The notes beneath the pieces are model-generated. The model was not told where the DNA came from. It worked only from the letters and a program-made list of their open reading frames with translations, and did not search any database. DNA of 64,000 nucleotides from Chiloscyllium plagiosum (lineage: Eukaryota). A program made the translations under genes and the position numbers. The stretch is from positions 90,568,376 through 90,632,375 of the forward strand of contig NC_057718.1 in the NCBI RefSeq assembly GCF_004010195.1. Direction: 5' to 3'. The stretch's first letter is position 1, and the number at the start of each line of letters is the position of its first letter. Positions 1 to 64,000 of this stretch are shown here, in pieces.

Positions 1-133
1 AACATTTCCAGTCCTCCTTGGATAATCTTCCAAGGTTATTGTACAGTGCTGTGCAGTTTTCTTATCTGAATGTAAGCCTGTAGGAAAGAGGCATACCCTG
101 TAGTGTCCACTGTGTGGGATTGACCCCAATTCT

Positions 134-135
<2 letters not shown>

Positions 136-175
<40 letters not shown>

Positions 176-470
176 GGCATGTGTGTCCGCGCGCACATGT
201 GTGTTTGTATATCTGTGTGTGCACGCGTGTGTGTTTGTATATATCTGTGTGTTTGTATATCTGTGTATGTGCGTGTGTGTGTGTATATCTGTGTGTGTGT
301 ATCCGTGTATGTGTGTACGTGTATACCTGTGCTCGCGTGTGTGTATCTGTGTGTGCATGCACGCACATGTGTGTTTGTATATCTGTGTGTGTGTGCATGC
401 GCGTGCGTGCATGTTTGTATATCTATGTGCGTGTATGCGTGTGTGTTTGTATATCAGTGTGTTTGTGTGT
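136..470. repeat. (TG)n microsatellite grading into a degenerate TG/TA-rich minisatellite
   Basis: Pure (TG)n at 136-174, then recurrent units such as gtgtttgtatatctgtgt; explains the HT/CV-rich ORFs. Confidence 0.95.
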
Positions 471-1189
471 AAAACTGAGGGCTGCACTGTCAGATCCCAG
501 CTTGGTGTTGTTGCCTCATTTGCAGTCTAATGGGTGTCTCACTGTTTTTGAATGACAGAAACACATGGAATCTTTTGAAGGTGTGAGACTACAGAGCTGT
601 GGTTTAGCTGGAAGCACGCATTCCAAAAAAAATCACTGCTTCCCCCTGGATAATTCCTTTGCTGACCCCTAAACTGCTTACTGCAGGCAAAAGTCATACA
701 GTGTTCAAGTTCTCCTGACTGGAGACGAAAAGTAATTCCTAAGAGATGAAGTAGCTCTTAATCTGGTTGAATGTGAATATTAAAGCTTTCCATGGTCTGC
801 ACAGTCTCTCCGTTACTCCCTTCCTGATGTTTCTTAATTCCTATTCCAATAGAAGCCAAACACTGCAAATGCTGGAAATCTGAATAAAACTCATATTTGA
901 CTTGAAACGTTAACCCTTTCCATAACATTAACTCTCTCCATAAATGTTGCCAGACTTGCTGAGTTTCTCCAACACTTCCTGCATTTCTCTTAAAACCCAC
1001 CTCTTTGACCAACCTGCCCTAAAGTCTTTATTTTTGGTTTGGTCATTTTTTTTGTCAAATAATGCTCTTATGAAGCCTCTTGGGATGTTGAATTTGTTAA
1101 AGGCGTTTTTATAAATGCAAGACATTTGGTCTAATTCAGATTAGCGGTGAGCTTATTCTTCCTCCTAAGCCACGGTGTTGATGGTTTCC

Positions 1190-1298
1190 TAACTGACCTG
1201 CTCAGGTGAGGCATCACACACCTCTGGAGCAGTGGGTCTTGAAGCTAGACCTCCTTGTTCAGAGGTTATAGACACTACCACTGCACCATGAGGAGCCC
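1190..1298 (-). mobile_element. Old tRNA-derived SINE head (non-HE1 family)
   Basis: Minus strand tggtgcagtggtagtgtc...gcttcaagacccactgctccagaggtgtg with A/B-box-like motifs; related copies near 2020-2130, 26650-26755, 30575-30695, 31095-31205, 43710-43822, 54090-54200, 54810-54925. Confidence 0.65.
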
Positions 1299-1397
1299 TG
1301 AGGAGGTCAGGTGTCCGGTATCATCACGCATTGCCAGCACTCCTGTCTGATCATCCACAGCCCAGTACGTAGCAAGCACACAACTTCCTCTGAGCAA

Positions 1398-1942
1398 AAT
1401 AAAAACTGAAAAAGCTGCGGATACGGACCAACGTCTCTGTCCCGGGCTTGCTGCAGTGCTCCAGGGAAGCTCAGTGCAAAAACTGGAAGAACAACACCTC
1501 ATTTTCCACTTGGGAATCCTTCTGGACTCAATATCGAGTTCAACAGTTTTGGGCTTGAGGTTCCCATGTCCTTACCCCAACCCTCCCACACCAGGACATG
1601 TTATCACATAGTCTGCTATTACAGACAACCCATTGTCAGCCACCAACAATCCCCATTAACAGCTATCCACCCTCCTAGTCAGATTGCTATCCATTTCTTT
1701 GTCTATCCAACTGTCATTGTTTTTCCTTGGGCCCTATGTTCGCCTATCATTTACCCCTGATCTCCGTCTCTCTCTTTCTCTCTCTCCTGCATACCCACCC
1801 TCTTTCTTCTGCATAAAAACCAACAATTTCCTCACCACCACTGGTTCTGAGCGAGGGTCTCCAGACCTGAAACATTAACTCAGATTTCTCTCCACGAGAC
1901 GCTGCCAGAGCTGCTGAGATTTTCCAGCAGCTTCTGTTTTTG
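1398..1942 (+). mobile_element. Penelope-like element 3' fragment (end of GIY-YIG region plus terminal repeat, decayed family D hammerhead)
   Basis: Encodes KLEEQHLIFHLG..GLNIEF-like C-terminus; decayed hammerhead ggttctgagcgagggtctccagacctgaaacattaact at ~1842-1880; 11-bp TSD cctctgagcaa at 1387-1397 and 1943-1953. Confidence 0.8.
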
Positions 1943-2639
1943 CCTCTGAGCAAGGTTGAGTCACACGCCGATGAGATGCAAGCTCTTGAATCACCCTCGT
2001 CTCTCATCCACCTTGAGAGTGCTTCTGGCAAGTGGTCGAGTCCTTCTCCCTGAGCTAGAGGATTTGGGTTCAAGTCCGACCTGTTCCAGAGGTGTATGTC
2101 CTAACATCCCTGAAATGGCTTGATTAAAAATATCTGTCATCAGGCTTGCAAGGCTGGTGTGTGAATATGTGCCCAGTAATATGAGTTCTCGAAATAACTC
2201 GTCGAGTAAGGTTTGTGAAGAATAAAGCACGACGTGAAAAGGCAGATCTTTTTATTTTGCGATTTTCTAATTTATACCTACAATCGGTGATGCTTGATTT
2301 TTTATTTCTTTATTTTTAATAAGGCTACCCCCCCCCAAAGAAAACTTATACTGAAGACTCTGTACCTATGTACCTCCTACCTAGGATGGCGCTGTAAATG
2401 GCGACTTGTAAATTTTTCTCTGTACTCAGTTCAGTACATGTGACAATAAAGCCAGTTTTAAATGCCAACATTTGGCTGATTCTAGGGTAACAATCTATTC
2501 ATACTGGATGTTTAAATCAGAAGCCCTGTCTCTTTTTGATTTGACCTAAAGTCTTTGTGTCCTTTCTCTTTCGATACCTCTCAATTCTTTCCCTCCTGAA
2601 ATATGTCTGCTTTTCTCTGAATAACCTTTTGGAAATTTC

Positions 2640-3265
2640 ATAGAATCCCCGCAGTGTGGAAACAGGCCATTTGGCCCAGCAAGTCCACACTGACTCTCCG
2701 AAGAGCAACCCACCCAGATCCGAACCACTATCCTAACTGATGCACCGAACTTACACATCTTTGGACCCTATGGGCAATTTAGCATGGCCAATTCACCTAA
2801 CCTGTGCATCTTTGGATTGATGTGGAGGAGCTGGTGTTGGATTGGGGTGGACAAAATTAAAAATCACACGACACCAGATTATCATCCCAACAGGTTTATT
2901 TGGAAGCACTAGCTTTCGGAGCACTGCTCCTTCATCATAACCACCTGATGTCTGATGCTTCCAAATAAATCTATTGGACTATAATCTGGTGTCGTGTGAT
3001 TTTTAACTTTGTCCACCCCAGTCCAACACTAGCTCCTCCACATCAGTCCTAAGATGCGCAGGTTGGGTGAATTGGCCATGCTAAATTGCCCAACCTGGTG
3101 TTGTGTAATTTTTAACTCAGCCCATCTTTGGATTGTGGCAGGAAACCAGAGCACCTGGAGGAAACCCACGCAGACCTGGGGAAAATGTGTGAACTCCACA
3201 CAGACAGTTGCCCAAGGCTGGAATCGAATCCGGGTCCCTGGTACTGTGAGGCAGCAGCGCTAACC
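2640..3265 (-). mobile_element. HE1-type SINE interrupted by an inverted PLE terminal-repeat insertion
   Basis: HE1 hallmarks (gtgtggaaacaggcc tail, gggcaatttagcatggccaattcacctaacctg body, tRNA-like head); insertion at 2820-3122. Confidence 0.9.
2820..3122. mobile_element. PLE-derived inverted-pair insertion (hammerhead family B)
   Basis: Arms tgatgtggaggagctggtgttgg... and ...ccaacactagctcctccacatca are reverse complements; 13-bp TSD catctttggattg at 2807-2819 and 3123-3135. Confidence 0.85.
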
Positions 3266-3451
3266 CTCCCATTTAAAGCACAACATAGATCAAATCTGTT
3301 GTCTCATTTGATTGTTTTAAAAATTCTGCATTATTTGGAGAACTCTGAACTGAGCACCGAAGGAAGTCTGCACATGTCCAATATGTGTCTTGGAATCACT
3401 ACTATGCAAATTCACTGGATTGGTTCCTGGGACTGAGGGCCAAAATTAAAA

Positions 3452-3533
3452 TGGGGCTGGAAAAGCATAGCAGGTCAGGCAGCGTCCGAGGAGCAGGAAA
3501 ATCGACATTTCGGGCAAAAGTCCTTCATCAGGT
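3452..3533 (-). mobile_element. PLE terminal-repeat fragment (hammerhead family A, decayed)
   Basis: Reverse complement reads cctgatgaaggacttttgcccgaaatgtcgattttcctgctcctcgg. Confidence 0.8.
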
Positions 3534-4185
3534 CCAGTGAGATACTCATGTCCCCAGATATAGTAGGACTACAACCAATTGAGCAATTCTGCGCATCATT
3601 CTATCCTGTTTACACTGAGGGTGGGGTTGTGAATACTGGATGTTGGCTTCAGACTCAAAGCAGCCTCCAAAGTTATGAACGTGACTGTCTGATTACCATG
3701 TCAGTCTTGCACATTGGAGTAATTCACAGACTAGTCGAAGACATTGTGGAGCTAGTTACAAATCCTGCCCAATCATTGGAAAGTTTCCTAAAAGCACATT
3801 TGCTGGCTTGGAGTGCAGTGGAAAAACTGGAAGTGCAGGAATGCACTGCCACTGAGGGGAAAATTATCTGGATCACTGGGCCATGCAATGAAATCATTCC
3901 AAAGCAACTGCCTGGTTTTGGAGCTTGGAAAATAAATGAGAAGATGCATTGTGCCGCTTTGTTTACTAGTTGCTGTGCTAACCTCTGAATCTACCTGGAG
4001 CAATTTTCCATCTCCATATTGTTCCTCTGTTTGGCAGCCTGAGCAAGGAGTTGACGTGTGCTGTGTGCACTTCTCTGGCTGTTTATTTGAAAGAGTCAAC
4101 AACAACACCCTGTGCTTACGTAGCACCTTTTAGTGTCAGAGAACAACCCGGAGTGTTCCACGGGAGTGTTATGAAGCAAACTAAG

Positions 4186-4455
4186 GGTGGCACGGTCGCT
4201 CAGTGGTTAGCACTGTTGCCTCACAGTGCCAGGGACCCAGGTTCGATTCCACCCTCTGGCAACCATCTGTGTGGAGTTTGCTCATTCTCCCCGTGTCTGT
4301 GTGGGTTTCCTCTGGGTGTTCCCAGAGTCCAAAGATGTGCAGGCTAGGTGGGAAATGTGGGGTTACCGGGATATGGTGGATCTTGATGGGATGCTCTTTG
4401 GAGGGTCAGTCTGGACTCAATGGGCTGAATAGCCTGCTTCCACACTGTCGAGATC
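4186..4455 (+). mobile_element. HE1-type SINE
   Basis: ggtggcacggtcgctcagtggttagcact A-box, ggttcgattcc B-box, CR1-like tail. Confidence 0.9.
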
Positions 4456-4554
4456 CTAGCTTTGTATTCTAGAGCTAAAATGTGATGCCAAGGCATCATA
4501 CGGTGATATTGGGATAGACGGTTACCGTTTATCAAGGTTTTAAGTAGCATCTTG

Positions 4555-4858
4555 GGGTGGCACGGTGGCTCAGTGGTTAGCACTACTGCCTCAAGGCGCC
4601 AGGGACCTGGGTTCGATTCCAGCCTCAGGCAACTGTCTGTGTGGAGTTTGCATGTTCTCACCGTGTCTGTGTGGGTTTCCTCTGAGTGCTCCGGTTTCCA
4701 CTCACAGTCCAAAGATGTGCAGGTCAGGTGGATTGGCCAGGTTAAATTGCCCACAGTGTTAGGTGGAATAGTCAGAGGGAAATGGGTCTGGATGGGTTAT
4801 CCTTTGGAGGGTCAGGGTGGACTTGTTTGGCTGAAGGGCCTGTTTCCACACTGTAGGG
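4555..4858 (+). mobile_element. HE1-type SINE
   Basis: Full head, body and cctgtttccacactgtaggg tail. Confidence 0.92.
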
Positions 4859-4869
4859 GAAAGATAATC

Positions 4870-5470
4870 TAACCTTGAAGGAAGAGTAAGAAGTGACAGA
4901 GTTCACAGGGGAGGGGGGAGGATCACCAGAGATTGACGCCTTGACATCTAAAGGCATGGTTGCCGACGGTGAAGCAATTAAATCGGAAATGCTCAAGAGG
5001 CCAGAACAAGATGAGTACAGTGACCTCAAATGGATTTGGGATTGAAAGTTACAGAGAGAGGGAGGGCCGAGGTCAAAGGGGAATCGGTAACAGAGGGTTG
5101 AGAATCTTCAAAAATAAGGCTTTGTCTCTTACAGGAGCTGGCTCAGGTCAGTGGGAACGGTGCTTGGTGTGAGCTGGAACATGAGCGGCAGGAGGATCTC
5201 AAGATTGTGGAGCATGGAATGTGGGAGGTCAGCCTGAAGGTCATTGGGGTAGTCAAGTCTAGAGATAACAAGAGTGTCAGTACCAAATGAACTGAGATTG
5301 GGGGTGGGCGGGGGGAGAAAGGGGATCGAAACTGAACAATGTTACAGAGGTTCAGACCCCTCATCTCGGGATCAAACATGACACCAAGTTTACAAAGTGT
5401 CAGACCATTACCAGAGACAGGGATGGAGTTGGTAACTAGAGAATGGTAGTGGCGATCAAAGATAATCTCT
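4870..5470 (-). mobile_element. Decayed L2-clade LINE 3' fragment
   Basis: Minus-strand KLGVMFDPEM and tctagacttgactac (SRLDY), typical of the post-RT region of L2. Confidence 0.65.
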
Positions 5471-5860
5471 TTATATCTGCCCATGATTGATTTGGCGGGG
5501 TGGGGTGGGGACCGGGAGGATATCAGTGATGTGAGAGCAGGCATAGAAACAACTGCAAGTGATAATGTGTCTGCCATTTGATGGATAAGAATGAAACCAG
5601 AAGAAAGCTGCTGGAACACAGTGAGAAGGTATTGTCAGAGGATGGTACCATGTCAGAAACATCCCCAAACAAGAGAGGATCCATAAAGAAGGAGCTGAAA
5701 GTCGCCCATGGCAAACGCCTGACTTTGAAATGTGTCTCAAGGGACAGGGCTCCCTTTGGGAGTGCAGCCTTTCATAGTGTCTCCTCTTTGTCTGCCAAAG
5801 AAACTACATTCTTGCATCCAATTAACCTGAAGGCTCTTGCACAGGGAGTCTGCAATAGCT

Positions 5861-6240
5861 GCAGGGCAGAGGAAATGACCTGGGAGTTGCAGCGGGAGAG
5901 GAACTCCCTGAGATTCTTGTAGAGAGAGGAGGAAAACTTCTTCAAGGCAGGCATCCTTCCAAGAGGATTTGCTGTAGGGTTAAAATCAACGAGGTAAAAA
6001 CAATGACTGTAGATGCTTGAAACCAGAGTCTAGATTAGAGTGGTGCTACTTTCTCCCCACCCCCACCCTCCTCTCTTTTATCTCTCCACCCTTCAGGCAT
6101 TCTGCCTGTATTCCTGATGAAGGGCTTTTGCCCGAAACGTCGATTTTACTGCTCCTCAGATGCTGCTTGAACTGCTATGCTTTTCCAGCACCACTAATCC
6201 AGAATCTGGTTTCCAGCATCTGCAGTCATTGTTTTTACCT
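5861..6240. mobile_element. PLE insertion: inverted terminal repeat plus ORF start (minus) joined to a sense terminal repeat with hammerhead
   Basis: 5990-6048 is the reverse complement of 6187-6240; minus arm runs into ATG MPALKKFSSSLYKNLRE; 14-bp TSD agt(c/t)tgcaatagct at 5847-5860 and 6241-6254. Confidence 0.85.
6110..6145 (+). ncRNA. Minimal type I hammerhead ribozyme motif (family A), intact core
   Basis: TC-CTGATGA-A-GGGC tttt GCCC-GAAA-CGTC-GA: conserved core, stem II hairpin, ACGT palindromic stem III, GUC cleavage triplet. Activity untested. Confidence 0.8.
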
Positions 6241-6689
6241 AGTTTGCAATAGCTCCTCATGGAAATCTCCTCTCAGTTCTGGTGTCGCGCTGACCCTGTG
6301 TGATTGAGGCCTGGGGTTGGATCTCTCCACTATCTCCTGGACCTTGACGTTGGAATCAATTGGCAGCACACTCAGGACAAATAACTCCGAATTGCTGGAT
6401 ATCAGATACTGTGGAGGCTAGATATCTGAACTGGAAATAGAACACATGGAAACACACTCAGGCAGTGTGCGTGGGGAGAGAGAGAGAGAAAAAAACAAAT
6501 TAGCATTCTGGTTTAATGACTTTTCAATTTATCATCATCTTCTTCAATTATGTTCCTGTGCAAGTTTGATTGAGATGGCTGATCTTCACCATGGGTAGGC
6601 CAGAGTGGAAGAAAAAACTAATAATGCTTGGAAATGAACCCAGTGGAGTTCCATTTTGAGGTATACTAGACAGATTGGACCAGTATTCC

Positions 6690-7620
6690 AATAGGAGATC
6701 ATGGCCTAGTGGTATTATCATGGGACTGTCAATCCAGCTAACATGCAGCCAGCCCAGGATTGAATCTGACCAGTTAGATGGTGGGATTTGCATTCAATAA
6801 AAATCTGGAGTTAAGAATCTTACAACATGAAAACAGAAGCTTCAGTCTGTGCTGACCATAATCCTAAACTAGTCCCACTTACCTGCTCCTGATCCATATT
6901 ACTCCAAACCTTTCCTATTCATGTAATCATCTAAATGTCTTTTAAACATTGTAACTGTACCCGCATCCATCACTTCCTCGGGAAGTTCATTTCAGACACC
7001 AACCTCTCTCTGTGTGAAAAAAAGTGCCCCTCATGTCTTTTTAAAATCTTTCTCACCTCACCATAAAAATGCCCCCTAGTTTTGAAATCCCCCACCCTAG
7101 AGAAAACACACCCGCCATTCACCTTATCCATGCCCCTCATGATTTTATAAACGTCTACCAGGTCACCCCTCAACCTCCTACACTGCAGGAAAAAAAATCC
7201 CACCCTATCCAGACTCTCCTTATAACTCCAGCCCTCCATTTCCAGCAACATCCTGGTAAATCTCTTTTGCAGTCTCTCCAGTTTAGTAGCATCCTTCCTA
7301 TTACAGGGCAAGAACTGGACATAGTACTCCACAGGAGGCCTCACCAACAGCCTCAATATAATGCCCCATATTATGTTTGAGTATAAAATGTTCATCTAAC
7401 GATGACCTTGAATCCATGGTGAAATGTTGGAAAAACCCATCTGGTTCACTAATGTCCTTTAGGGAAGGAAACTGCCATCCTTACCCGGTCTGGTCTACAT
7501 GTGACTCCAGACCCACAGCGATGTGGTTGCCTCTTACCTGCCTGCTGGGCAATTAGGGATGGGCAAAAAATGCTGGCCTAGTCAGCGATGGCCTCATCCT
7601 GTGAATGAATAAACAAGAAA
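6690..7620 (+). mobile_element. tRNA-derived SINE (second family) split by a CR1 insertion
   Basis: Head ggcctagtggtattatc...; body resumes ~7392 with cccatctggttcactaatgtcctttagggaagg and a gaatgaataaa tail; relatives at ~35040-35400, 54570-56270, 63185-63760. Confidence 0.7.
6817..7365 (-). mobile_element. CR1/HER1-type LINE 3' fragment
   Basis: Minus ORF LVRPPVEYYVQF..LERLQKRFTRM..RRLRGDLVDVYKIMRG. Confidence 0.92.
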
Positions 7621-8484
7621 AGTATTCATTGTTCACAAATTTCGGTCTGGTGGAAGATCAAGGAGACAGGCTGTGAAACTGTACTAGCTGGGCAAGGATT
7701 GATCCCTACACTTGGCACCAGCCTGGCACACACTGGCCACCTAGCTAAGTGGTCTCCCCAACCAATAAAGACTTTTACAAGCATGCTGTAGCCTTGGAGC
7801 TAGGGATAGAGATGGTGGGGAGTTGACCCAGAAATCTCCTCTGCCCTTACTGCCTGTCATTGAATAAGTTGGAAGGATTAGCAAGCTGATGAACTCTTGC
7901 CCCCATAACATGTACACTTTCCTGGAGTGGGGCTTGATCCTCGTATTCCTGGCTCAGAGGCAGAACGCTACGCAGTGTATTGCGATGCCTCCTTCTGCCC
8001 ATTATAAAGAAATTATAATGTCTCTCTTCCCAATTTCTAACCTGCCAATTTCGAGAAATAAAATGTAAAAATGTGCGAATGCCTTCAGAAACATTGGTAG
8101 CTCTAAACTGAACCAGTTGGTTTATGAACAAACTGTATGTAGATTCAGTGTTTTGGGGATAGTGTAGCATATTTTTTGATGTGAAAATCTAAAGCCAACT
8201 CATGCGCTAACAAGTAGATACACAGAGTGCAGTCTAATGAGGAACTTATCCTAACTTCTAAGTTGAACGCATGTCCCATCAAGTGATTTATTGGTAAAAA
8301 TCTAAAATATACGACAATGCTTTTTATGCTGATGTGTTGCGGCATTTCCCATGGTGAATTGGAAAGCTGAGTTATTTCCACAGGGCATGAGGAGGTTCTG
8401 TGGACATTTCACCCCCTCTCCTGACAGTTTGAACATGTCACCCATTACTTTTCATTTAGAATCTATCATGTTTTTGCCTATTCA

Positions 8485-9036
8485 GATGAAATACTGCGTT
8501 CACTTCTGGTTTCCCTGCTATAGAGAAGATGTTGTTCAACTTGAAAGGGTTCAGAAAAGATTTACAATGCTGGTGCCAGGTTTGGAGGGTTTAAGCTATA
8601 GGGAGAGGCTGAACAGGCTGGGGCTGTTTTCCCTGGAGTGTCGGAGGCTGAGGGGTGACCTCATAGAGGTTTACAAAATCATGAGGGGCGTGGATAGGGC
8701 AAATAGGCAAGGTCTTTTCCCTGGGATTGGGGAGTCCAGAACTAGAGGGCATAGGCTTAGGATGAGAGGGGAAAGATATAAAAGGGACCTAAGGGGCAAC
8801 CTTTTCTTGCAGAGGGTGGTACGTGTATGGAATGAGCTACCAGAGGAAGTGGTGGAGGCTGGTACAATTACAAACATTTAACAGGCATCTGGATGGGTAT
8901 ATGAATAGGAAGGGTTATGAGGGATATGGGCCAAGTGCTGGCAAATGGGACTAGATTAATTTGGGATATTTGGTCAGCATGGACAAGTTGGACAGAAGGG
9001 TCTGTTTCTGTGCTGTACAGCAGTATGACTCTATGA
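8485..9036 (+). mobile_element. CR1/HER1-type LINE 3' fragment
   Basis: YCVHFWFP..LERVQKRFT..RRLRGDLIEVYKIMRG..RTRGH..FLQRVVRVWNELP; tail tatgactctatga. Confidence 0.95.
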
Positions 9037-9074
9037 AAGGTTTGACTTTCTGGATACATTACATACACTTTTAA

Positions 9075-9270
9075 ATAGAAAAGGGAAGAGATGCATTTAT
9101 ATAGCATTATTTGCAACTACCAGATGTCTCAAAGTGCTGTGCAGCCAATGCTTTTGAAATGTAGTCAATGTTGTAATACAGGGACTGAGGCAGCCAAATT
9201 GCACACAGCAAGACTCTACAAACAAAAAATGTGATAATGACCAGATAATGTGACATTTCTGATGTCAGAT
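9075..9270 (-). mobile_element. Old SINE with L2-like tail (Deu-domain/SacSINE-like)
   Basis: gcatttatatagc...gcagccaaattgcacacagcaag...gataatgaccagataat; related to 27940-28300, 45745-45980, 52340-52640. Confidence 0.55.
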
Positions 9271-9647
9271 ATAAAGAAAACAAAATAGTAACGCTTTGTA
9301 TTATTCAAAAAGTATCAGTGCGTACAGTGAATTACGCAGGCATGTCACACTGATGAGTGAGGTAATGGGTTATAAGCTTGCTTTTGGAATTTTATGGCAT
9401 TGTGACGGACGTGCACAACAACAACTCTCATTCTGTAGTGCCTTTCAAAAGAGTAAAAGATTCTACTGGGTGGCAATGATTTCACATTGAGCTAGTCAGT
9501 ATTAGATCAGAGGGCCAAATGTGCTTCTTAAAAGAAATTGGAAAGAGGTTTCGGGACAGAATTCCAGAGCTTAAGCAGCTGAAGGTGCAATCCCTGCTGG
9601 GGAACTAAGTGACATCTGAAATTATCACAGAGAATCTTGTGTAGCCA

Positions 9648-9848
9648 TGATGTGGAGGTGCTAGTGTTGGACTGGGGTGGATAAGGTCAGAAGTCACACG
9701 ACACCAGGTTATAGTCCAACTGGTTCATTTGAAATCACAGGCTTTCTGAAGGCCGCAGGGTCACCTGACAAAGGAGAAGGCTCCAAAAGCTTGTGATTTC
9801 AAATAAATCTGTTGGACTATAACCTGGTGTTGTGTGACTTCTGAGTCT
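9648..9848. mobile_element. PLE-derived inverted pair (family B, decayed hammerheads)
   Basis: aagtcacacgacaccaggttatagtccaac and gttggactataacctggtgttgtgtgactt are inverted arms around two decayed cores. Confidence 0.8.
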
Positions 9849-11559
9849 GTTTTTGTGTAAGGTCAGGCAGATGCTGAGGGCAGGCCTTTTATAGAATTTT
9901 ATCACAATATCAAGAAGGGATACCCAAGTACAGCTTGAGTTGATTCACTTTATTGAGTTACGTCACAAGGTAAATCTCAAGACTGAGCACAGGGGCATCT
10001 CAGTGGTTATATCGGACTGTAATCCAGCAGCTACCCCTCCATCAAAGGTCACCAGTCTCATTAATAAAAGCAAGTTCTGAGACAGGGTCAAAGTGCAAAA
10101 CTTTACAAATGTACCCCTCTCCTAAAGCTGTTTAAAAGAAAGTTAACAGAGCCATCAGCTGAAGGAGGTCCTGGATAATGTTGAGAAAGCAGACTGTGTA
10201 CAAACCAGTTGCATTTTTGAGGTCAGAAAGGGAACAACCCCCCCCAACCCCCCACCCCACCCCCCACTGCCAGTCTACCTGCCTGCCTCAATGGGAAGCC
10301 AGTGGGGATTTGCACCTTTCTAAGGCATTCTGGCCCGAGCACAGGCAACTTAAGTCATAATCTGATCTTTGTCAACAAGCTCTGACAAGCCCCAATTTCA
10401 AAACGCTGCTGTTTGGTTTGAAAAGCTGCGAGTTGGCTTTGTTGAAAGCCCCTTCAGTAGTGAGAAAGAAAACACGATGAGCTTTAGAATCGTTCCATCC
10501 AGCATGTATTATCCTGTATGAACTTGCACCCACCTCATACATATATCCAGGTTTATTCAACATCAATCCAAGTTTTCAAGACATTCTATTTTGTTGTTGG
10601 GTTGTGAATAGGCTGTTTAGTCTATCGATAAACAACCAAAATTAGTCGCTGCATCATTAGCATCTGCTAATTTACAACAGTGCCTCTCTGTGAAGTTTGG
10701 ACAGTAAACTTGAAAGTGCAGACTAATTCCTACTCTTCTATCCCCACATTTCATTTCCAAAATCGGTTATAAACTAAATGGTTCTTCTTTTATGTGTCAT
10801 CCAATCCATGATGATGGAGACGCCGAAACATTCTGTCGGTGAACAGTTTTTGATTTCAATAACTGCAATGGGCAGAGACTTAAAAATATGTCACCATGGT
10901 TCAGTCAGTGCCCAATTTGTTACTTAGGAGTGGAGATTCGCCAATTAAAGTGGGTCTACTCAGGTTAAGCTGCTGCTTACAGATCTGCTTGACAAACTAT
11001 TTTTATTTTACTATAAGATGAATGTAGTCCAAAACTGATCCTTAGTCCATTTTGTCTCGGATCGTCTTGAACAGTCCAAATATGGGCAATTGACCCTGGC
11101 TAGCAGTATGGAAAATTTCTGTGGTAGAATCCAGTTCAGTCGCCTGCGTTCTGTCACAGCTTTTTCCATCATTTTTTTTAAAGTCTTTCCTCATTCAGCT
11201 GCAGTCTTTTATGGAGAAATGGAAGAACAGATTAACTCCTGTTTGCTGAAATCATCATCTCTCGAAGCAAGAAGCGTAGGTGCTCTAGTTTCTGTGACAG
11301 TACTTTACCGCTGCTTTGATTGATGTTGAACACCAACTGGTCAGCAGACCTTGCTTCCTGTTTGCTTCATGTGACCAATTTATTGTCCCCTGGGAATCTT
11401 GCAGCAATTTTCCTGCATCTGGTCAGTTGCCTTTGACATTTTTACAGCTCTGTTATCAACACCGTCTCCAGCTTTGCCTTCTCTGAAGCAACTCTTATAT
11501 CTGTTGCGTTATTTCAGTCATTTGGTTTGTCTCAAGTGCCATCTTATTTTTGATCTTTC

Positions 11560-11732
11560 GTAATTACCTCTCTGCCTTAATTAATCGGATCGTAGGCCAT
11601 CCCCTCACTTGCCATTCAGCTGTTGACATTTCACATACACCGCTGAAGGGCTTATGCCCGAAACGTTGACTCTCCTGCTCCTCGGATGCTGCCTGACCTG
11701 CTGTGCTTTTCCAGCTCCACACGTTTCGACTT
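11560..11732 (+). mobile_element. PLE terminal-repeat fragment (family A, damaged core)
   Basis: ctgaagggcttatgcccgaaacgttgactctcctgctcctcggatgctgcctgacctgc; 3 nt deleted from the core. Confidence 0.75.
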
Positions 11733-11902
11733 TACTCACACAGAATGACACTTTTGATCACTTGCAAAAACTTGCTATTCCACCTCCCGACACTCAACTC
11801 ACACCATTTGTACGATCTTTTGACACTCTTAATTACTTGGAATTATCTTGCAGTTGTCTGTCCATCTACAAGTTCTGTGCCTGTGCGCTTCCCTCCACTG
11901 GA

Positions 11903-12368
11903 GAGATGGCTGGATGTATCACTACCTGGTGTGGCAACTGTACCATTCAAGGTCGGAGATGGTGACAGAGAGTGGTGGACTCGGCCCGGACAATCACGAA
12001 GGCCAACCTCCCATCTGTAGAATCCATCTCCCAGGCCCGCTGTCAACGAGAGGCTGCCAGCATTCTCAAAGATCCATCCCACCCTGGGCAATGCTTTTCT
12101 ACAACCTCTACCATCAAGGAGAAGATACAGAAGTCTGAACACACGCACCAGCCGGTTTTGTGACAGTTTCTACCCTATTGTTGTTAGAATACCGAATGGA
12201 CTCTCAAACTCTTAGCATTTGCCTGTACCTGTGTTTTTGTTTTTGCTGCTGTTTACCTATTATTTACTTCTTTATGCTACTTAACTCTGTGAGTGGCCTG
12301 TATTGCTCGCAAGACAAAACTTTTCACTGTGCCTCGGTACACATGACAATAAATTCAATTCAATTCAG
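11903..12368 (+). mobile_element. Rex1/Babar-clade LINE 3' fragment
   Basis: GCITTWCGNCT..., LPSVESI..RC.REAASILKDPSHPG; 3' end cactgtgcctcggtacacatgacaataaa followed by (ttcaa)n. Sits just upstream of a family B hammerhead at ~12377. Confidence 0.85.
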
Positions 12369-12487
12369 TTCATTTCACCTGATGAAGGGGCAGCGCTCTG
12401 AAAGCAAGTGCTTCCAAATAAACCTGTTGGACTATCTCCTGGCGTCATGTGACTTCTTTCTCTGAAGCAGATGGTCCCATTGTTATC

Positions 12488-12621
12488 CCCTTGTTTCCTG
12501 AAGAAGGGCTTATGCCCGAAACGTCGATTCTCCTGTTCCCTGGATGCTGCCTGACCTGCTGCGCTTTTCCAGCAACACATTTCCAGCTCTGATCTCCAGC
12601 ATCTGCAGCCCTCACTTTCTC
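12488..12621 (+). mobile_element. Solo PLE terminal repeat with intact family A hammerhead (core 12498-12525)
   Basis: CTGAAGA-A-GGGC ttat GCCC-GAAACGTC; 12-bp TSD cccattgttatc at 12476-12487 and 12622-12633. Confidence 0.88.
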
Positions 12622-13029
12622 CCCATTGTTATCTATGCTGATTCCATTCTGTCTGTCCTACTTGGCCATTCTCACATGAGCACAGCCCCTCACACAAAAG
12701 GCCTTAATAAAATGGATGACTGCGATGTGGAAATTTTGCAGTTGGCCGCTGCTCCAGGAGTAAACTCTACCTCGTCACCTGTGAGTCGCCTCTGTGGAAA
12801 CTCGAAGAAAAGTAGCCTTAGGCAGACAAACCTCCTAACAAGGAACAAGCGCAGGCCACTCTGTCCATCCAGCTTGCTCGGGCTCGCAGCTGATTAACCT
12901 CGATTCTACATTCCTGTAAAGTAGTGTCTTTGACAGTAGGGACAGCAGGCTGTGTTTATCAAGAGATTGGTACTCCCCACAGTTAGTCAGTTGGAAACAG
13001 CCCTCTGGTATAACAGGGACATCTATTAT

Positions 13030-13500
13030 CGTAGAAACATAAAAAAATGGAAGCAGCTGTAAGCTATTGGGCCCCTTGAGCCTGATCCTCCATTCGATCT
13101 GATTATGGCTGACCGTCCACCTCAGTCCCCTGTTCCTGCTTTCTCCCCATATCTTTTGACCCGAAGAATTGTGTCCAACTCCTTCTTGAGAACATTCAAT
13201 GTTTTGGCCTCAACTGCTTCTAGCAGCAGAGAATTCCACAGGCTCTGGGTGAAGAATTTTTCTCATTTCAATCCTAAATGGCCTACCCCATGGCCTTAAA
13301 CTGTAACCCCTCATTCCAGTCTCCCCTATTACTGGAAACATCCTTCCTGCATCTACTCCTGTGTAGCTCTGTTACAATTTTATACGTTTCTACGAGATAC
13401 ACGCTGTCATTCTTCTAAACTCCAGTGATTATAAGCCCTAGCCAATCCAGTGTCTCTTCATACATGGTCCTGCCATCCCAAGAATCAGTCTGTCAATCCC
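13030..13500 (-). mobile_element. CR1-type LINE 3' fragment (older subfamily)
   Basis: gaattccacagg...ctgggtgaagaa, cttctaaactccag and 3' UTR ggccccttgagcctg motifs. Confidence 0.8.
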
Positions 13501-13904
13501 AGGTCATGTGATTCACATACAAAGCATCCTGGACTTTTAGAGGAAATCTATTGATTCATTCCCCAGCAAATATAAATCCAGTTACAGGAGTCATTATGTG
13601 CTGTACTTTACTGTGGTGTCATGTTTTGGCATTTATGACAGGAATGTTTGGGTTTTTTAATCACCATGTTGCTAATAAATTGAATTAACAATGAAATGTC
13701 GAAAAGGCAGAATTTACACTTTTGTGAGATGTAGCTTGGGTGTGATGGACTGTCTGGACACATGCTTACAGCCTGGATAACATCCTGGGTTTAAGGCAAT
13801 GGAGCATTTCCTTAGGCCCTACCAACCCCAGCCCTTCGCCTCGAGGATAATATCACCTTCAGAGTCTTGGGGTTCTGCCTTGAGTCTTCGAGGGGCTTGT
13901 GGGA

Positions 13905-14185
13905 GAGTTTAGGACTAGAGGGCATAATCTCAAAGTAAGTGGTTACACATTTAAGACACAGATAAGGAGGAATTTCCACTGTTAAAGGGGAACAAATCTG
14001 TGGAATTCTTCACCACAGGCTGGGTCATTAAATACATTTGAGGCTGAGATACGCAGCTTTTTAATCAGTAAGAAAATCAAAGGTCATGGGGGAAAAGTGG
14101 AGTTGAGGATTATCAGATCGGCCACGATCTCATTGAATGGCGGGATGGGCTGAATGGCCTACTTCGGTTCCTCTGCCTTATATCT
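13905..14185 (+). mobile_element. CR1-type LINE 3' fragment
   Basis: ggactagagggcat (RTRGH), ctgtggaattct, gatcggccacgatctcattgaatggc tail. Confidence 0.8.
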
Positions 14186-14479
14186 GGGACTGAACAGGCT
14201 AGATTCTCAACCTATGGATCTTTGGGCAGTTGGCGCATGCTACCCGTTGAGCTAGTGGGATCCGGAATGCAGAAGCTTGTTCTGAGAACAAGTGGGCAGT
14301 GACTGGATTGACTCCCATTTGAATACGTTCCTTTCCATCATTAAGGTTGATACTGCTGCAAGTCAGGGTGAACTCTCCATGCACTCATCGTATGGATTTG
14401 GGAGAATATTGAACCACCGTCTCCGATCTACCATCAGCCCTAACTTCAGCAATCCACACTTGTAACTCTCTTTAAGATG

Positions 14480-14990
14480 AGACGTGCTTGATGCTTTGGA
14501 AACTTTTGAGAAACTTTCCCTTCTATCCACAGCTAGGAAAATCCTGACGTACGTACTCCTGAATCAGTTACTTCCTGTGGCTGAGGAAATTCTCCCAGAG
14601 ACGCGTTCTGGCTTTGGACCTTCCACAGGAGCACACTGTCTCAGGATCTCGGATTCCAAGAAAGTCTGAGGAAAATGTGTGACAAATAACAGCATTCACT
14701 GTATTCATTGACCTCCATCTCCCTATCGCAACCTCAGCTACCTTCCCTCCAGCCTCACCACCCCCTCCCATTTATCTCTCAGCCCTCTTGGCCCACGAGC
14801 CTCATTCCTGATGAAGGGCCTATGCCCGAAACGTCGATTTTCCTGCTCCTCAGATGCTGCCTGACCGGCTGTGCTTTTCCAGCGCCACACTCCCGATTCA
14901 TTGACCTGATCAAAACATCTGATTCAGTAAAAGGCTGATGTGGATTGCTCTCCAGAGATTCGAATATCTTAAGCAAACGTCTTCCCAATC
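14480..14990 (+). mobile_element. RTE-clade LINE RT fragment interrupted by a PLE terminal repeat
   Basis: LSLLSTARKIL..LLNQLLPVAEEILPETRSGF and FIDLIKTSDSV match decayed RTE RT motifs. Confidence 0.75.
14715..14895 (+). mobile_element. Solo PLE terminal repeat with intact family A hammerhead (core 14808-14835)
   Basis: CTGATGA-A-GGGC ctat GCCC-GAAACGTC; 12-bp TSD attcattgacct at 14703-14714 and 14896-14907. Confidence 0.87.
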
Positions 14991-15420
14991 CTGCAACTGC
15001 CTAATGATAATATCGATGCAACTGTGATGAGTTACCCTTTCCAATAAACACTCAATCGATTTGCTGGAGATTTTTCTTCAATAAAAATACTTGCTCCTCT
15101 CCTCAGGAGAAGATGATGTTGAGCTGCCTTCTTGCGGTAGAGTTAGGTTTAGTCTTCAGTCCATGTGTTGTAGACACCCACGCTGCTGTTCCGGGATTTG
15201 GACCCAGTGACAGTGGAGGAACTTTGAATAAGGATGGAGCATGTCTTGGAGGGGGACTTGCGAGTGGTGGTGTTCCCATGTGTCTACTGCTCTTGTCCCT
15301 CCAGATGGTAGAGGTTGCTGGATTGGAAGTTGCTGTCGAAGGAGCCTTAGTGAGTTGCTGAAGTGCATTGCGTGTTCACACTGATGTCAGCGGTGGAGAG
15401 ATTGAATGTTTGGAATGGCA

Positions 15421-15610
15421 ATCAAGATTAGAGTGGTGCTGTAAAAGCACAGCAGGTCAGGCAGCATCCGAGGAGCAGGAAAATCGACGTTTCGGGCAGG
15501 AGCCCTTCATCATTTTCCTGCCCCTCGGATGCTGCCTGACTTACTGTGCTTTTCCAGCACCACTCTAATCGAGACTCTAATCTCCAGCATCTGCAGTCCT
15601 CACTTTCGCC
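15421..15610. mobile_element. PLE-derived inverted pair (family A)
   Basis: Inverted arms; 14-bp TSD tgtttg(g/a)aatggca at 15407-15420 and 15611-15624. Confidence 0.87.
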
Positions 15611-16519
15611 TGTTTGAAATGGCAGTTTGGTGTGCTTTCTCCTTTTTATTCACAGGTGCTCAGTAAGGGATAGTTTCCAGGGAACTCCACAGCAGAAGCA
15701 GATGGTCAACCTGCAGAACAAGTCAGATATAGAGGACCCTTCTGAAGCTTACCACCTTCATTATTTTCCACAATTTCCGAGAACGAAACGTGTATTTAGC
15801 TTGTCAACAGGGATAGTGTAGGACCTTTGTTATTTTCGTATCATGATGGGATTGGGACAAAATAGAGTGACATGCACACTAACTTTATTCTTTCCTGTAT
15901 CGCACACACAAACTAAACAGGTTGTTAAGTTGGAGTTGGCTTCGTTCTGTGTTCAGCCTGTGTTCTGCAAGATCAGAGAAAAACATATGAGGCTATCTGC
16001 AGAATTGTAATATTCAATGTGGGAAACCCCAGATAATGCTAATGCGGTGACTGAACAATAAAACAGAACTCATAGGAGACATAAGGTACATGCGTGGTGG
16101 TGGTGCAAAGCTAATATTTATAGTGTGTTTATCAGGCTTTCATCAAATATTTAAGACTGTGAGAATATTTAATCAGTGCCAAGGAAATACCATTGAGGTG
16201 GTGTTTCTGATGTTGAGACCTTAATGAGTGGAACGGGAATATATATATATCACAGGAACAATCCCGAAGATTTCTAAGTTCCCATGTGCTCCAGAGACTC
16301 ATTAAGAGTTAGAAGTGTTCTTGTTAATCATATAATGCTAGAGATGGAATTGATGTGCAGGCAGGGTTTTGATGTTAACTTTGTTTCATATTCTGTCTTC
16401 ATTCTCTTTGCAAGACTATTCTGAAATGCATGGACTAGTTTCTGCTCTACCAGTCTGCGGTATGGGTTTGCAACCTCTATTTAATAAAATTCGGGTTGTA
16501 CAGGACAATTGACTGTATC

Positions 16520-16652
16520 TATTCCTGATGAAGGGCTTTTGCCCGAAACATTGATTTTCCTGCTCCCCGGATGCTGCCTGACCTGCTGTGCTTTTCCAGC
16601 ACCGCTCTAATCTCGACTCTAATCTCTGGCATCTATAGTACCCACCTCCGCC
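16520..16652 (+). mobile_element. Solo PLE terminal repeat (family A hammerhead, CpG-decayed stem III)
   Basis: ctgatgaagggcttttgcccgaaacattg; 10-bp TSD tgactgtatc at 16510-16519 and 16653-16662. Confidence 0.87.
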
Positions 16653-17029
16653 TGACTGTATCCAATGTTGATTTTTGTTGTTTGTGTGTTTGGTATTGGT
16701 GACTTGGGTTTATTAAGTCTCTTTATTACCACTGAAATCAATCAAAAAGCAAGTTTCCTTCCTGAGCATTTTTCCAATGCTACCATTTTAAAAAATGTAG
16801 CCTGACTCAGATTGTTGGAAAGTACAGTGAGAAAGAGAAGTCCATGTATGGCTCCAAATGGGGGGAATTGTGGGATTGCTTTTGTATTGGATTGTTGCTT
16901 TATCTCTAGAGTCTTCAGAGTTGGAGAATCATTATAACATGGATGGAAGCCGTTCGGTCCATGTAAATTAACCCAATCAGTCCATTCCTTTGCTGTGTTC
17001 CCCTCATCCATTCCCAGAGCCTGTCAGTC

Positions 17030-17347
17030 AAAGAATCCCTTCAATGTGGAAGCAGAGCCATTCAGCCCATTGAGTCCACACCAACCCTCTGAAGAGCATC
17101 TCATCCAGTCCCTGTAACCAACCCAATGTGCACATTCCTGGAGACTATAGGAAATTTAGCATGGCCAATCCATCTAACCTGGACATCTTTGGACTGTGGG
17201 AGGAAACCGGAGCACCCGGAGGAAACCCAGCAGACACGGAGAGAATGTGCAAACTCCACACAGACAGTCGCCTGAGGGTGGAATTGAACCCAGGCCCCTG
17301 GGGCGGTGAGGCAGCAGTGCTAACCACTGAGTCTCCATGCCATCCCT
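17030..17347 (-). mobile_element. HE1-type SINE
   Basis: HE1 body and tRNA-like head. Confidence 0.9.
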
Positions 17348-17557
17348 AGTTTGTTTTCCTCAAGTGTCCATCCATCCTTTTGAAATCATCCATCATCTTT
17401 GCTTTCCCTGCCTTTCTAGGGAGAAGGGTCCTGTGGTATTGCCACTCGGAGATCCATTCTTCCTGTATTTTATAAGGTCACTCTTAATTTCCGAAGTGCT
17501 TCGAAAGCAAGATTCCCTCTGGTTCCTGAAAATTGCATTTGAACTAAACAAAATGCT

Positions 17558-17844
17558 CCTCTCTCCACAAGAATCTCAGTGAGTCTCTCTCTCACTGCAC
17601 CCCCCCATGTCATCTCCTTGGCCCTGAAGCTCTTCAACCATGTCCTGAAACAGACTCGCTACCGCAGCCACATACATCTGCTTACTTTTTGCTACCTTCT
17701 CCTACCCCCCCCCACTCCAATTTATCTCTCCACCCTGGAGGCTCCCTGCCCCTATTCCTGATGAAGGGCTTTTGCCTGAAAGGTCGATTTTCCTGCTCCT
17801 CGGATGCTGCCTGACCTGCTGTGCTTTTCCAGCACCACTCTGAT
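17558..17844 (+). mobile_element. Internally deleted PLE: ORF 5' segment fused to terminal repeat with hammerhead
   Basis: 17558-17680 is homologous to the ORF start seen on the minus strand at 5861-5954; hammerhead core at 17758; 14-bp TSD ctaaacaaaatgct at 17544-17557 and 17845-17858. Confidence 0.82.
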
Positions 17845-18007
17845 CTAAACAAAATGCTGTTAAAGGGAATTGGTGAAAAAGTCAAAATAAGTCACCTCAA
17901 CTGCAGATTTTCAGTTAATTAGAACTCTACAATTCTTGCAACTTTCTGTAAACAGTAACCTCAGCCCAGCTTCTCCTCCTCTTATTGTAGCTGAACACCA
18001 TCTAATG

Positions 18008-18226
18008 TAAGTAGTTCTTCTATAACGCGATGGTTGCGTTCTTGTGCGATCTCACATTATAGAAAAATTGTGCTTTAGAAACAGAGCTTAAAAACATTGG
18101 CGCTGTAATTGTGTTACAGCCAACACACATTTTAAAGTTCCCGCTATAGAAACAGCGCCCCCAGTTTGTCAATCGCGTTACAGCGAATTCACGTTAACGA
18201 AACGTGTGTTATAACAGAACAGCCTG
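18008..18226. mobile_element. Tc1/mariner (pogo/Tigger-like) non-autonomous DNA transposon
   Basis: Imperfect TIRs aagtagttcttctataacgcg / tgtgttataacagaacagcctg, followed by TA. Confidence 0.7.
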
Positions 18227-18400
18227 TAATTGGTTCCGTATTGTCCTCATATTTTGTGCCTCACGAAATGCTTGTGGTATGATGTGTCTTCGTTGACTGA
18301 TGTTGCAGGATTTCATAACTGTTTGATGCACCTTCTGTTTATCTGGGAGGTTGGAGATCCTGAGGGAGTCCAGAGCACAGTAAGATTCGAATTGCTATAC

Positions 18401-18553
18401 TGTGTGTGTGTGTATGTGTGTGTGTATGTGTGTCTGTATGTGTGTGTCTGTGTTAAAATGTGTGTCTGTATGTGTGTGTGTCTGTCTGTGTTTGTGTGAA
18501 ACTGTGTCTGTGTGTGTCTGTCTGTCTGTGTGTTTGTGTGAAACTGTCTGTGT
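18401..18553. repeat. TG-rich compound microsatellite
   Basis: Direct inspection. Confidence 0.9.
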
Positions 18554-19377
18554 TTAAAACATGGGCTGCTGTTACTTTCTTAAAGCTGCCCCCACTGACT
18601 GTGCACACAGTTGGAGTTAACGGTCACCTCAAGGTCTGTCATGATCAATGGACAGGATTAGAGGGGATGTATTGGGTATTCAAAGAATGCAGGGCCTTGT
18701 GAGAAAATTGCTTTTGCAGGAGTGAATGTTATGACTGTTAAATCATCGCTGTCTGGGGGGAGGTCTCTTTGAAATGAGATGAATAGGAGTGGACGGTCTG
18801 TTCTGTGGCTGAGACAGCACTCTGGAGTGTGGCAGCTTTTCACTGAATTGTGAACAGCACAGGAAAAGGCCATTCAGCCTCTCCTGAGGAGCAGCGAGGC
18901 CAGGGTCATTCCCTGCCGTAACCCCGCCCGTTCCTCCTTTCCAGACAATAATGCAAGTGCCTCAGTTGAACCAGCCTCCACCACACTCTGAGTCTTGTTC
19001 ACTCGCTGCACTCACAGGCTCCTCCTCACATCTTCATTTCCATCCACCTCAAATCTGTGCCCAGCTCTCGTTCTCAATCCTTCCCTCGCCAGCAAGACCA
19101 GTTTCTCCTTCTCTACCCCATCAGGACCCCATTCTGATTTTGGGCAACTCTCTCTAATCTCCCCCAAAGCAAACTAACCCGAATTCTCCAATCTACCTGG
19201 CAAGCTGGAGTTCCTCGCCCCTGGAAAATTGTAAAGCCTTTCACTGCTAGTTGTTGAGGAAGTTCAGTCCTTGAAAAGGCTCCTGTTTCTTGTAAAATGT
19301 TGCTGAGTTCACTCACAAGATGCACTGGTTAAAAATCACACAATGCCAGGTTACAGTCCAACAGATCCATTTGGAAG

Positions 19378-19412
19378 CACTAGCTTTCGGAGCGCTGCTC
19401 CTTCATCAGGTG
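19378..19412 (-). ncRNA. Minimal type I hammerhead ribozyme motif (family B), intact
   Basis: Reverse complement CAC-CTGATGA-A-GGAGC agc GCTCC-GAAA-GCTA-GTG: perfect stems I and II, AGCT palindromic stem III, CUA triplet; lies within PLE fragment ~19328-19535. Confidence 0.85.
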
Positions 19413-19603
19413 GTTATGGAGCATGACCAGAGGACACAGAATTTATAGCAAAAGGTTACAGTGTCACGCAACTGAAATGATATATTGAACAAACCTAGTT
19501 TGCTGTTAAGTCTTTCATCTTTTAGAATGGGCACAAGCTGACTTGGAGCGAGACCATGCCAATGAGCATGCTCCTTCAAGGAACGTTGGAAAACCAGGAG
19601 GCC

Positions 19604-20165
19604 AGGTTTGTGAAGGTTTGTAGCTCACGTTGAGGTTTAGGGTGTAGGTTTGCTCGCTGAGCTGTAGGTTTGATATTCAGACGTTTCATTACCTGGATAG
19701 GTAACATCATCAGTGGCGACCTCCAAGTGAAGCGAAGCTGTTGTCTCCTGCTTTCTATTTATATCTTTCTCCTGGATGGGGTTCCTGGGGTTTGTGGTGA
19801 TGTAATTTCCTGTTCGTTTTCTGAGGGGTTGATAGATGGCATCTAGATCTATGTGTTTGTTTATGGTGTTGTGGTTGGAGTGCCAGGCCTCTAGGAATTC
19901 CTCTCTCTCCCTCATAGCCCTACAAACAGATGAAAAAAACCACCATTTCGACTGGGACAACACATCCTGGGACAGGCTAAGCAAAGACATGCCAGAGAAT
20001 TCCTAGAGGCCTGGCACTCCAACCCCATCCAGGAGAAAGATATAAATAGAAAGCAGGGGATAACATCTTCGCTTCACTTGGAGATCGCCACTGATGATGT
20101 TACCTAGCCAGGTAATGAAACGTCTGGATATCAAACTCCCAGCTCAGCGAGCAAATCTACACCCT
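19604..20165. mobile_element. PLE inverted-pair insertion (family C) with GIY-YIG C-terminal remnants
   Basis: Both arms encode EFLEAWHSN; minus arm continues HNTINKHIDLDAIYQPLR; hammerheads at 19677-19716 (-) and 20088-20127 (+); 13-bp TSD aaaccaggaggcc at 19591-19603 and 20166-20178. Confidence 0.9.
20088..20127 (+). ncRNA. Minimal type I hammerhead ribozyme motif (family C), intact core
   Basis: CCA-CTGATGA-T-GTTACC tagcca GGTAAT-GAAA-CGTC-TGG. Confidence 0.83.
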
Positions 20166-20862
20166 AAACCAGGAGGCCTTTCATGGCTTGAATATTCTAA
20201 AAGGCGTTTGTCCAGGGTCCCCCTCTGATTGTTGTGACATGTTTGCATCTTTCCTCTTGATCTTTCACCAATCCCCTGTCTGAATTGTAACAGGTAATGG
20301 GATTAATCTCCCCTTAATTTCCTGAGGGAAGTGTTGCGTGGACAAGTCTCCTGAATCTTAATCAACCCTCACGTCTCTGCTTGGCTGTGGCCTGCTCTTC
20401 TGGACAAACATCTCCTCACCCCTGGCCTTGGCAGTCTTCTGATAGCGTCCCTGATTCATCAGACTGCGGGGGATTTGTAGCATTTTGTGGTTATCATTTT
20501 AGCCAAACAGCGGGGAGGCTATAAATTTCTCTGGTATGTGTCGATATATCTCTCTTCTGTAACAGTGGTGCATGTTACTGCTGTCTGGTAATCTCTGGGA
20601 AGTTGTAACTGAGTCAGAAGTTATGTGTTTTCAGTTTGTCTTGCTGTCTGAAACAGAAATGCTGGGAACATCTTATCGAAATGTTGCCACTCCTTGTCTA
20701 AGGACAGCAGGAATGAGCATTAAACTCTTGATGGACCAGAGCAGCATCTGCCTTGCTATCCCTCCCCTTGTTTATCCCTGGGAGAGAGCTGCACTCATTT
20801 TGAAGCCATTTAGACTTGAGATGTTGGTGTAAAATGAACTGCATCAGATTGTTGAGCCACTA

Positions 20863-21225
20863 CCGTAGATTGCAGTGTATAAGCCAACTTGGTATATAAG
20901 AGAACTCAGTGTGTAAGTCGACTCAGTATATAAGTTGGCCCCATTTTTCTGCCATGTTGTATTTTTGCATATGCACGGCGTGCATTTTCAGCCATGACAC
21001 ATTGTTCATAGCCAGCCTCAGCTTTTTACCTCACACACAAATGTCTGTTTGAATTACTTCCACTTTAATAACTGGGGGTAGAGGGGCAAGCAGAAGATAT
21101 GGGCTGTATTACACAGGCACCCAGGGTTTTAACGCAAGTCCACAATGAAAACAGCCCAGGTGGTGAATAACAAAGCTGGCAACTGTCCGTACCCCAAACT
21201 GGCAGTTTGTATTTATACTCAGCGG
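20863..21225. mobile_element. Possible decayed Tc1/mariner (Tc2-like) non-autonomous element
   Basis: TA-ccgta...gtataagccaac/gtaagtcgac subterminal repeats; possible cgg-TA right end. Confidence 0.4.
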
Positions 21226-22574
21226 TAAGTCGTATTTGTGGAGAGATTGCTTGGGCATTCACAGCTTGATTGATGCTATCCCTATCTTCCTTCCCACTGA
21301 CATCACCATGTCAATATTGCCCATTTTACACCATCAGTCAAATTCATGTTTATTCCCCTTGTGTGGTTCATCTCCAACACACACACACACGTGTCAGCAT
21401 TTAATGATGACTGGGAGGCCCAGCTAAAGTGTTGGCATTTGGCAAAACAATTCTGTGCACTTCAGCCTTGCCTTATCTTTGACCTCCAACCCTCTCAAAG
21501 TCTTCCCAGCCACATTTCGAGGGATAAGCGGAGGCAGGTTGGACTAGTTTCATTTGGGATTATGGTTGGCATGGACTGGTTGGGCCGAAAGGTCTGTTTC
21601 TGTGCTGTATGACTCGATGACTCACATGTTGTGCTCCCAGTGGGAGCCACTGCCTATTAATGGGACAGGCTCCATTATCCTTCCTCTACTCCCAGAGTCA
21701 TTGGGCCCAAATGGTGCCCACCTGAACTCTCACTGGAGCAGACAGTCCCTTACGGAGCTGTGAATTAACACTGATGGGGAAAGTGCAAGAAAGGGACAAT
21801 GTACGGGGAAAGGAGCTGAATAAATGGCAAGGGGAAATGGGTTGATAGAGGAGGAGTAATGGAGAAGTAGGTGATAGTAAAAGAGGTGTGAGAAGGTAGT
21901 GAAAAGGGATCCACTTTGGGGGACAGTAATGATGGCAGCAAAAATGAACCATGGATGGTGATGAAAGTGAATGCGGAATGTGCTAGTGAATGCTTGACGG
22001 GCCGAATAGCCTTCTGTCAACAGTGGTTGTGACTGGCATTTAGGGGAGAAATTACAGTTTGCATTTTGAAGTGGGCAGTGGAGATGGAATGGGGTGGGAG
22101 AGTGCCCAGCAGGTAAGTTAGCAACTTGAATGGGCAGCGGTCTAAGTGGCATTGGCAAAAGCTTACCATGTCAGTGAGGTGGACTGGAAGGTTTATAGCA
22201 GTGCGATAGAAGCCGGGTAGGGTGTAGTCACACTCAGAAATGGTTTGGAGGGGGCAGATAGTTTTAGAAGAAGACATTGGGCAGTGGATCCGCTTAGAAT
22301 CTTAATGGCACTTGAGCTTTTTAATCTTAAAATCTCGCAGTGGGTAGCATGCTGAACCTGACGTTCTGGGTTCAGGATCCCACTGGGAGCCTTGTGGGTC
22401 ACACAAGCAGCATTCACTAAGAGACCAAGCAGAATGAGGATTCATCTGCTCGTTGCTCCAGTATTGTAGGTGATCAGGGAAATCCCTCACAAAAAGACAC
22501 ACATAGAGTAACCTCCATCAATACACCAACACAAACAAAGAAACATTATACAGAGGATGTTGTTAAAGGTATAT

Positions 22575-23475
22575 TTAGAGTCATACAGTATGTAAACAGG
22601 AATTGCTGGAGAAGCTCAGCAGGTCTGGGAGCAACAGTAGAGAGAGAAACCATGCTGACCAGGTTTCCTAAATTGAACTAGTCCCATTGGCCCTGCATTT
22701 CACCCATAGTTCTCTAAACCTTTCCTGTTCATGTACCTCGAGCGTGGTGCTGGAAAAACACATCAGGTCAGGCAGCATCCGAGGAGCAGGAGAATTGACG
22801 TTTCAGGCATAACCCTTCATCAGGAAGGATATACGCCCGATGAAGGCCCTATGCCCGAAATGTTGATTCTCCTGCTCCTCGGATGCTGTCTGGCCTGATG
22901 TGTTTTTCCAGCACCACACTCTCAACTCTGATCTCCAGCATTTGCAGTCCTCACATTCTCCTATCCATGCACCTGTCCAAATGTCTCTTAAATATTGTAA
23001 CTGTACCCATCTCTACCACTTCCTCTGGAAGCTCATTCCATATACCCACCACCCTCAGGTCCTTTTTGTAAATCTTTCCTGTCTCACCTTAAACATGCCC
23101 TCGAAGGTTTGGACTCCGCTACACTAAGGAAAATACTTTTGCCATTCATTTTATGTATGCCCCTCATGATTTTATAAACCTCTTTGAAGTCATCCCTCAG
23201 CTCCAAGGGAACAAAAGACTCAGCCTATCCAGCTGCTTCTTATAACTCAAACCCTCCAGTCTCGGTAACATCCTTGTAAATCTTTTCTGCACCCTTTCCA
23301 ATTTAATAACATCCTTCCTATAGCAGGGCGACCAGAACTGGAGGCAGGACCCCAAAAGTGACCTCACCAATCCCCTGTACAGCTGCAACATGACATCCCA
23401 ACTCCTACAGTCAGTGCACTGTCTGATGAAGGCAAACGTACCAAATGCCTTCTTCACTAGCCTGCCTACCTGCTA
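22575..23475 (-). mobile_element. CR1-type LINE 3' fragment interrupted by PLE pieces
   Basis: KKAFGTFAFI..WDVMLQLYRGLVRSLL..FWSPCYRKDVIKLERVQKRFTRMLP; family A inverted pair at ~22739-22960 with a degenerate TSD. Confidence 0.9.
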
Positions 23476-24129
23476 CTTCTTATCCTTCCAAAAAGCTGTG
23501 GATATCCTTCAAGATGGCCAGGATGAGGGAAAAGGTAGCAGTCTGGAAGATGGGAAGTGGAATTGAGATGCTTCCTGAAGTTTGGCCCAGGTTTTCTTCC
23601 TCCATAGATCAAAATATCACAAAGCTCTTCGTGAAGATGTTAATCTTTATTTCTTGGCAGTATCAGCACATTACCATCTGTTAGTCCGTTACTCAGTCAT
23701 GGTTCTATTCATACCACACTCTGCTCTATGTCAGTCCTCTTTCAGAATCTGAACACCAACATAAAACTGGACTGTCTCTCATACTCAGAGAGAGTTGCAC
23801 TCTATTAAAAGCACAAAGTCCTGCAGGCAGCAGACAGCTCTAGAGAGAGAAGCAAAATTAAAGTTCCAAAGAAGTGTCCTACCAGACTTGAGATGTTAAC
23901 TCTGTTTCTCTCCCCACTGTTGCTCCCAGACCTGCTGAGCTTCTCCAACAATTCCTGTTCTTACTTCAGATCTCAGAGTCCGCAACATTTCATTTTAATT
24001 TTGAGCATGGCACTGTCACAGGTGCTGATGTTAAATTGAGACCCCATCCCCCAACTCAGGTGGGGGTTGGGGGGGTGCGGTAGAAGATTCCGGAAGGCCA
24101 TTTGGAAGAAAAGCATTGGGAGTTATCCC

Positions 24130-24440
24130 TCATAGAGTCATAGAGTCCCTACAACACGGACGTAGGTCACTTAGCCCATCAAGTCCACACCGACCCTCCA
24201 AAGAACAGCCCACCCAGACCCATTCCTCAACCCTATCCCTGTAACCCTGCATTTCCCATGGCTAACCCACCTTAGACTGCACATCCTTGGACACTATGGG
24301 GCAATTTAGCATGGCCAATTGACCTAACCTGCGCATCTTTGGACTGTGGGAGGAAATTGAACCCACACAGACACGGGGAGAATATGCAAACTCCACACAG
24401 ACAGTGGGCCTGAGGGTGGAATTGAACCTGGGTTCCACTG
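24130..24440 (-). mobile_element. HE1-type SINE (head truncated)
   Basis: HE1 body; catagagtcatagagtc tail. Confidence 0.88.
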
Positions 24441-24859
24441 TAAAGCACACAAAAGAAAGAACAGCTTAACTTGTTAATCACTTATTGAGGGGGACCTCCT
24501 GTGCAAATGGCTGTAGTTTTGCCTTAAATGCTCCACTTTGAAAGTATCTGATTGACTGTAAAATGCTCCTGAGACATTGGGTGGTCAATGAAGAACACAA
24601 TATACATACAGATCTTTCCTTTCCCATTTCCGAACCAATTACCAAAGCAAAGTGAGTAAAGCGATGCTTAGCAACAGAGTGCGCAATGATGTCCAGTCTT
24701 TGTGCCGTGCTATCAGTAGCTTTGTTTTAGGACTCTGTGACCTGGTTAGATGCCAGCCCAGTATATTGAAGGGTGCATGGATCCCACCACCTCTGCAGAG
24801 CTATGAATGGATTTCCACCTTGATTTGGCGCAGGATGGATCTGAACACCAGGCCAAGGT

Positions 24860-25330
24860 TTAAAACTTGCTAATTAGAAAGGGCTTAGAGGGGGAGCTCC
24901 TTGGAATTCACGCACACTTTATAAAAACAAGCGCAGCTCAATGCCTGCTTGCTCTCTCAGTGCATTTACAATGGGACAGAGCTCAGCACACATCATGCCT
25001 CCTGAGAAGGCTCTCACAGCGGGTAAGTGCAAAGGTCTTTAATGCTATTAATGTGCACGCCAGTGAATCTGATTAGAATTTGGCTATCTGCTTGGCTCTT
25101 CCTTCTTTTGTCGGTATTTTCGAGAACTCTCAGTGTTCATTAATAGCTAATAAATTACGTAAGGTTCATAACTGCATGAGGTTAAAAAGTTACGACCATA
25201 AATGACCTCTCTCCTATATCTGATAATAACAGGCCGTTTGTGAAAGGGCATCACGTTGTCAGCGCAAAACTTGAACGTTTACTAGAAGGTCAAGGTTCAA
25301 TCAATCTTCAGCAGCCTAAACCTTTAATCT
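24860..25330. promoter_or_regulatory. Candidate non-coding regulatory element
   Basis: No recognisable repeat; clustered TAAT/ATAAA homeodomain motifs and AGGTCA-A-GGTTCA (DR1) at 25287-25299. Motif-based inference only. Confidence 0.35.
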
Positions 25331-25467
25331 GGAGGACCCCCTCAAAATTCTGTGTCTCCTCCTTTAACATCGTCCCCAACACCGATTTCTTAAACCTAAT
25401 TGTTGGTATTATGTCCTGATATCACCTTCTGTGGCTCAGTCTTTCATTTTCATTGATAGTGCTCTCC

Positions 25468-26115
25468 ATAGATCATAGGATCCCTACAGTGTGGAAACAG
25501 GCCCTTCTGTCCAACAAGTCCACACTGACCCTCCAAAGAGTAACACACCCAGACCCATTCCTGTCTTCTATTACTCTATATTTTCCCCTAACTAATGCAC
25601 CCACCTACGCATCCCTGAACACTATGGGCAATTTAGCATGGCCAATTCACTTAACCTGCACAGCTTTGGATTGTGGGAGGAAACCGGTGCACCCAGAGGA
25701 AACGTGCTCAGGAATCTGGGTGTCCTGGTGGATCTCCATGGATTATAGTACAGCAACCTGGAAACCATGGATAAAATTTGGATGGTACCCATTTATTTAG
25801 AATCCCAACAGTGTGGAAACAGGCCCTTTGGCCCAACAAGTCCACACCGACCCTCCAAAGAGTGTCCTACCAGACTCATAGCCCTGTCACTCTACAGTTA
25901 CCCCTGACTATTACATCTAGCCCACACATCCCTGAACATTATGGCCAATTTAGCATGGCCAATTCGCCTAACCTGCACATCTTTAGACTGTGGGAGGAAA
26001 CCCACGCAGACATAGGGAGAATGTGCAAACTCCACACAGACAGTCACCCGAGGCTGGAATCAAACCCTGGGTCCCTGGTGCTGTGAGGCAGCACTTGTGA
26101 ATCACCACGGCGTGC
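25468..26115 (-). mobile_element. Two adjacent HE1-type SINEs (25468-25705 truncated; 25795-26115)
   Basis: Two HE1 tails and bodies. Confidence 0.9.
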
Positions 26116-27084
26116 TTTGCTATGTTACCAACCACTAAATAAATGCAAGTCATTGTTGTTGTAATTAACTCCTTCCATTCCTTACTCAGAGTGTCTGACA
26201 AGCCATTTGTGTGTGAATGTGTGTGTGTGTATCAGGGATGATTGAAGTTGATACCAGACATAAAAGGGAATAGATTCAGTTGGTTAGACATTTATGGAAT
26301 AGAAAAGCAAAGCAAGGGGGTTCAAGTTGATGTGACCAGCATTGAAGCTGTAACATTTTGGGCAGCTCGTCATCGAGAAGATTGAAAAGCAACAAAATAG
26401 GCGCAAGGTTGATCTTTTAAAATATTTTGCAGGAGGGGAGAGAATTCCAATAGTGAGTGAGAGTGTGGTTTGAATGATCCCGACTTCCGAAATGATTTAT
26501 GTCGGTTGCAAATACATGTCCTCCCTCACTCAATAGCAGCAGCGGGACGAGATCACCTTGATGGATGACCTTTGTACCTGTGCAGTTTGGAGCAGTTCAG
26601 TGACCCGTGACAATCTATAATTCAGCTGTCTGCTTCAAGCCCTGGTGTCAAAATGGTAGTGACCCTACCTCTGACCCAGGCAGCCTGCGTTCAAGTCCCA
26701 GCTGCTTCCTGGATGTGTATTAACATCTCTCTGCGATGGGTTGATTAAAAACATAGCATTGAGTCTTTTCCTTTGTTTTTCTTTGCTGTGAATGGGAGGT
26801 GATTGAGGGAGTGCAGCCAGAGGATGGACACCATACAAGTGTTCTGAAGTAAATTTTTCGACACATACCCGGGGGAAGGATTTATTTTTCATTCCACCCG
26901 CCAAGCTGGCTGGGAATGCAGTGCTGAAGAGTCAGAAAGGTCAAGGAACTCACCACCTTTCTGTCTTGCACCCCAACTTTCTCCCCGAATGATAAAGACA
27001 GGGAAGGTTAACAGCTACTCTTCCCCCTCCTATGGTCAGCTAACACTATCAAGGGTCCCATCTTCCATACTGGAGTGGGGGCAG

Positions 27085-27390
27085 TACTGGAGTACTGCGT
27101 GCAGTTTTAGTCTCCTTCCTTGAGAAAGGATGGTATGGCACAAGAGGGGGTGCAGAGGAGGTTCACTGGGTTGATTCCGGAGTTGAGGGGGTTGGCTTAT
27201 GATGATAGACTGAGTAGACTGGGATTATATTCATTGGAATTTAGAGGGATGATGGAGGAACTTATCGAAAATTATGAAGGGAATAGATAAGATAGATGTA
27301 GAGAGGATGTTTCCACTGGTGGGTGAAACTAGGACAAGCGAACGTAGCCTCAAAATTATGGGAAGCAGATTTTAGGACTGAATTGAGATT
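27085..27390 (+). mobile_element. CR1-type LINE fragment
   Basis: ctggagtactgcgtgcag (LEYCVQ) to tttaggactgaattgaga; close to 28960-29259. Confidence 0.88.
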
Positions 27391-28754
27391 GTGTGCACCA
27401 TCTGAGACGCCACACACAACGGAAGCTGATGGCCTCTTTAAGAGCTTGTTCAGAGGGATTGTCCTGAATGTGGCCTATAGAGTGCACCCCTCCTTCCCTT
27501 CCCCCCACCCTCTCCCCAGTCTTCAACTGGACTTGCTGACTGAGCTGCATTCTGGGACTGGCTGTAATCCCAGTGGTGACCACTGCTCCAAGTGGCGCTG
27601 CTGGGTGAGGAAGGGGAGGTGGGGCAGAAAAGCTGGGAGCTCTTTGATTGGCCAGAAGCTCTTGGAGGCAGGACCTTAAGAGCTCCAAAGGCAGGCAGTT
27701 AACTGAGACTTCCCAAAGAAAATGGCTGTGGTGGGGTTTCCCCAGCTCTTTGGCCAGTGGAATAGGCCATGGGAAGGGTCACTGGAGTGGCTTTGGTGTG
27801 CGCGCACTGCATTGTACCCAGTGATGTGACTAACACAATGTAAGTTCATCTTGGGGTGCGCTGAAGAAGGGAGAATTTGTCCTTTGGTATGCTTTTGGGG
27901 GAGATTGTAGCATAGTGGTGATGTTAGTCATCATTGGCTTCAGGATATGTCCAGTGTCTTACTGCCTGCGACTGTGAGTTTTGAAATGTGTGTGTTGTAA
28001 TACAGGAAAGGCAGCAGCCACAGTTGTACACAGAAGACTCCACCAGAAGCAGATAGGAGGAATAAACAGATAATCTGCTTTGGTGGTATCAAATGACTAG
28101 GACCCTGGGAACTGCTCCACTGCTGTCCTCTGAAGTTGTGCAATGGGATCTTTACATCCAGTTGAGACAAGAGACGGCTTTAATGCCTGATCTGAGCAGA
28201 GGTACCTCTGTCAGTGCAGCATTTCCTCAGTGCAGCCTCGGCTTAAATTTTGCACAGGGTCAGACTTAAACCCACCAACGCCTGATTCTGAAGAAGAGAG
28301 TATGAAAGAGCAAGGGAGAGACAAAGACCCATTCAATTATCTGAGTACTGGTGAGTTCCAGCATCCACAACATACCGTGACAAATAAAAACACAGATAAC
28401 CGATGTGTAGTGCAAGCATTGGTTGAAAAGCTGGTTTTACTTTGTTAATTGTTCAATTAGCAGAAAAATAAGATCTGAACGGAGAATGCTGATACTTGAA
28501 TCAAGAGCATTGTGTGATATCTGAGAGTGACCTCAGAGGATTTGCTCACTAGATCTAAGGTAGTTTTGAGTCAACCTGTTGGGACATGTTATTCAGGGCA
28601 AGGTGGGGCCTAGAGGGAGGGACACTACTGCTGTACCCAAAAAAAGTCATCTTGACTGTCTCAAATTGCTATCCAGAGATTTGGAGCCCAGGCAGTAGCT
28701 TCCTTACGGGAGATGTCCATCTTAGACAATCATGAAACAAGGAGGGAGAGACAA

Positions 28755-29515
28755 GGACTTGAATGGTAAAAGGTTGCAGCATGCTGCTATGCAGAGAGAC
28801 CTGGGTGTCCTCGTGCATGAGTTACAGAAGGTTGGTCTATAAGTACAACAGGTAATTAGGAAGGCAAATGGAAATTTGTCCTTCATTGCTAAAGGGATTG
28901 AGTTTAAAAGCAGGGAGGTTATGTTGCATCTGTACAGGACACTGGTGAGGCCACACCTGGATTACTGCGTGCAGTTTTAGTCTCCTTCCTTGAGAAAGGA
29001 TGGACTGGCACAAGAGGGGGTGCAGAGGAGGTCCACTGGGTTGACCCTGGAGTTGAGGGGGTTGATTTATGAGGAGAGACCGATAGACTGGGATTATATT
29101 CATTGGAATTCAGAAGAATGAGGGGGGGATCTTATAGAAACATATTATGAGGGGAATAGATAAGATAGATGCAGAGAGGATGTTTCCACTGGTGGGTGAA
29201 ACTAGGACAAGAGAACATAGCCTCAAAATTAGGGGGAGCAGATTTAGGACTGAATTGAGAAGGAACTCCTTCACCCAGAGGGTTGTGAATCTGTGGAATT
29301 CCCTGCCCGGTGAAGTGGTTGACACTACTTCAGTAAACGTGTTCAATGCTAAGGTAGATATTTTTTGAACAATAAAGGAATTAAGGGTCATGGTGAGCGA
29401 GTGGGTAAAGTGGAGCTGAGGCCATGAAAAGATCAGCCATGATCTTATTGAATGGTGGACCAGGTTCAAAGGGCCGAATGGCCTACTCCTGCTCCTCATT
29501 CTTACGTTCTTATGT
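28755..29515 (+). mobile_element. CR1-type LINE 3' fragment
   Basis: QRDLGV..LVRPHLDYCVQ..TRTREHSLKI..FTQRVVNLWNSLP; cttatgtt-type tail. Confidence 0.93.
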
Positions 29516-31659
29516 TGTGTTACTGAAATTCCAGGGGGAAGGAATGTGAAACAAGCTAATAAAGCTCTTCCGAGATTGAAAGCAGAGATCACCATCGAAG
29601 GGAGAGTGACGATACAATATTAATTTTGGGAATTACAGAAGAACAAAGTTACTTAATATCCAAAGAAGGGTTCATGAGAGATCAAATGTAAGAAAAATAA
29701 GGATGACGTCTGGTCTTCCAGCATCAGAAATATTTTTGCTGTGTAGGAGTCAAATGTTACTTCACTCAGTCAAGGTTTTGAACGAATAGCTTGAGAGCTG
29801 GGCCCTGCCTTCCCATTAAGTGGCCAAGGATAAGGGACTTAAGCTGAAGGCTATAAGCCATGACCAAAGACGCATGTGGAAAATTCTCACTGGTGATGGT
29901 CGAAGAATCTAGAACTTTGAGGAGCCATGACTGTTTTCAAGAGACGGATCCTTTTGGAAGAGGAATTTTCCTCAAGCCCACCTGAGGAAGACAATGGCAA
30001 ACCACTCCATGTATTTCTTTCCCCAGGCACATGGCTCATTCGCATTTACAATTGTGATGGGCAGGATCCTCCACACAACTGAACCAGAAAGTGCTAGACT
30101 GTGAGGTGTAGAGACATGTGCAGCGGACTTGTCCTGAGACACGTTCTGAGACTGTTTAAAAATATATCAATGTTCTGTCTCTAAGCACAATGAGTTACTG
30201 TGGAGTAAGATGACTATGAGGAAAATAGGAACAGGAGGAGGCCATTCAGCCCCTTGAGCTCAATGGCTGTCCTATACCCTTACTCTGAATACCAGTCATT
30301 TATACACAATAAGGTGAGTAATCAAAAGGGAGAGGAGTGGGAAACCAGGGAGTAGGCTGGTTACTAGGCCATTCTCTACTGATGGAGATCGGTCAGCACT
30401 TTATTTGAACGTGATCTCATCCTCAGAGAGGATGGCCTTGAGCTGGATTTGCCGTTGGGGTTGCCATCTTTCTTAATTGGACAACAGATCCAGATGAGAC
30501 CCTATGTATTGGCTGCCTCCAGGAAAGCTCCTTGACAGCGAGAGGATTCTGAACCCACACGATTGTGTAGGGCCTTGGTGCGGCCTCTCAGCAAGCAGTG
30601 GTAGCGTCCTTACCTTTGGGGCTTGGAGAGCTGTATTTCACTCTTACCTGCTCCAGGTAAGAGTGCTTACATCTCTGAACGGGTTTTCATGAGAAAATTT
30701 CTCACCCACTGGACGGTCAATGGAAATACCTCTGCCAGTTTTATGATGAAGTCAGAGCTGTGACCTTCGGATGCGGCGAGGTGATGGCTGCCAGTAGACT
30801 CCCAGATATTTGGCGGCAAATTCAAGGCAGTGCATTCGTTCCAAATCCCAAAGGCCCGCTGACATTCACACGCCCTTTTGGCATTTTGCTTTCACCGTTG
30901 ATGTTTCCGGAACCATCCCGTCAGATTGCTTTGTGGGGAGCTGCCAGCAATCAATCATTAGTGCCGACTGTGGAGAGAGGATTATGCGGACATCCGACTT
31001 GGACAGCTGCTGTTTCCAAATCTGCCTTCAAGCCTTTTGAGGAATGTTTCCTCCACCCTGCACCTCCCTGCCCAACCTCTGACTTTGTATCTTTTCCTAG
31101 TCAACTGGTTCAGGAGAGTTAATGTAATCCTCTGAAGCGGGTAGGGCATGAACCGGTTCTCCTGGGTCAGAGGTGGGGACACTACCACTGTGCTATGAGA
31201 ACCCCATGCAGGCCTGTGACTTTATGTGCTTGCTGGTTCCTCATTTCACCTTTTCAGCAGCCCTCGCTGTGGAAAGGACAGTGAATTGCTTTCTGACAGC
31301 TTCAAGCCAAGGTGCCGAAATGGAGTCTTCACTCTCGTTGTTTTGAAGCCAGCGAGGGAGCGTACTTTCCAGGGAAACATTGGTCATCCTGCTGATTGCT
31401 ACCTGGTGATGCGCAACCCACCGCCATCAGGTTATCGGCTGCATCGGGAATTCTGTCCGTCTCCCCAGCTGTAACCTGGAGCTGAAGGTTTACTGGCCAT
31501 GCACACACAAGCCAAATGACACTGCCCACCTCACCTCTTAATGCTTCCCAGGATGAACCTGCTCTTTCCCACCTGGACTGTGGACTGGCCCGATCAGTCC
31601 ATCAGTTTCATTAGAAGGTGATGCCAGGACGAGAGGTAGAGTTTCATGCACTGTTCATA

Positions 31660-31850
31660 GCATCCGAGAATCTCCACAGTGTGAGAACAGGCCATTCGGC
31701 CCAACTGGTCCACACCGACCCTCTGAAGTGCATCCCACCCAGACCCATCCCCCTACCCTATATTTCCCATGGCTAACTCACATAGCCTGCACATCCCTGG
31801 CCATGATGGGCAACTTTGCATGGCCAATCCACCTCAGCTGCACGTCTTTG
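31660..31850 (-). mobile_element. HE1-type SINE 3' part
   Basis: HE1 tail and body, no head. Confidence 0.85.
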
Positions 31851-31874
31851 TATTCAGTCCCTTAATGTCATCAA

Positions 31875-32370
31875 TTCATACAGCACAGAAACAGACCTGT
31901 GAGTCCAACCAGTTCATAATCCCAAACTAAACTAGTCCCACCTGCCTGCACTTAGTCCATATCCCTCCAAACATTTCCAATTCATGTGCTTATCTAAATT
32001 GTTTTTTAAACTTTGTAACTGTACCCGCATCCACCACTTCCTTTGGGAGTTCATTCCACACTGGAACATGTGCTGTTGGTTCATTCCACATTCCATAGAA
32101 TGCTGTGTAAAAGAGTTGCCCGTCGTGTCTGTTTTCCATCTTTCCCCTCACACCTTAAAAATGTGCCCCTAGTCTTGAAACCCCCCCCCTCACCCTAGGG
32201 AAAGGACACCTGCCACTCACCTTATCGCTGCTCTTTTTACAAACCTCTACAGCCACATCTCTTCTGAATCCCCTCCAATTTAACAATATCCTTCCTATAC
32301 CGGGGCAGCCAGAACTGCACACAGCACTCTAGACGAGGCCTCGCCAACGTCTTTGCGCAACCTCAACCTG
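31875..32370 (-). mobile_element. CR1-type LINE 3' fragment
   Basis: Same 3' UTR and ORF end as 6817-7365. Confidence 0.88.
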
Positions 32371-32964
32371 TGTCCATTATTCCTCTGTGGGAGCGAATCC
32401 ATTAGATTGGCCGCAGGGGGGCCTGGGTTAGTTCTGTTGGCCTAACAAGCTTTCCATTTTTGCTTTCTGAGGTGGGAGCAGTAAAGTTTGAGAAAGGCCC
32501 CTGTTTGTATCCGAGAGTAACACTTCCAGATGCTTTTGCATCATCTGTGGCCACGGAGAGTATCTGTGGAGCAAGTACAACTAACCTTTCAGAACTGTTC
32601 TGTCTCTGGCGATCCTCCCACATGGTTGGTCGCAGCTGCCTTAAGGCAGTGGTTGTATGGCCTAAAAGAGTGCTGTCTGTGTGAAATTCCCTGGCATCAG
32701 AAACTCGGTAGGGAGCGAGGTCAGTGTGGCAGCCCAGTTCGTGAACTTTTCGTTCTGTTACGAGAAAGAATTCGCAGGGTTTACAGTGTCGTGACGTGAC
32801 TCTGGGTTGTAGGCCTATTGGTGTATAGGTGCAGTCACCAATTTAGTTTGTTTACACACCCACCGGTGAGATTGCTTTTTCGTTCCTTTGTGGTAATCAG
32901 GTATAGGGTCTATATCGGTGGCTAGACGGAAGTGTGAAGAATGATGGGAATACAACTCGGTTCC

Positions 32965-33150
32965 AGACAAAATAAAACCTGCAGATGCTGGAATCCAAGG
33001 TAGACAAGCAGGAGGCTGGGAGAACACAGCAAGCCAGGCAGCATCAAGAGGTGGAGAAGTCAACATTTCGGGTGCAATCCTTTCTCAGGACCTGGGGTGG
33101 GTGTAAGGGGGAGCTGCGGAATATAACTTGAGGCAGGTGATCAACCTGGT
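32965..33150 (-). mobile_element. PLE terminal-repeat fragment (family E, decayed hammerhead)
   Basis: Reverse complement gtcctgagaaaggattgcacccgaaatgttgac; same family at 63860-63975. Confidence 0.7.
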
Positions 33151-33604
33151 TTCCCCAGCACAGAGACAATAGCTCACTGTAGCTGTTCCTACAAACCACC
33201 CTTTTATGCATTAGTTTCTCGTTCCAATGGCAGCAGTGTTTCCTGACTTTTACTTCTCGTACAAGAAAGGCACATGTCTTGACAGGATTTAAGTTGGTGG
33301 TGACAGCGGGAACGCGTTGGAATGGGAAACAGATGTTTGCCTGTGGGTGCCTGCAAATACATTTCAGATGACGTTAATATGTGGGTGATAGCTTCCATGT
33401 TGCATTCTCTGTAAACTTAAGGTCATCTAAAACTCTGCTGCCTGTGTCCTTAGTTACGCCAGATCCCAGTCAACGCATTGACTAATGGTTAGGGCAATGT
33501 GCCAATTTCAAGATTTCCACCCTTAATTTCATGTCCCTCTGAGCCCTGTTCCCAGCCTATCTCTGCAATGTCCTCATCCAGGCTTCTACATTCATAGAAG
33601 CTTT

Positions 33605-33870
33605 CATAGAATCCCTACAGTGTGGAAACAGGCCATTTGGCCCAACCCTCCGAAGAGTATCCCACCCATACCCATTCCCTAATTACTCTACATTTACTGC
33701 TGACTAATGCACCTAACCTACACATCCCTGAATACTCTGGGAAATTTAACGTGGCCGATTCTCCTGACCTGCACATCTGTGGACTGTGGGAGGAAACCCA
33801 AGCAGACACAGGGAGAATGTGCAAACTCCACACAGACAGTCGCCAGGGGCTGGAATTGAACCTGGGTGTC
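33605..33870 (-). mobile_element. HE1-type SINE (head truncated)
   Basis: HE1 tail and body. Confidence 0.9.
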
Positions 33871-33964
33871 TCTGAGGTTGTGTCCCTCCCTATCTCCAAT
33901 GTCTTGTCTGCTTGCAATCTTCCCCCCCCCCCCCCCGCCGTCCCCAATGCTCGGCCACTTCTGG

Positions 33965-34270
33965 CCTCACGAGGAGAGGCTTGTCGGAGAGGGCTTATTC
34001 TCAGAGTAGGGAGTCTCCCAGTTAAGACGGAGATGAGGAACAACCTCTTCTCTCAGAGGGTCGTGATTCCATGGAGTTCTTTGCCGCAGAGGGCTGTCGG
34101 GTTGTGTTCAAGGCTGAGCTAGCCACATTTCTAATCATTAAGAAAATCAAGGCTTAGGGGGAAAAGGCAGGCCAGTGGATTTGATGGTATCAGATCAGCC
34201 ATGATCTCATTGGATGGTGGTGCAGACTCGATGGGCTGAATGGCCTACCTGTGCTCCTATCCATCATTGG
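33965..34270 (+). mobile_element. CR1-type LINE 3' fragment
   Basis: KTEMRNNLFSQRVV..W.SLP and gatcagccatgatctcattg tail. Confidence 0.82.
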
Positions 34271-36205
34271 TTCTGCGCTTGATTTGAGTCACTATGCTTT
34301 TGGAGGATGTGCCTTCACTTGCTCAGGCCCCGAAGCTCTGGAATTCCCTCCCTGCACCTCGCCACCTTACTGTAAAATGCTATCTCATTGACTGACTGCT
34401 CATGTGCCCTGCTACCTCCCCTCACGGTGCGGTGTCAAACTTGGCTCGCTGCCTTTCCAGTTAAGTGCCTTGGCCGTTTCACGGTGTTCAAAGGTGATGG
34501 ATAAATGCACCTTTGTGGCCAAGGCTTCCCCAAAGTGTAAAGCTGTATGTGCCACGTTCAGGTCATGCTATACATACGTGCAATATTTGAGCTTGCTGTT
34601 CCCCCTAGTGGGCAGTAAATGTTTCTGTGCAGAAGGTGTGCAGTTGGCTTTCACAGAGTGAATTGAAAGCTGTAAAAGTGGGTTTGACCATGGGGCAAGG
34701 TGGTGCCCACCTTCGGGTCAAGGGAGACCTGACAAGTGGTAGAGATGGTAGCTATCATCTACCTTTCCCATCTCCTAAGCCTCTGTTGCACTTGAACGCT
34801 GGCAGAGCCCGCAGGAGAAGTGCAATTATGCAGAGAGAGCGGGAATATGTTATCAGTTGAAGTCATGGTGGGATCTGCATTGGACACCGTAAGGCAGCGG
34901 GCTGGGGGTGTTCCTCCTTGGGTGGTCATCCATTTAACCCCAGCCCCTGAGACAAGGTTTTCAGCATGCCTTAGCGCAGCCTCTCCTGTAGGCTGTCATC
35001 ATGCCTTCCATCACATATCCACCGGCTGGCTGTTTTAAGGGTGGTGGTAGGGTGAAAGGGGTTTGCTCTGGTGCTAATGGTCACCGTCCCCATCATCCAG
35101 AGGCCCCCAAATGAGTTCAAGTCCCACCATGACAATTGCTGAATTTGAATTCAATTAACAAATGGGGAATCGAAAGCCAGTCTGTCATGAGTCTAGCTGA
35201 TCATTATGAAGAAACAAATCCCACATGATTCAAAGAAAGCAATCTTGCCTAGTCTGGTTTACACGTGACTCCAGGCCAGCAGCACTTCCAACTGCCCTCT
35301 GAAATGCCCTCCATTGACAGGAAATTTGGGGACAGGTGACAAATGCGGGTGGAAACCAACTTGGGGGGATGTAAAGTGAATGTGTACTGATGAAGGCGGA
35401 TTTTTTTTTTAGTAAGCTCCCGGCCTGCACCTTGGTTAACAGGCAGCGTGCAGTCACGGTTCCCACATGCATTTACCGCCCATTGAACCGGAACTGCTCC
35501 TGATTCTCCGTCCAGGAGAGGAAGATCATGTTCAGGTTTGATTGACAGACTTAATTCACTTGCATTACCATGGGACATGCATCTGGACATCTGTTGTCAT
35601 GGTGCGCTATTTTTGGTTAATTAGTTTCATGATTTCCTGGCTAGAACAGAAATTCGCATGGGGTAACTCAATTGCACTTTATGGAGTTGATTTCTTTACT
35701 CTTTGTTCTCTCTAAGCTGCTCCTGAGGGCGAAAATGTGAGGTGATTTACCTCAACGTGCTTAGAAACCCTGAGGAGTTGGCTTCCCGGTGTCACTGCCC
35801 TGGCTGCTTTCACCTTTGAACTCTTGCCTGCCAACGCAGAATTAGAGAGGTGGTTGTTGACCATAAATGGTCGCGGGGCCTCACTGAGTGAATCTTCCAG
35901 TCCAGTGCTTGCAAAAAGCGGTTTCCGTGTTGTGACCCCATTTGAAAATGGTTACGCCATGTCAGTGAGAGAGGGGGATGGGGGTGGAAGGCACCACTGA
36001 GAGCAGGGGAGGGGAGAGCATTGGCCACGGCTGTTTTGGAGCTCGTGAATCCCATTTCGTGTCCTGAACCCAATTCGGGATGCCCTGTTCTCATCTCCAG
36101 TCCAGCGCAATCACGTGGTGCCATCATGGTCCATTTTAGAGCCTAAATCCAGGAGTAGGTCATTTGGCCACTCGAGCCTGTACAACAGGATTGTGGCTGA
36201 TTGGA

Positions 36206-38138
36206 CACTCCTCATGTCCACTTCCCTGCCCCTCTCCCTTGATTCCCCAACTGCCTTTTTCTCTTCCTGACAGAGTGCGTGGATGAGATTGGGAAGTGCC
36301 CCATCCACTCCCTGTCAGTGAGGAGAGCCTGTAATTATCTCCCTTCTCCAGAGGGAATGTTGGGAGACAGGTGAGATTTTTGAAACCCATTTGATTGTAT
36401 TTTTTAATTGCTGGGTGAGGTAATTAGGGATATGGAGCAAAGGTCGGTGAAGGGAATAGAGCTACAGCTAAACCCTACCCTGTTCAGCCTCTCCCTACAG
36501 CTCAAACCCTCCAACCCTGGCAACATCCTTGTAACTCTTTTCTGAACCCTTTCAAGTTTCACATCTTTCCTACAGCAGGGTGACCAGAATTGCACACAGT
36601 ATTCCAAAAGTGACCTAATCATTGCCTAGTACAGCTGCAACATGACCTCCCAACTCCTATACTCAATACTCTGACCAATACTAAATGCCTCCTTCACTAT
36701 CCTGTCTACTTGAAAGATTAAAGACCTGGCTGTATTCCATTGCTTCATTATTAAGAATGCCATTTACACAAACTTGAAGCCCGTTGATCCTGCTCTGTCA
36801 GAAATATCAATGATTTCAGCAGATCAAGCCTGGTTTATCTTGAGCTGCCTGTGTAAATGGGGCTGGAATAGGGATGTGATGCTCACATATTGGCCTTGAA
36901 ACATTAACTCGGTTTCTCTCTCCACAGCTGCAGCCAGATCTGCAGAGTTTCTCCAGCACTTTCTGCTTTCCTTTTGGATCTCCAGCCTCCACAGCATTTT
37001 TGCTTTTATTCGGCTGCAGAATTCTGCCAACGTTGGGAGCGCAGGATCTCAATGTCTATCCTCTCGCTTCAAACTGCAGCCCCCAACCCCCACGCACTCT
37101 TATGTGTTTATGGGTGAGTCGATTCTGTCTGTTAGGTTCAAGGGATCTAGAAATAAACGAGTTTTGGATTTTTTCACTCCTCATGTCCACTTCCCTGCCC
37201 CTCTCCCTTGATTCCCCAACTGCCTTTTTCTCTTCCTGACAGAGTGCGTGGATGAGATTGGGAAGTGCCCCATCCACTCCCTGTCAGTGAGGACAGCCTG
37301 TAATTATCTCCCTTCTCCAGAGGGAATGTTGGGAGACAGGTGAGATTTTTGAAACCCATTTGATTGTATTTTTTAATTGCTGGGTGAGGTAATTAGGGAT
37401 ATGGAGCAAAGGTCGGTGAAGGGAATAGAGCTACAGCTAAACCCTACCCTGTTCAGCCTCTCCCTACAGCTCAAACCCTCCAACCCTGGCAACATCCTTG
37501 TAACTCTTTTCTGAACCCTTTCAAGTTTCACATCTTTCCTACAGCAGGGTGACCAGAATTGCACGCAGTATTCCAAAAGTGACCTAATCATTGCCTAGTA
37601 CAGCTGCAACATGACCTCCCAACTCCTATACTCAATACTCTGATCAATACTAAATGCCTCCTTCACTATCCTGTCCACTTGAAAGATTAAAGACCCGGCT
37701 GTATTCCATTGCTTCATTATTAAGAATGCCATTTACACAAACTTGAAGCCCGTTGATCCTGCTCTGTCAGAAATATCAATGATTTCAGCAGATCAAGCCT
37801 GGTTTATCTTGAGCTGCCTGTGTAAATGGGGCTGGAATAGGGATGTGATGCTCACATATTGGCCTCGAAACATTAACTCGGTTTCTCTCTCCACAGCTGC
37901 AGCCAGACCTGCAGAGTTTCTCCAGCACTTTCTGCTTTTCTTTTGGATCTCCAGCCTCCATAGCATTTTAGCTTTTATTCGGCTGCAGAATTCTGCCAAC
38001 GTTGGGAGCGCAGGATCTCAATGTCTATCCTCTAGCTTCAAACTGCAGCCCCCAACCCCCACGCACTCTTATGTGTTTATAGGTGAGTTGATTCTGTCTG
38101 TTAGGTTCAGGGATCTAGAAATAAACGAGTTTTGGATT
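36206..38138. repeat. Tandem duplication of ~965 bp (36206-37170 and 37175-38138)
   Basis: Colinear copies offset by 969 bp with roughly a dozen differences by eye; tttt at the junction; each copy holds CR1 and PLE fragments. Confidence 0.97.
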
Positions 38139-38212
38139 ATCCCGGCGCAGTTCTGCTTGCGTACAGAAATATGTGCGATGTGTCTGCAGTTAGCACCAAA
38201 TTACCACATGGT

Positions 38213-38355
38213 TTCATAGAATCATAGAATCCCTACAGTGTGGAAACAGGCCATTCGGCCCAACAAGTCCACACCAACCCTCCGAAGAGTATCCCTCCAG
38301 ATCTATTCCCCTACCCTATTACTCTATATTTCCCGTGACTAATCCACCTAACCTT
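38213..38355 (-). mobile_element. HE1-type SINE 3' part
   Basis: catagaatcatagaatccctacagtgtggaaacagg tail. Confidence 0.88.
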
Positions 38356-38436
38356 CTCTCAGGTATTCACCATGGTGGGGGTGGCGATGTTAAATTGTGT
38401 ATCTCTGAAGGAGGGATTCTGTTCAGATTGTCTAAG

Positions 38437-39410
38437 GGTCATGCAGCATGACTAAGCTCTTCAGTCACACTCATCCACGCTGGCCAGATATCCTAACCTA
38501 ATCTAGTCCCATCTGCCAGCATTTGGCCCATACCCCTGTAAACCCTTCCTACTCATATACCCATCCAGATGCCTTTTCAATGTTGTAATTATACCAGCCT
38601 CCACCAACTCCTCTGGCAGCTCCACACACTCTGCGTGAAATGGCTACCACTCAGGTCCCTTTCAAATCTTTTCCCCCTCTCACCTTAAACCTACGCCCTC
38701 TAGTTTTAGACTCGCCCACCCTAGCAAAAAAAGCTTTGGCTATTTACCTTATCCATGCCTCTCATGATCTTATAAACTTCCATAAAGATCAGCCCTCAGC
38801 CCCTGACAGTCCTGTTCATTCGCGAGTGATCGCCAATGTGCTGGGTGCACTGCTTTTCTTCATTTATATAAATGATTTGGATGTCAATATAAGGAGGTAT
38901 GGCTAGTAAGTTTGCAGATGACACTAAAATAGGTAATGTAGTGGAGAAGACTATCTCAAGAGTACAACGGGACTTTGATCAGATGGGCCAATGGGCTGAG
39001 AAGTGGCAGATGGAGTTTAATTCAGATAAATGTGAAGCTTTGAATTTTGGAAAGACAAACCAGGTCAAGACTAACAATTAATGATAGGACCCTGAATAGT
39101 GTTGCCGAATAGAGACCAAAGGATGCAGTTGCATAGTTCGTTGGCGTGGGTAGTCAGGGTGGTGAAGAAGGAATTTGGCACACTTGCCTTTAATGGCCAT
39201 AACATTGGACATAGGAGTTGGGACGTCATGATGCGACTGTACAGCCCATCAATGGGGCCACGTTTAGAATACTGTGTTCAATTCCTGTCACCCTTCTCTT
39301 GGAAAGTTATTGTTAAACTTGGGAGGATGCAGAAAAGATTTACAAGGGTGTTATTAAGGTTTGGAGTGTTTGAGCTATGGAGAGAGGCTGAATAGGGCTG
39401 GGGCTGTTTT
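38437..39410. mobile_element. CR1-type LINE with inverted 5' segment (3' end minus 38437-38811; RT segment plus ~38835-39410)
   Basis: Plus segment IYINDLD..KFADDTK..LEYCVQF ends at ggctgtttt, exactly where the minus segment picks up in CR1 order. Confidence 0.85.
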
Positions 39411-39981
39411 AACCATCATACAATCATATCCAAATCGATTACATAAATGAAGAAAAGCAGTGTGTCCAGCACATTGGCAATGAATTGGTGACGAGCAGGA
39501 TTGTCCACTCAGGATGTGTGTGTCGCCGATCATGAGTTCTGTGAGGCTGATGATCCGGATCTGAGAGCCACATCTCTGACCTCAGATTGGTCAGGTGTTT
39601 CCGGGAGGCGGGCCTTGAGATCATTGGAATTCCTTTCTCCGTACTTTTCCATACCTCCTTTTGCCGCTGGGTGTTCTCGAAGAATTGTGTCCCTTCATAC
39701 AGGAGGGTCCCCCGTGCAAGTTTAAGCTGAGCAAGAGTCTCCTACATGTTGACATCTATGCTGCATTTCTTCGGGGGAATCTTTCAAACACTTCCCTTTG
39801 ACCTCCTCATGTTCTTCCTTGAGCTGGACAAAGAAGAACAGCTTTGATAGTTGGAAATCTGACATCCTAAGAGCGTTGTCAGTCCAGCGGAGTTGGTTTC
39901 AGAAGATCATGGCATCATTGCTGGTGATATTGGCTGCTTCAGGACATGCTTGACCTCCTGGCCAGTGCAGAGAATCCATCT

Positions 39982-40205
39982 TAGTGTCATAGAGTCATAG
40001 AGATGTCCAGTATGGAAACAGACCCTTCGGTTCAACCCGTCCACATATTCCAACCCAATCTAGTCCCACCTGCCTGCACTCGGCCTATATCCCTCCAAAC
40101 CATTCTTATTCATATACTATCCAAATGCCTCTTAAATGTTGTAATTGTGCCAGCCTCCACCACTCCCTCTGGCAGCTCATTCCATACACGCACCACCCTC
40201 TGAGT
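39982..40205 (-). mobile_element. CR1-type LINE 3' end
   Basis: tcatagagtcatagag tail and 3' UTR. Confidence 0.9.
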
Positions 40206-40339
40206 GATTTTTCCTAGATGCATTCCGATGTCCAGAGATACATGAGCTCAAACAGTGAAGGCAGTAACTGTGTAGATTTGTTGCTGTGTCAGTTAGCACT
40301 GTAAGTTTCTTTCTCTCTCTCCCTCACTGACCATGTGTT

Positions 40340-40940
40340 CTAGAGTCATATAGCACGGAAACAGACCCTTCGGCCCAACCAGTCCATGCTGAACGTAATC
40401 TCAACCTAAACTAGTCCCACTCACCTGCACCTGGCCCGTATCCCTCCAAACCTTTCCTATTCATGTACTTATCCAAATGTCTTTTATACATTGTAATTGT
40501 TTGAGAGAAAGTGAGGGCTGCAGATGCTGGAGATCAGAGCTGAAAATGTGTTGCTGGAAAAGCGCAGCAGGTCAGGCAGCATCCAAGGAACAGGAGAATC
40601 GACGTTTCGGGCATAAGCCCTTCTTTGGATGGGCTTATGTTCCTGTTCCTTGGATGCTACCTGACCTGCTGCACTTTTCCAGCAACACATTTTCAGCTAC
40701 ATTGTAATTGTGCCCAGATCCACCACATCCTCTGGCAGCTCATTCCATACACGTACCACCCTCTGTGTGAAAAAGTTGCCCCTTAGGTCTCTTTTATATC
40801 TTTCCCCTCTCACCCTAAACCTATGCCCTCTAGTTCTGGACTCCCCGACCCCCAGGGACTAGACTTTGCCTATTTATCCTATCCATGCTCCTCATAATTT
40901 TGTAAACCTCTATAAGGTCACCCCTCAGCCTCCAATGCTT
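40340..40940 (-). mobile_element. CR1-type LINE 3' end interrupted by a PLE inverted pair
   Basis: CR1 3' sequence on both sides of 40501-40697. Confidence 0.9.
40501..40697. mobile_element. PLE-derived inverted pair (family A)
   Basis: Inverted arms; perfect 14-bp TSD tacattgtaattgt at 40487-40500 and 40698-40711. Confidence 0.9.
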
Positions 40941-41940
40941 CTTGAGTAACTTGAGGTGTCATCCAGGTTTGGGAGGGAATATAGAAGGGTTGTTAGGGAT
41001 GCTGCATTATAAACAAGGATCTTGGTATCAACGCACATACCGTGGACATCAAGGACTCTCATCCTTAGGTGTCTCTTATTCCTGCTATACCTGAAGCAGG
41101 AGAAAGACTCAATGCCACACGTTTCATCCTGCAGTCCCAACACCTCTGTTCTTGCTGAGCATGGAGTAGGGGAACAGTGAGGGTTTCAGTGGAGAATGTA
41201 AGGACAGTGCCAGAAGCATGGAGGGGACAGAGTTAAATAGATCTTCACTCATAGCGCACAAAAGCAAGAACAATTCCCACCAACACAGAGGCATGTAACT
41301 GGGGCACTGCACTGATGTAGCTGCCTGTACAGGGGTTAGGCTCTTCAGGATCACTGCCAAGCGTTGCTATGAGAACTCATTTATAATGTGCAGCCAGAGT
41401 TGAATTGATGAGAGGATTGAAGTGATTGGAAATCCCATTTGGCAAAGATCAAATTGCTGAGACTAGGAAAAATGCTGAAACCCTAAGCTCGGGAAAGTTG
41501 GCATCAGTACATGGTGCACTGACTTTGTCCCTTGACCATTTTAAAGTGAAGCAGAGCAAATATGCAGAGGAGGAGATTTAAAAATAACAAGCAAGATCCC
41601 TTTAGTACTGTGAATTCTGAGGTCATGACTCAATCTAGTTAAGGGGCTGCACGAAATATGCCTTCACTAGCTAATTAGCTCAGTTGGTCAGACAGCTGGT
41701 TTGTCATGCAGTGTGATGCCATCAGTGCGGGTTCAATTCTGGTATTCGCTGAGGTCACTGTAAAAGTCATGTCTCAGGTGAGATTAACCCTCGGGTTTCA
41801 ATTTAACACCAGCTACTGAGAGAACAGTCTTCTAGGACTATTGTGACTTTTACCTTAAATGTCAACTCCTGGTGCCCAGCATTGTGACATACTTGTGCCA
41901 ATGGAAGGGCTACATCTAGTGGTCCTCAGTGAACCTCCCA

Positions 41941-42260
41941 GATCATAGAATCATAGAATCCCTACAGTGTGGAAACAGGCCATTTGGCCCAACGTCCACT
42001 CTGACCCTCTGAAAAGTATTCCACCCAGACCCACTCCCCCACACTATTACTCTACATTTTCCCTGGCTAATGCACCTAAGCTACACATCCCTGGATACTA
42101 TGGGCAATTTAGCATGGCCAATCCACCCTAAGCTGCACTCTTTGACTCTAGGAGGAAACCAGCGCAGGCATGGGGAGAATGTGCAAACTCCATACAGACA
42201 GTCACCCAAGGCCTGGCGCTGTGAGGCAGCAATACTAACCACTGAGCCACCTTGCCACCC
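41941..42260 (-). mobile_element. HE1-type SINE
   Basis: Tail, body and head present. Confidence 0.9.
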
Positions 42261-43397
42261 TAGAATGTTCGGGAAAGATCCTGTGAATTTTTCTTGATGG
42301 TTTTCTCTGCGTGATTTCAGCACATGACTCTTCAGGGGCAATTTCTCCACACCCTCCTGTCCCCTGACTTCATGATGCTGCCCTCTTGTGGCGTTGCTGT
42401 GTAATGAAAGACATTTGCCCATTGATCCACATTCTTGTGCATTGGGTGGGAGGTGAAGTGACTGGGAAACAACACTGTGGCACAGGCAGGAGCTAAGCTT
42501 CTGCTACAACTACAAGAGATCAATGCTGAAAGGTTTGTGACAGATGGTCAAAGTGACACCCCTCTGCAGGCAAGATCAACCCCCTGAAACCACCCGCCAC
42601 CCCCTCACCCCCACTAATAGTAGGAGGCAGAATGGCCTCAATGGATGAGAGGACATTTTAGACTGATCCGACCTCAATTCACCATCGAAATAACATAGTC
42701 TCCCTGTTACTGGGCTCCATTATAAACACCGTCTGAAACATTGGAAAACAAATCACTTTTCAGCCATTAAAAACTAAAATGCAACCTTGCAGCATTTATC
42801 TGCAGGTGTTGCTCAAAATAAGAAGCATTTTGATTGAAGAAAGGCTGCCTTCTTTTAAAAAAGACATAAAGATTATAATTGTGGGCCAAGTCAATATTGA
42901 GGGATGCCATTGAGCCCCACTATTGTTGACATAGCTTGGCTGATGGAAACTGCATTGGTCGCAGAGCAGTGTCCAGGGAAAGAGTCCGATGCGGAATCTG
43001 TTTTAAAAATCTCCTCAACGGCACATTTGTTCTGCTTCACTTTTAAAAGGTCAGGGCAGCCTCTACTGATGCCAATGTTCCCAAGCACATGGACGAGGTG
43101 GGATTTCAGTTTGTGCCGTTTTTCTTGCCTCAGCAAGTTGACCTTTGCCAAATGGGATTTCCAATCCCTTCAGTCCTCTCATCAATCCAACCCTGGCATC
43201 GTATTAGATGCAAGTTCCCATAGCAACACTTGGCCCAAAAACCCAGCTCCTGGTTATGGGTTGAACTTATCCCCCATTTATTATTTTAGTTGGATCCTTA
43301 GCGAAGTGTAACACTGACTAAAATGTCACAGAGTTCTCGGAGCTCAGCTTTCAAATTAAGACGAAAGAGAAACAGTGCAGATTTATTTGCTTCATTC

Positions 43398-43700
43398 ATA
43401 GATTAGAATCCCTACAGTGTGGAAACAGGCCCTTCGGCCCAATAAGTCCACACCGACCCTCCGAAGAGTAACCCACCCAGACCCATTCCCCTACATTTAC
43501 CCCTAACTGACACATCGCTGAAAACTATGGGCAATTTAGCTTGGCCAATTCACCTAACCTGCACATCTTTGGATTGTGGGAGGAAACCCACACAGACACA
43601 GGGTGAATATGCAAACTCCACACAGTCACCCGAGGCTGGAATCGAACCCAGGTCCCTGACGCTGTGAGGCAGCAGTGCTAACCACTGAGCCACCGTGCTG
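43398..43700 (-). mobile_element. HE1-type SINE
   Basis: Well-preserved full-length copy. Confidence 0.93.
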
Positions 43701-43837
43701 CTCTTAACTAGTTTCTAATCAACCTGTGCAGAAAATTTACTACCAACCTCTGGAGCAGATGGGACTTGAACCCTGGTCTTCTGGTTGGTAGGTAAGGAAA
43801 CTACCACCCCACCACAAGAGCCACCTACTTGTCCAAC

Positions 43838-44025
43838 GCCTAGTGAAGTAGTTGAGGCTTCCTCATTGAATGCTTTTAAAGCTAAGATAGTTTTTTTTGA
43901 ACAGTAAAGGAATTAAGGGTTACAGTGAGAGGGTGGGTAAGTGGAGCTGAGTCCATGAAAAGATCAGCCATGATCTCGTTGAACAGTGGAGGAGGCTTAA
44001 AGGGCCAGATGGCCTACTCATGTTC
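43838..44025 (+). mobile_element. CR1-type LINE 3' end
   Basis: Matches 29305-29490. Confidence 0.82.
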
Positions 44026-44717
44026 AATCTCAGTAACATCTTTTCCCAAATTCACAGGAATTGGATATCAACAAGGTTCCTTGCAAGCATTCACTGATCC
44101 TGAATTAAAGGACAGAATGGTGTGGGTTTGTAGATGGTTAGTGGGGCCCATCAGTTCCTGTGAATGTCCTTCCCATCTGCCCCTTACCAGCCCTTGATGT
44201 GTCTTGGGACCAGGGAGTCAATAGACACATTGTTTCCCAAGATGCTTCAGGCTTTGCCTCCCAACTGGGTACCAGAGGGACTGACACCGACACGGAATAA
44301 TGTTTTATAAGTTCCCTTTGGGCTTTAATTTAATTTGGAGTTTATTGTTTGGGGCCTTCTGAAAGGGCACATTTTCCTGCTTTTGATTGATGACCATGTC
44401 AACCAAATTGGCAGCAAAACAATGTAGAATCTCATTTAAATATTGCCCGGGTAATGTGGAGACAAGAAAGCCAGGCTGGGAACATTACAATCTGTCTGAC
44501 GTTCATGTCACTGAATGTAAGTAAAGGGCGATCAGCAAACTGGGTTCTCCTCTGTATTTTGCTCTGACAGGACTTAAAACCCAGTCAGCGCAATGAAAGC
44601 CTTGCTCATTGTCATCCTGGGGAGCTTGTAGACTTTGATTCTCACTTTATTTTTCTTTGATGAACGAAAGCTGAGAGTGCACACGCTGGTGTAGCAGGAA
44701 GTGAAAAAGGCAAAACT

Positions 44718-45320
44718 GAGAGGATTTGAGTACAGGGCCAAGGATGTCTTGCCGCAGATGTACAGGGCCTGAGTGAGACCTCACCTGAAGTGCTGGGTGC
44801 AGTTTTGGACTCCTCATCTAAGGCAGGAAGTTCTGGTGATGTGCAGCAAAGATTTGCCAGCCTGATTCCTGGGATGGCAGGATTGATGCGCGAGGAGAGA
44901 CTGCTTGGATCAGGACAGTATTCGCTGGAGTTGAGGAGCGTGAGGGAGGAGTCTCACAGAAATCGCGGCATTCTCACAGGACCAGACTAGGTCAATACAA
45001 GAAGGATGTTCCCAATGACCAGGGAGTCTAGAATCAGGGGTCACCATCTGAAGATACAGGGTAGCTCACTTATGACTGAAATGAAGAGACATATCTTCCC
45101 TCAGAGACTGGTGAGGAATTCTCTGGTGCAGGAAGTGTTTGAGGCCAAAATATTGAATGTTTCCTAGAAGGCATTGCATACAGCTCCTAGGGATAAAGGT
45201 TATGGGGAGAGAGCAGCAACAGATTGCTAAGTTGGATGATCAGCCACGATCTGAGTGAATTTGGGAGCCGTTTCGAAGGGCCAAAAGGATTACTTTAGCT
45301 CCCTGTGTTTCTATGTATGT
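44718..45320 (+). mobile_element. CR1-type LINE 3' fragment (older)
   Basis: gtgagacctcacctg..gtgcagttttgg (VRPHL..VQFW); aatcaggggtcac. Confidence 0.8.
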
Positions 45321-45382
45321 GGGATCATCACCGTGGGATTTTAGAAGGGGAGGAATTTAGAGTTGGGTAAAGTCAGGGAGTA

Positions 45383-45559
45383 CAGAGGAAGCTCAGTTAT
45401 CCGAATGGCACAGACAGGGAGTATTTTGTTTGGATAATCGAATGTTCGGATAAGCGAATGCCAGATAACACAGTTTAGCCAAGCATTGGGACCTTGCGAT
45501 CTTGTCCGGGCAATCCAAAATTCAGATAACTGGAGTTTGGATAAAAAAAGGTTCCTCTG
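45383..45559. mobile_element. pogo/Tigger-like MITE
   Basis: TIRs cagaggaagctc..ttatccgaa / ttggataa..ggttcctctg, left TA, internal ggataa repeats; related to 50239-52080. Confidence 0.75.
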
Positions 45560-45980
45560 CATTGCTGGGATAAAGGACTGAATTGAATAGAACCGCGTTT
45601 GTTGAGAAGGATATGATTGTTTTAAAGAAGATTTTACAGTCCCTCCACGGAATGTGTGACAGACTAATCACTTTAAATTCAGTAAATGAGAGAACAATCT
45701 CTTGGCTTCAGGGAATTGCCTTCACTAAATAATAATGCAACAGGGAAAAGACTTGCATTTCTACAGCACCTTGTATGATCCCCAGACCTCAAAGTGTTTT
45801 AGCATCAATGAAACATTTGAGGAGTCAGTTGTAGTGTAGGAAATGTAACAACCAATTTACACACAAAAAGCTCCTGTAAGCAGCAATGTTTCTGTTGATA
45901 TGGGATACCCATTAGCAGGGACACTTCTTTGAAATAGTAACCCGAGAGATTTAGTATCCACCTCAGCAGTGTTCATCTTA

Positions 45981-46305
45981 ATCATAGAATCCCTGTAGTG
46001 TGAAATCAGGCCACGGAGTCCACATCAACCCTCCAAAGAGCATCCCACTCACCTCCTCATCCCCTATATCCCTACATTTCCTATGGCTAATCCACATAGC
46101 CTACCTACACATCCTTGGACACTATGGGCAATTTCGCATGGCCAATCCACCCTAACCTGCGCATCTTTGGATTGTGGGAGGAAACCGGAGCACCAGGAGT
46201 GCATCCATGCAGACTTGGGGGAGAATGTGCAAACCCCACACAGTCACCCAAAGGTGGAATCGAACCCAGGACTCCCGCACTGTGAGGCAGCAGTGCTAAC
46301 CACTC
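45981..46305 (-). mobile_element. HE1-type SINE
   Basis: Tail, body and head present. Confidence 0.88.
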
Positions 46306-46439
46306 AAGCGTTCAGTCACATACGAAAGATGACAGCGACCTACAGTGCAACCTACACCCTGGTCTAATCTTTTGAGTTCAATTTCTGGAGTGAGATTCAG
46401 ACTCCGAACCTTGTGACTCAAGAAGCCAGAGCAGTGCAT

Positions 46440-47430
46440 TGCAAAATAACCTCGTGAGCAAGCGAATTGTGACTCCTTCTCGCAGTGTGCTCGGTCTGGC
46501 GATGATTTCTATCGAGTGATTTGCTTTCACACTGTGTGCTGATCGTTTCATTTTCCAACCACTGAAGTGGATTCAATCAGCCACAATTGTTCACTGAGCA
46601 ATTAGCTGCTGCTTTCCAGTTCTCTTTGCTTTCCATCGGCAAGCTTTTCGAATCGTTTTGTTTACCCTGGCTACACTCGAGGTGTGACGTTCACTTTATT
46701 GCCGGAATGATGTGAGAGAGATCGAGTCGGACTGGACTGAGGGAAAGCAGGACGGAGCTGCACCGTGTCGTGATGTTCGACATCACTGAGGTGTAAAGTT
46801 GCCAAAAATCGTTAAAATCACTTGGGCCAGAGCCATGGCTCCCGGTGCTCCTGATAATATCTCCGCCGTCACGGTTGTCATAGCAACAGCTGTCAGATGG
46901 CGATGGCCCCCAGCTTTCCATGATTACGTGAGTGTGTGTAAGTCTAGCCGGGGCTGCAGTCCAGTCAAGGTTTTAATATAATCTGCAGTGAGGGGATCAG
47001 CCACCCTTTTTCCTACATTTTGGACCTGCCAGAGTTCAATTGATGCTAATGGCTTGGCGCAAATCTGTGCGTTCAGGTGTGCGCCCCACTGTGCACATGA
47101 CACAACGATGTGAGGTCCATGTGAAAACACAGGCCGGATTTGATCCTGTTTGGCACCCTTCAAGACGTCTCGAAACAACCACGCGAGCAATTTGCTGTCT
47201 GTTTTTGTCAGTTTGTTTCCTGTGGTGACGTGGGGGAAAGTGTCTCCACGGAATGATGATGGAGCCTCCACGTCTCCTCACATCTTCGGGAGGCGAAGGG
47301 GAGGGGGAGGGTGGGAAGATAATTGAGCAGCTGGGAGCCACCAATGGGCAGAAGGCACAGACTAGCTGGGCTCCGAGTGAATGGGATTTGTGTTGCTGGT
47401 CGTGTTGGACTCCGGGACCTTGAATCACAA
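46440..47430. promoter_or_regulatory. CpG-retaining unique island, candidate enhancer or alternative promoter
   Basis: Many CpGs relative to the flanks; RFX X-box GTTGTCATAGCAAC at 46874-46887 abutting E-boxes CAGCTG and CAGATG. Confidence 0.45.
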
Positions 47431-47439
47431 ACGGACAAG

Positions 47440-47950
47440 GAGGAATTACATGATCAAGAACCTCAGCAATAAAAGAGCAGGAGCAGACCATTTAGTGCCT
47501 TGAGTCAGCTCCACTGTTCAATAAAGTCAACATTTGGCCGCCACCCCATTTCTCTGCCAGTTCTCCAATCCACCCTCTACTCCCCTATAACACAAACACC
47601 TGTCAAAGCCCATCTTGAATATATTAAATGGCCTCCAGTGATGACTTTGAAAGGGAATTCCAAGAATTAATGACCTCCCTGAGGAAAGAAATTCCTCCTT
47701 GGTTCCATCTTGAATGAGGCTGCTCTTATTCCCAGGCTGTACCCCTGGTGCGAGATTCACCCATAAAAGAAAAGCAGCTTCTCAGCATCTCACTTGCACT
47801 CTTAGAATCTTGCATGTTTCGTCCCTCATTCTTCTAAACTGAGCGTTAACCCAACCTGCACAGCCATCCCTCATAAGGCAACCCCTTTATCTCTGGAATG
47901 AAGCTAGTGAACCTTCTCTGATCCTCCTCTGATCCAAATAATTCCTTGTT
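47440..47950 (-). mobile_element. Old CR1-type LINE 3' fragment
   Basis: gaattccaaga..ccctgaggaaagaaattcctcc, cattcttctaaact motifs. Confidence 0.7.
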
Positions 47951-48391
47951 TAACTAAAAAGCTCAAAATTGACCACAATTCACTGGCTAGTCTTCCCATG
48001 CCTATCTTCCTATTTATCTAACCCTCCTCTCTGTCTCTCAGCTTTCTCTTGTCTAATTCTCATTATTTATTTGCCTTGACTTCCCTCCTGTTCATTTCCT
48101 CCACACTTTCTCGTGTTGCCTTTTGCCCGCACTAGCATATTTTCATTTGAACTGGTTGCTTGTCTCTCTGGCTCAGGATCACAAAGATGAGTGATACAGT
48201 GTAAGTTGGTGTAACTCATCCGCCAAGTGGAACTGGCTGGATTGTTCCATAACCAAGCTGGCATCAATTCCACGGGCCGACTGGCCACTTTCTATTCTGC
48301 AATGACTTGATGACTCAACTCGCCTCATATTTCACATGTTTACTTGTGTCAGAAATGACTTGGGTTTATCACACATGGAAGATCATGCCGA

Positions 48392-48575
48392 GTGTATGTG
48401 TGTCTGTGTATGTCTGTGTCAGTGTGCATCTGTATATGTCTGTGTGCGTGTATGTGCATAAGTCATTGTGTGTGGATGTCTGGGTGTCTGTGTCTGTGTG
48501 TGCGTGTATATGTCTGTGTGCGTGTATGTGTGTGTATATCTGGGTGTGTGGTTGTGGTTGTGTGGATGTCTGGGT
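48392..48575. repeat. TG-rich degenerate microsatellite
   Basis: Direct inspection. Confidence 0.9.
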
Positions 48576-48577
48576 GG

Positions 48578-48852
48578 GCTAGCAAGAGGGGACATAGCTT
48601 TAAATTGAGGGGTGGTAGATATAGGATAGATGTAAAAGTAGTTTCTTTACTCAGAGAATAGTAGGGGTGTGGTAGACACTGCCTGCAACATTAGTAGGCT
48701 TGCCAACTTTAAGGGCATGTAACTGGTCATTGGATAGGCATATTGACGAGAATGAAATAGTGTAGGTTAGATGTGCTTCGGGTTGGTTCAACAGTTCAGA
48801 GCAACATTGAGGGCTGAAGGGCCTGTACTGCGCTGTAATGTTCTATGTTCTT
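48578..48852 (+). mobile_element. CR1-type LINE 3' end
   Basis: SKRGHSFKLRGGRYR; tail taatgttctatgttct. Confidence 0.85.
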
Positions 48853-49319
48853 TGTTCTTTATGACTAAGGGAGCCCTAGTGAGGATCTAGTTGGGTTCAG
48901 CAGGTCTAGAGGAGAGGTGGGAGTGGATAAGAGAGCTGCTGCATGAGTGAATAGAGTAGAGGTTTGGAGAGTGAGGCTTCTGTCGGAGGAGTCAGGTGTA
49001 GCAGATGTGTCTATGTCTTGGAGAGTAGCACACTGCATGGATGAGGTTGTTGAGGCAGACTGCAACTAAAGAATTTTATACATAGAATGTTGCAAAGGGT
49101 ATATTTTGTATTTGTAACTTTTCTTGGACCTTCTCAACTCTGTGAACTTGAGGTACATTCACTCGACCTTATCTCCCTTCTCACAGCCCAGAGACTTGTT
49201 CCCAGATATTCATTCCAAGAATCCGCAAGAATCACACTGATATTTGCATGTCCAATCTCGCAGTCTCACTGCCCTGCAGGAGCATTAGACTATATATGCA
49301 TTGAACTTTTAAAAAATTA

Positions 49320-49790
49320 AGCCTGGATATTGCCCAGATCTTGCATTTGATACTGCTTCAGAATCTGAGTAATAGTGAATTCTGGTGAACACTGTGCAAT
49401 TATTGGCGACATCTTCATTTCTGACCTTATGATGGAGGGAGGGTCATTGATGAAGCAGATGAACATTGTTTGGCCTTGGATGTTATTCTGATTAACTCCT
49501 GCAGAGGTCTCCTGGTGCTGAGATGACTGACCTCCAACACCCATCTTCCTATATGTCAGGTATGACCCCAACCAGAGGAGAGTTTTCCCCCGATTCCCAC
49601 TGACTACAACTTTGCTAGGGCTCCTTGATCCCACACTCGGTCAAAGGCAGCTTGATGTCAAGAAAGTCACACTCACCTCATCTCTGGGGTTCAGTGCTTT
49701 TGTCCATATTTGGACCAAGGTTATAAAGAGGTCAACAGCTGAGTAGCCCTGGGAGAACTCAAACTGAGCGTCAGTGAGCAGGTTATTATA
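49320..49790 (-). mobile_element. Decayed CR1-group LINE RT fragment
   Basis: GNRGKTLLWLGSYLTYRKM..SAGV..FICFINDPPSIIRSE. Confidence 0.78.
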
Positions 49791-50549
49791 TTACATGAAG
49801 TTGTGAGTGCATATCAGTCCTGAAATTCTCAATAAGCAGCAACAGCTCCCCCACCCCCAATGATAATCCAGCTCTTTAACAGGATTAGCTCTGACACCTC
49901 TCATCTTCAATAATCCATTTACATTCAGCGATCCTCGATTTAATGACATTACACATCCCATATGGAAGCTGCACTTCCCATCCCCCTCTCTATTTGCTGT
50001 CTTCCTTTCCTCTCGATAGCTTGCTCTGTCCTCTCTCTCTCTCTCTGTCTCATCCCCTCACTCCTCCCTCTCTCTTTCTCTCTCTCTATCCTTCCTCCTG
50101 TCTCTCTCTCTCTTTCACATCTCACACCATCTTACAGCAGAGGAGGTCATTTTGGTCCACCATGTCTGTGCTGACTCGTTGAAAAACCTGATGAATGGCT
50201 TTTCCCTTGAATCTGCAGCATACTCCACTTTAATGATATAGGGGAACCTCGATTATCCAAACATCAATAATTCAAATTTCAGATTATCTGAACAAGATCT
50301 CAAGGTCCCGTAAAAATGCCATTAGGCAACTCAGCATTCAGTTATCAGTTAAACGGCATTATAGCATTCTGGAGGTAAGGTGCTCGCTGAGCTGGAAGGT
50401 TTGTTTTCAACCGTTTCATCACCGTACAAGGTAACATCATCAGTGAGCCTTTGGTGAAGCACTGGTAGTATGGCCTGCTTTTTATTTATGTGTTTAGGTT
50501 TCCTTGGGCTGATGATGTCATTTCCTGTGGTGATGTCATTTTTTTTAAC

Positions 50550-51833
50550 AGAGTCATAGAGATGTACAGCATGGATACAGACCCTTCGGTCCAACCCGTC
50601 CATGCCGACCAGATATCCCAACCCAAATTAATCCCACCTGCCAGCATCCAGCCCATATCCCTCCAAAACCTTCCTATTCATATACCCATCCAAATTCCTC
50701 TTAAATGTTGCAATTTTACCAGCCTCCACCACTTCCTCTGGCAGCTCATTCCATACATGTATCACCCTCTGTGTGAATAAGTTGCCCCTTAGGTCTCTTT
50801 TATATCTTTCCCCTCTCACCCTACACCTATGCCCTCTAGTTCTGGACTCCCTGACCCCAGGGAAAAGACTTTGACTATTTAGCCTATCCATGCCTCTCAT
50901 AATTTTGTAAACCTCTTTAAAGTCACCCGTCAGTCTCGGATGCTCCAGGGAAAACAGCCCAGCCTTAGATTACTTAGAGTGTGGAAACAGGCCCTTCGGC
51001 CCAGCAAGTCCACACCGACCCGCCGAAGTGCAACCCACCCAAACCCATTCCCCTACATTTACCCTGCCCCTAACACGACAGACAATTTAGCATGGTCAAT
51101 TTACCTAATCTGCACATTTTTGGACTGTGGGAGGAAACCCACGCAGACACGGGGAGAATGTGCAAACTCCACACAGTCAGTCGCCTGAGGCGGGAATTGA
51201 ACCCGGGTCTCTGGTGCTGTGAGGCAGCAGTGCTAACCACTGTCTCACCGTGCCTGTTCAGCCTCTCCCTATATCTTAAATCCTCCAACCCTGGCAACAT
51301 CTTTGTAAATCTTTTCTGAACCCTTTCAAGTTTCACAACATCTTTCCGATAGGAAAGAGACCAGAAATGCACGCAATATTCCAACTGCAGCCTAACCAAT
51401 GTCCTGTACAGCCGCAACATGATCTCCCAACTCCTGAAGTCAATACTCTGACCAATAAAGGAAAGCATACCAAACGCCTTCTTCACTATCCTATCTACCT
51501 GTGACTCCACTTTCAAGGAGCTATGAACCTGCACTCCAAGGTCTCTTTGTTCAGCAACACTCCCTAGGACCTTACCATTAAGTGTATAAGTCCTGCAAAG
51601 ATTTGCTTTCCCAAAATGCAGCACCTCACAATTATCTGAACCAAATTCCATCTGCCACTTCTCAGCCCATTGGTCCATCTGGTTGTAATCTGAGGTAACC
51701 CTTTTCGTTGTCCACTACACCTCCAGTTTTGGTGTCATCTGCAAACTTACTAACTGTACCCCTTATGCTCGCATCCAAATCATTTATGTAAATGACAAAA
51801 AGTAGAGGACCCAGCACCGATCCTTGTGGCACG
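50550..51833 (-). mobile_element. Young CR1/HER1-type LINE, 5'-truncated in the RT domain
   Basis: [56 protein letters not shown]; interrupted by HE1. Confidence 0.95.
50966..51253 (-). mobile_element. HE1-type SINE inserted in CR1
   Basis: CR1 cagcccagcct|gttcagcctctccct is split by the SINE. Confidence 0.92.
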
Positions 51834-52879
51834 TCCGGTGGTGAAGTCATTTCCTGTTCTTTTCCTCAGGGGGTGGTAAATGGGATCCAAGTCAATGTGT
51901 TTGTTGAGGGAGTTCCAGTTGGAATGCCACGCTTCTAGGAATTCTCGTGCATGTGTTGCCGGGTAACCGAGGCATGTTTGCTAACCGGCACTCAAATTAC
52001 AAATTACAGTTTACAACCAGATTAGTTATCCGAACAAAATACTCCCCGCCCATCTCATTCGGATAATCAAGGTTGTCCTGTATATTTAAATGTCACTTGA
52101 AGGCTCACCTTGCATCAACCCAGTTCCAATGCCTCTTAAGAGAGTTATCTGTCGACAAGGTATAAATTTCCCAGCGACCAGCAGGGAAAGAAAAACCATG
52201 GGCATCACCTTCCCTTCCAGAGAAACCCTCCCGAATCTTGTGGCGCGAGGTGTTGTCAGTGGTGGAGTTCGCCGCACTCTTGCCCCAAAATCACAAGCTT
52301 TGAGCTAAATTTCTAGTTAAATCCAAGAGAGAGACTTGCGACGGGAGTGCTGCTCTGTCTGCGGTGCTTGGATACCAAACTGAGGCCGCTGCTGTCTGCT
52401 CATGTTTGGGTGTAAAAGATCCCTTGGCTTCGTTCAAAGAAGAGTAGACACGTTCTCCCTGGATTCTTGGCCAATATTTATCCGATGACCCGATCACTAC
52501 CACGTTGCTAGTGTGTGCAATTTGGTCTCTGCATTTCCTACACACGGCAATCACCACGCTGCAGAGGTCTGTCATTGAGTCTGAAATTCACCTTGAGATG
52601 CATGCAGTCATCTTGAAAATTGCAATATAAATACTCCTTTGTTCTTTATTTCTGTTGCCTTTTACAGCAAGGTGAGATTTTGCCTGGTTTCATGAGATCC
52701 ATCTCAAATGGAATCCAATGATTCAAGAAGGCAGCTCATCACCTCCCCCTCTCAAAGGCAATGAATGCTGGCCGAGCGATGTCCATGTGCCCAGAATGGA
52801 TTTAGAAGGTCCACAATGCCTTTCTCCTCAATTAAATTAGCTCCATTACATTCGTCACGAGCCACACTGGGCTTTGTTT

Positions 52880-53008
52880 CCTGATGAAGGGCTTATGCCC
52901 GAAATGTCAATTCTCCTGCTCCTCGGATGCTACCTGACCTGCTGTGCTTTTCCAGCACCACACTCTCGACTCTGATCTCCAGCATCTGCAGCCCTCACTT
53001 TCTCCTGC
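52880..53008 (+). mobile_element. Solo PLE terminal repeat (family A hammerhead)
   Basis: ctgatgaagggcttatgcccgaaatgtc; 9-bp TSD gctttgttt at 52871-52879 and 53009-53017. Confidence 0.87.
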
Positions 53009-53857
53009 GCTTTGTTTTTTTTCCATATGCATTTCTTTTAGCCTTTTGAGGCTTACTTCTTGTCTCATTCTTTTTGAGAGTGGAGTTTTAAACCAACCTA
53101 TTTGTACACCAGCTACTGTGGAGGAGGCTAGATCAAGGCAGCACAGTTTAAGAATTAAAGGTCTCCCCTTTCGAACTGAGATGGGGAGAATATTTTGTTT
53201 CTCGGAGAAGGTTATTTTGTTTGTTAAATTGTCTTCTCCAGAAAGCAGTGAAGGCTCACTCCTTGAAATTAGTCCAGGTTTGAGTTAGATTATTGATTCA
53301 CAAGGATATCTTGGGTGTGAGATGGGGAGGCCAAAGGCAGATCAGGTACGACCTTCGTGAATGGTGGAGCAGACTAGAAGGGTTGAATGGCCTATTGCCT
53401 ATCCAGTCAATTTTTGGCAGAGTTGGCTTGTTGTCTTTGTAACTTGCAGCCTTCTTAAAAAAGCTCAAACCAACAATGGATTGGCTTTGAATTAACCAAT
53501 ACGGGTGAAGCTGATGAAAGATAATGTCCAAAAGAAAGTTTGGAATCATCACTTGCCTTCTACTGAAAAGCAGAGCCGAACTCAGCAAACCAGGCCGTAA
53601 TGGGGCTGCACCGAGAGGAGCAGTTTAAACACCGTGGGAGCACAGGACAGGATTGTTCAGTGCAGCATACTCACTTGTATTGCTGTCTCGATGAGACCAG
53701 TCCCTACCGTAAGCAAAGCGATTGTGGAAGTGTCAGCTCAGTTTCACATAGGCCACGGAACCCAGGATAAACAAACCTTAGCACTGAGGCATTAGGAAAC
53801 TAAGGCGTGAATGAGGGAACACAAACATTGACAGCATTCAAAAGAAATGTCAGCAAC

Positions 53858-53977
53858 AAGATTAGATTAGATTAAATGTGCAAACTCCACACAGTCAGTC
53901 GCCTGAGGCGGGAATTGAACCCGGGTCTCTGGCGCTGCGAGGCAGCAGTGCTAACCACAGTGCCACCATGCCACCCA
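53858..53977 (-). mobile_element. Internally deleted HE1-type SINE
   Basis: tRNA-like head joined directly to the (atcta)n tail. Confidence 0.82.
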
Positions 53978-54987
53978 CAAAGATGCAAAACCACTAAGCA
54001 ACTAAATCAGTACAAAAGGAGTATATTCATTCCACAGGCATGGTCGAAGCATTGATGCAGTTGCAGTCAAAACCCAACCTAGAGGTTGTGCTCTTGTGGT
54101 GCAATGGTAGTGTCCTTACTTTTGGGTTAGAAAGCCCAGGTTCAATCCCACCTGCTCCAGAGCTGTGTCATTTTCTGTCCGTGCTGGTTGATCCACAATA
54201 TTTATAATTGAGAGGCGGAAGCAGTTGGGAACAGCAATAAACACAATGGTTGCTCACAGCTTTCTTGAGAATTGACTATCTTGTCTCAACATGGTCTTCC
54301 TAGAAAGTGGATGAGTGCGTGATAATGAGAACCAGAAGTGATGTGCTCACCCAATTCACTGAGCTTTCACTCACTTCAAAAGCTTCTTAATAAGATGTGT
54401 TCCTCAGAGTTTCCTGCGGGGTATCCGATTAATTTTGTCACCTTCGCTCTGTGGAACGGTAGCAGACTGTATTGAATCTGCCGCTGTATAACGGCAGGAG
54501 TATAGGCCCAAATCACTCTCAGTATTTTACTTCCAAGATGGACACTTGCTTTAGATATGCTGCAGGAGGTGGTGGTGCCATGTACTACTACTGGACTGGT
54601 AATCTAGCAATCCCCCCCAGCTTAGTATTCCGGGAACATGGTTTCAAATCTGAAATAACTGCACAGAGGCTGGTATCCCACCACCAAGTCACCCTTTATT
54701 TACTGTGCACTGTAGTCAGCCAACCCGGAGTCAGTCCCCTGAACTGAGGAGATTCTGAATCCCCTGTTCACAAGGTGCTTCCCTGTACTTTTTGTCTTAT
54801 TAATTTAACCTGTTTTTCTAATGAACCTGTTCAGAGATGTTATTCAATGGTATCTGGAGCACATGGGACTCGAACCCAGGTCTCCCAGCTCAGGAGTAGG
54901 GACACTACCACTGCACCACAAGAAGGGCATAAAAAACTCTGTTTTTTTCTGATCTAAAGTACCAACCAAAATCACAGCCTTTTTTTT

Positions 54988-55329
54988 GGATTGGAATCCC
55001 TACAGTGTAGAAACAGGCCCTTCAGCCCAACAAGTCCACACCCTCGAAGAGTAACCAACCCATTACCCTACACTATTATCCTGTATTTATCCCTGACTAA
55101 TGCACTTAGCCTACACATCCCTGATCACTACGGGCAATGTGGCATGGCCAATTCACCTGACCTGCACATCTTTGGATTGTGGGAGGAAACCAGAGCACCC
55201 GGAGGAAACCCAGGCAGACACTGGAGGACTGTGCAAACTCCACACAGTCAGTCCCCCAAGGCTGGAATCAAACCCAGGTCCCTAATGTTGTGAGGCAGCA
55301 GTGCTAACCACTGGAGCCACTGTGCTGCC
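54988..55329 (-). mobile_element. HE1-type SINE
   Basis: Full-length copy. Confidence 0.92.
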
Positions 55330-55408
55330 AATCAACAGGATTCGAACCTGCGCAGGGAAAGTCCAAAGAATTCTGAGTCCATCGTCTTAACGACACGGCC
55401 GCCACACC
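55327..55408 (-). pseudogene. tRNA-Ser-derived pseudogene or SINE head
   Basis: 82-nt gap-free resemblance to vertebrate tRNA-Ser (GGCCG..GTTAAG.CGATGGACT..TTTCCC.GCGCAGGTTCGAATCCTG); acceptor and anticodon stems mismatched; anticodon position reads CAG. Confidence 0.8.
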
Positions 55409-55899
55409 AGAATCATCTCCTGATTTTTATTTATGTGGTACAATAAGAATTATTGCCTGTGATCAAGCAACAATCTTGAGCAATAGTAATTTATTATTAC
55501 AAGTATTTATGAAAATCCAGTAAAATGTGTCTAAGTTGCTATAAGCCGTTGCCAGTATAATTATATATTTTATGCAATGAAATAAATCATACAACGTTCG
55601 GACAAAATTCATTTTTTGTTCCATACACTGCAGCTTAATTTATCTCCTGGTGAGAACGGTCAGTCAGGTCTTTCCCGATTGGCCAAGGTCAACAGTCCCA
55701 AACAAGGATCTCTCAGTCCATAAGATCCAACAGGTTCCCAGTCACCGTGGTGAACAGACATCTTTGAATCCAATAAAATCTGGGCTTCAAAGGTGGTCTA
55801 ATGCTGACCACCATGTAACCACTGCAGATTGTCACTTTTAAAAAAAACCAGTCTCATCTGGTTCACTAATGTCCTTTAAGGAAGGAAATTTGCATATCT

Positions 55900-56132
55900 T
55901 GCTCAGCAGGTCTGCCAGCATCTGTGGAGAGAAATCAGAGTTAATGTTTCTGGTCGAGTGACCCTTCCTCAGAACTGATGGTAGCACCGACCATTTTCCT
56001 AGCTACCAACAGTTCTGAGGAAGGGTCAGTCGACCAGAAACATTAACTCTGAGTTCTCTCCCTGCCAGACCTGCTGAGCTTTCCAAGTAATTTTGACTTT
56101 TATTCCAGCATCTGCAGTCCTTTCAGTTTTTA
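55900..56132. mobile_element. PLE-derived inverted pair (family D) with two hammerhead motifs
   Basis: AGTT-CTGAGGA-A-GGGTC..GACCA-GAAACATT-AACT at 55939-55976 (-) and 56011-56048 (+). Confidence 0.85.
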
Positions 56133-56789
56133 GTCTACTGATCTTACTTGGTCTGGTCTGCATGTGACCCCAGACCCACAACCATGCAATTGATTCTTAA
56201 CTGCCCTCTGGGCAATTAGGGATGGACAATAAATTGCTAGTGATGCCCAGATCCCACAATCAGAATTTTAAACAGCTTAAATTGGCACTTCCTAGTGCCA
56301 ATTAATATCTGTTAGTGAGGAAGTTTGTAGATTGGCAGCTGCATGTACCTTTCCGCCTCCAGGTCAGAAGGCGTCAACGAGAATTTAATGTCTTTATTTC
56401 GGTTCTACATCTGCACATGCGACGGTGTGACAGACACTTAAGCTTGCCACAACAACAACTTGCATTTACGCAGCCCCTTTACCATAAGAGATCAGCCAAG
56501 ACTCTCGATAGCAACCAATAGTAAGTTGGGGCACGAGGCTGGGAGAGTCAAATGTCTCCACTTGGGGGATTTGGGAAGACGTTGAGAAGAGTTGAGAGAG
56601 TCAGGCAAGTTTCAATTCGTTCCTGGAAAGTCACTAGCTATCTCACTACCTTCTGCAGCTTATGAACTGCAAGTGTTCCCGCTGCCCTATAGTTAAACCT
56701 CAAATGGAATCAATCTTTCGTGTCTGCCTGTTCGGGGGTGTCTGTGAAGAAAGAAATATTTAAAATTGAGAGAAGTAATGAAATAATTT

Positions 56790-56900
56790 GCATCTCCCCG
56801 TCATTGCTGAGGAAGGGTCGCTTGACCTGAAACGTTAATTTTGATTTCTCTCCCTGCCAGATCAGCTGAGCTTTTTCAGTAATTTCTATTTTTGTTACAG
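56790..56900 (+). mobile_element. PLE terminal repeat (family D hammerhead with ACGT stem III)
   Basis: ctgaggaagggtcgcttgacctgaaacgttaatt; a further decayed copy at ~57848-57955. Confidence 0.75.
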
Positions 56901-57256
56901 TGATCCCCCCCTCCCCCCCCGTCGGTCCTACCTTGCCACTGCATTATCAAATCTCTCTGGAACAGGAAAGGGCAACCTTGCACTTTATATGTTACTTTCA
57001 TGACCCTGAGGATATCCCAAAATACTAAGGAACCACAGGAGGCCATTCAGGCCCTCCAGCTGTTCTGTTGCTCAGCATTCAAATCCCATGTTCGATGGTA
57101 CCATTCATCTAACGTAAAATAATTGTCACTCTCAGTTCTTAGATATGCACGTTGTACCTTCAAGACTTGAAAGTGGATATAATGTAGTCTGAAAACAAAA
57201 ACAAACCAAACTAGCCCAGTTATATAAGGTCAGGAAGCTACCAAACTGAAGGGAGT

Positions 57257-57550
57257 GATTAGATTAGGTTAGATTAGGTTAGATTCCTACAGTGTGGAAA
57301 CAGGCCCTTCGGCCCAACAAGTCCACACCGACCCTCTGAAGAGTAACCCACCCAGACCCAACTCCCTCTGACTAATGCACCTAACACTACGGGCAATTTC
57401 CCATGGCCAATCCACCTGACCTGCACATCTTTGGATTGTGGGAGGAAATAAGAGCACCCGGAGAAAACCCACGCAGACACGGGGAGAATGTGCAAACTCT
57501 ACACACAGTTGCCTGAGGCCGGGATTGAACCCGGGTCCCTGGCACTGTGA
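57257..57550 (-). mobile_element. HE1-type SINE (head truncated)
   Basis: (ttaga/ttagg)n tail and HE1 body. Confidence 0.92.
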
Positions 57551-58197
57551 ATTTACCAATCAGAATGAAGTTACTGCATTATAACATTGACAGCAGAAAC
57601 TGAGAGTCAACGAGCAACTCTGCCACTTATACAAGGCTCCTCGTCTATCATAAGATTTGGAACCGCAAAGGTGGAAGGTTGGAATCAATCTTATATTGAC
57701 ATGGCTGCAAACTGAGGTCTTCCAGGGACGATATGTTTAGGAGAAAATAATCCAGCGACTGGCACTCAAGGGAGCAGTTGGTGAAGTGGGAGGTTGAGAG
57801 CAGGATAAGGTGAGCTTGAACATTTGCAGCAATCAGCTCAGCTTTCCGGGTTCTGAGGAAGGGACACGCCACCCGATACATGAACTCTTGATTTCTCCCC
57901 ACCGATGCTGCCAGACCTGCTGAGCTTTTGCATCAATTTCTGTTTTGGTTTCAGTTGCTAGGGAATGGGTTTAAATGTGCAGCTTGCTATCACGTTCAGC
58001 TTCCCGCACTTTCAGGCGGAGCTACTTCATGACGCACCAGGACCCTGGCATTAAGCAGCAACATCCGAAAGGCCTACGTTGAACTGGATTGTTACTCGTT
58101 GGTCTCCATGGTGATGAGATGACTCTTTTCCTTTTAGTGAAAGAAAATCTATTGGCGAGAACTGCGTATTCAGAAAATCTGAAAATGTTTTGAAGTT

Positions 58198-58705
58198 AAA
58201 TGGTCACCTCATTATAGGAAGGATGTAGATGCTTTAGAGAGGGCGTGGAGGAGATTTACCAGGATGCTGCCTGGGTTGAAAGGCTTGTCTTATGAAGAGG
58301 GGTTGGGTGAGCTGAGGTTTTTCGCACTGGAGAGGAGAAGGAAGAGAGGTGATAGAGGTGTATGAGGTAATGAGAGGCATAGATAGAGTAGATAGACAGA
58401 GACCTTTTCCCCAGGGCACAAATGGCTGTCACGAGGGGTCATAATTTTGAAGTGATTGGAGGAAGGTATAGGGGAGATGTCAGAGGTAGGTTCTTTACTC
58501 AGAGAGTGGTGGGTGAGTGGAATGCACTGCCAGCGGTGGTAGTAGAGTCAGAGACATTAGGGACATTTAAGCGACTCTGGACAAACACATGGATGGCAGT
58601 AAATTGAGGGTGTGTAGGTTAGGTTGATCTTAGATTAAGATAAATGCTGAGTGTAACATCGTGGGCTGAGGGGCTTGTACTATGCTGTACTGTTCTATGT
58701 TCTAA
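58198..58705 (+). mobile_element. CR1-type LINE 3' fragment
   Basis: LERAWRRFTRMLPGL..TRGHNF..FFTQRVVGEWNALP; tail gttctatgttcta. Confidence 0.92.
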
Positions 58706-58844
58706 ATACCATCATCACTCACTGTCAGGTTTGGCTTTTACCTGAAGGAAGGATTTAGCGCGACTGAGTTCAATACATATCGTGAATTTGCCCCACACTA
58801 CCATCATACTTGCCTCACCGCCATGTTACTTGCTCCTTTTGTTT

Positions 58845-59200
58845 TATTCGCTTGTGGCACATGGACATTGCTGGCTGGGCCAGCATTTACTGCCTGTCCC
58901 TAGCTGTCCTTGAGAAGGTGGGGATGAGTTACCTTCTTGAACCGCTGTAGCCCTTGAAGTGTAGCACCCTCAATGCTGTTAGGGAGGGAGTTCCAGGATT
59001 TTGACTCAGCGACAGTGAAGGATTGGCGATCTATTTTCAAGTCAGGATGGTAGGTGGCTTGAAGGGGAACTTGCAGGTGGTGGTGTTCCCATATACCTGT
59101 TGCCCTTGTCCCTCTAGATGGAAGTGGTTATGGGTTTGGAAGGCGCTGTCTAGGGATCTTTGGTGAAGTTCTGCAGTGCATCTTGTAGATGGTATACACT
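58845..59200 (-). mobile_element. Old LINE/SINE 3' tail (CR1-group)
   Basis: gctggctgggccagcatttactgcc..gagttccaggattttgac..gtcaggatggt; related copies at 15110-15400 and 60030-60270. Confidence 0.65.
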
Positions 59201-59609
59201 GGCTTTTGGAGGGCTTTTAAATGTAATTGTACCAGCCTTCACCACTTCCTCTGGCAACTCATTCCATACATACATCCCCTTCTGCTTATGTTTCAGTTAA
59301 TCTTTCTTCAACTCTTCAATTCCATTATGCATTTTAAAAGTCTGACAACTCATTTTATAAATGTCTTAGGAGATGGTTTTCCAAGTCATGCGTTTTTATA
59401 TTTATATACAATCAATCTTACAAAAAACTGCAATACCTCAAGAGTCAATTTTATGCTTTACAATGCACGGGACATCAACAGTGAGGAATGAAACACTTCT
59501 ACATCTGTCAATGACAACATCAAATAATCTTTATCAACAAAAATCCCTTATTTGATCCAAATAAAGCATAAACCAGTATGAACCAAGTCTGACTTTCTCA
59601 TTTCAAAGC

Positions 59610-59700
59610 TAAAAATCTCACAACAACAGGTTATAGTCCAACAGGTTTATTTGGAAGCACTAGCTTTCGGAGCGCTGCCCCTTTATCAGGCGGTTGTGGG
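59610..59700 (-). mobile_element. PLE terminal repeat (family B hammerhead with core mutation)
   Basis: Reverse complement cgcctgataaaggggcagcgctccgaaagctagtg. Confidence 0.8.
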
Positions 59701-61504
59701 GTATACTCCATATACTCATATGCTCCATTTCAGGAGAATGTCCATTTAGGATCGAAGGACCAACTGATAAAGTCTATGCCTTTTAAGTCCAGCAGGAAGG
59801 GCATGATACTTTGAGCTTTGCCTGGATTGAACTGCATGTTCTGGATTTGAAAAAAACTGCTGAATATTAATAGGCTGAGAGTTGGTTAACTGCTTCTCTT
59901 AACTGATGTTGCACAGTGGAGATTCAAGCCAATTTATATTTGAATGAACAATCTAGATGTACACTACATTGTGCTCATAGCACGAAAAAAGTGAATTCTC
60001 AACTTTCACTGGAGCAAATGAATGTTTTTTTTCTTCATTCATGGGATGTGGGCATCGCTGGCTTGCCAGCATTTACTGCCCATCCCACACTCTCCTTGGT
60101 GGTGAGCTGCCTTCTTGACCTACTGCAATCCACATGCTCTGGGTTCACCCCCAATGCTGTTAGGGAGGGATTTCCAAGATTTTGACGCAGTGACAGTGAA
60201 GGAACAGCAATATATATCCTAAGTCAGGATGGTGAGCAGTCTGGGGCAGAACTAGAAGGTGGTGGTGTTCAGTTGCTCACCTTAGAGCTGGTTCAGACAT
60301 GATGGAACGAATGGCCTCTATCTGCACTGTAACAATTCTATAATAGTAAATGTCATCTCTCCTACTAATCCAGCTCCGGTAAGATCATGCTGAATCTACA
60401 ATTCACCCATTTCAAGGCCATTATATACTTGCTATGCTTTTGTGCATTGACCTGTATGCAGTGGTCCAGATGTGATCTAGCTGAGCTTCCGATAACCGTT
60501 ACAAACCTTCCTTGCCTTTCTGCTCTTGTCTTCTGTTTACAAATGCTTTTGGATTTTTTTTTGTATCTGATCCCTACAATTTAGACCAATTAACTTGAAT
60601 CTGTAAGATATCAATCACTATAAAGAGGAAATTCATGTCTTTAGCACCCTAGCAACCAAAATTCTGCCTAAATGGCGAATATTGCCCTCAACTAAACTCT
60701 GGTTATCCTTTCGTCTCGCTGAAGGTCAAGGGAAGTCCATATGTTTGGCTGTGTATAAAATGGAATACTTGTAAACACATCTCATGCACCGTCTACAATC
60801 ACCTGAAATGTAAAGTGTTTCTGTCACATAACAAAAGCAAAATATACTGATGCTGGAGATCACAGATATGGAGAAAACAGAAGCGCTGGAGAAACTCAGC
60901 AGGTCTGGCAGCCTCTGTGTGAGAGAGAGAGAGAAAACAGGTGGAACGATTCTTTGTGGAGCTGAACTGACATCAGTTCTGAAGGAAAACATTGATTGAC
61001 TCAATGCTCGGAGTTGTTGAATGTAAAACTCAAACAGATTATCCATGTAGAGCAGGCTCGAGGGGCTGAATGGCTGATATCTGCTCCGACTTTGTATGTT
61101 AGCTGTGCTGCTTTCTGCTGCTGGAACTGCGGTGTTTTTGCAGCATTCCCGTTACTGTGTTATCTCTGTGTGACTGGACTTGCCCTCTTGCGCACCGTGG
61201 ATCTGAGGCTGTGCAGAGATAGATTTGGAGGTAGGACTGGGAGCAACCTTTGAGATTTAGGGGTTATAATCTACCCCGCATCCACCACGCGCACCAAATG
61301 CTCTTGCTCTGTAGCTGCCGTAGGAAGGTCGGGCCAAGACCATAGTGGCTACAGAGTTTGTGCTGGTCACTGGGATCCTTCCATCGAGGTCAAAAGCCTG
61401 AGGGTCAACATCTTGTTGAATATTCCTCCCCATAAAGAAACATGCTCACTCCTCATCCGGGCGACTGCTGCCAATCTTTTTTTTTCGCGCCAGTCTAGAC
61501 CCAG

Positions 61505-61843
61505 GGGCGGCCCAGGTGGCTCAGTGGTTAGCACCGCTGCCTCACAATGCCAGGGACCCAGGTTTGATTCCACCCTCAGGTGACTGTCTGTGTGTGTGGA
61601 GGTTGCACATTCTCCCTGTGTCTGCGTGGGTTTGCTCCGGTTTCCTCCCACACTCCAAAGACGTGCAGGTTAGGTGGATTGGCCCGTAGGAAATTACTGC
61701 AGAGCGTCCAGGGATGTTCAGACCAGGTGGGTTCGCCGTGGGCAGTACAGGGTTGCAGCAATTGGTAGGAAAACGCTCTTCGAAGATCGGTGTGGACTCG
61801 ATGGGCTGAATGGCCTGTTTCCACTCTGCAAGGATTCTGTATG
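61505..61843 (+). mobile_element. HE1-type SINE
   Basis: Head, body and tail present. Confidence 0.9.
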
Positions 61844-62869
61844 TGTAAGAAGGATTACATGTACGGTGTGTTGGGTTAAATCAGCCATACGTGCTACTTA
61901 ATGTAAAAAGGACTTTCGAGGAGTAAGCTATGAGAAAGAACCTCTCCCTCCAAAACAAATAATATCGCATCCCATTCCCATTTGGTGCTCAACTAGGAAA
62001 CTATGGCAACGGTATAATTGCCTATGTGGTTAAATGTTGCCATGAGGGTCATTCAGTGTATTCACCTGGTAAATGCCAGCTAATGAGTGTAACAGAGGAG
62101 GGCTGTTTCTGTACAGTTACACGCTGGGAGAACATTAGGGGCTCTGCTTGCTGCAGGACATGTTTCGGAAAGGGAGATTACTTCTGAGTGGGAGGCTCAT
62201 TGCTAGCTGCCTTCTGAGAAAACTTACCGGGAGGCGTATTAATTGTGAGGCCTCTCGCAAGACCTCCCTGCGAGTGACATTTTCGCACATCTTCCTGGGG
62301 ACCTCGCACCATTGGTGCACTCTTTCTCTCTGTGTGAGAACTCTGGCATAAACGAAAGCTGAGGGGGCCGGGGGGGGGGGGGGAGGGGGGGGTGGTTTGC
62401 AGTCTGGAGCGAGGAACTTGGTTGTTTCTCTGCACATTTGCCTGGCACTTCTGCGCTGATCCTGACTGTACACCTTCCCAAGTTTGCAGGAACAGAGAGG
62501 TCTCACTGAGGTCAGTGCACCAGGCCACCAGAGAGTGGAAAAGTTCCCAACGTCACCTTCAGCTCGCTTTGTTCCTGTTCACACATCTGCTGCACAGCTG
62601 CACAGCGACCAACACACTGTACCCCTACTTTGGGTACAAAGTCTTAAACTTTACTATCAGATGTACAAGAGGTTAACAAATGGACGAGAGCAGAGGGGCC
62701 CCTCTAAATGATGTCCGAGAACACAATGCCGAAACATTAATTAAAGCTAATCCCAACACTGGCACAACTGGACCCAGCCATTTAAGCAGTGCACTTCCAT
62801 TGCCCAATCTCAACATCACTTCTATTAAAGAGACTCCCAATGTGGAGCGGTCACTCTGAAATTGAATGG

Positions 62870-63027
62870 AACAAAAAAATGGGAACTGCAGATGCTGGAA
62901 ATTAGAGTCATGATTAGAGTGGTGCTGGAAAAGCACAGCAGGTCAGGCGGCATCATTCTTGATGACAGGCTTTTGCCCGAAATGTTGATGTTCCTCCTCC
63001 TCAGATGCTGCCTGACCTGCTGTGCTA
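62870..63027. mobile_element. PLE-derived inverted pair (family A, decayed)
   Basis: gcacagcaggtcagg / cctgacctgctgtgc arms; mutated core ttgatgacaggcttttgcccgaaatgtt. Confidence 0.78.
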
Positions 63028-63304
63028 ATACAGATTGCTATGTCAAACTAACATCACAGAGTATCACAGCATTATTGAGTTTAGCAAGAATTACAATAAA
63101 AGGTTACTTTAGTGAGACCAGTAGGATTTTGGTTCTCCACAATCTTTGCTCAAATAAGTCATATTAAATGGTTCTGAGATGAGAGGCAGGCAATATAGTT
63201 GTAATGACTCTAGACTAGTAATCCAGAACACCAGGCGTATGTCCCGGGGTTGAGGGTTCAGATACCACCATGACAGATTGCAGGAATTTGACTTCAACAG
63301 AAAA

Positions 63305-63525
63305 CAGAGCTGAAAATGTGTTGCTTGAAAAGCGCAGCAGGTCAGGCAGCATCCAAGGAGCAGGAGAATCGACGTTTCGGGCATGAGCCCTTCTTCAGGA
63401 ATGCTGAAGAAGCTCATGCCCGAAACGTCGATTCTCCTGCTCCTTGGATGCTGCCTGACCTGCTGCACGTTTCCAGCAACACATTTTCAGCTCTGATCTC
63501 CAGCATCTGCAGCCCTCACTTTCTC
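63305..63525. mobile_element. Young PLE-derived inverted pair (family A) with back-to-back hammerheads
   Basis: Near-perfect palindrome; intact minus-strand core at 63367-63400; 13-bp TSD cttcaacagaaaa at 63292-63304 and 63526-63538. Confidence 0.92.
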
Positions 63526-64000
63526 CTTCAACAGAAAATAGTCTGGCATAAAAGCTAGTCTAATGGCAACCACCTAACAATGTTATAAAAGCCCATCTGG
63601 TTCCCTAATGACCCCTGAGGGAAGGAAAGCTGCTGCCCTTACCTGGTGTAGCCCACAAAACAGCATGGTTGACTCTTAATTGCCCCCTGAAATGGCCCTA
63701 GCCACTCATGTGGCAATTAGGGAAAAGCAATAAAGACTGACCCAGCTCACATCCCATGACCAAGTTAAAAATTACGCTGATAAGCCAAACAGCCTTTATT
63801 CCTGCTCTTAAATATCCTTCCTCCCTTCCATCGAGGACACCATACCATACGAGAATAAGAGACAAAAAAACCTGCAGATGCTGGAATCCAAAATAGACTG
63901 CAGGTGAAGAACACAGCAAGCCAGGCAGCATCGAGAGGTGGAGAAGTCAATGTTTCAGGTATAACCCTTCAGCTCCTGATTTAGATTAGATTAGATTCCC

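Follow-up and report, generated by a model that had tools for sequence, protein, structure and literature searches.

Hammerhead motifs in the window

The window (the whole 64,000-nucleotide stretch of Chiloscyllium plagiosum contig NC_057718.1 that was analysed) harbours 41 pLTR-tail copies, which tail-anchored alignment assigns to four families (A 20, B 7, C 3 and D 11); the units are collected in Table 1. Judged by their sequence, the repeated motifs are minimal type I hammerhead motifs of the terminal repeats of Penelope-like elements (PLEs). The same alignment finds all 11 core letters kept in 16 of the 41 copies, at most one change in 26 and at most two in 29. A scan for exact CTGAnGA followed by a stem II of 4 bp or more and GAAA returned 12 strict loci in the window and 0 in each of 10 dinucleotide shuffles. 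The initial annotation had counted more than 20 copies, a figure that stands with one core change allowed (26) and falls under the strict test (12).

Table 1. Units of the four families in the window (window positions)
Position	Strand	Unit	TSD
880..991	+	old D-type copy, core decayed	
1398..1942	+	D unit made up of a Neptune-type GIY-YIG C-terminus (frameshifted), 3' UTR, a decayed hammerhead (core ~1847) and tail	11 bp, 1387-1397 / 1943-1953
2816..3046	.	family B head-to-head inverted pair within SINE-like repeat; C3 missing from minus arm, plus arm reduced to tail	
3448..3532	-	short family A copy, core 3531, stem II and CpG damaged	
5861..6240	+	family A unit, intact hammerhead at 6114, 70 nt of 3' UTR before it, tail after	14 bp
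5861-6043	-	inverted piece (tail and ORF start) inside the preceding unit	
9646..9840	.	old B-type inverted pair, cores decayed	
11644..11733	+	family A copy, 5' start within core	
12375..12455	+	short family B copy, core 12379, U16.1 changed	
12488..12621	+	young short family A copy, intact hammerhead 12498, predicted cut after 12525	12 bp
14715..14895	+	A copy that includes 3' UTR and an intact hammerhead (14808)	12 bp
15421..15610	.	inverted A pair with C3 missing from minus arm	14 bp
16520..16652	+	short family A copy, core 16525, ACGT and C17 decayed	10 bp
17558..17840	+	unit of family A fusing an ORF-start piece with 3' UTR; core 17758	18 bp
19327..19531	-	family B copy, intact hammerhead 19409, TATAAAT 40 nt upstream	
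19604..20165	.	family C (Poseidon-type) inverted unit, GIY-YIG C-terminal coding pieces, cores 19713 (-) and 20091 (+)	13 bp
22594..22652	-	D-type tail alone	
22740..22962	.	family A inverted pair, both cores damaged: 22823 (-), 22837 (+)	
23862..23974	+	old D-type copy, core decayed	
32979..33104	-	divergent A-like copy, core ~33088 with one deletion	
36889..37011	+	D copy, start within stem II; first unit of 965-bp tandem duplication	
37858..37979	+	D copy, start within stem II; second unit of 965-bp tandem duplication	
40501..40697	.	young family A inverted pair within LINE fragment, core 5'-truncated	14 bp
50366..50539	-	older family C copy, core 50443, ACGT palindrome broken	
51834..51953	-	coding fragment of the family C GIY-YIG C-terminus, no hammerhead; 82.5% over 40 aa to L247 ORF	
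52880..53004	+	short family A copy, core 52881, CpG decay	13 bp
55901..56132	.	inverted pair of family D with cores 55972 (-) and 56015 (+); palindrome and 10.1-11.1 pairing disrupted	
56798..56900	+	D copy with intact core 56807 but disrupted first stem-I pair	
57846..57954	+	old copy of family D with a single core change	
59604..59712	-	B copy with changed G8 in its core (59689)	
60833..60926	-	D-type tail	
62873..63026	.	family A inverted pair, damaged core 62959 (+)	
63308..63525	.	young inverted pair of family A, one core intact (63398, -), the other (63404, +) with stem-II deletion	13-16 bp
63872..63975	-	divergent A-like copy, start within core	

The families carry the core of the min-HHR consensus (CUGANGA, GAAA and UH, with stem II closed by G10.1-C/U11.1), while helix III is absent and the 15.2/16.2 palindrome reads ACGT in A and C, AGCT in B and, in D, mostly the decayed form ACAT (22 of 38). 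An extra unpaired base between A9 and 10.1, earlier ascribed to every copy, is present in 11 of the 12 strict window matches and in 22 of 24 matches in random stretches, the remaining two being non-family matches. Compensatory stem changes between families were borne out, with Watson-Crick pairing in 14 of 16 family-level pairs of stem I and 15.2-16.2 (permutation p = 1.4e-4; a motif-anchored count of four families only, two of them related, leaving out pairs used as script filter). The previously listed coordinates were correct for B (19378-19412, minus), C (20088-20127, plus), three A motifs (6114, 12498 and 14808, plus) and one D motif (56807); position 63392 falls within an A motif whose core starts at 63398 (minus), and the D positions 55939 and 56011 correspond to stem-I ends, the cores themselves lying at 55972 (minus) and 56015 (plus). 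All three D copies cited there are damaged, 55972 and 56015 by G.A at 10.1/11.1 and by ACAT in place of ACGT, and 56807 in its first stem-I pair. An Rfam scan of the window gave 25 matches at E<=10, with the hammerhead absent, and thus the recommended Hammerhead_1 check misses these motifs; its miRNA matches coincide with inverted units and simple repeats. The tRNA scan returned 0 matches.

Many copies carry TSDs of 8-18 bp or a head-to-head inverted arm, and the marks of EN+ PLE insertion are found (TSD, inverted 5' copy and an optional 30-40-bp tail). In the window a TSD is detectable in just 11 of 32 units (10-18 bp; control 3/100); these span 125-562 bp, so that the earlier description of TSD-flanked units of 130-560 bp comes close in its size range and is too general as to TSDs. 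The tight-inverted arrangement occurs in 68 of 150 family-A copies, and inverted units fold to long hairpins that bury the motif. The 3' ends cluster at two fixed sites 30-40 nt apart (the PLE "tail"), near +90/+125 in A, +83/+122 in B and +100/+133 in D, and the tail runs on into ORF-start sequence at window 5861-6043 and at locus L107. No tandem array of the hammerhead unit is present among the 16 tandem-repeat rows of the window; outside it, close direct pairs lie 355 and 480 bp apart.

Link to PLE proteins, copy number and decay

All four families are linked to PLE proteins in this genome, as had been proposed for RT plus GIY-YIG ORFs, the motif lying on the same strand downstream of the protein match at 11 of 15 loci for A, 17 of 19 for B and 12 of 20 for C. 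At locus L235, an ORF of 649 aa with RVT_1 (E 1.3e-8) and a GIY-YIG match slightly below the Pfam cut-off (E 2.9e-4) ends 159 nt before an A motif. For D, the weakest of the four, the link consists of one locus elsewhere in the genome and window 1398-1942, two copies with the C-terminus only. A, B and D appear to be Neptune-type and C Poseidon-type, the Penelope/Poseidon name of C being tentative and leaning also on a C-terminal motif. The CX2-5CxxC linker between RT and endonuclease is present in A (L235) and B (L243) and unmatched in B loci L241 and L242; D is known without any long copy and its linker is not seen, while C has a C-terminal GIY-YIG without the linker motif. The proteins of A and B are only 28-29% identical. 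Families A and D have the downstream tail and the C-terminus of the protein in common and so are not unrelated.

No uninterrupted full-length element was seen, and at 30 loci around the RT N-terminus the junction of 5' pLTR and ORF was broken every time. Pairs in direct orientation, 2.4-3.9 kb apart and considered as full-length elements, proved mostly to be separate or rearranged insertions. In family A no reading frame kept across subfamilies was seen through the motif, and ORF-start sequence comes after the tail. A young family is represented by 150 GIY-YIG matches at 97-100% identity.

Random sampling gives an estimate of ~2x10^5 strict cores genome-wide; the genome carries an estimated ~200,000 intact-looking copies, most of which are likely inert. 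Outside CpG sites, minority letters exceed 30% in the A motif only at N7 and in loop II, while its CpG sites have decayed by 17-29%, affecting G12, the palindrome and C17; every feature is kept in 27 of the 92 A copies that span the motif.

Ends and origin of the short copies

The 5' ends of family A were collected from 843 kb not selected for this family (150 copies; positions relative to the core). As many as 79 lie at -15..+6, with 3 in the 22 bases at -37..-16 and 20 at +7..+28; the corresponding figures for the 82 single copies are 31, 2 and 10 (p 1e-7 for all copies and 1e-3 for single ones). Thus, with ends crowded into ~20 nt and few upstream, the short copies are not random truncations. 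The same peak is found in B (11/32) and D (27/63), while C shows little pile-up (1/18 at -15..+6; 2/18 near the predicted -20). In 44 of the 47 single short copies, the upstream flanks show no relation to one another. There is no excess at the cleavage site, where 5 of 150 A starts lie at +26..+30, a rate equal to that of neighbouring positions, and no upstream-anchored alignment ends there (A 0/54, B 0/25, C 0/67). Most of the ten 3' ends that alignments seemed to place at -25..-7 trace to a single deleted reference and are artefacts. Upstream of the core, 11 of 13 family-A references have TTATCT at -34/-36, which is not a canonical TATA box, and 5 of 7 family-C references have TATAAA.

It is quite probable that the units are PLE end-fragments with the known minimal hammerhead in the pLTR, the short copies likely being dead-end cDNAs of uncleaved 5' leader RNA. 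The RNA would start in the pLTR ~30 nt past the AT-rich box, just before the core; reverse transcription would begin within the RNA, at the tail, as seen in vitro with PAc of the anole, and would reach the RNA's 5' terminus 90-140 nt later, and the cDNA would insert as is or following fold-back or a template jump. Because only 2 nt lie between A15.1 and U16.1, helix III cannot close alone, and so cleavage would require a dimer or the help of the element's protein. The motif would be under selection in master elements and decay neutrally in copies. For PAc of Anolis, PMC11167929 describes two sites of internal RT initiation, cleavage helped by protein and unprocessed RNA as the main template. 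Read ends from one covering run, a library unsuited to the question, reveal no site where many molecules begin or end, with reads on both strands. The non-canonical box of A, the small pile-up of C in spite of its TATAAA, the breadth of the pile-up and the lack of an uninterrupted full-length element likewise count against the leader origin.

The leader-cDNA origin has to be weighed against a gathering of 5' ends by breakage or stalling in the same elements, through an endonuclease nick of their own pLTR or an RT pause past the stem-II hairpin or at the upstream pyrimidine-rich tract. The breadth of the pile-up and the 48 of 68 tight-inverted A arms that also end in it would suit such a process, as would the preference of the PAc endonuclease for ATT in its own pLTR (PMC11167929), family A having ATT at -4..-2. 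However, ATT is absent at that place in B and D, which have the same peak, and reciprocal upstream pieces ending near -10 are nearly absent: of 11 early-ending alignments inspected, 9 run on through the motif, 1 leaves its locus and 1 is a true early end. This origin is therefore considered improbable. Somewhat less probable still are self-propagating, non-autonomous SINE- or retrozyme-like short elements that borrow PLE RT and use the hammerhead in their own cycle. More than half of the A copies are units of 90-140 nt, many with TSDs; non-LTR retrozymes derive from PLE pLTRs and are found in one chondrichthyan (10.64898/2026.07.22.740005); and a TATA-less internal promoter like that of D. virilis Penelope (PMC2377424) could let short copies transcribe themselves, which counts against the leader model. 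Nevertheless, the window lacks tandem arrays of the unit, copy ends lie off the cleavage site, inverted units hide the motif in long hairpins and no independent short-only lineage emerges among 95 family-A copies (66 short, 29 long; 90 columns, of limited resolution), the median distance of short copies being 4.4% to the nearest long and 5.0% to the nearest short copy. The separate class of short retroelements inferred in the initial annotation is thus not upheld, its architecture, extra base, inverted pairs and many single copies being already published in PMC4209133.

Element sequence occurs in polyA reads, on both strands. Together with the A copies that retain every feature, it could be taken to favour a co-option of some copies as host regulators that cut host pre-mRNA, an idea to which we assign very little probability. 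CpG decay strikes G12, the palindrome and C17, cores occur on both strands, and monomers of this class are inactive in vitro (PMC4209133). Furthermore, no host exon was found, with 0 of 146 window ORFs above the Pfam cut-off (144 of the 157 unmasked ones of at least 62 aa, plus 2 LINE-like; short exons would be missed). Most likely, then as before, the short copies represent short cDNAs of uncleaved PLE leader rather than an independent retrozyme class.

The balance tips slightly towards a stronger form of the leader-cDNA origin, in which several hundred thousand Neptune PLE leader "strong-stop" cDNAs fix in DNA the RNA start, two RT starts and a hammerhead left uncut during retrotransposition. 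If true, the ~2x10^5 intact cores would exceed every published hammerhead load compared (axolotl 126,247), and the internal-initiation model of PLE transposition would be put directly to a genomic test. The sharp 5' boundary before the core lends genomic support to an RT start within the leader on uncleaved RNA, known in vitro, and the purpose of PLE hammerheads would become easier to test, given a young family.

Comparison with known systems

The arrangement of the motif on PLE end-fragments is of a known kind, described in 2014, and holds no surprise for the specialist; the added value lies in a copy number well above the figures for other vertebrates in PMC4209133. PLE expansion in shark introns is in print (10.1101/443036). 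No paper was found on shark PLE hammerheads or shark genome hammerhead content, nor on a genomic 5'-end pile-up of PLE copies, in searches that left subscription journals mostly outside; supplement file 1 of PMC4209133 and the supplements of 10.64898/2026.07.22.740005 may hold shark data.

Minimal hammerheads in metazoan PLE pLTRs, with a dimer-only fold and spread with truncated PLEs, were reported by Cervera and De la Pena (2014; PMC4209133). The present motifs share its consensus (CUGANGAH-G..C-GAAA-palindrome-UH), the shortness of stem I, the additional base separating 9 from 10.1, the occurrence of several families in one genome whose stems change in a compensatory way, prevalence of singles and opposite-strand pairs 100-700 bp apart, and link to truncated PLEs. 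The differences are a host group absent from the accessible part of its alignment and from supplement file 2 (term search), a family-A stem II (4 bp) shorter than the 7-8 bp of Schistosoma, and ~2x10^5 strict cores against ~4,000 in coelacanth and ~9,000 in Xenopus, counted with differing descriptors. Families A, B and D would fall among the Neptune-type EN+ PLEs (Craig et al., 2021; PMC8557442) and may be Neptune or Nematis. Family C resembles PAc of the Penelope/Poseidon clade in having no linker motif (Frangieh et al., 2024; PMC11167929), and PAc's two internal RT starts and uncleaved template fit the two 3' ends of A, B and D and also the intact cores. The PAc ORF begins within stem II, whereas ORF-start sequence in family A comes after the tail, and a genomic 5'-end pile-up is not described in the accessible part of that paper. 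Non-LTR retrozymes (PMC7229834; 10.64898/2026.07.22.740005) likewise combine a type I hammerhead, a short non-coding unit and a PLE origin, with 126,247 motifs in axolotl. In retrozymes the units follow one another in direct tandem arrays, and those of axolotl have canonical motifs and circular RNAs. The shark copies carry minimal motifs, lie scattered one by one or as head-to-head pairs, and have ends off the cleavage site.

Minimal hammerheads in the window and the genome

A scan of the window with the pattern CTGAnGA, one optional base, a >=4-bp stem and GAAA returned 12 exact hammerhead loci vs 0 in each of 10 dinucleotide shuffles, and anchoring by downstream sequence recovered 41 copies (A 20, B 7, C 3, D 11). 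The core is complete, with its 11 letters, in 16 of these copies and carries no more than one change in 26. The motif coordinates of the initial annotation proved accurate to within a few bases, and Rfam missed the window motifs. Across the 3.56-Gb genome, exact patterns matched at least 39,637 (A), 1,563 (B), 1,937 (C) and 1,092 (D) times, with 0 matches to reversed control patterns. In a sample of 40 stretches of 10 kb each, taken at set points in the interior of the 20 largest contigs and totalling 380,535 non-N bases, there were 24 strict cores (CTGAnGA, stem II and GAAA), 22 of them with the extra base, vs 0-2 in Markov controls. This rate of 0.063 per kb (bootstrap 0.039-0.092) extrapolates to ~2x10^5 strict cores genome-wide, and that of all tails (the stretches downstream of the motif) combined, ~0.26 per kb, to near 9x10^5; the window, with 12 strict cores in 64 kb, has ~3x the genome average.

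The earlier view that stems change in a compensatory manner around a fixed core is borne out among families, with Watson-Crick pairing in 14/16 family-level pairs (p 1.4e-4, for pairs outside the script filter); many copies in the pair counts came via genome patterns containing these letters, and unselected copies show the same majorities. Since only 2 bases separate A15.1 from U16.1, helix III is possible only between two copies, via the ACGT/AGCT palindrome. Inverted units (head-to-head copies) are predicted to form long hairpins (-140 to -177 kcal/mol), and their motifs lie on opposite strands and therefore do not pair in cis. Same-strand pairs 2.5-3.3 kb apart, namely C motifs in L192 (746 and 3210, +) and A motifs in L232 (2094 and 5360, +; 1120, -; a partial tandem with an inverted 5' copy), have an arrangement that would permit dimerisation in cis. 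For B and D motifs, direct pairs at short range, 355 bp apart in L049/L050 and 480 bp apart in L135, are candidates for retrozyme-like dimers or local duplications.

Among unselected copies, every motif feature is kept in 27/92 (A), 4/16 (B), 3/11 (C) and 0/27 (D). Subfamily differences in unselected A copies at N7 (T in 52, A in 38) and in loop II, together with CpG decay of 17-29% at G12, the palindrome and C17, point to a motif that would be selected in master elements and decay neutrally in copies.

Table. Stem I, predicted cleavage triplet, upstream box and 5' ends by family (position 0, C3 of the core; predicted cut, +28)
Feature	A	B	C	D
Commonest pairs, 2.1-1.1 / 2.2-1.2 / 2.3-1.3	C-G, U-A, U.U	C-G, A-U, C-G	A-U, C-G, C-G	U-A, U-A, G-C
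Predicted triplet	GUC	CUA	GUC	GUU
Box (references)	TTATCT, -34/-36 (11/13)	TATAAA, -38/-40 (8/9)	TATAAA, -47..-50 (5/7)	TATAAA, -33 (1/4)
5' ends, -52 or further upstream	29/150			
5' ends, -51..-16	3/150			
5' ends, -15..+6	79/150			
5' ends, +7..+25	18/150			
5' ends, +26..+30 (around cut)	5/150			
5' ends, +31..+55	16/150			

Further arrangements were observed alongside these families. A motif at L212:2031-2070 (+), with extra base C, stem II GGGT/GCCC and different flanks, is by its sequence a possible fifth minimal hammerhead family, and two divergent A-like copies (32979-33104 and 63872-63975, both -), which are 83% identical and have a tail of their own, may represent a separate old subfamily. 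The window also holds ~16 copies, at 70-85% identity, of a SINE-like repeat of ~300 bp (e.g. 43395-43706, 4547-4875, 25797-26093), presumably akin to the shark HE1 SINE, and 3' fragments of a LINE that we take to be CR1-like (6843-7348, 8483-9038, 22959-23472, 38444-39410, 50544-51817 and others); no Pfam match was obtained for the LINE frames at 8333-8881 (+) and 51070-51714 (-). A head-to-tail duplication at 36206-38138 (965 bp, 99% identity), with a truncated D copy inside, is either a recent event or an assembly artefact. The long tandem repeat at L132:1-2150, with minus-strand open frames of 596-716 aa, is probably a satellite.

Host elements and insertion signatures

The family A locus L235 contains an ORF of 649 aa with a DKG motif, RT (RVT_1, E 1.3e-8), a C-x4-CxxC linker and a weak GIY-YIG match (E 2.9e-4, below the curated cut-off), and the A motif sits 159 nt past its end. 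The proposed link to PLE ORFs is upheld by the position of the motif downstream of the PLE protein: on the same strand and downstream of GIY-YIG in 11/15 A loci, downstream in 17/19 B loci (RT and GIY-YIG frames in L241-L243) and in 12/20 C RT loci, the window C copy itself encoding a PLE C-terminus. Family D has a C-terminus of the A type (L086 and window 1398-1942), and because A and D share both C-terminus type and tail, the four families once regarded as unrelated reduce to three lineages. Proteins of A and B are 28-29% identical. The linker between RT and endonuclease serves as a PLE clade criterion in the available part of PMC8557442, and by this sequence criterion A and B are provisionally classed as Neptune-type and C as Poseidon-type. 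As (CA)n-rich tracts occur in the family B 3' UTR upstream of the motif (L039, L041, L052, L057), family B may seed microsatellites.

TSDs of 10-18 bp flank 11/32 window units vs 3/100 controls (A 9/15, B 0/5, C 1/2, D 1/10), and 14 bp is the commonest length in a wider sample. Copies of A, B and D have a bimodal distribution of 3' ends, with a spacing of 30-40 nt that represents the PLE tail. This tail continues into ORF-start sequence at window 5861-6043 and in L107, which places motif and tail at the RNA 5' end as well. Family A chimeras join an ORF-start piece (50-200 nt) to a 3' pLTR, the motif-bearing terminal repeat, at window 5861-6240 and 17558-17840 (both TSD-flanked) and in L107, L039, L005 and L150; the joins cluster in about one stretch of the ORF start, which suggests a favoured template jump there.

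5' ends and the origin of short copies

The 5' ends were placed for 150 A copies from 843 kb not selected for A (5 dropped for N or locus edge). In equal-width bins, 79 fall at -15..+6 vs 3 upstream and 20 downstream, and for single copies 31 vs 2 and 10. Sequences upstream of short A copies (those starting near the core) are unrelated to each other in 44/47, and 9/26 TSD-defined ends lie at -10..+6. The peak recurs in B (11/32) and D (27/63) and is absent in C (1/18); no copies terminating at the cleavage site were found. An AT-rich box lies ~30 nt upstream of the peak. In one run of polyA raw reads, picked by species label, depth steps threefold at -4 and loose ends are heterogeneous on both strands; the step reflects genomic junctions and maps no start site.

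A pLTR with TATA and Inr, 8-10-bp TSDs, inverted pLTRs and solo pLTRs are described in the available part of PMC3846280. Under the proposed mechanism, reverse transcription would be primed at the tail of the RNA 5' leader and, 90-140 nt further on, would run off the start of the RNA, yielding short copies, while fold-back or template jumps would generate inverted and chimeric units. The 5' pile-up might instead arise from breakage or stalling at this position, and co-option of copies is a further rival. The initial annotation had favoured a class of ribozyme-bearing short retroelements. For a self-propagating short class, an internal promoter reported for Penelope (PMC2377424, available part) can be cited; against it, short copies are as close to long, upstream-bearing copies as to each other, and therefore, by sequence comparison, look like by-products.

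Relation to known minimal hammerheads

Expansion of PLEs within introns is reported for the whale shark (10.1101/443036), and retrozymes derived from pLTRs, with one chondrichthyan included, in 10.64898/2026.07.22.740005, each in the part available. The available text of PMC7229834 gives 126,247 motifs for axolotl, and that of PMC4209133 ~4,000 for coelacanth and 9,000 for Xenopus. The latter already describes the same minimal motif with extra base and palindrome, the presence within one genome of several families that covary, single copies together with opposite-strand pairs, and low, dimer-only activity. The motif type is thus already known, and the families described here are new members of it.

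Follow-up and report, generated by a model that had tools for sequence, protein, structure and literature searches.

Loopless minimal hammerheads and PLE-like end-pieces in a 64-kb window of the Chiloscyllium plagiosum genome

In a window of 64,000 nucleotides from Chiloscyllium plagiosum (contig NC_057718.1; the window is the whole stretch of DNA that we analysed), three motifs between positions 19378 and 20127 raise the question of how a hammerhead ribozyme that leaves no room for a stem III loop could cleave, and whether its dispersed copies might cut a long transcript of the host. A preliminary description of this DNA had proposed that such motifs are obligate dimers, that only copies of the same family can pair, and that same-strand copies in one long transcript could cut it. 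The first two of these proposals have held up, while the last finds no support. We consider it very probable that the sequences are minimal type-I hammerheads in the pseudo-LTRs (pLTRs) of Penelope-like retrotransposons (Penelope-like elements, PLEs), present here as short 3′ end-pieces, most of them decayed, from four families (A to D), and that the cutting of host RNA by them is unlikely. In the window itself, we observe the anatomy of the motif, an endonuclease remnant upstream of it in family C, a head-to-head layout with a flanking duplication, and the decay of the copies.

Anatomy of the motif and its pairing

The presence of the motif is confirmed. The three loopless minimal hammerheads lie at 19409(-) in family B and at 19713(-) and 20091(+) in family C, and all of them carry the core CUGANGA ... 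GAAA with U16.1-H17. In each, only two bases separate A15.1 from U16.1-H17, and an intramolecular loop for stem III is therefore impossible; a conserved alternative stem III for a monomer is absent as well. The tetramer at 15.1-16.1 is self-complementary, being ACGT in families A, C, and D and AGCT in family B (GAAA-GCTA at 19409, and GAAA-CGTC in the two family C motifs, with H17 at 19680 and 20124, respectively). Helix II contains the G10.1 pair and is preceded by one extra 5′ nucleotide, with 4 bp in family A, 5 bp in B, and 7 bp in C (closing G-U), while the short helix I keeps 2 to 3 bp in the intact copies, with pairs that differ among the four families. The coordinates of these and related features are collected in Table 1. 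The preliminary description had correctly named the loopless, self-complementary stem III and the cleavage positions of family A (6141, 12525, and 14835). It had also read the ACGT/AGCT difference as a compensated switch; the difference in the tetramer stands, but it represents one event only, between families. Similarly, the best-preserved copies are palindromic, as described, but the tetramer is intact in only part of the copies (9 of 16 in A, 4 of 6 in B, 2 of 3 in C, and 2 of 7 in D, with B to D read by eye from 34 aligned rows).

Scanned with a descriptor, the window yields 14 cores whose stem II has at least 3 bp; nine of the 14 have a palindromic tetramer and UH, and seven also have a stem I of at least 2 bp, versus means of 0.99, about 0.03 to 0.04, and 0.005, respectively, in 200 block-wise dinucleotide shuffles of the 64 kb (maxima of 6, 1, and 1). 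The intact motifs are A6114, A12498, A14808, and C20091 on the plus strand and B19409, C19713, and A63398 on the minus strand. Rfam covariance models gave no match at gathering level in the whole window, and among the four matches obtained in 19300-20250 up to E 10, hammerhead families do not appear; the identification therefore rests on the descriptor scan and the literature. These four weak matches, to miRNA and snoRNA families, are far below gathering, and we discarded them as products of the inverted repeat or of chance. Where core position 7 is U, as in 6114-6142 and other copies, pairing between the core and the tetramer region is possible, and the fold predicted for the monomer is an inactive extended hairpin.

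Loopless minimal hammerheads in PLE pLTRs, with a palindrome at 15.2-16.2, were defined in 2014 by Cervera and de la Pena (PMC4209133), and the motifs in the window are of the same type as those reported there for metazoan PLEs. According to that article, monomers are inactive, dimers and trimers are weakly active in vitro, and opposite-strand pairs occur 100 to 700 bp apart. The title of a paper by Lunse, Weinberg, and Breaker (RNA Biol 14:1499) and a review that cites it (PMC6765202) state the same conclusion on dimers. Thus, the loopless palindrome and the dimer requirement that the preliminary description drew from it are borne out and were already known, having been published in 2014. The helix I of family A has 2 bp, versus 4 to 5 bp in the minimal hammerheads of Schistosoma, and 2 bp have been reported for D. 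virilis (PMC4209133). Sharks are not named in the parts of that article available to us, and our literature search returned no paper on shark copies, its one match (PMC6155905) using "shark" as the name of a ribozyme in the text at hand; a 2026 preprint (10.64898/2026.07.22.740005) includes one chondrichthyan.

It is established for such motifs that, without a stem III loop, two copies must pair through the 4-bp palindrome, each lending its cleavage strand to the other; each core of the double hammerhead borrows from its partner U16.1, H17, and the strand that forms the 3′ side of stem I. In the mechanism that we favour, an active tandem element with two direct pLTRs would give rise to the working dimer within its transcript, the element's own protein would probably aid it, and the family-specific stem I would limit pairing to the same family. 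Same-family pairs form the four pairs of stem III and both stems I, whereas A with C and A with D share ACGU, yet form no stem I pairs, and A with B keeps two of the four stem III pairs. The proposed restriction to the same family is right, and, given the lack of stem I pairs between A and C or D, it is mainly due to stem I between molecules. In the anole, a PLE hammerhead has been reported to cleave only with its protein, insertion proceeds without hammerhead cleavage, and no RNA-seq reads end at the hammerhead site (PMC11167929).

Element context of the four families

The two family C motifs sit in opposite-strand arms of one head-to-head insertion (19604-20170), whose arms match in inverted orientation over 150 nt at 93% (I1) plus 31 nt at 97% (I2). 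From its position, the 13-nt direct repeat flanking the insertion would be a target-site duplication of 8 to 13 bp, and the AC-rich extension found on one arm would be, also by position, the optional "tail" of a PLE; one-sided PLE tails of 30 to 40 bp have been described (PMC8557442, PMC11167929). Relative to the minus arm, the plus arm has an internal deletion of about 90 nt at 20021-20027. A search with the minus-strand frame gave 49 matching proteins at E ≤ 0.001, ten of which carry a GIY-YIG match (one above the Pfam cut-off) and two an RVT_1 match above the cut-off, with P0032 carrying both domains; in the remaining 38, a Pfam match is absent or unrelated. With tblastn, the match falls at the endonuclease C-terminus on both arms, and the remnant aligns to the C-termini of the reverse transcriptase/GIY-YIG proteins P0023 and P0032, while the closest named proteins are from Chiloscyllium punctatum and Hemiscyllium ocellatum. 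As in an EN+ PLE, a GIY-YIG C-terminus lies directly upstream of the pLTR, and there are an inverted, 5′-truncated arm, a one-sided tail, and a duplication, the last two judged by position. Reverse transcriptase is absent from this 5′-truncated copy and present in the homologues P0023 and P0032. The segment 51783-51953 (-) is a second PLE endonuclease C-terminal remnant, related to family C. The proteins P0001 and P0002 (annotated in Chiloscyllium and Hemiscyllium; EH-domain gene, CUEDC2) contain family C sequence in frame, which is probably an exonised repeat or an annotation chimera.

The layout of family C resembles that of PAc from the anole (Poseidon; Frangieh et al. 2024, PMC11167929), in which the endonuclease C-terminus is also followed by the pLTR and an AC-rich optional tail. 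In both, there is an ATG at the start of stem II, which in 19713(-) opens a frame running through the tail, and the cut site lies 28 nt on in family C and 26 nt on in PAc. In contrast to PAc, family C is represented here by a head-to-head remnant that is truncated and frameshifted and lacks reverse transcriptase. The hammerheads of newt and axolotl satellites and of non-LTR retrozymes likewise have a palindromic, dimeric stem III (PMC7229834; 10.64898/2026.07.22.740005). Unlike the copies in the window, these satellite and retrozyme hammerheads are described as lying in tandem repeats of 150 to 450 bp and as keeping a residual helix III; in the window, the 16 tandem rows are all simple repeats, and none is an array that carries the motif.

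Matches to PLE proteins in the window occur solely at 19.6-20.2 kb and 51.8-52.0 kb, with none beside the copies of families A, B, and D. Since these three families have no ORF remnant in the window, their origin from PLEs is one that we infer; their head-to-head layout is PLE-like, and for family B, the motif and the head-to-head B pairs point to this assignment. The hammerhead at 6112-6143, for instance, belongs to a head-to-head pair whose centre is near 6045, where it occupies the plus arm. The long A copies (6044-6113, 14737-14807, and 17690-17757) share a pyrimidine-rich stretch and an AG located 8 to 25 nt upstream of the core, which resemble a 3′ splice site; in Penelope of D. virilis, an intron end has been reported at helix I (PMC4209133). 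In the D pair at 55926-56061, both arms have the same non-palindromic tetramer and the same stem II mismatch; these defects were either inherited from the template or spread between the arms by homogenisation.

Table 1. Hammerhead motifs and element parts in the window (positions within the 64,000-nt stretch)
Feature	Position	Strand	Remarks
Family A hammerhead	6112..6143	+	core intact, stem I 2 bp, H17 at 6141
Family A hammerhead	12496..12527	+	core intact, stem I 2 bp, H17 at 12525
Family A hammerhead	14806..14837	+	core intact, stem I 2 bp, H17 at 14835
Antisense family A arm, 83 nt	15430..15512	-	90% complementary to 14809-14891
Family B PLE-like solo end-piece, ~90 nt	19327..19419	-	82-87% identical to other B copies, measured over about -10 to +82 relative to C3
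Family B minimal type-I hammerhead	19378..19412	-	stem I 3 bp, stem II 5 bp, AGCT, H17 = A at 19381
Left copy of 13-nt direct repeat	19591..19603	+	100% identical to 20166-20178
AC-rich extension, 30 nt, one arm only	19604..19633	-	between duplication and shared-arm end
Family C minus arm	19604..19900	-	GIY-YIG endonuclease C-terminal remnant, then pLTR with hammerhead, then putative tail
Family C minimal hammerhead	19678..19715	-	core starts 19713, stem II 7 bp, ACGT, stem I 2 bp
Family C plus arm	19901..20170	+	frameshifted endonuclease remnant, pLTR with hammerhead, tail absent
Family C minimal hammerhead	20088..20127	+	core starts 20091, stem II 7 bp, ACGT, stem I 3 bp
Right copy of direct repeat	20166..20178	+	first 5 nt overlap element end

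The same loopless motif was found in at least 121 metagenome loci, using a search pattern that fixed the tetramer and left out stem I. Among the loci listed, a stem I of at least 3 Watson-Crick pairs is present in 29 of 64 distinct contexts, versus a mean of 5.9 and a maximum of 13 with shuffled partners (2000 rounds), and a PLE protein match was found in 6 of the 121, in all six on the same strand and 177 to 1346 nt upstream. The unseeded cores in the listed loci number 13, too few for an unbiased test of the palindrome, and two of them have a stem I, both with ACGT. In viral contigs, a scan with a free tetramer gave chance matches: only 1 of 92 distinct matches is hammerhead-like, and it is non-palindromic, while 13 of the 91 others are palindromic.

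Decay of the copies and alternative roles

In the family A copies, the palindromic CpG is intact in 9 of 16 versus 31 of 48 for other CpGs (p = 0.57), a comparison of CpG decay that gives no sign of palindrome preservation, and non-CpG mismatches amount to 6 of 130 positions (4.6%) in the core versus 45 of 520 (8.7%) in the tail; the core is thus somewhat less changed, although not significantly so in this small sample (p = 0.15). The copies found here appear to be fossils in which the motif is a passive inheritance, and the cutting of host RNA by them is unlikely. As for host genes, no Pfam exon reached the cut-off among 202 stop-to-stop frames scanned in the window (198 of the 344 frames of at least 62 aa, namely those under half repeat, and four added by hand), a set that shorter exons escape. 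One plus-strand frame (60653-60847) has a sub-threshold FLYWCH match (E 0.0095, 16.5 bits versus a cut-off of 23.6), which is probably due to chance. The frames at 6970-7395, 8333-8881, and 51070-51714 resemble the ends of reverse transcriptases of CR1-type LINEs; the frame 51073-51714 has no Pfam match.

Two other explanations concern how and what these motifs might cut. It is scarcely credible that they fold as ordinary monomeric hammerheads with a distant stem III partner: six of nine tested copies do have some alternative 3+3-bp fold within 300 nt, but the offsets of these folds differ in every copy, neither family C copy has one, and cleavage has been reported to be absent for single minimal motifs (PMC4209133). 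We also regard as very unlikely the proposal of the preliminary description, namely that dispersed same-strand family A copies pair in a long host transcript and cut it. In the three plus-strand A copies, the core, stem II, ACGU, and the 2 bp of stem I are all kept, each pair among A6114, A12498, and A14808 can be drawn as a double hammerhead, and tandem retrozymes are reported to be depleted from Xenopus introns (10.64898/2026.07.22.740005), which would fit some cost of the motifs in transcripts. Nevertheless, just eight intermolecular pairs would have to bridge 2.3 to 8.7 kb. The cis dimer of 12498 and 14808 is predicted to cost +24.7 kcal/mol relative to the free fold of 12450-14900, and the family A double hammerhead lies 7.8 to 9.5 kcal/mol above the separate folds; these are nearest-neighbour energies that ignore the tertiary contacts of the core and penalise junction closing, and they rank alternatives but cannot exclude activity. 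Predicted structures without stem I scored better than those with it. Antisense A arms on the same strand would form duplexes of -124 to -150 kcal/mol, whereas the best pairing between sense copies reaches -25 to -30; in the predicted fold, 14808 pairs with 15482-15512 and would thereby be sequestered in plus-strand RNA. Furthermore, the decay of the A copies looks neutral, published dimers and trimers are of low activity (PMC4209133), the anole hammerhead stays uncleaved without its protein and lacks RNA-seq ends at its site (PMC11167929), and the product was absent for eight of nine Xenopus dimer elements (10.64898/2026.07.22.740005). None of the three motifs at 19378-20127 has an intact same-family partner on its own strand, and RNA across the C insertion is predicted to form a 150-bp self-duplex that buries the motif (-361 kcal/mol, z -25.6 from 20 shuffles). 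In these models, cutting by A6114, A12498, and A14808 finds no support, given the 2-bp stem I, the cost of the cis dimer, the antisense competition, and the unpreserved palindrome, and it is unlikely that the genomic copies cut any host RNA.

A further alternative, also unlikely in our view, is that the motif serves as a structural landmark or an RNA-RNA bridge during insertion more than as a cutter. The palindromic dimer, like a retroviral dimerisation signal, would bridge two uncleaved PLE templates within a protein dimer, and the head-to-head junctions would be the footprint of this bridge; we hold this version to be equally improbable. It is no less doubtful that the palindrome would hold the two templates antiparallel, that copying would run inward from each target strand with a join close to the hammerhead, and that head-to-head insertions would result; reverse transcription would then end at the 5′ edge of the hammerhead dimer. 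By our reading, the window contains ten head-to-head pairs of families A to D, and in eight of them (near 2945, 9757, 15512, 22831, 40626, 55993, 62954, and 63403), at least one arm starts within -13 to +5 nt of the core (C3), which favours the bridge, as does the fact that 14 of 21 arm starts of family A lie within a single window of 15 nt (P ≤ 5e-5 under a uniform null, with starts read by hand and the window picked post hoc). Subfamily divergence can also shape where BLAST places the arm ends. The predicted cleavage site lies within the arms, which fits uncleaved templates, and PAc, which is predicted to be dimeric, nicks and extends both strands and inserts without hammerhead cleavage (PMC11167929).

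Against the bridge, the C pair (joined about 187 nt upstream) and the 6045 pair (-71/+73) join elsewhere. Both values come from alignments other than the general mapping of arm starts, in which the 6045 minus arm (an unrelated repeat) and the C pair (no long reference) have no true starts. Many solo A copies also start near -13 to +5 of the core, and a transcript start, a splice site, or a short master element would suffice to explain this. In other animals, 5 of 111 listed loci have a head-to-head partner, with starts at -95, -92, -9, +19, and +19, and, among the outside loci listed, 21 of 89 copies end at or after -13 and 52 of 89 beyond -50, figures that subfamily divergence confounds. Moreover, the tetramer common to both arms of the D pair 55972/56015 is non-palindromic, self-priming is an explanation already put forward for such junctions (PMC3846280), and the -13 to +5 window was picked after viewing the data. 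We make no claim of a peak at the cleavage site among the 5′ ends: two arms map to +29, but one of them (40637) looks like an internal deletion, as does the B arm at 2956.

Implications for PLE hammerheads

As an account of dimeric hammerheads in PLE pLTRs, our finding re-derives the result of 2014 in one more animal genome and adds little to it. If host pre-mRNA were cut by dispersed copies, long transcripts would bear a hidden load from the many such motifs in animal genomes; our evidence, however, opposes this. Head-to-head PLE junctions are already known (PMC3846280, PMC8557442), while their clustering at the hammerhead is not mentioned in the available portions of these two articles or in our limited literature search. 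The clustering of 5′ ends bears on the role of the hammerhead in PLE transposition, which PMC8557442 calls unclear, and the reading of the motif as a bridge between templates, if true, would give a role to a ribozyme that need not cleave for insertion to occur in vitro.
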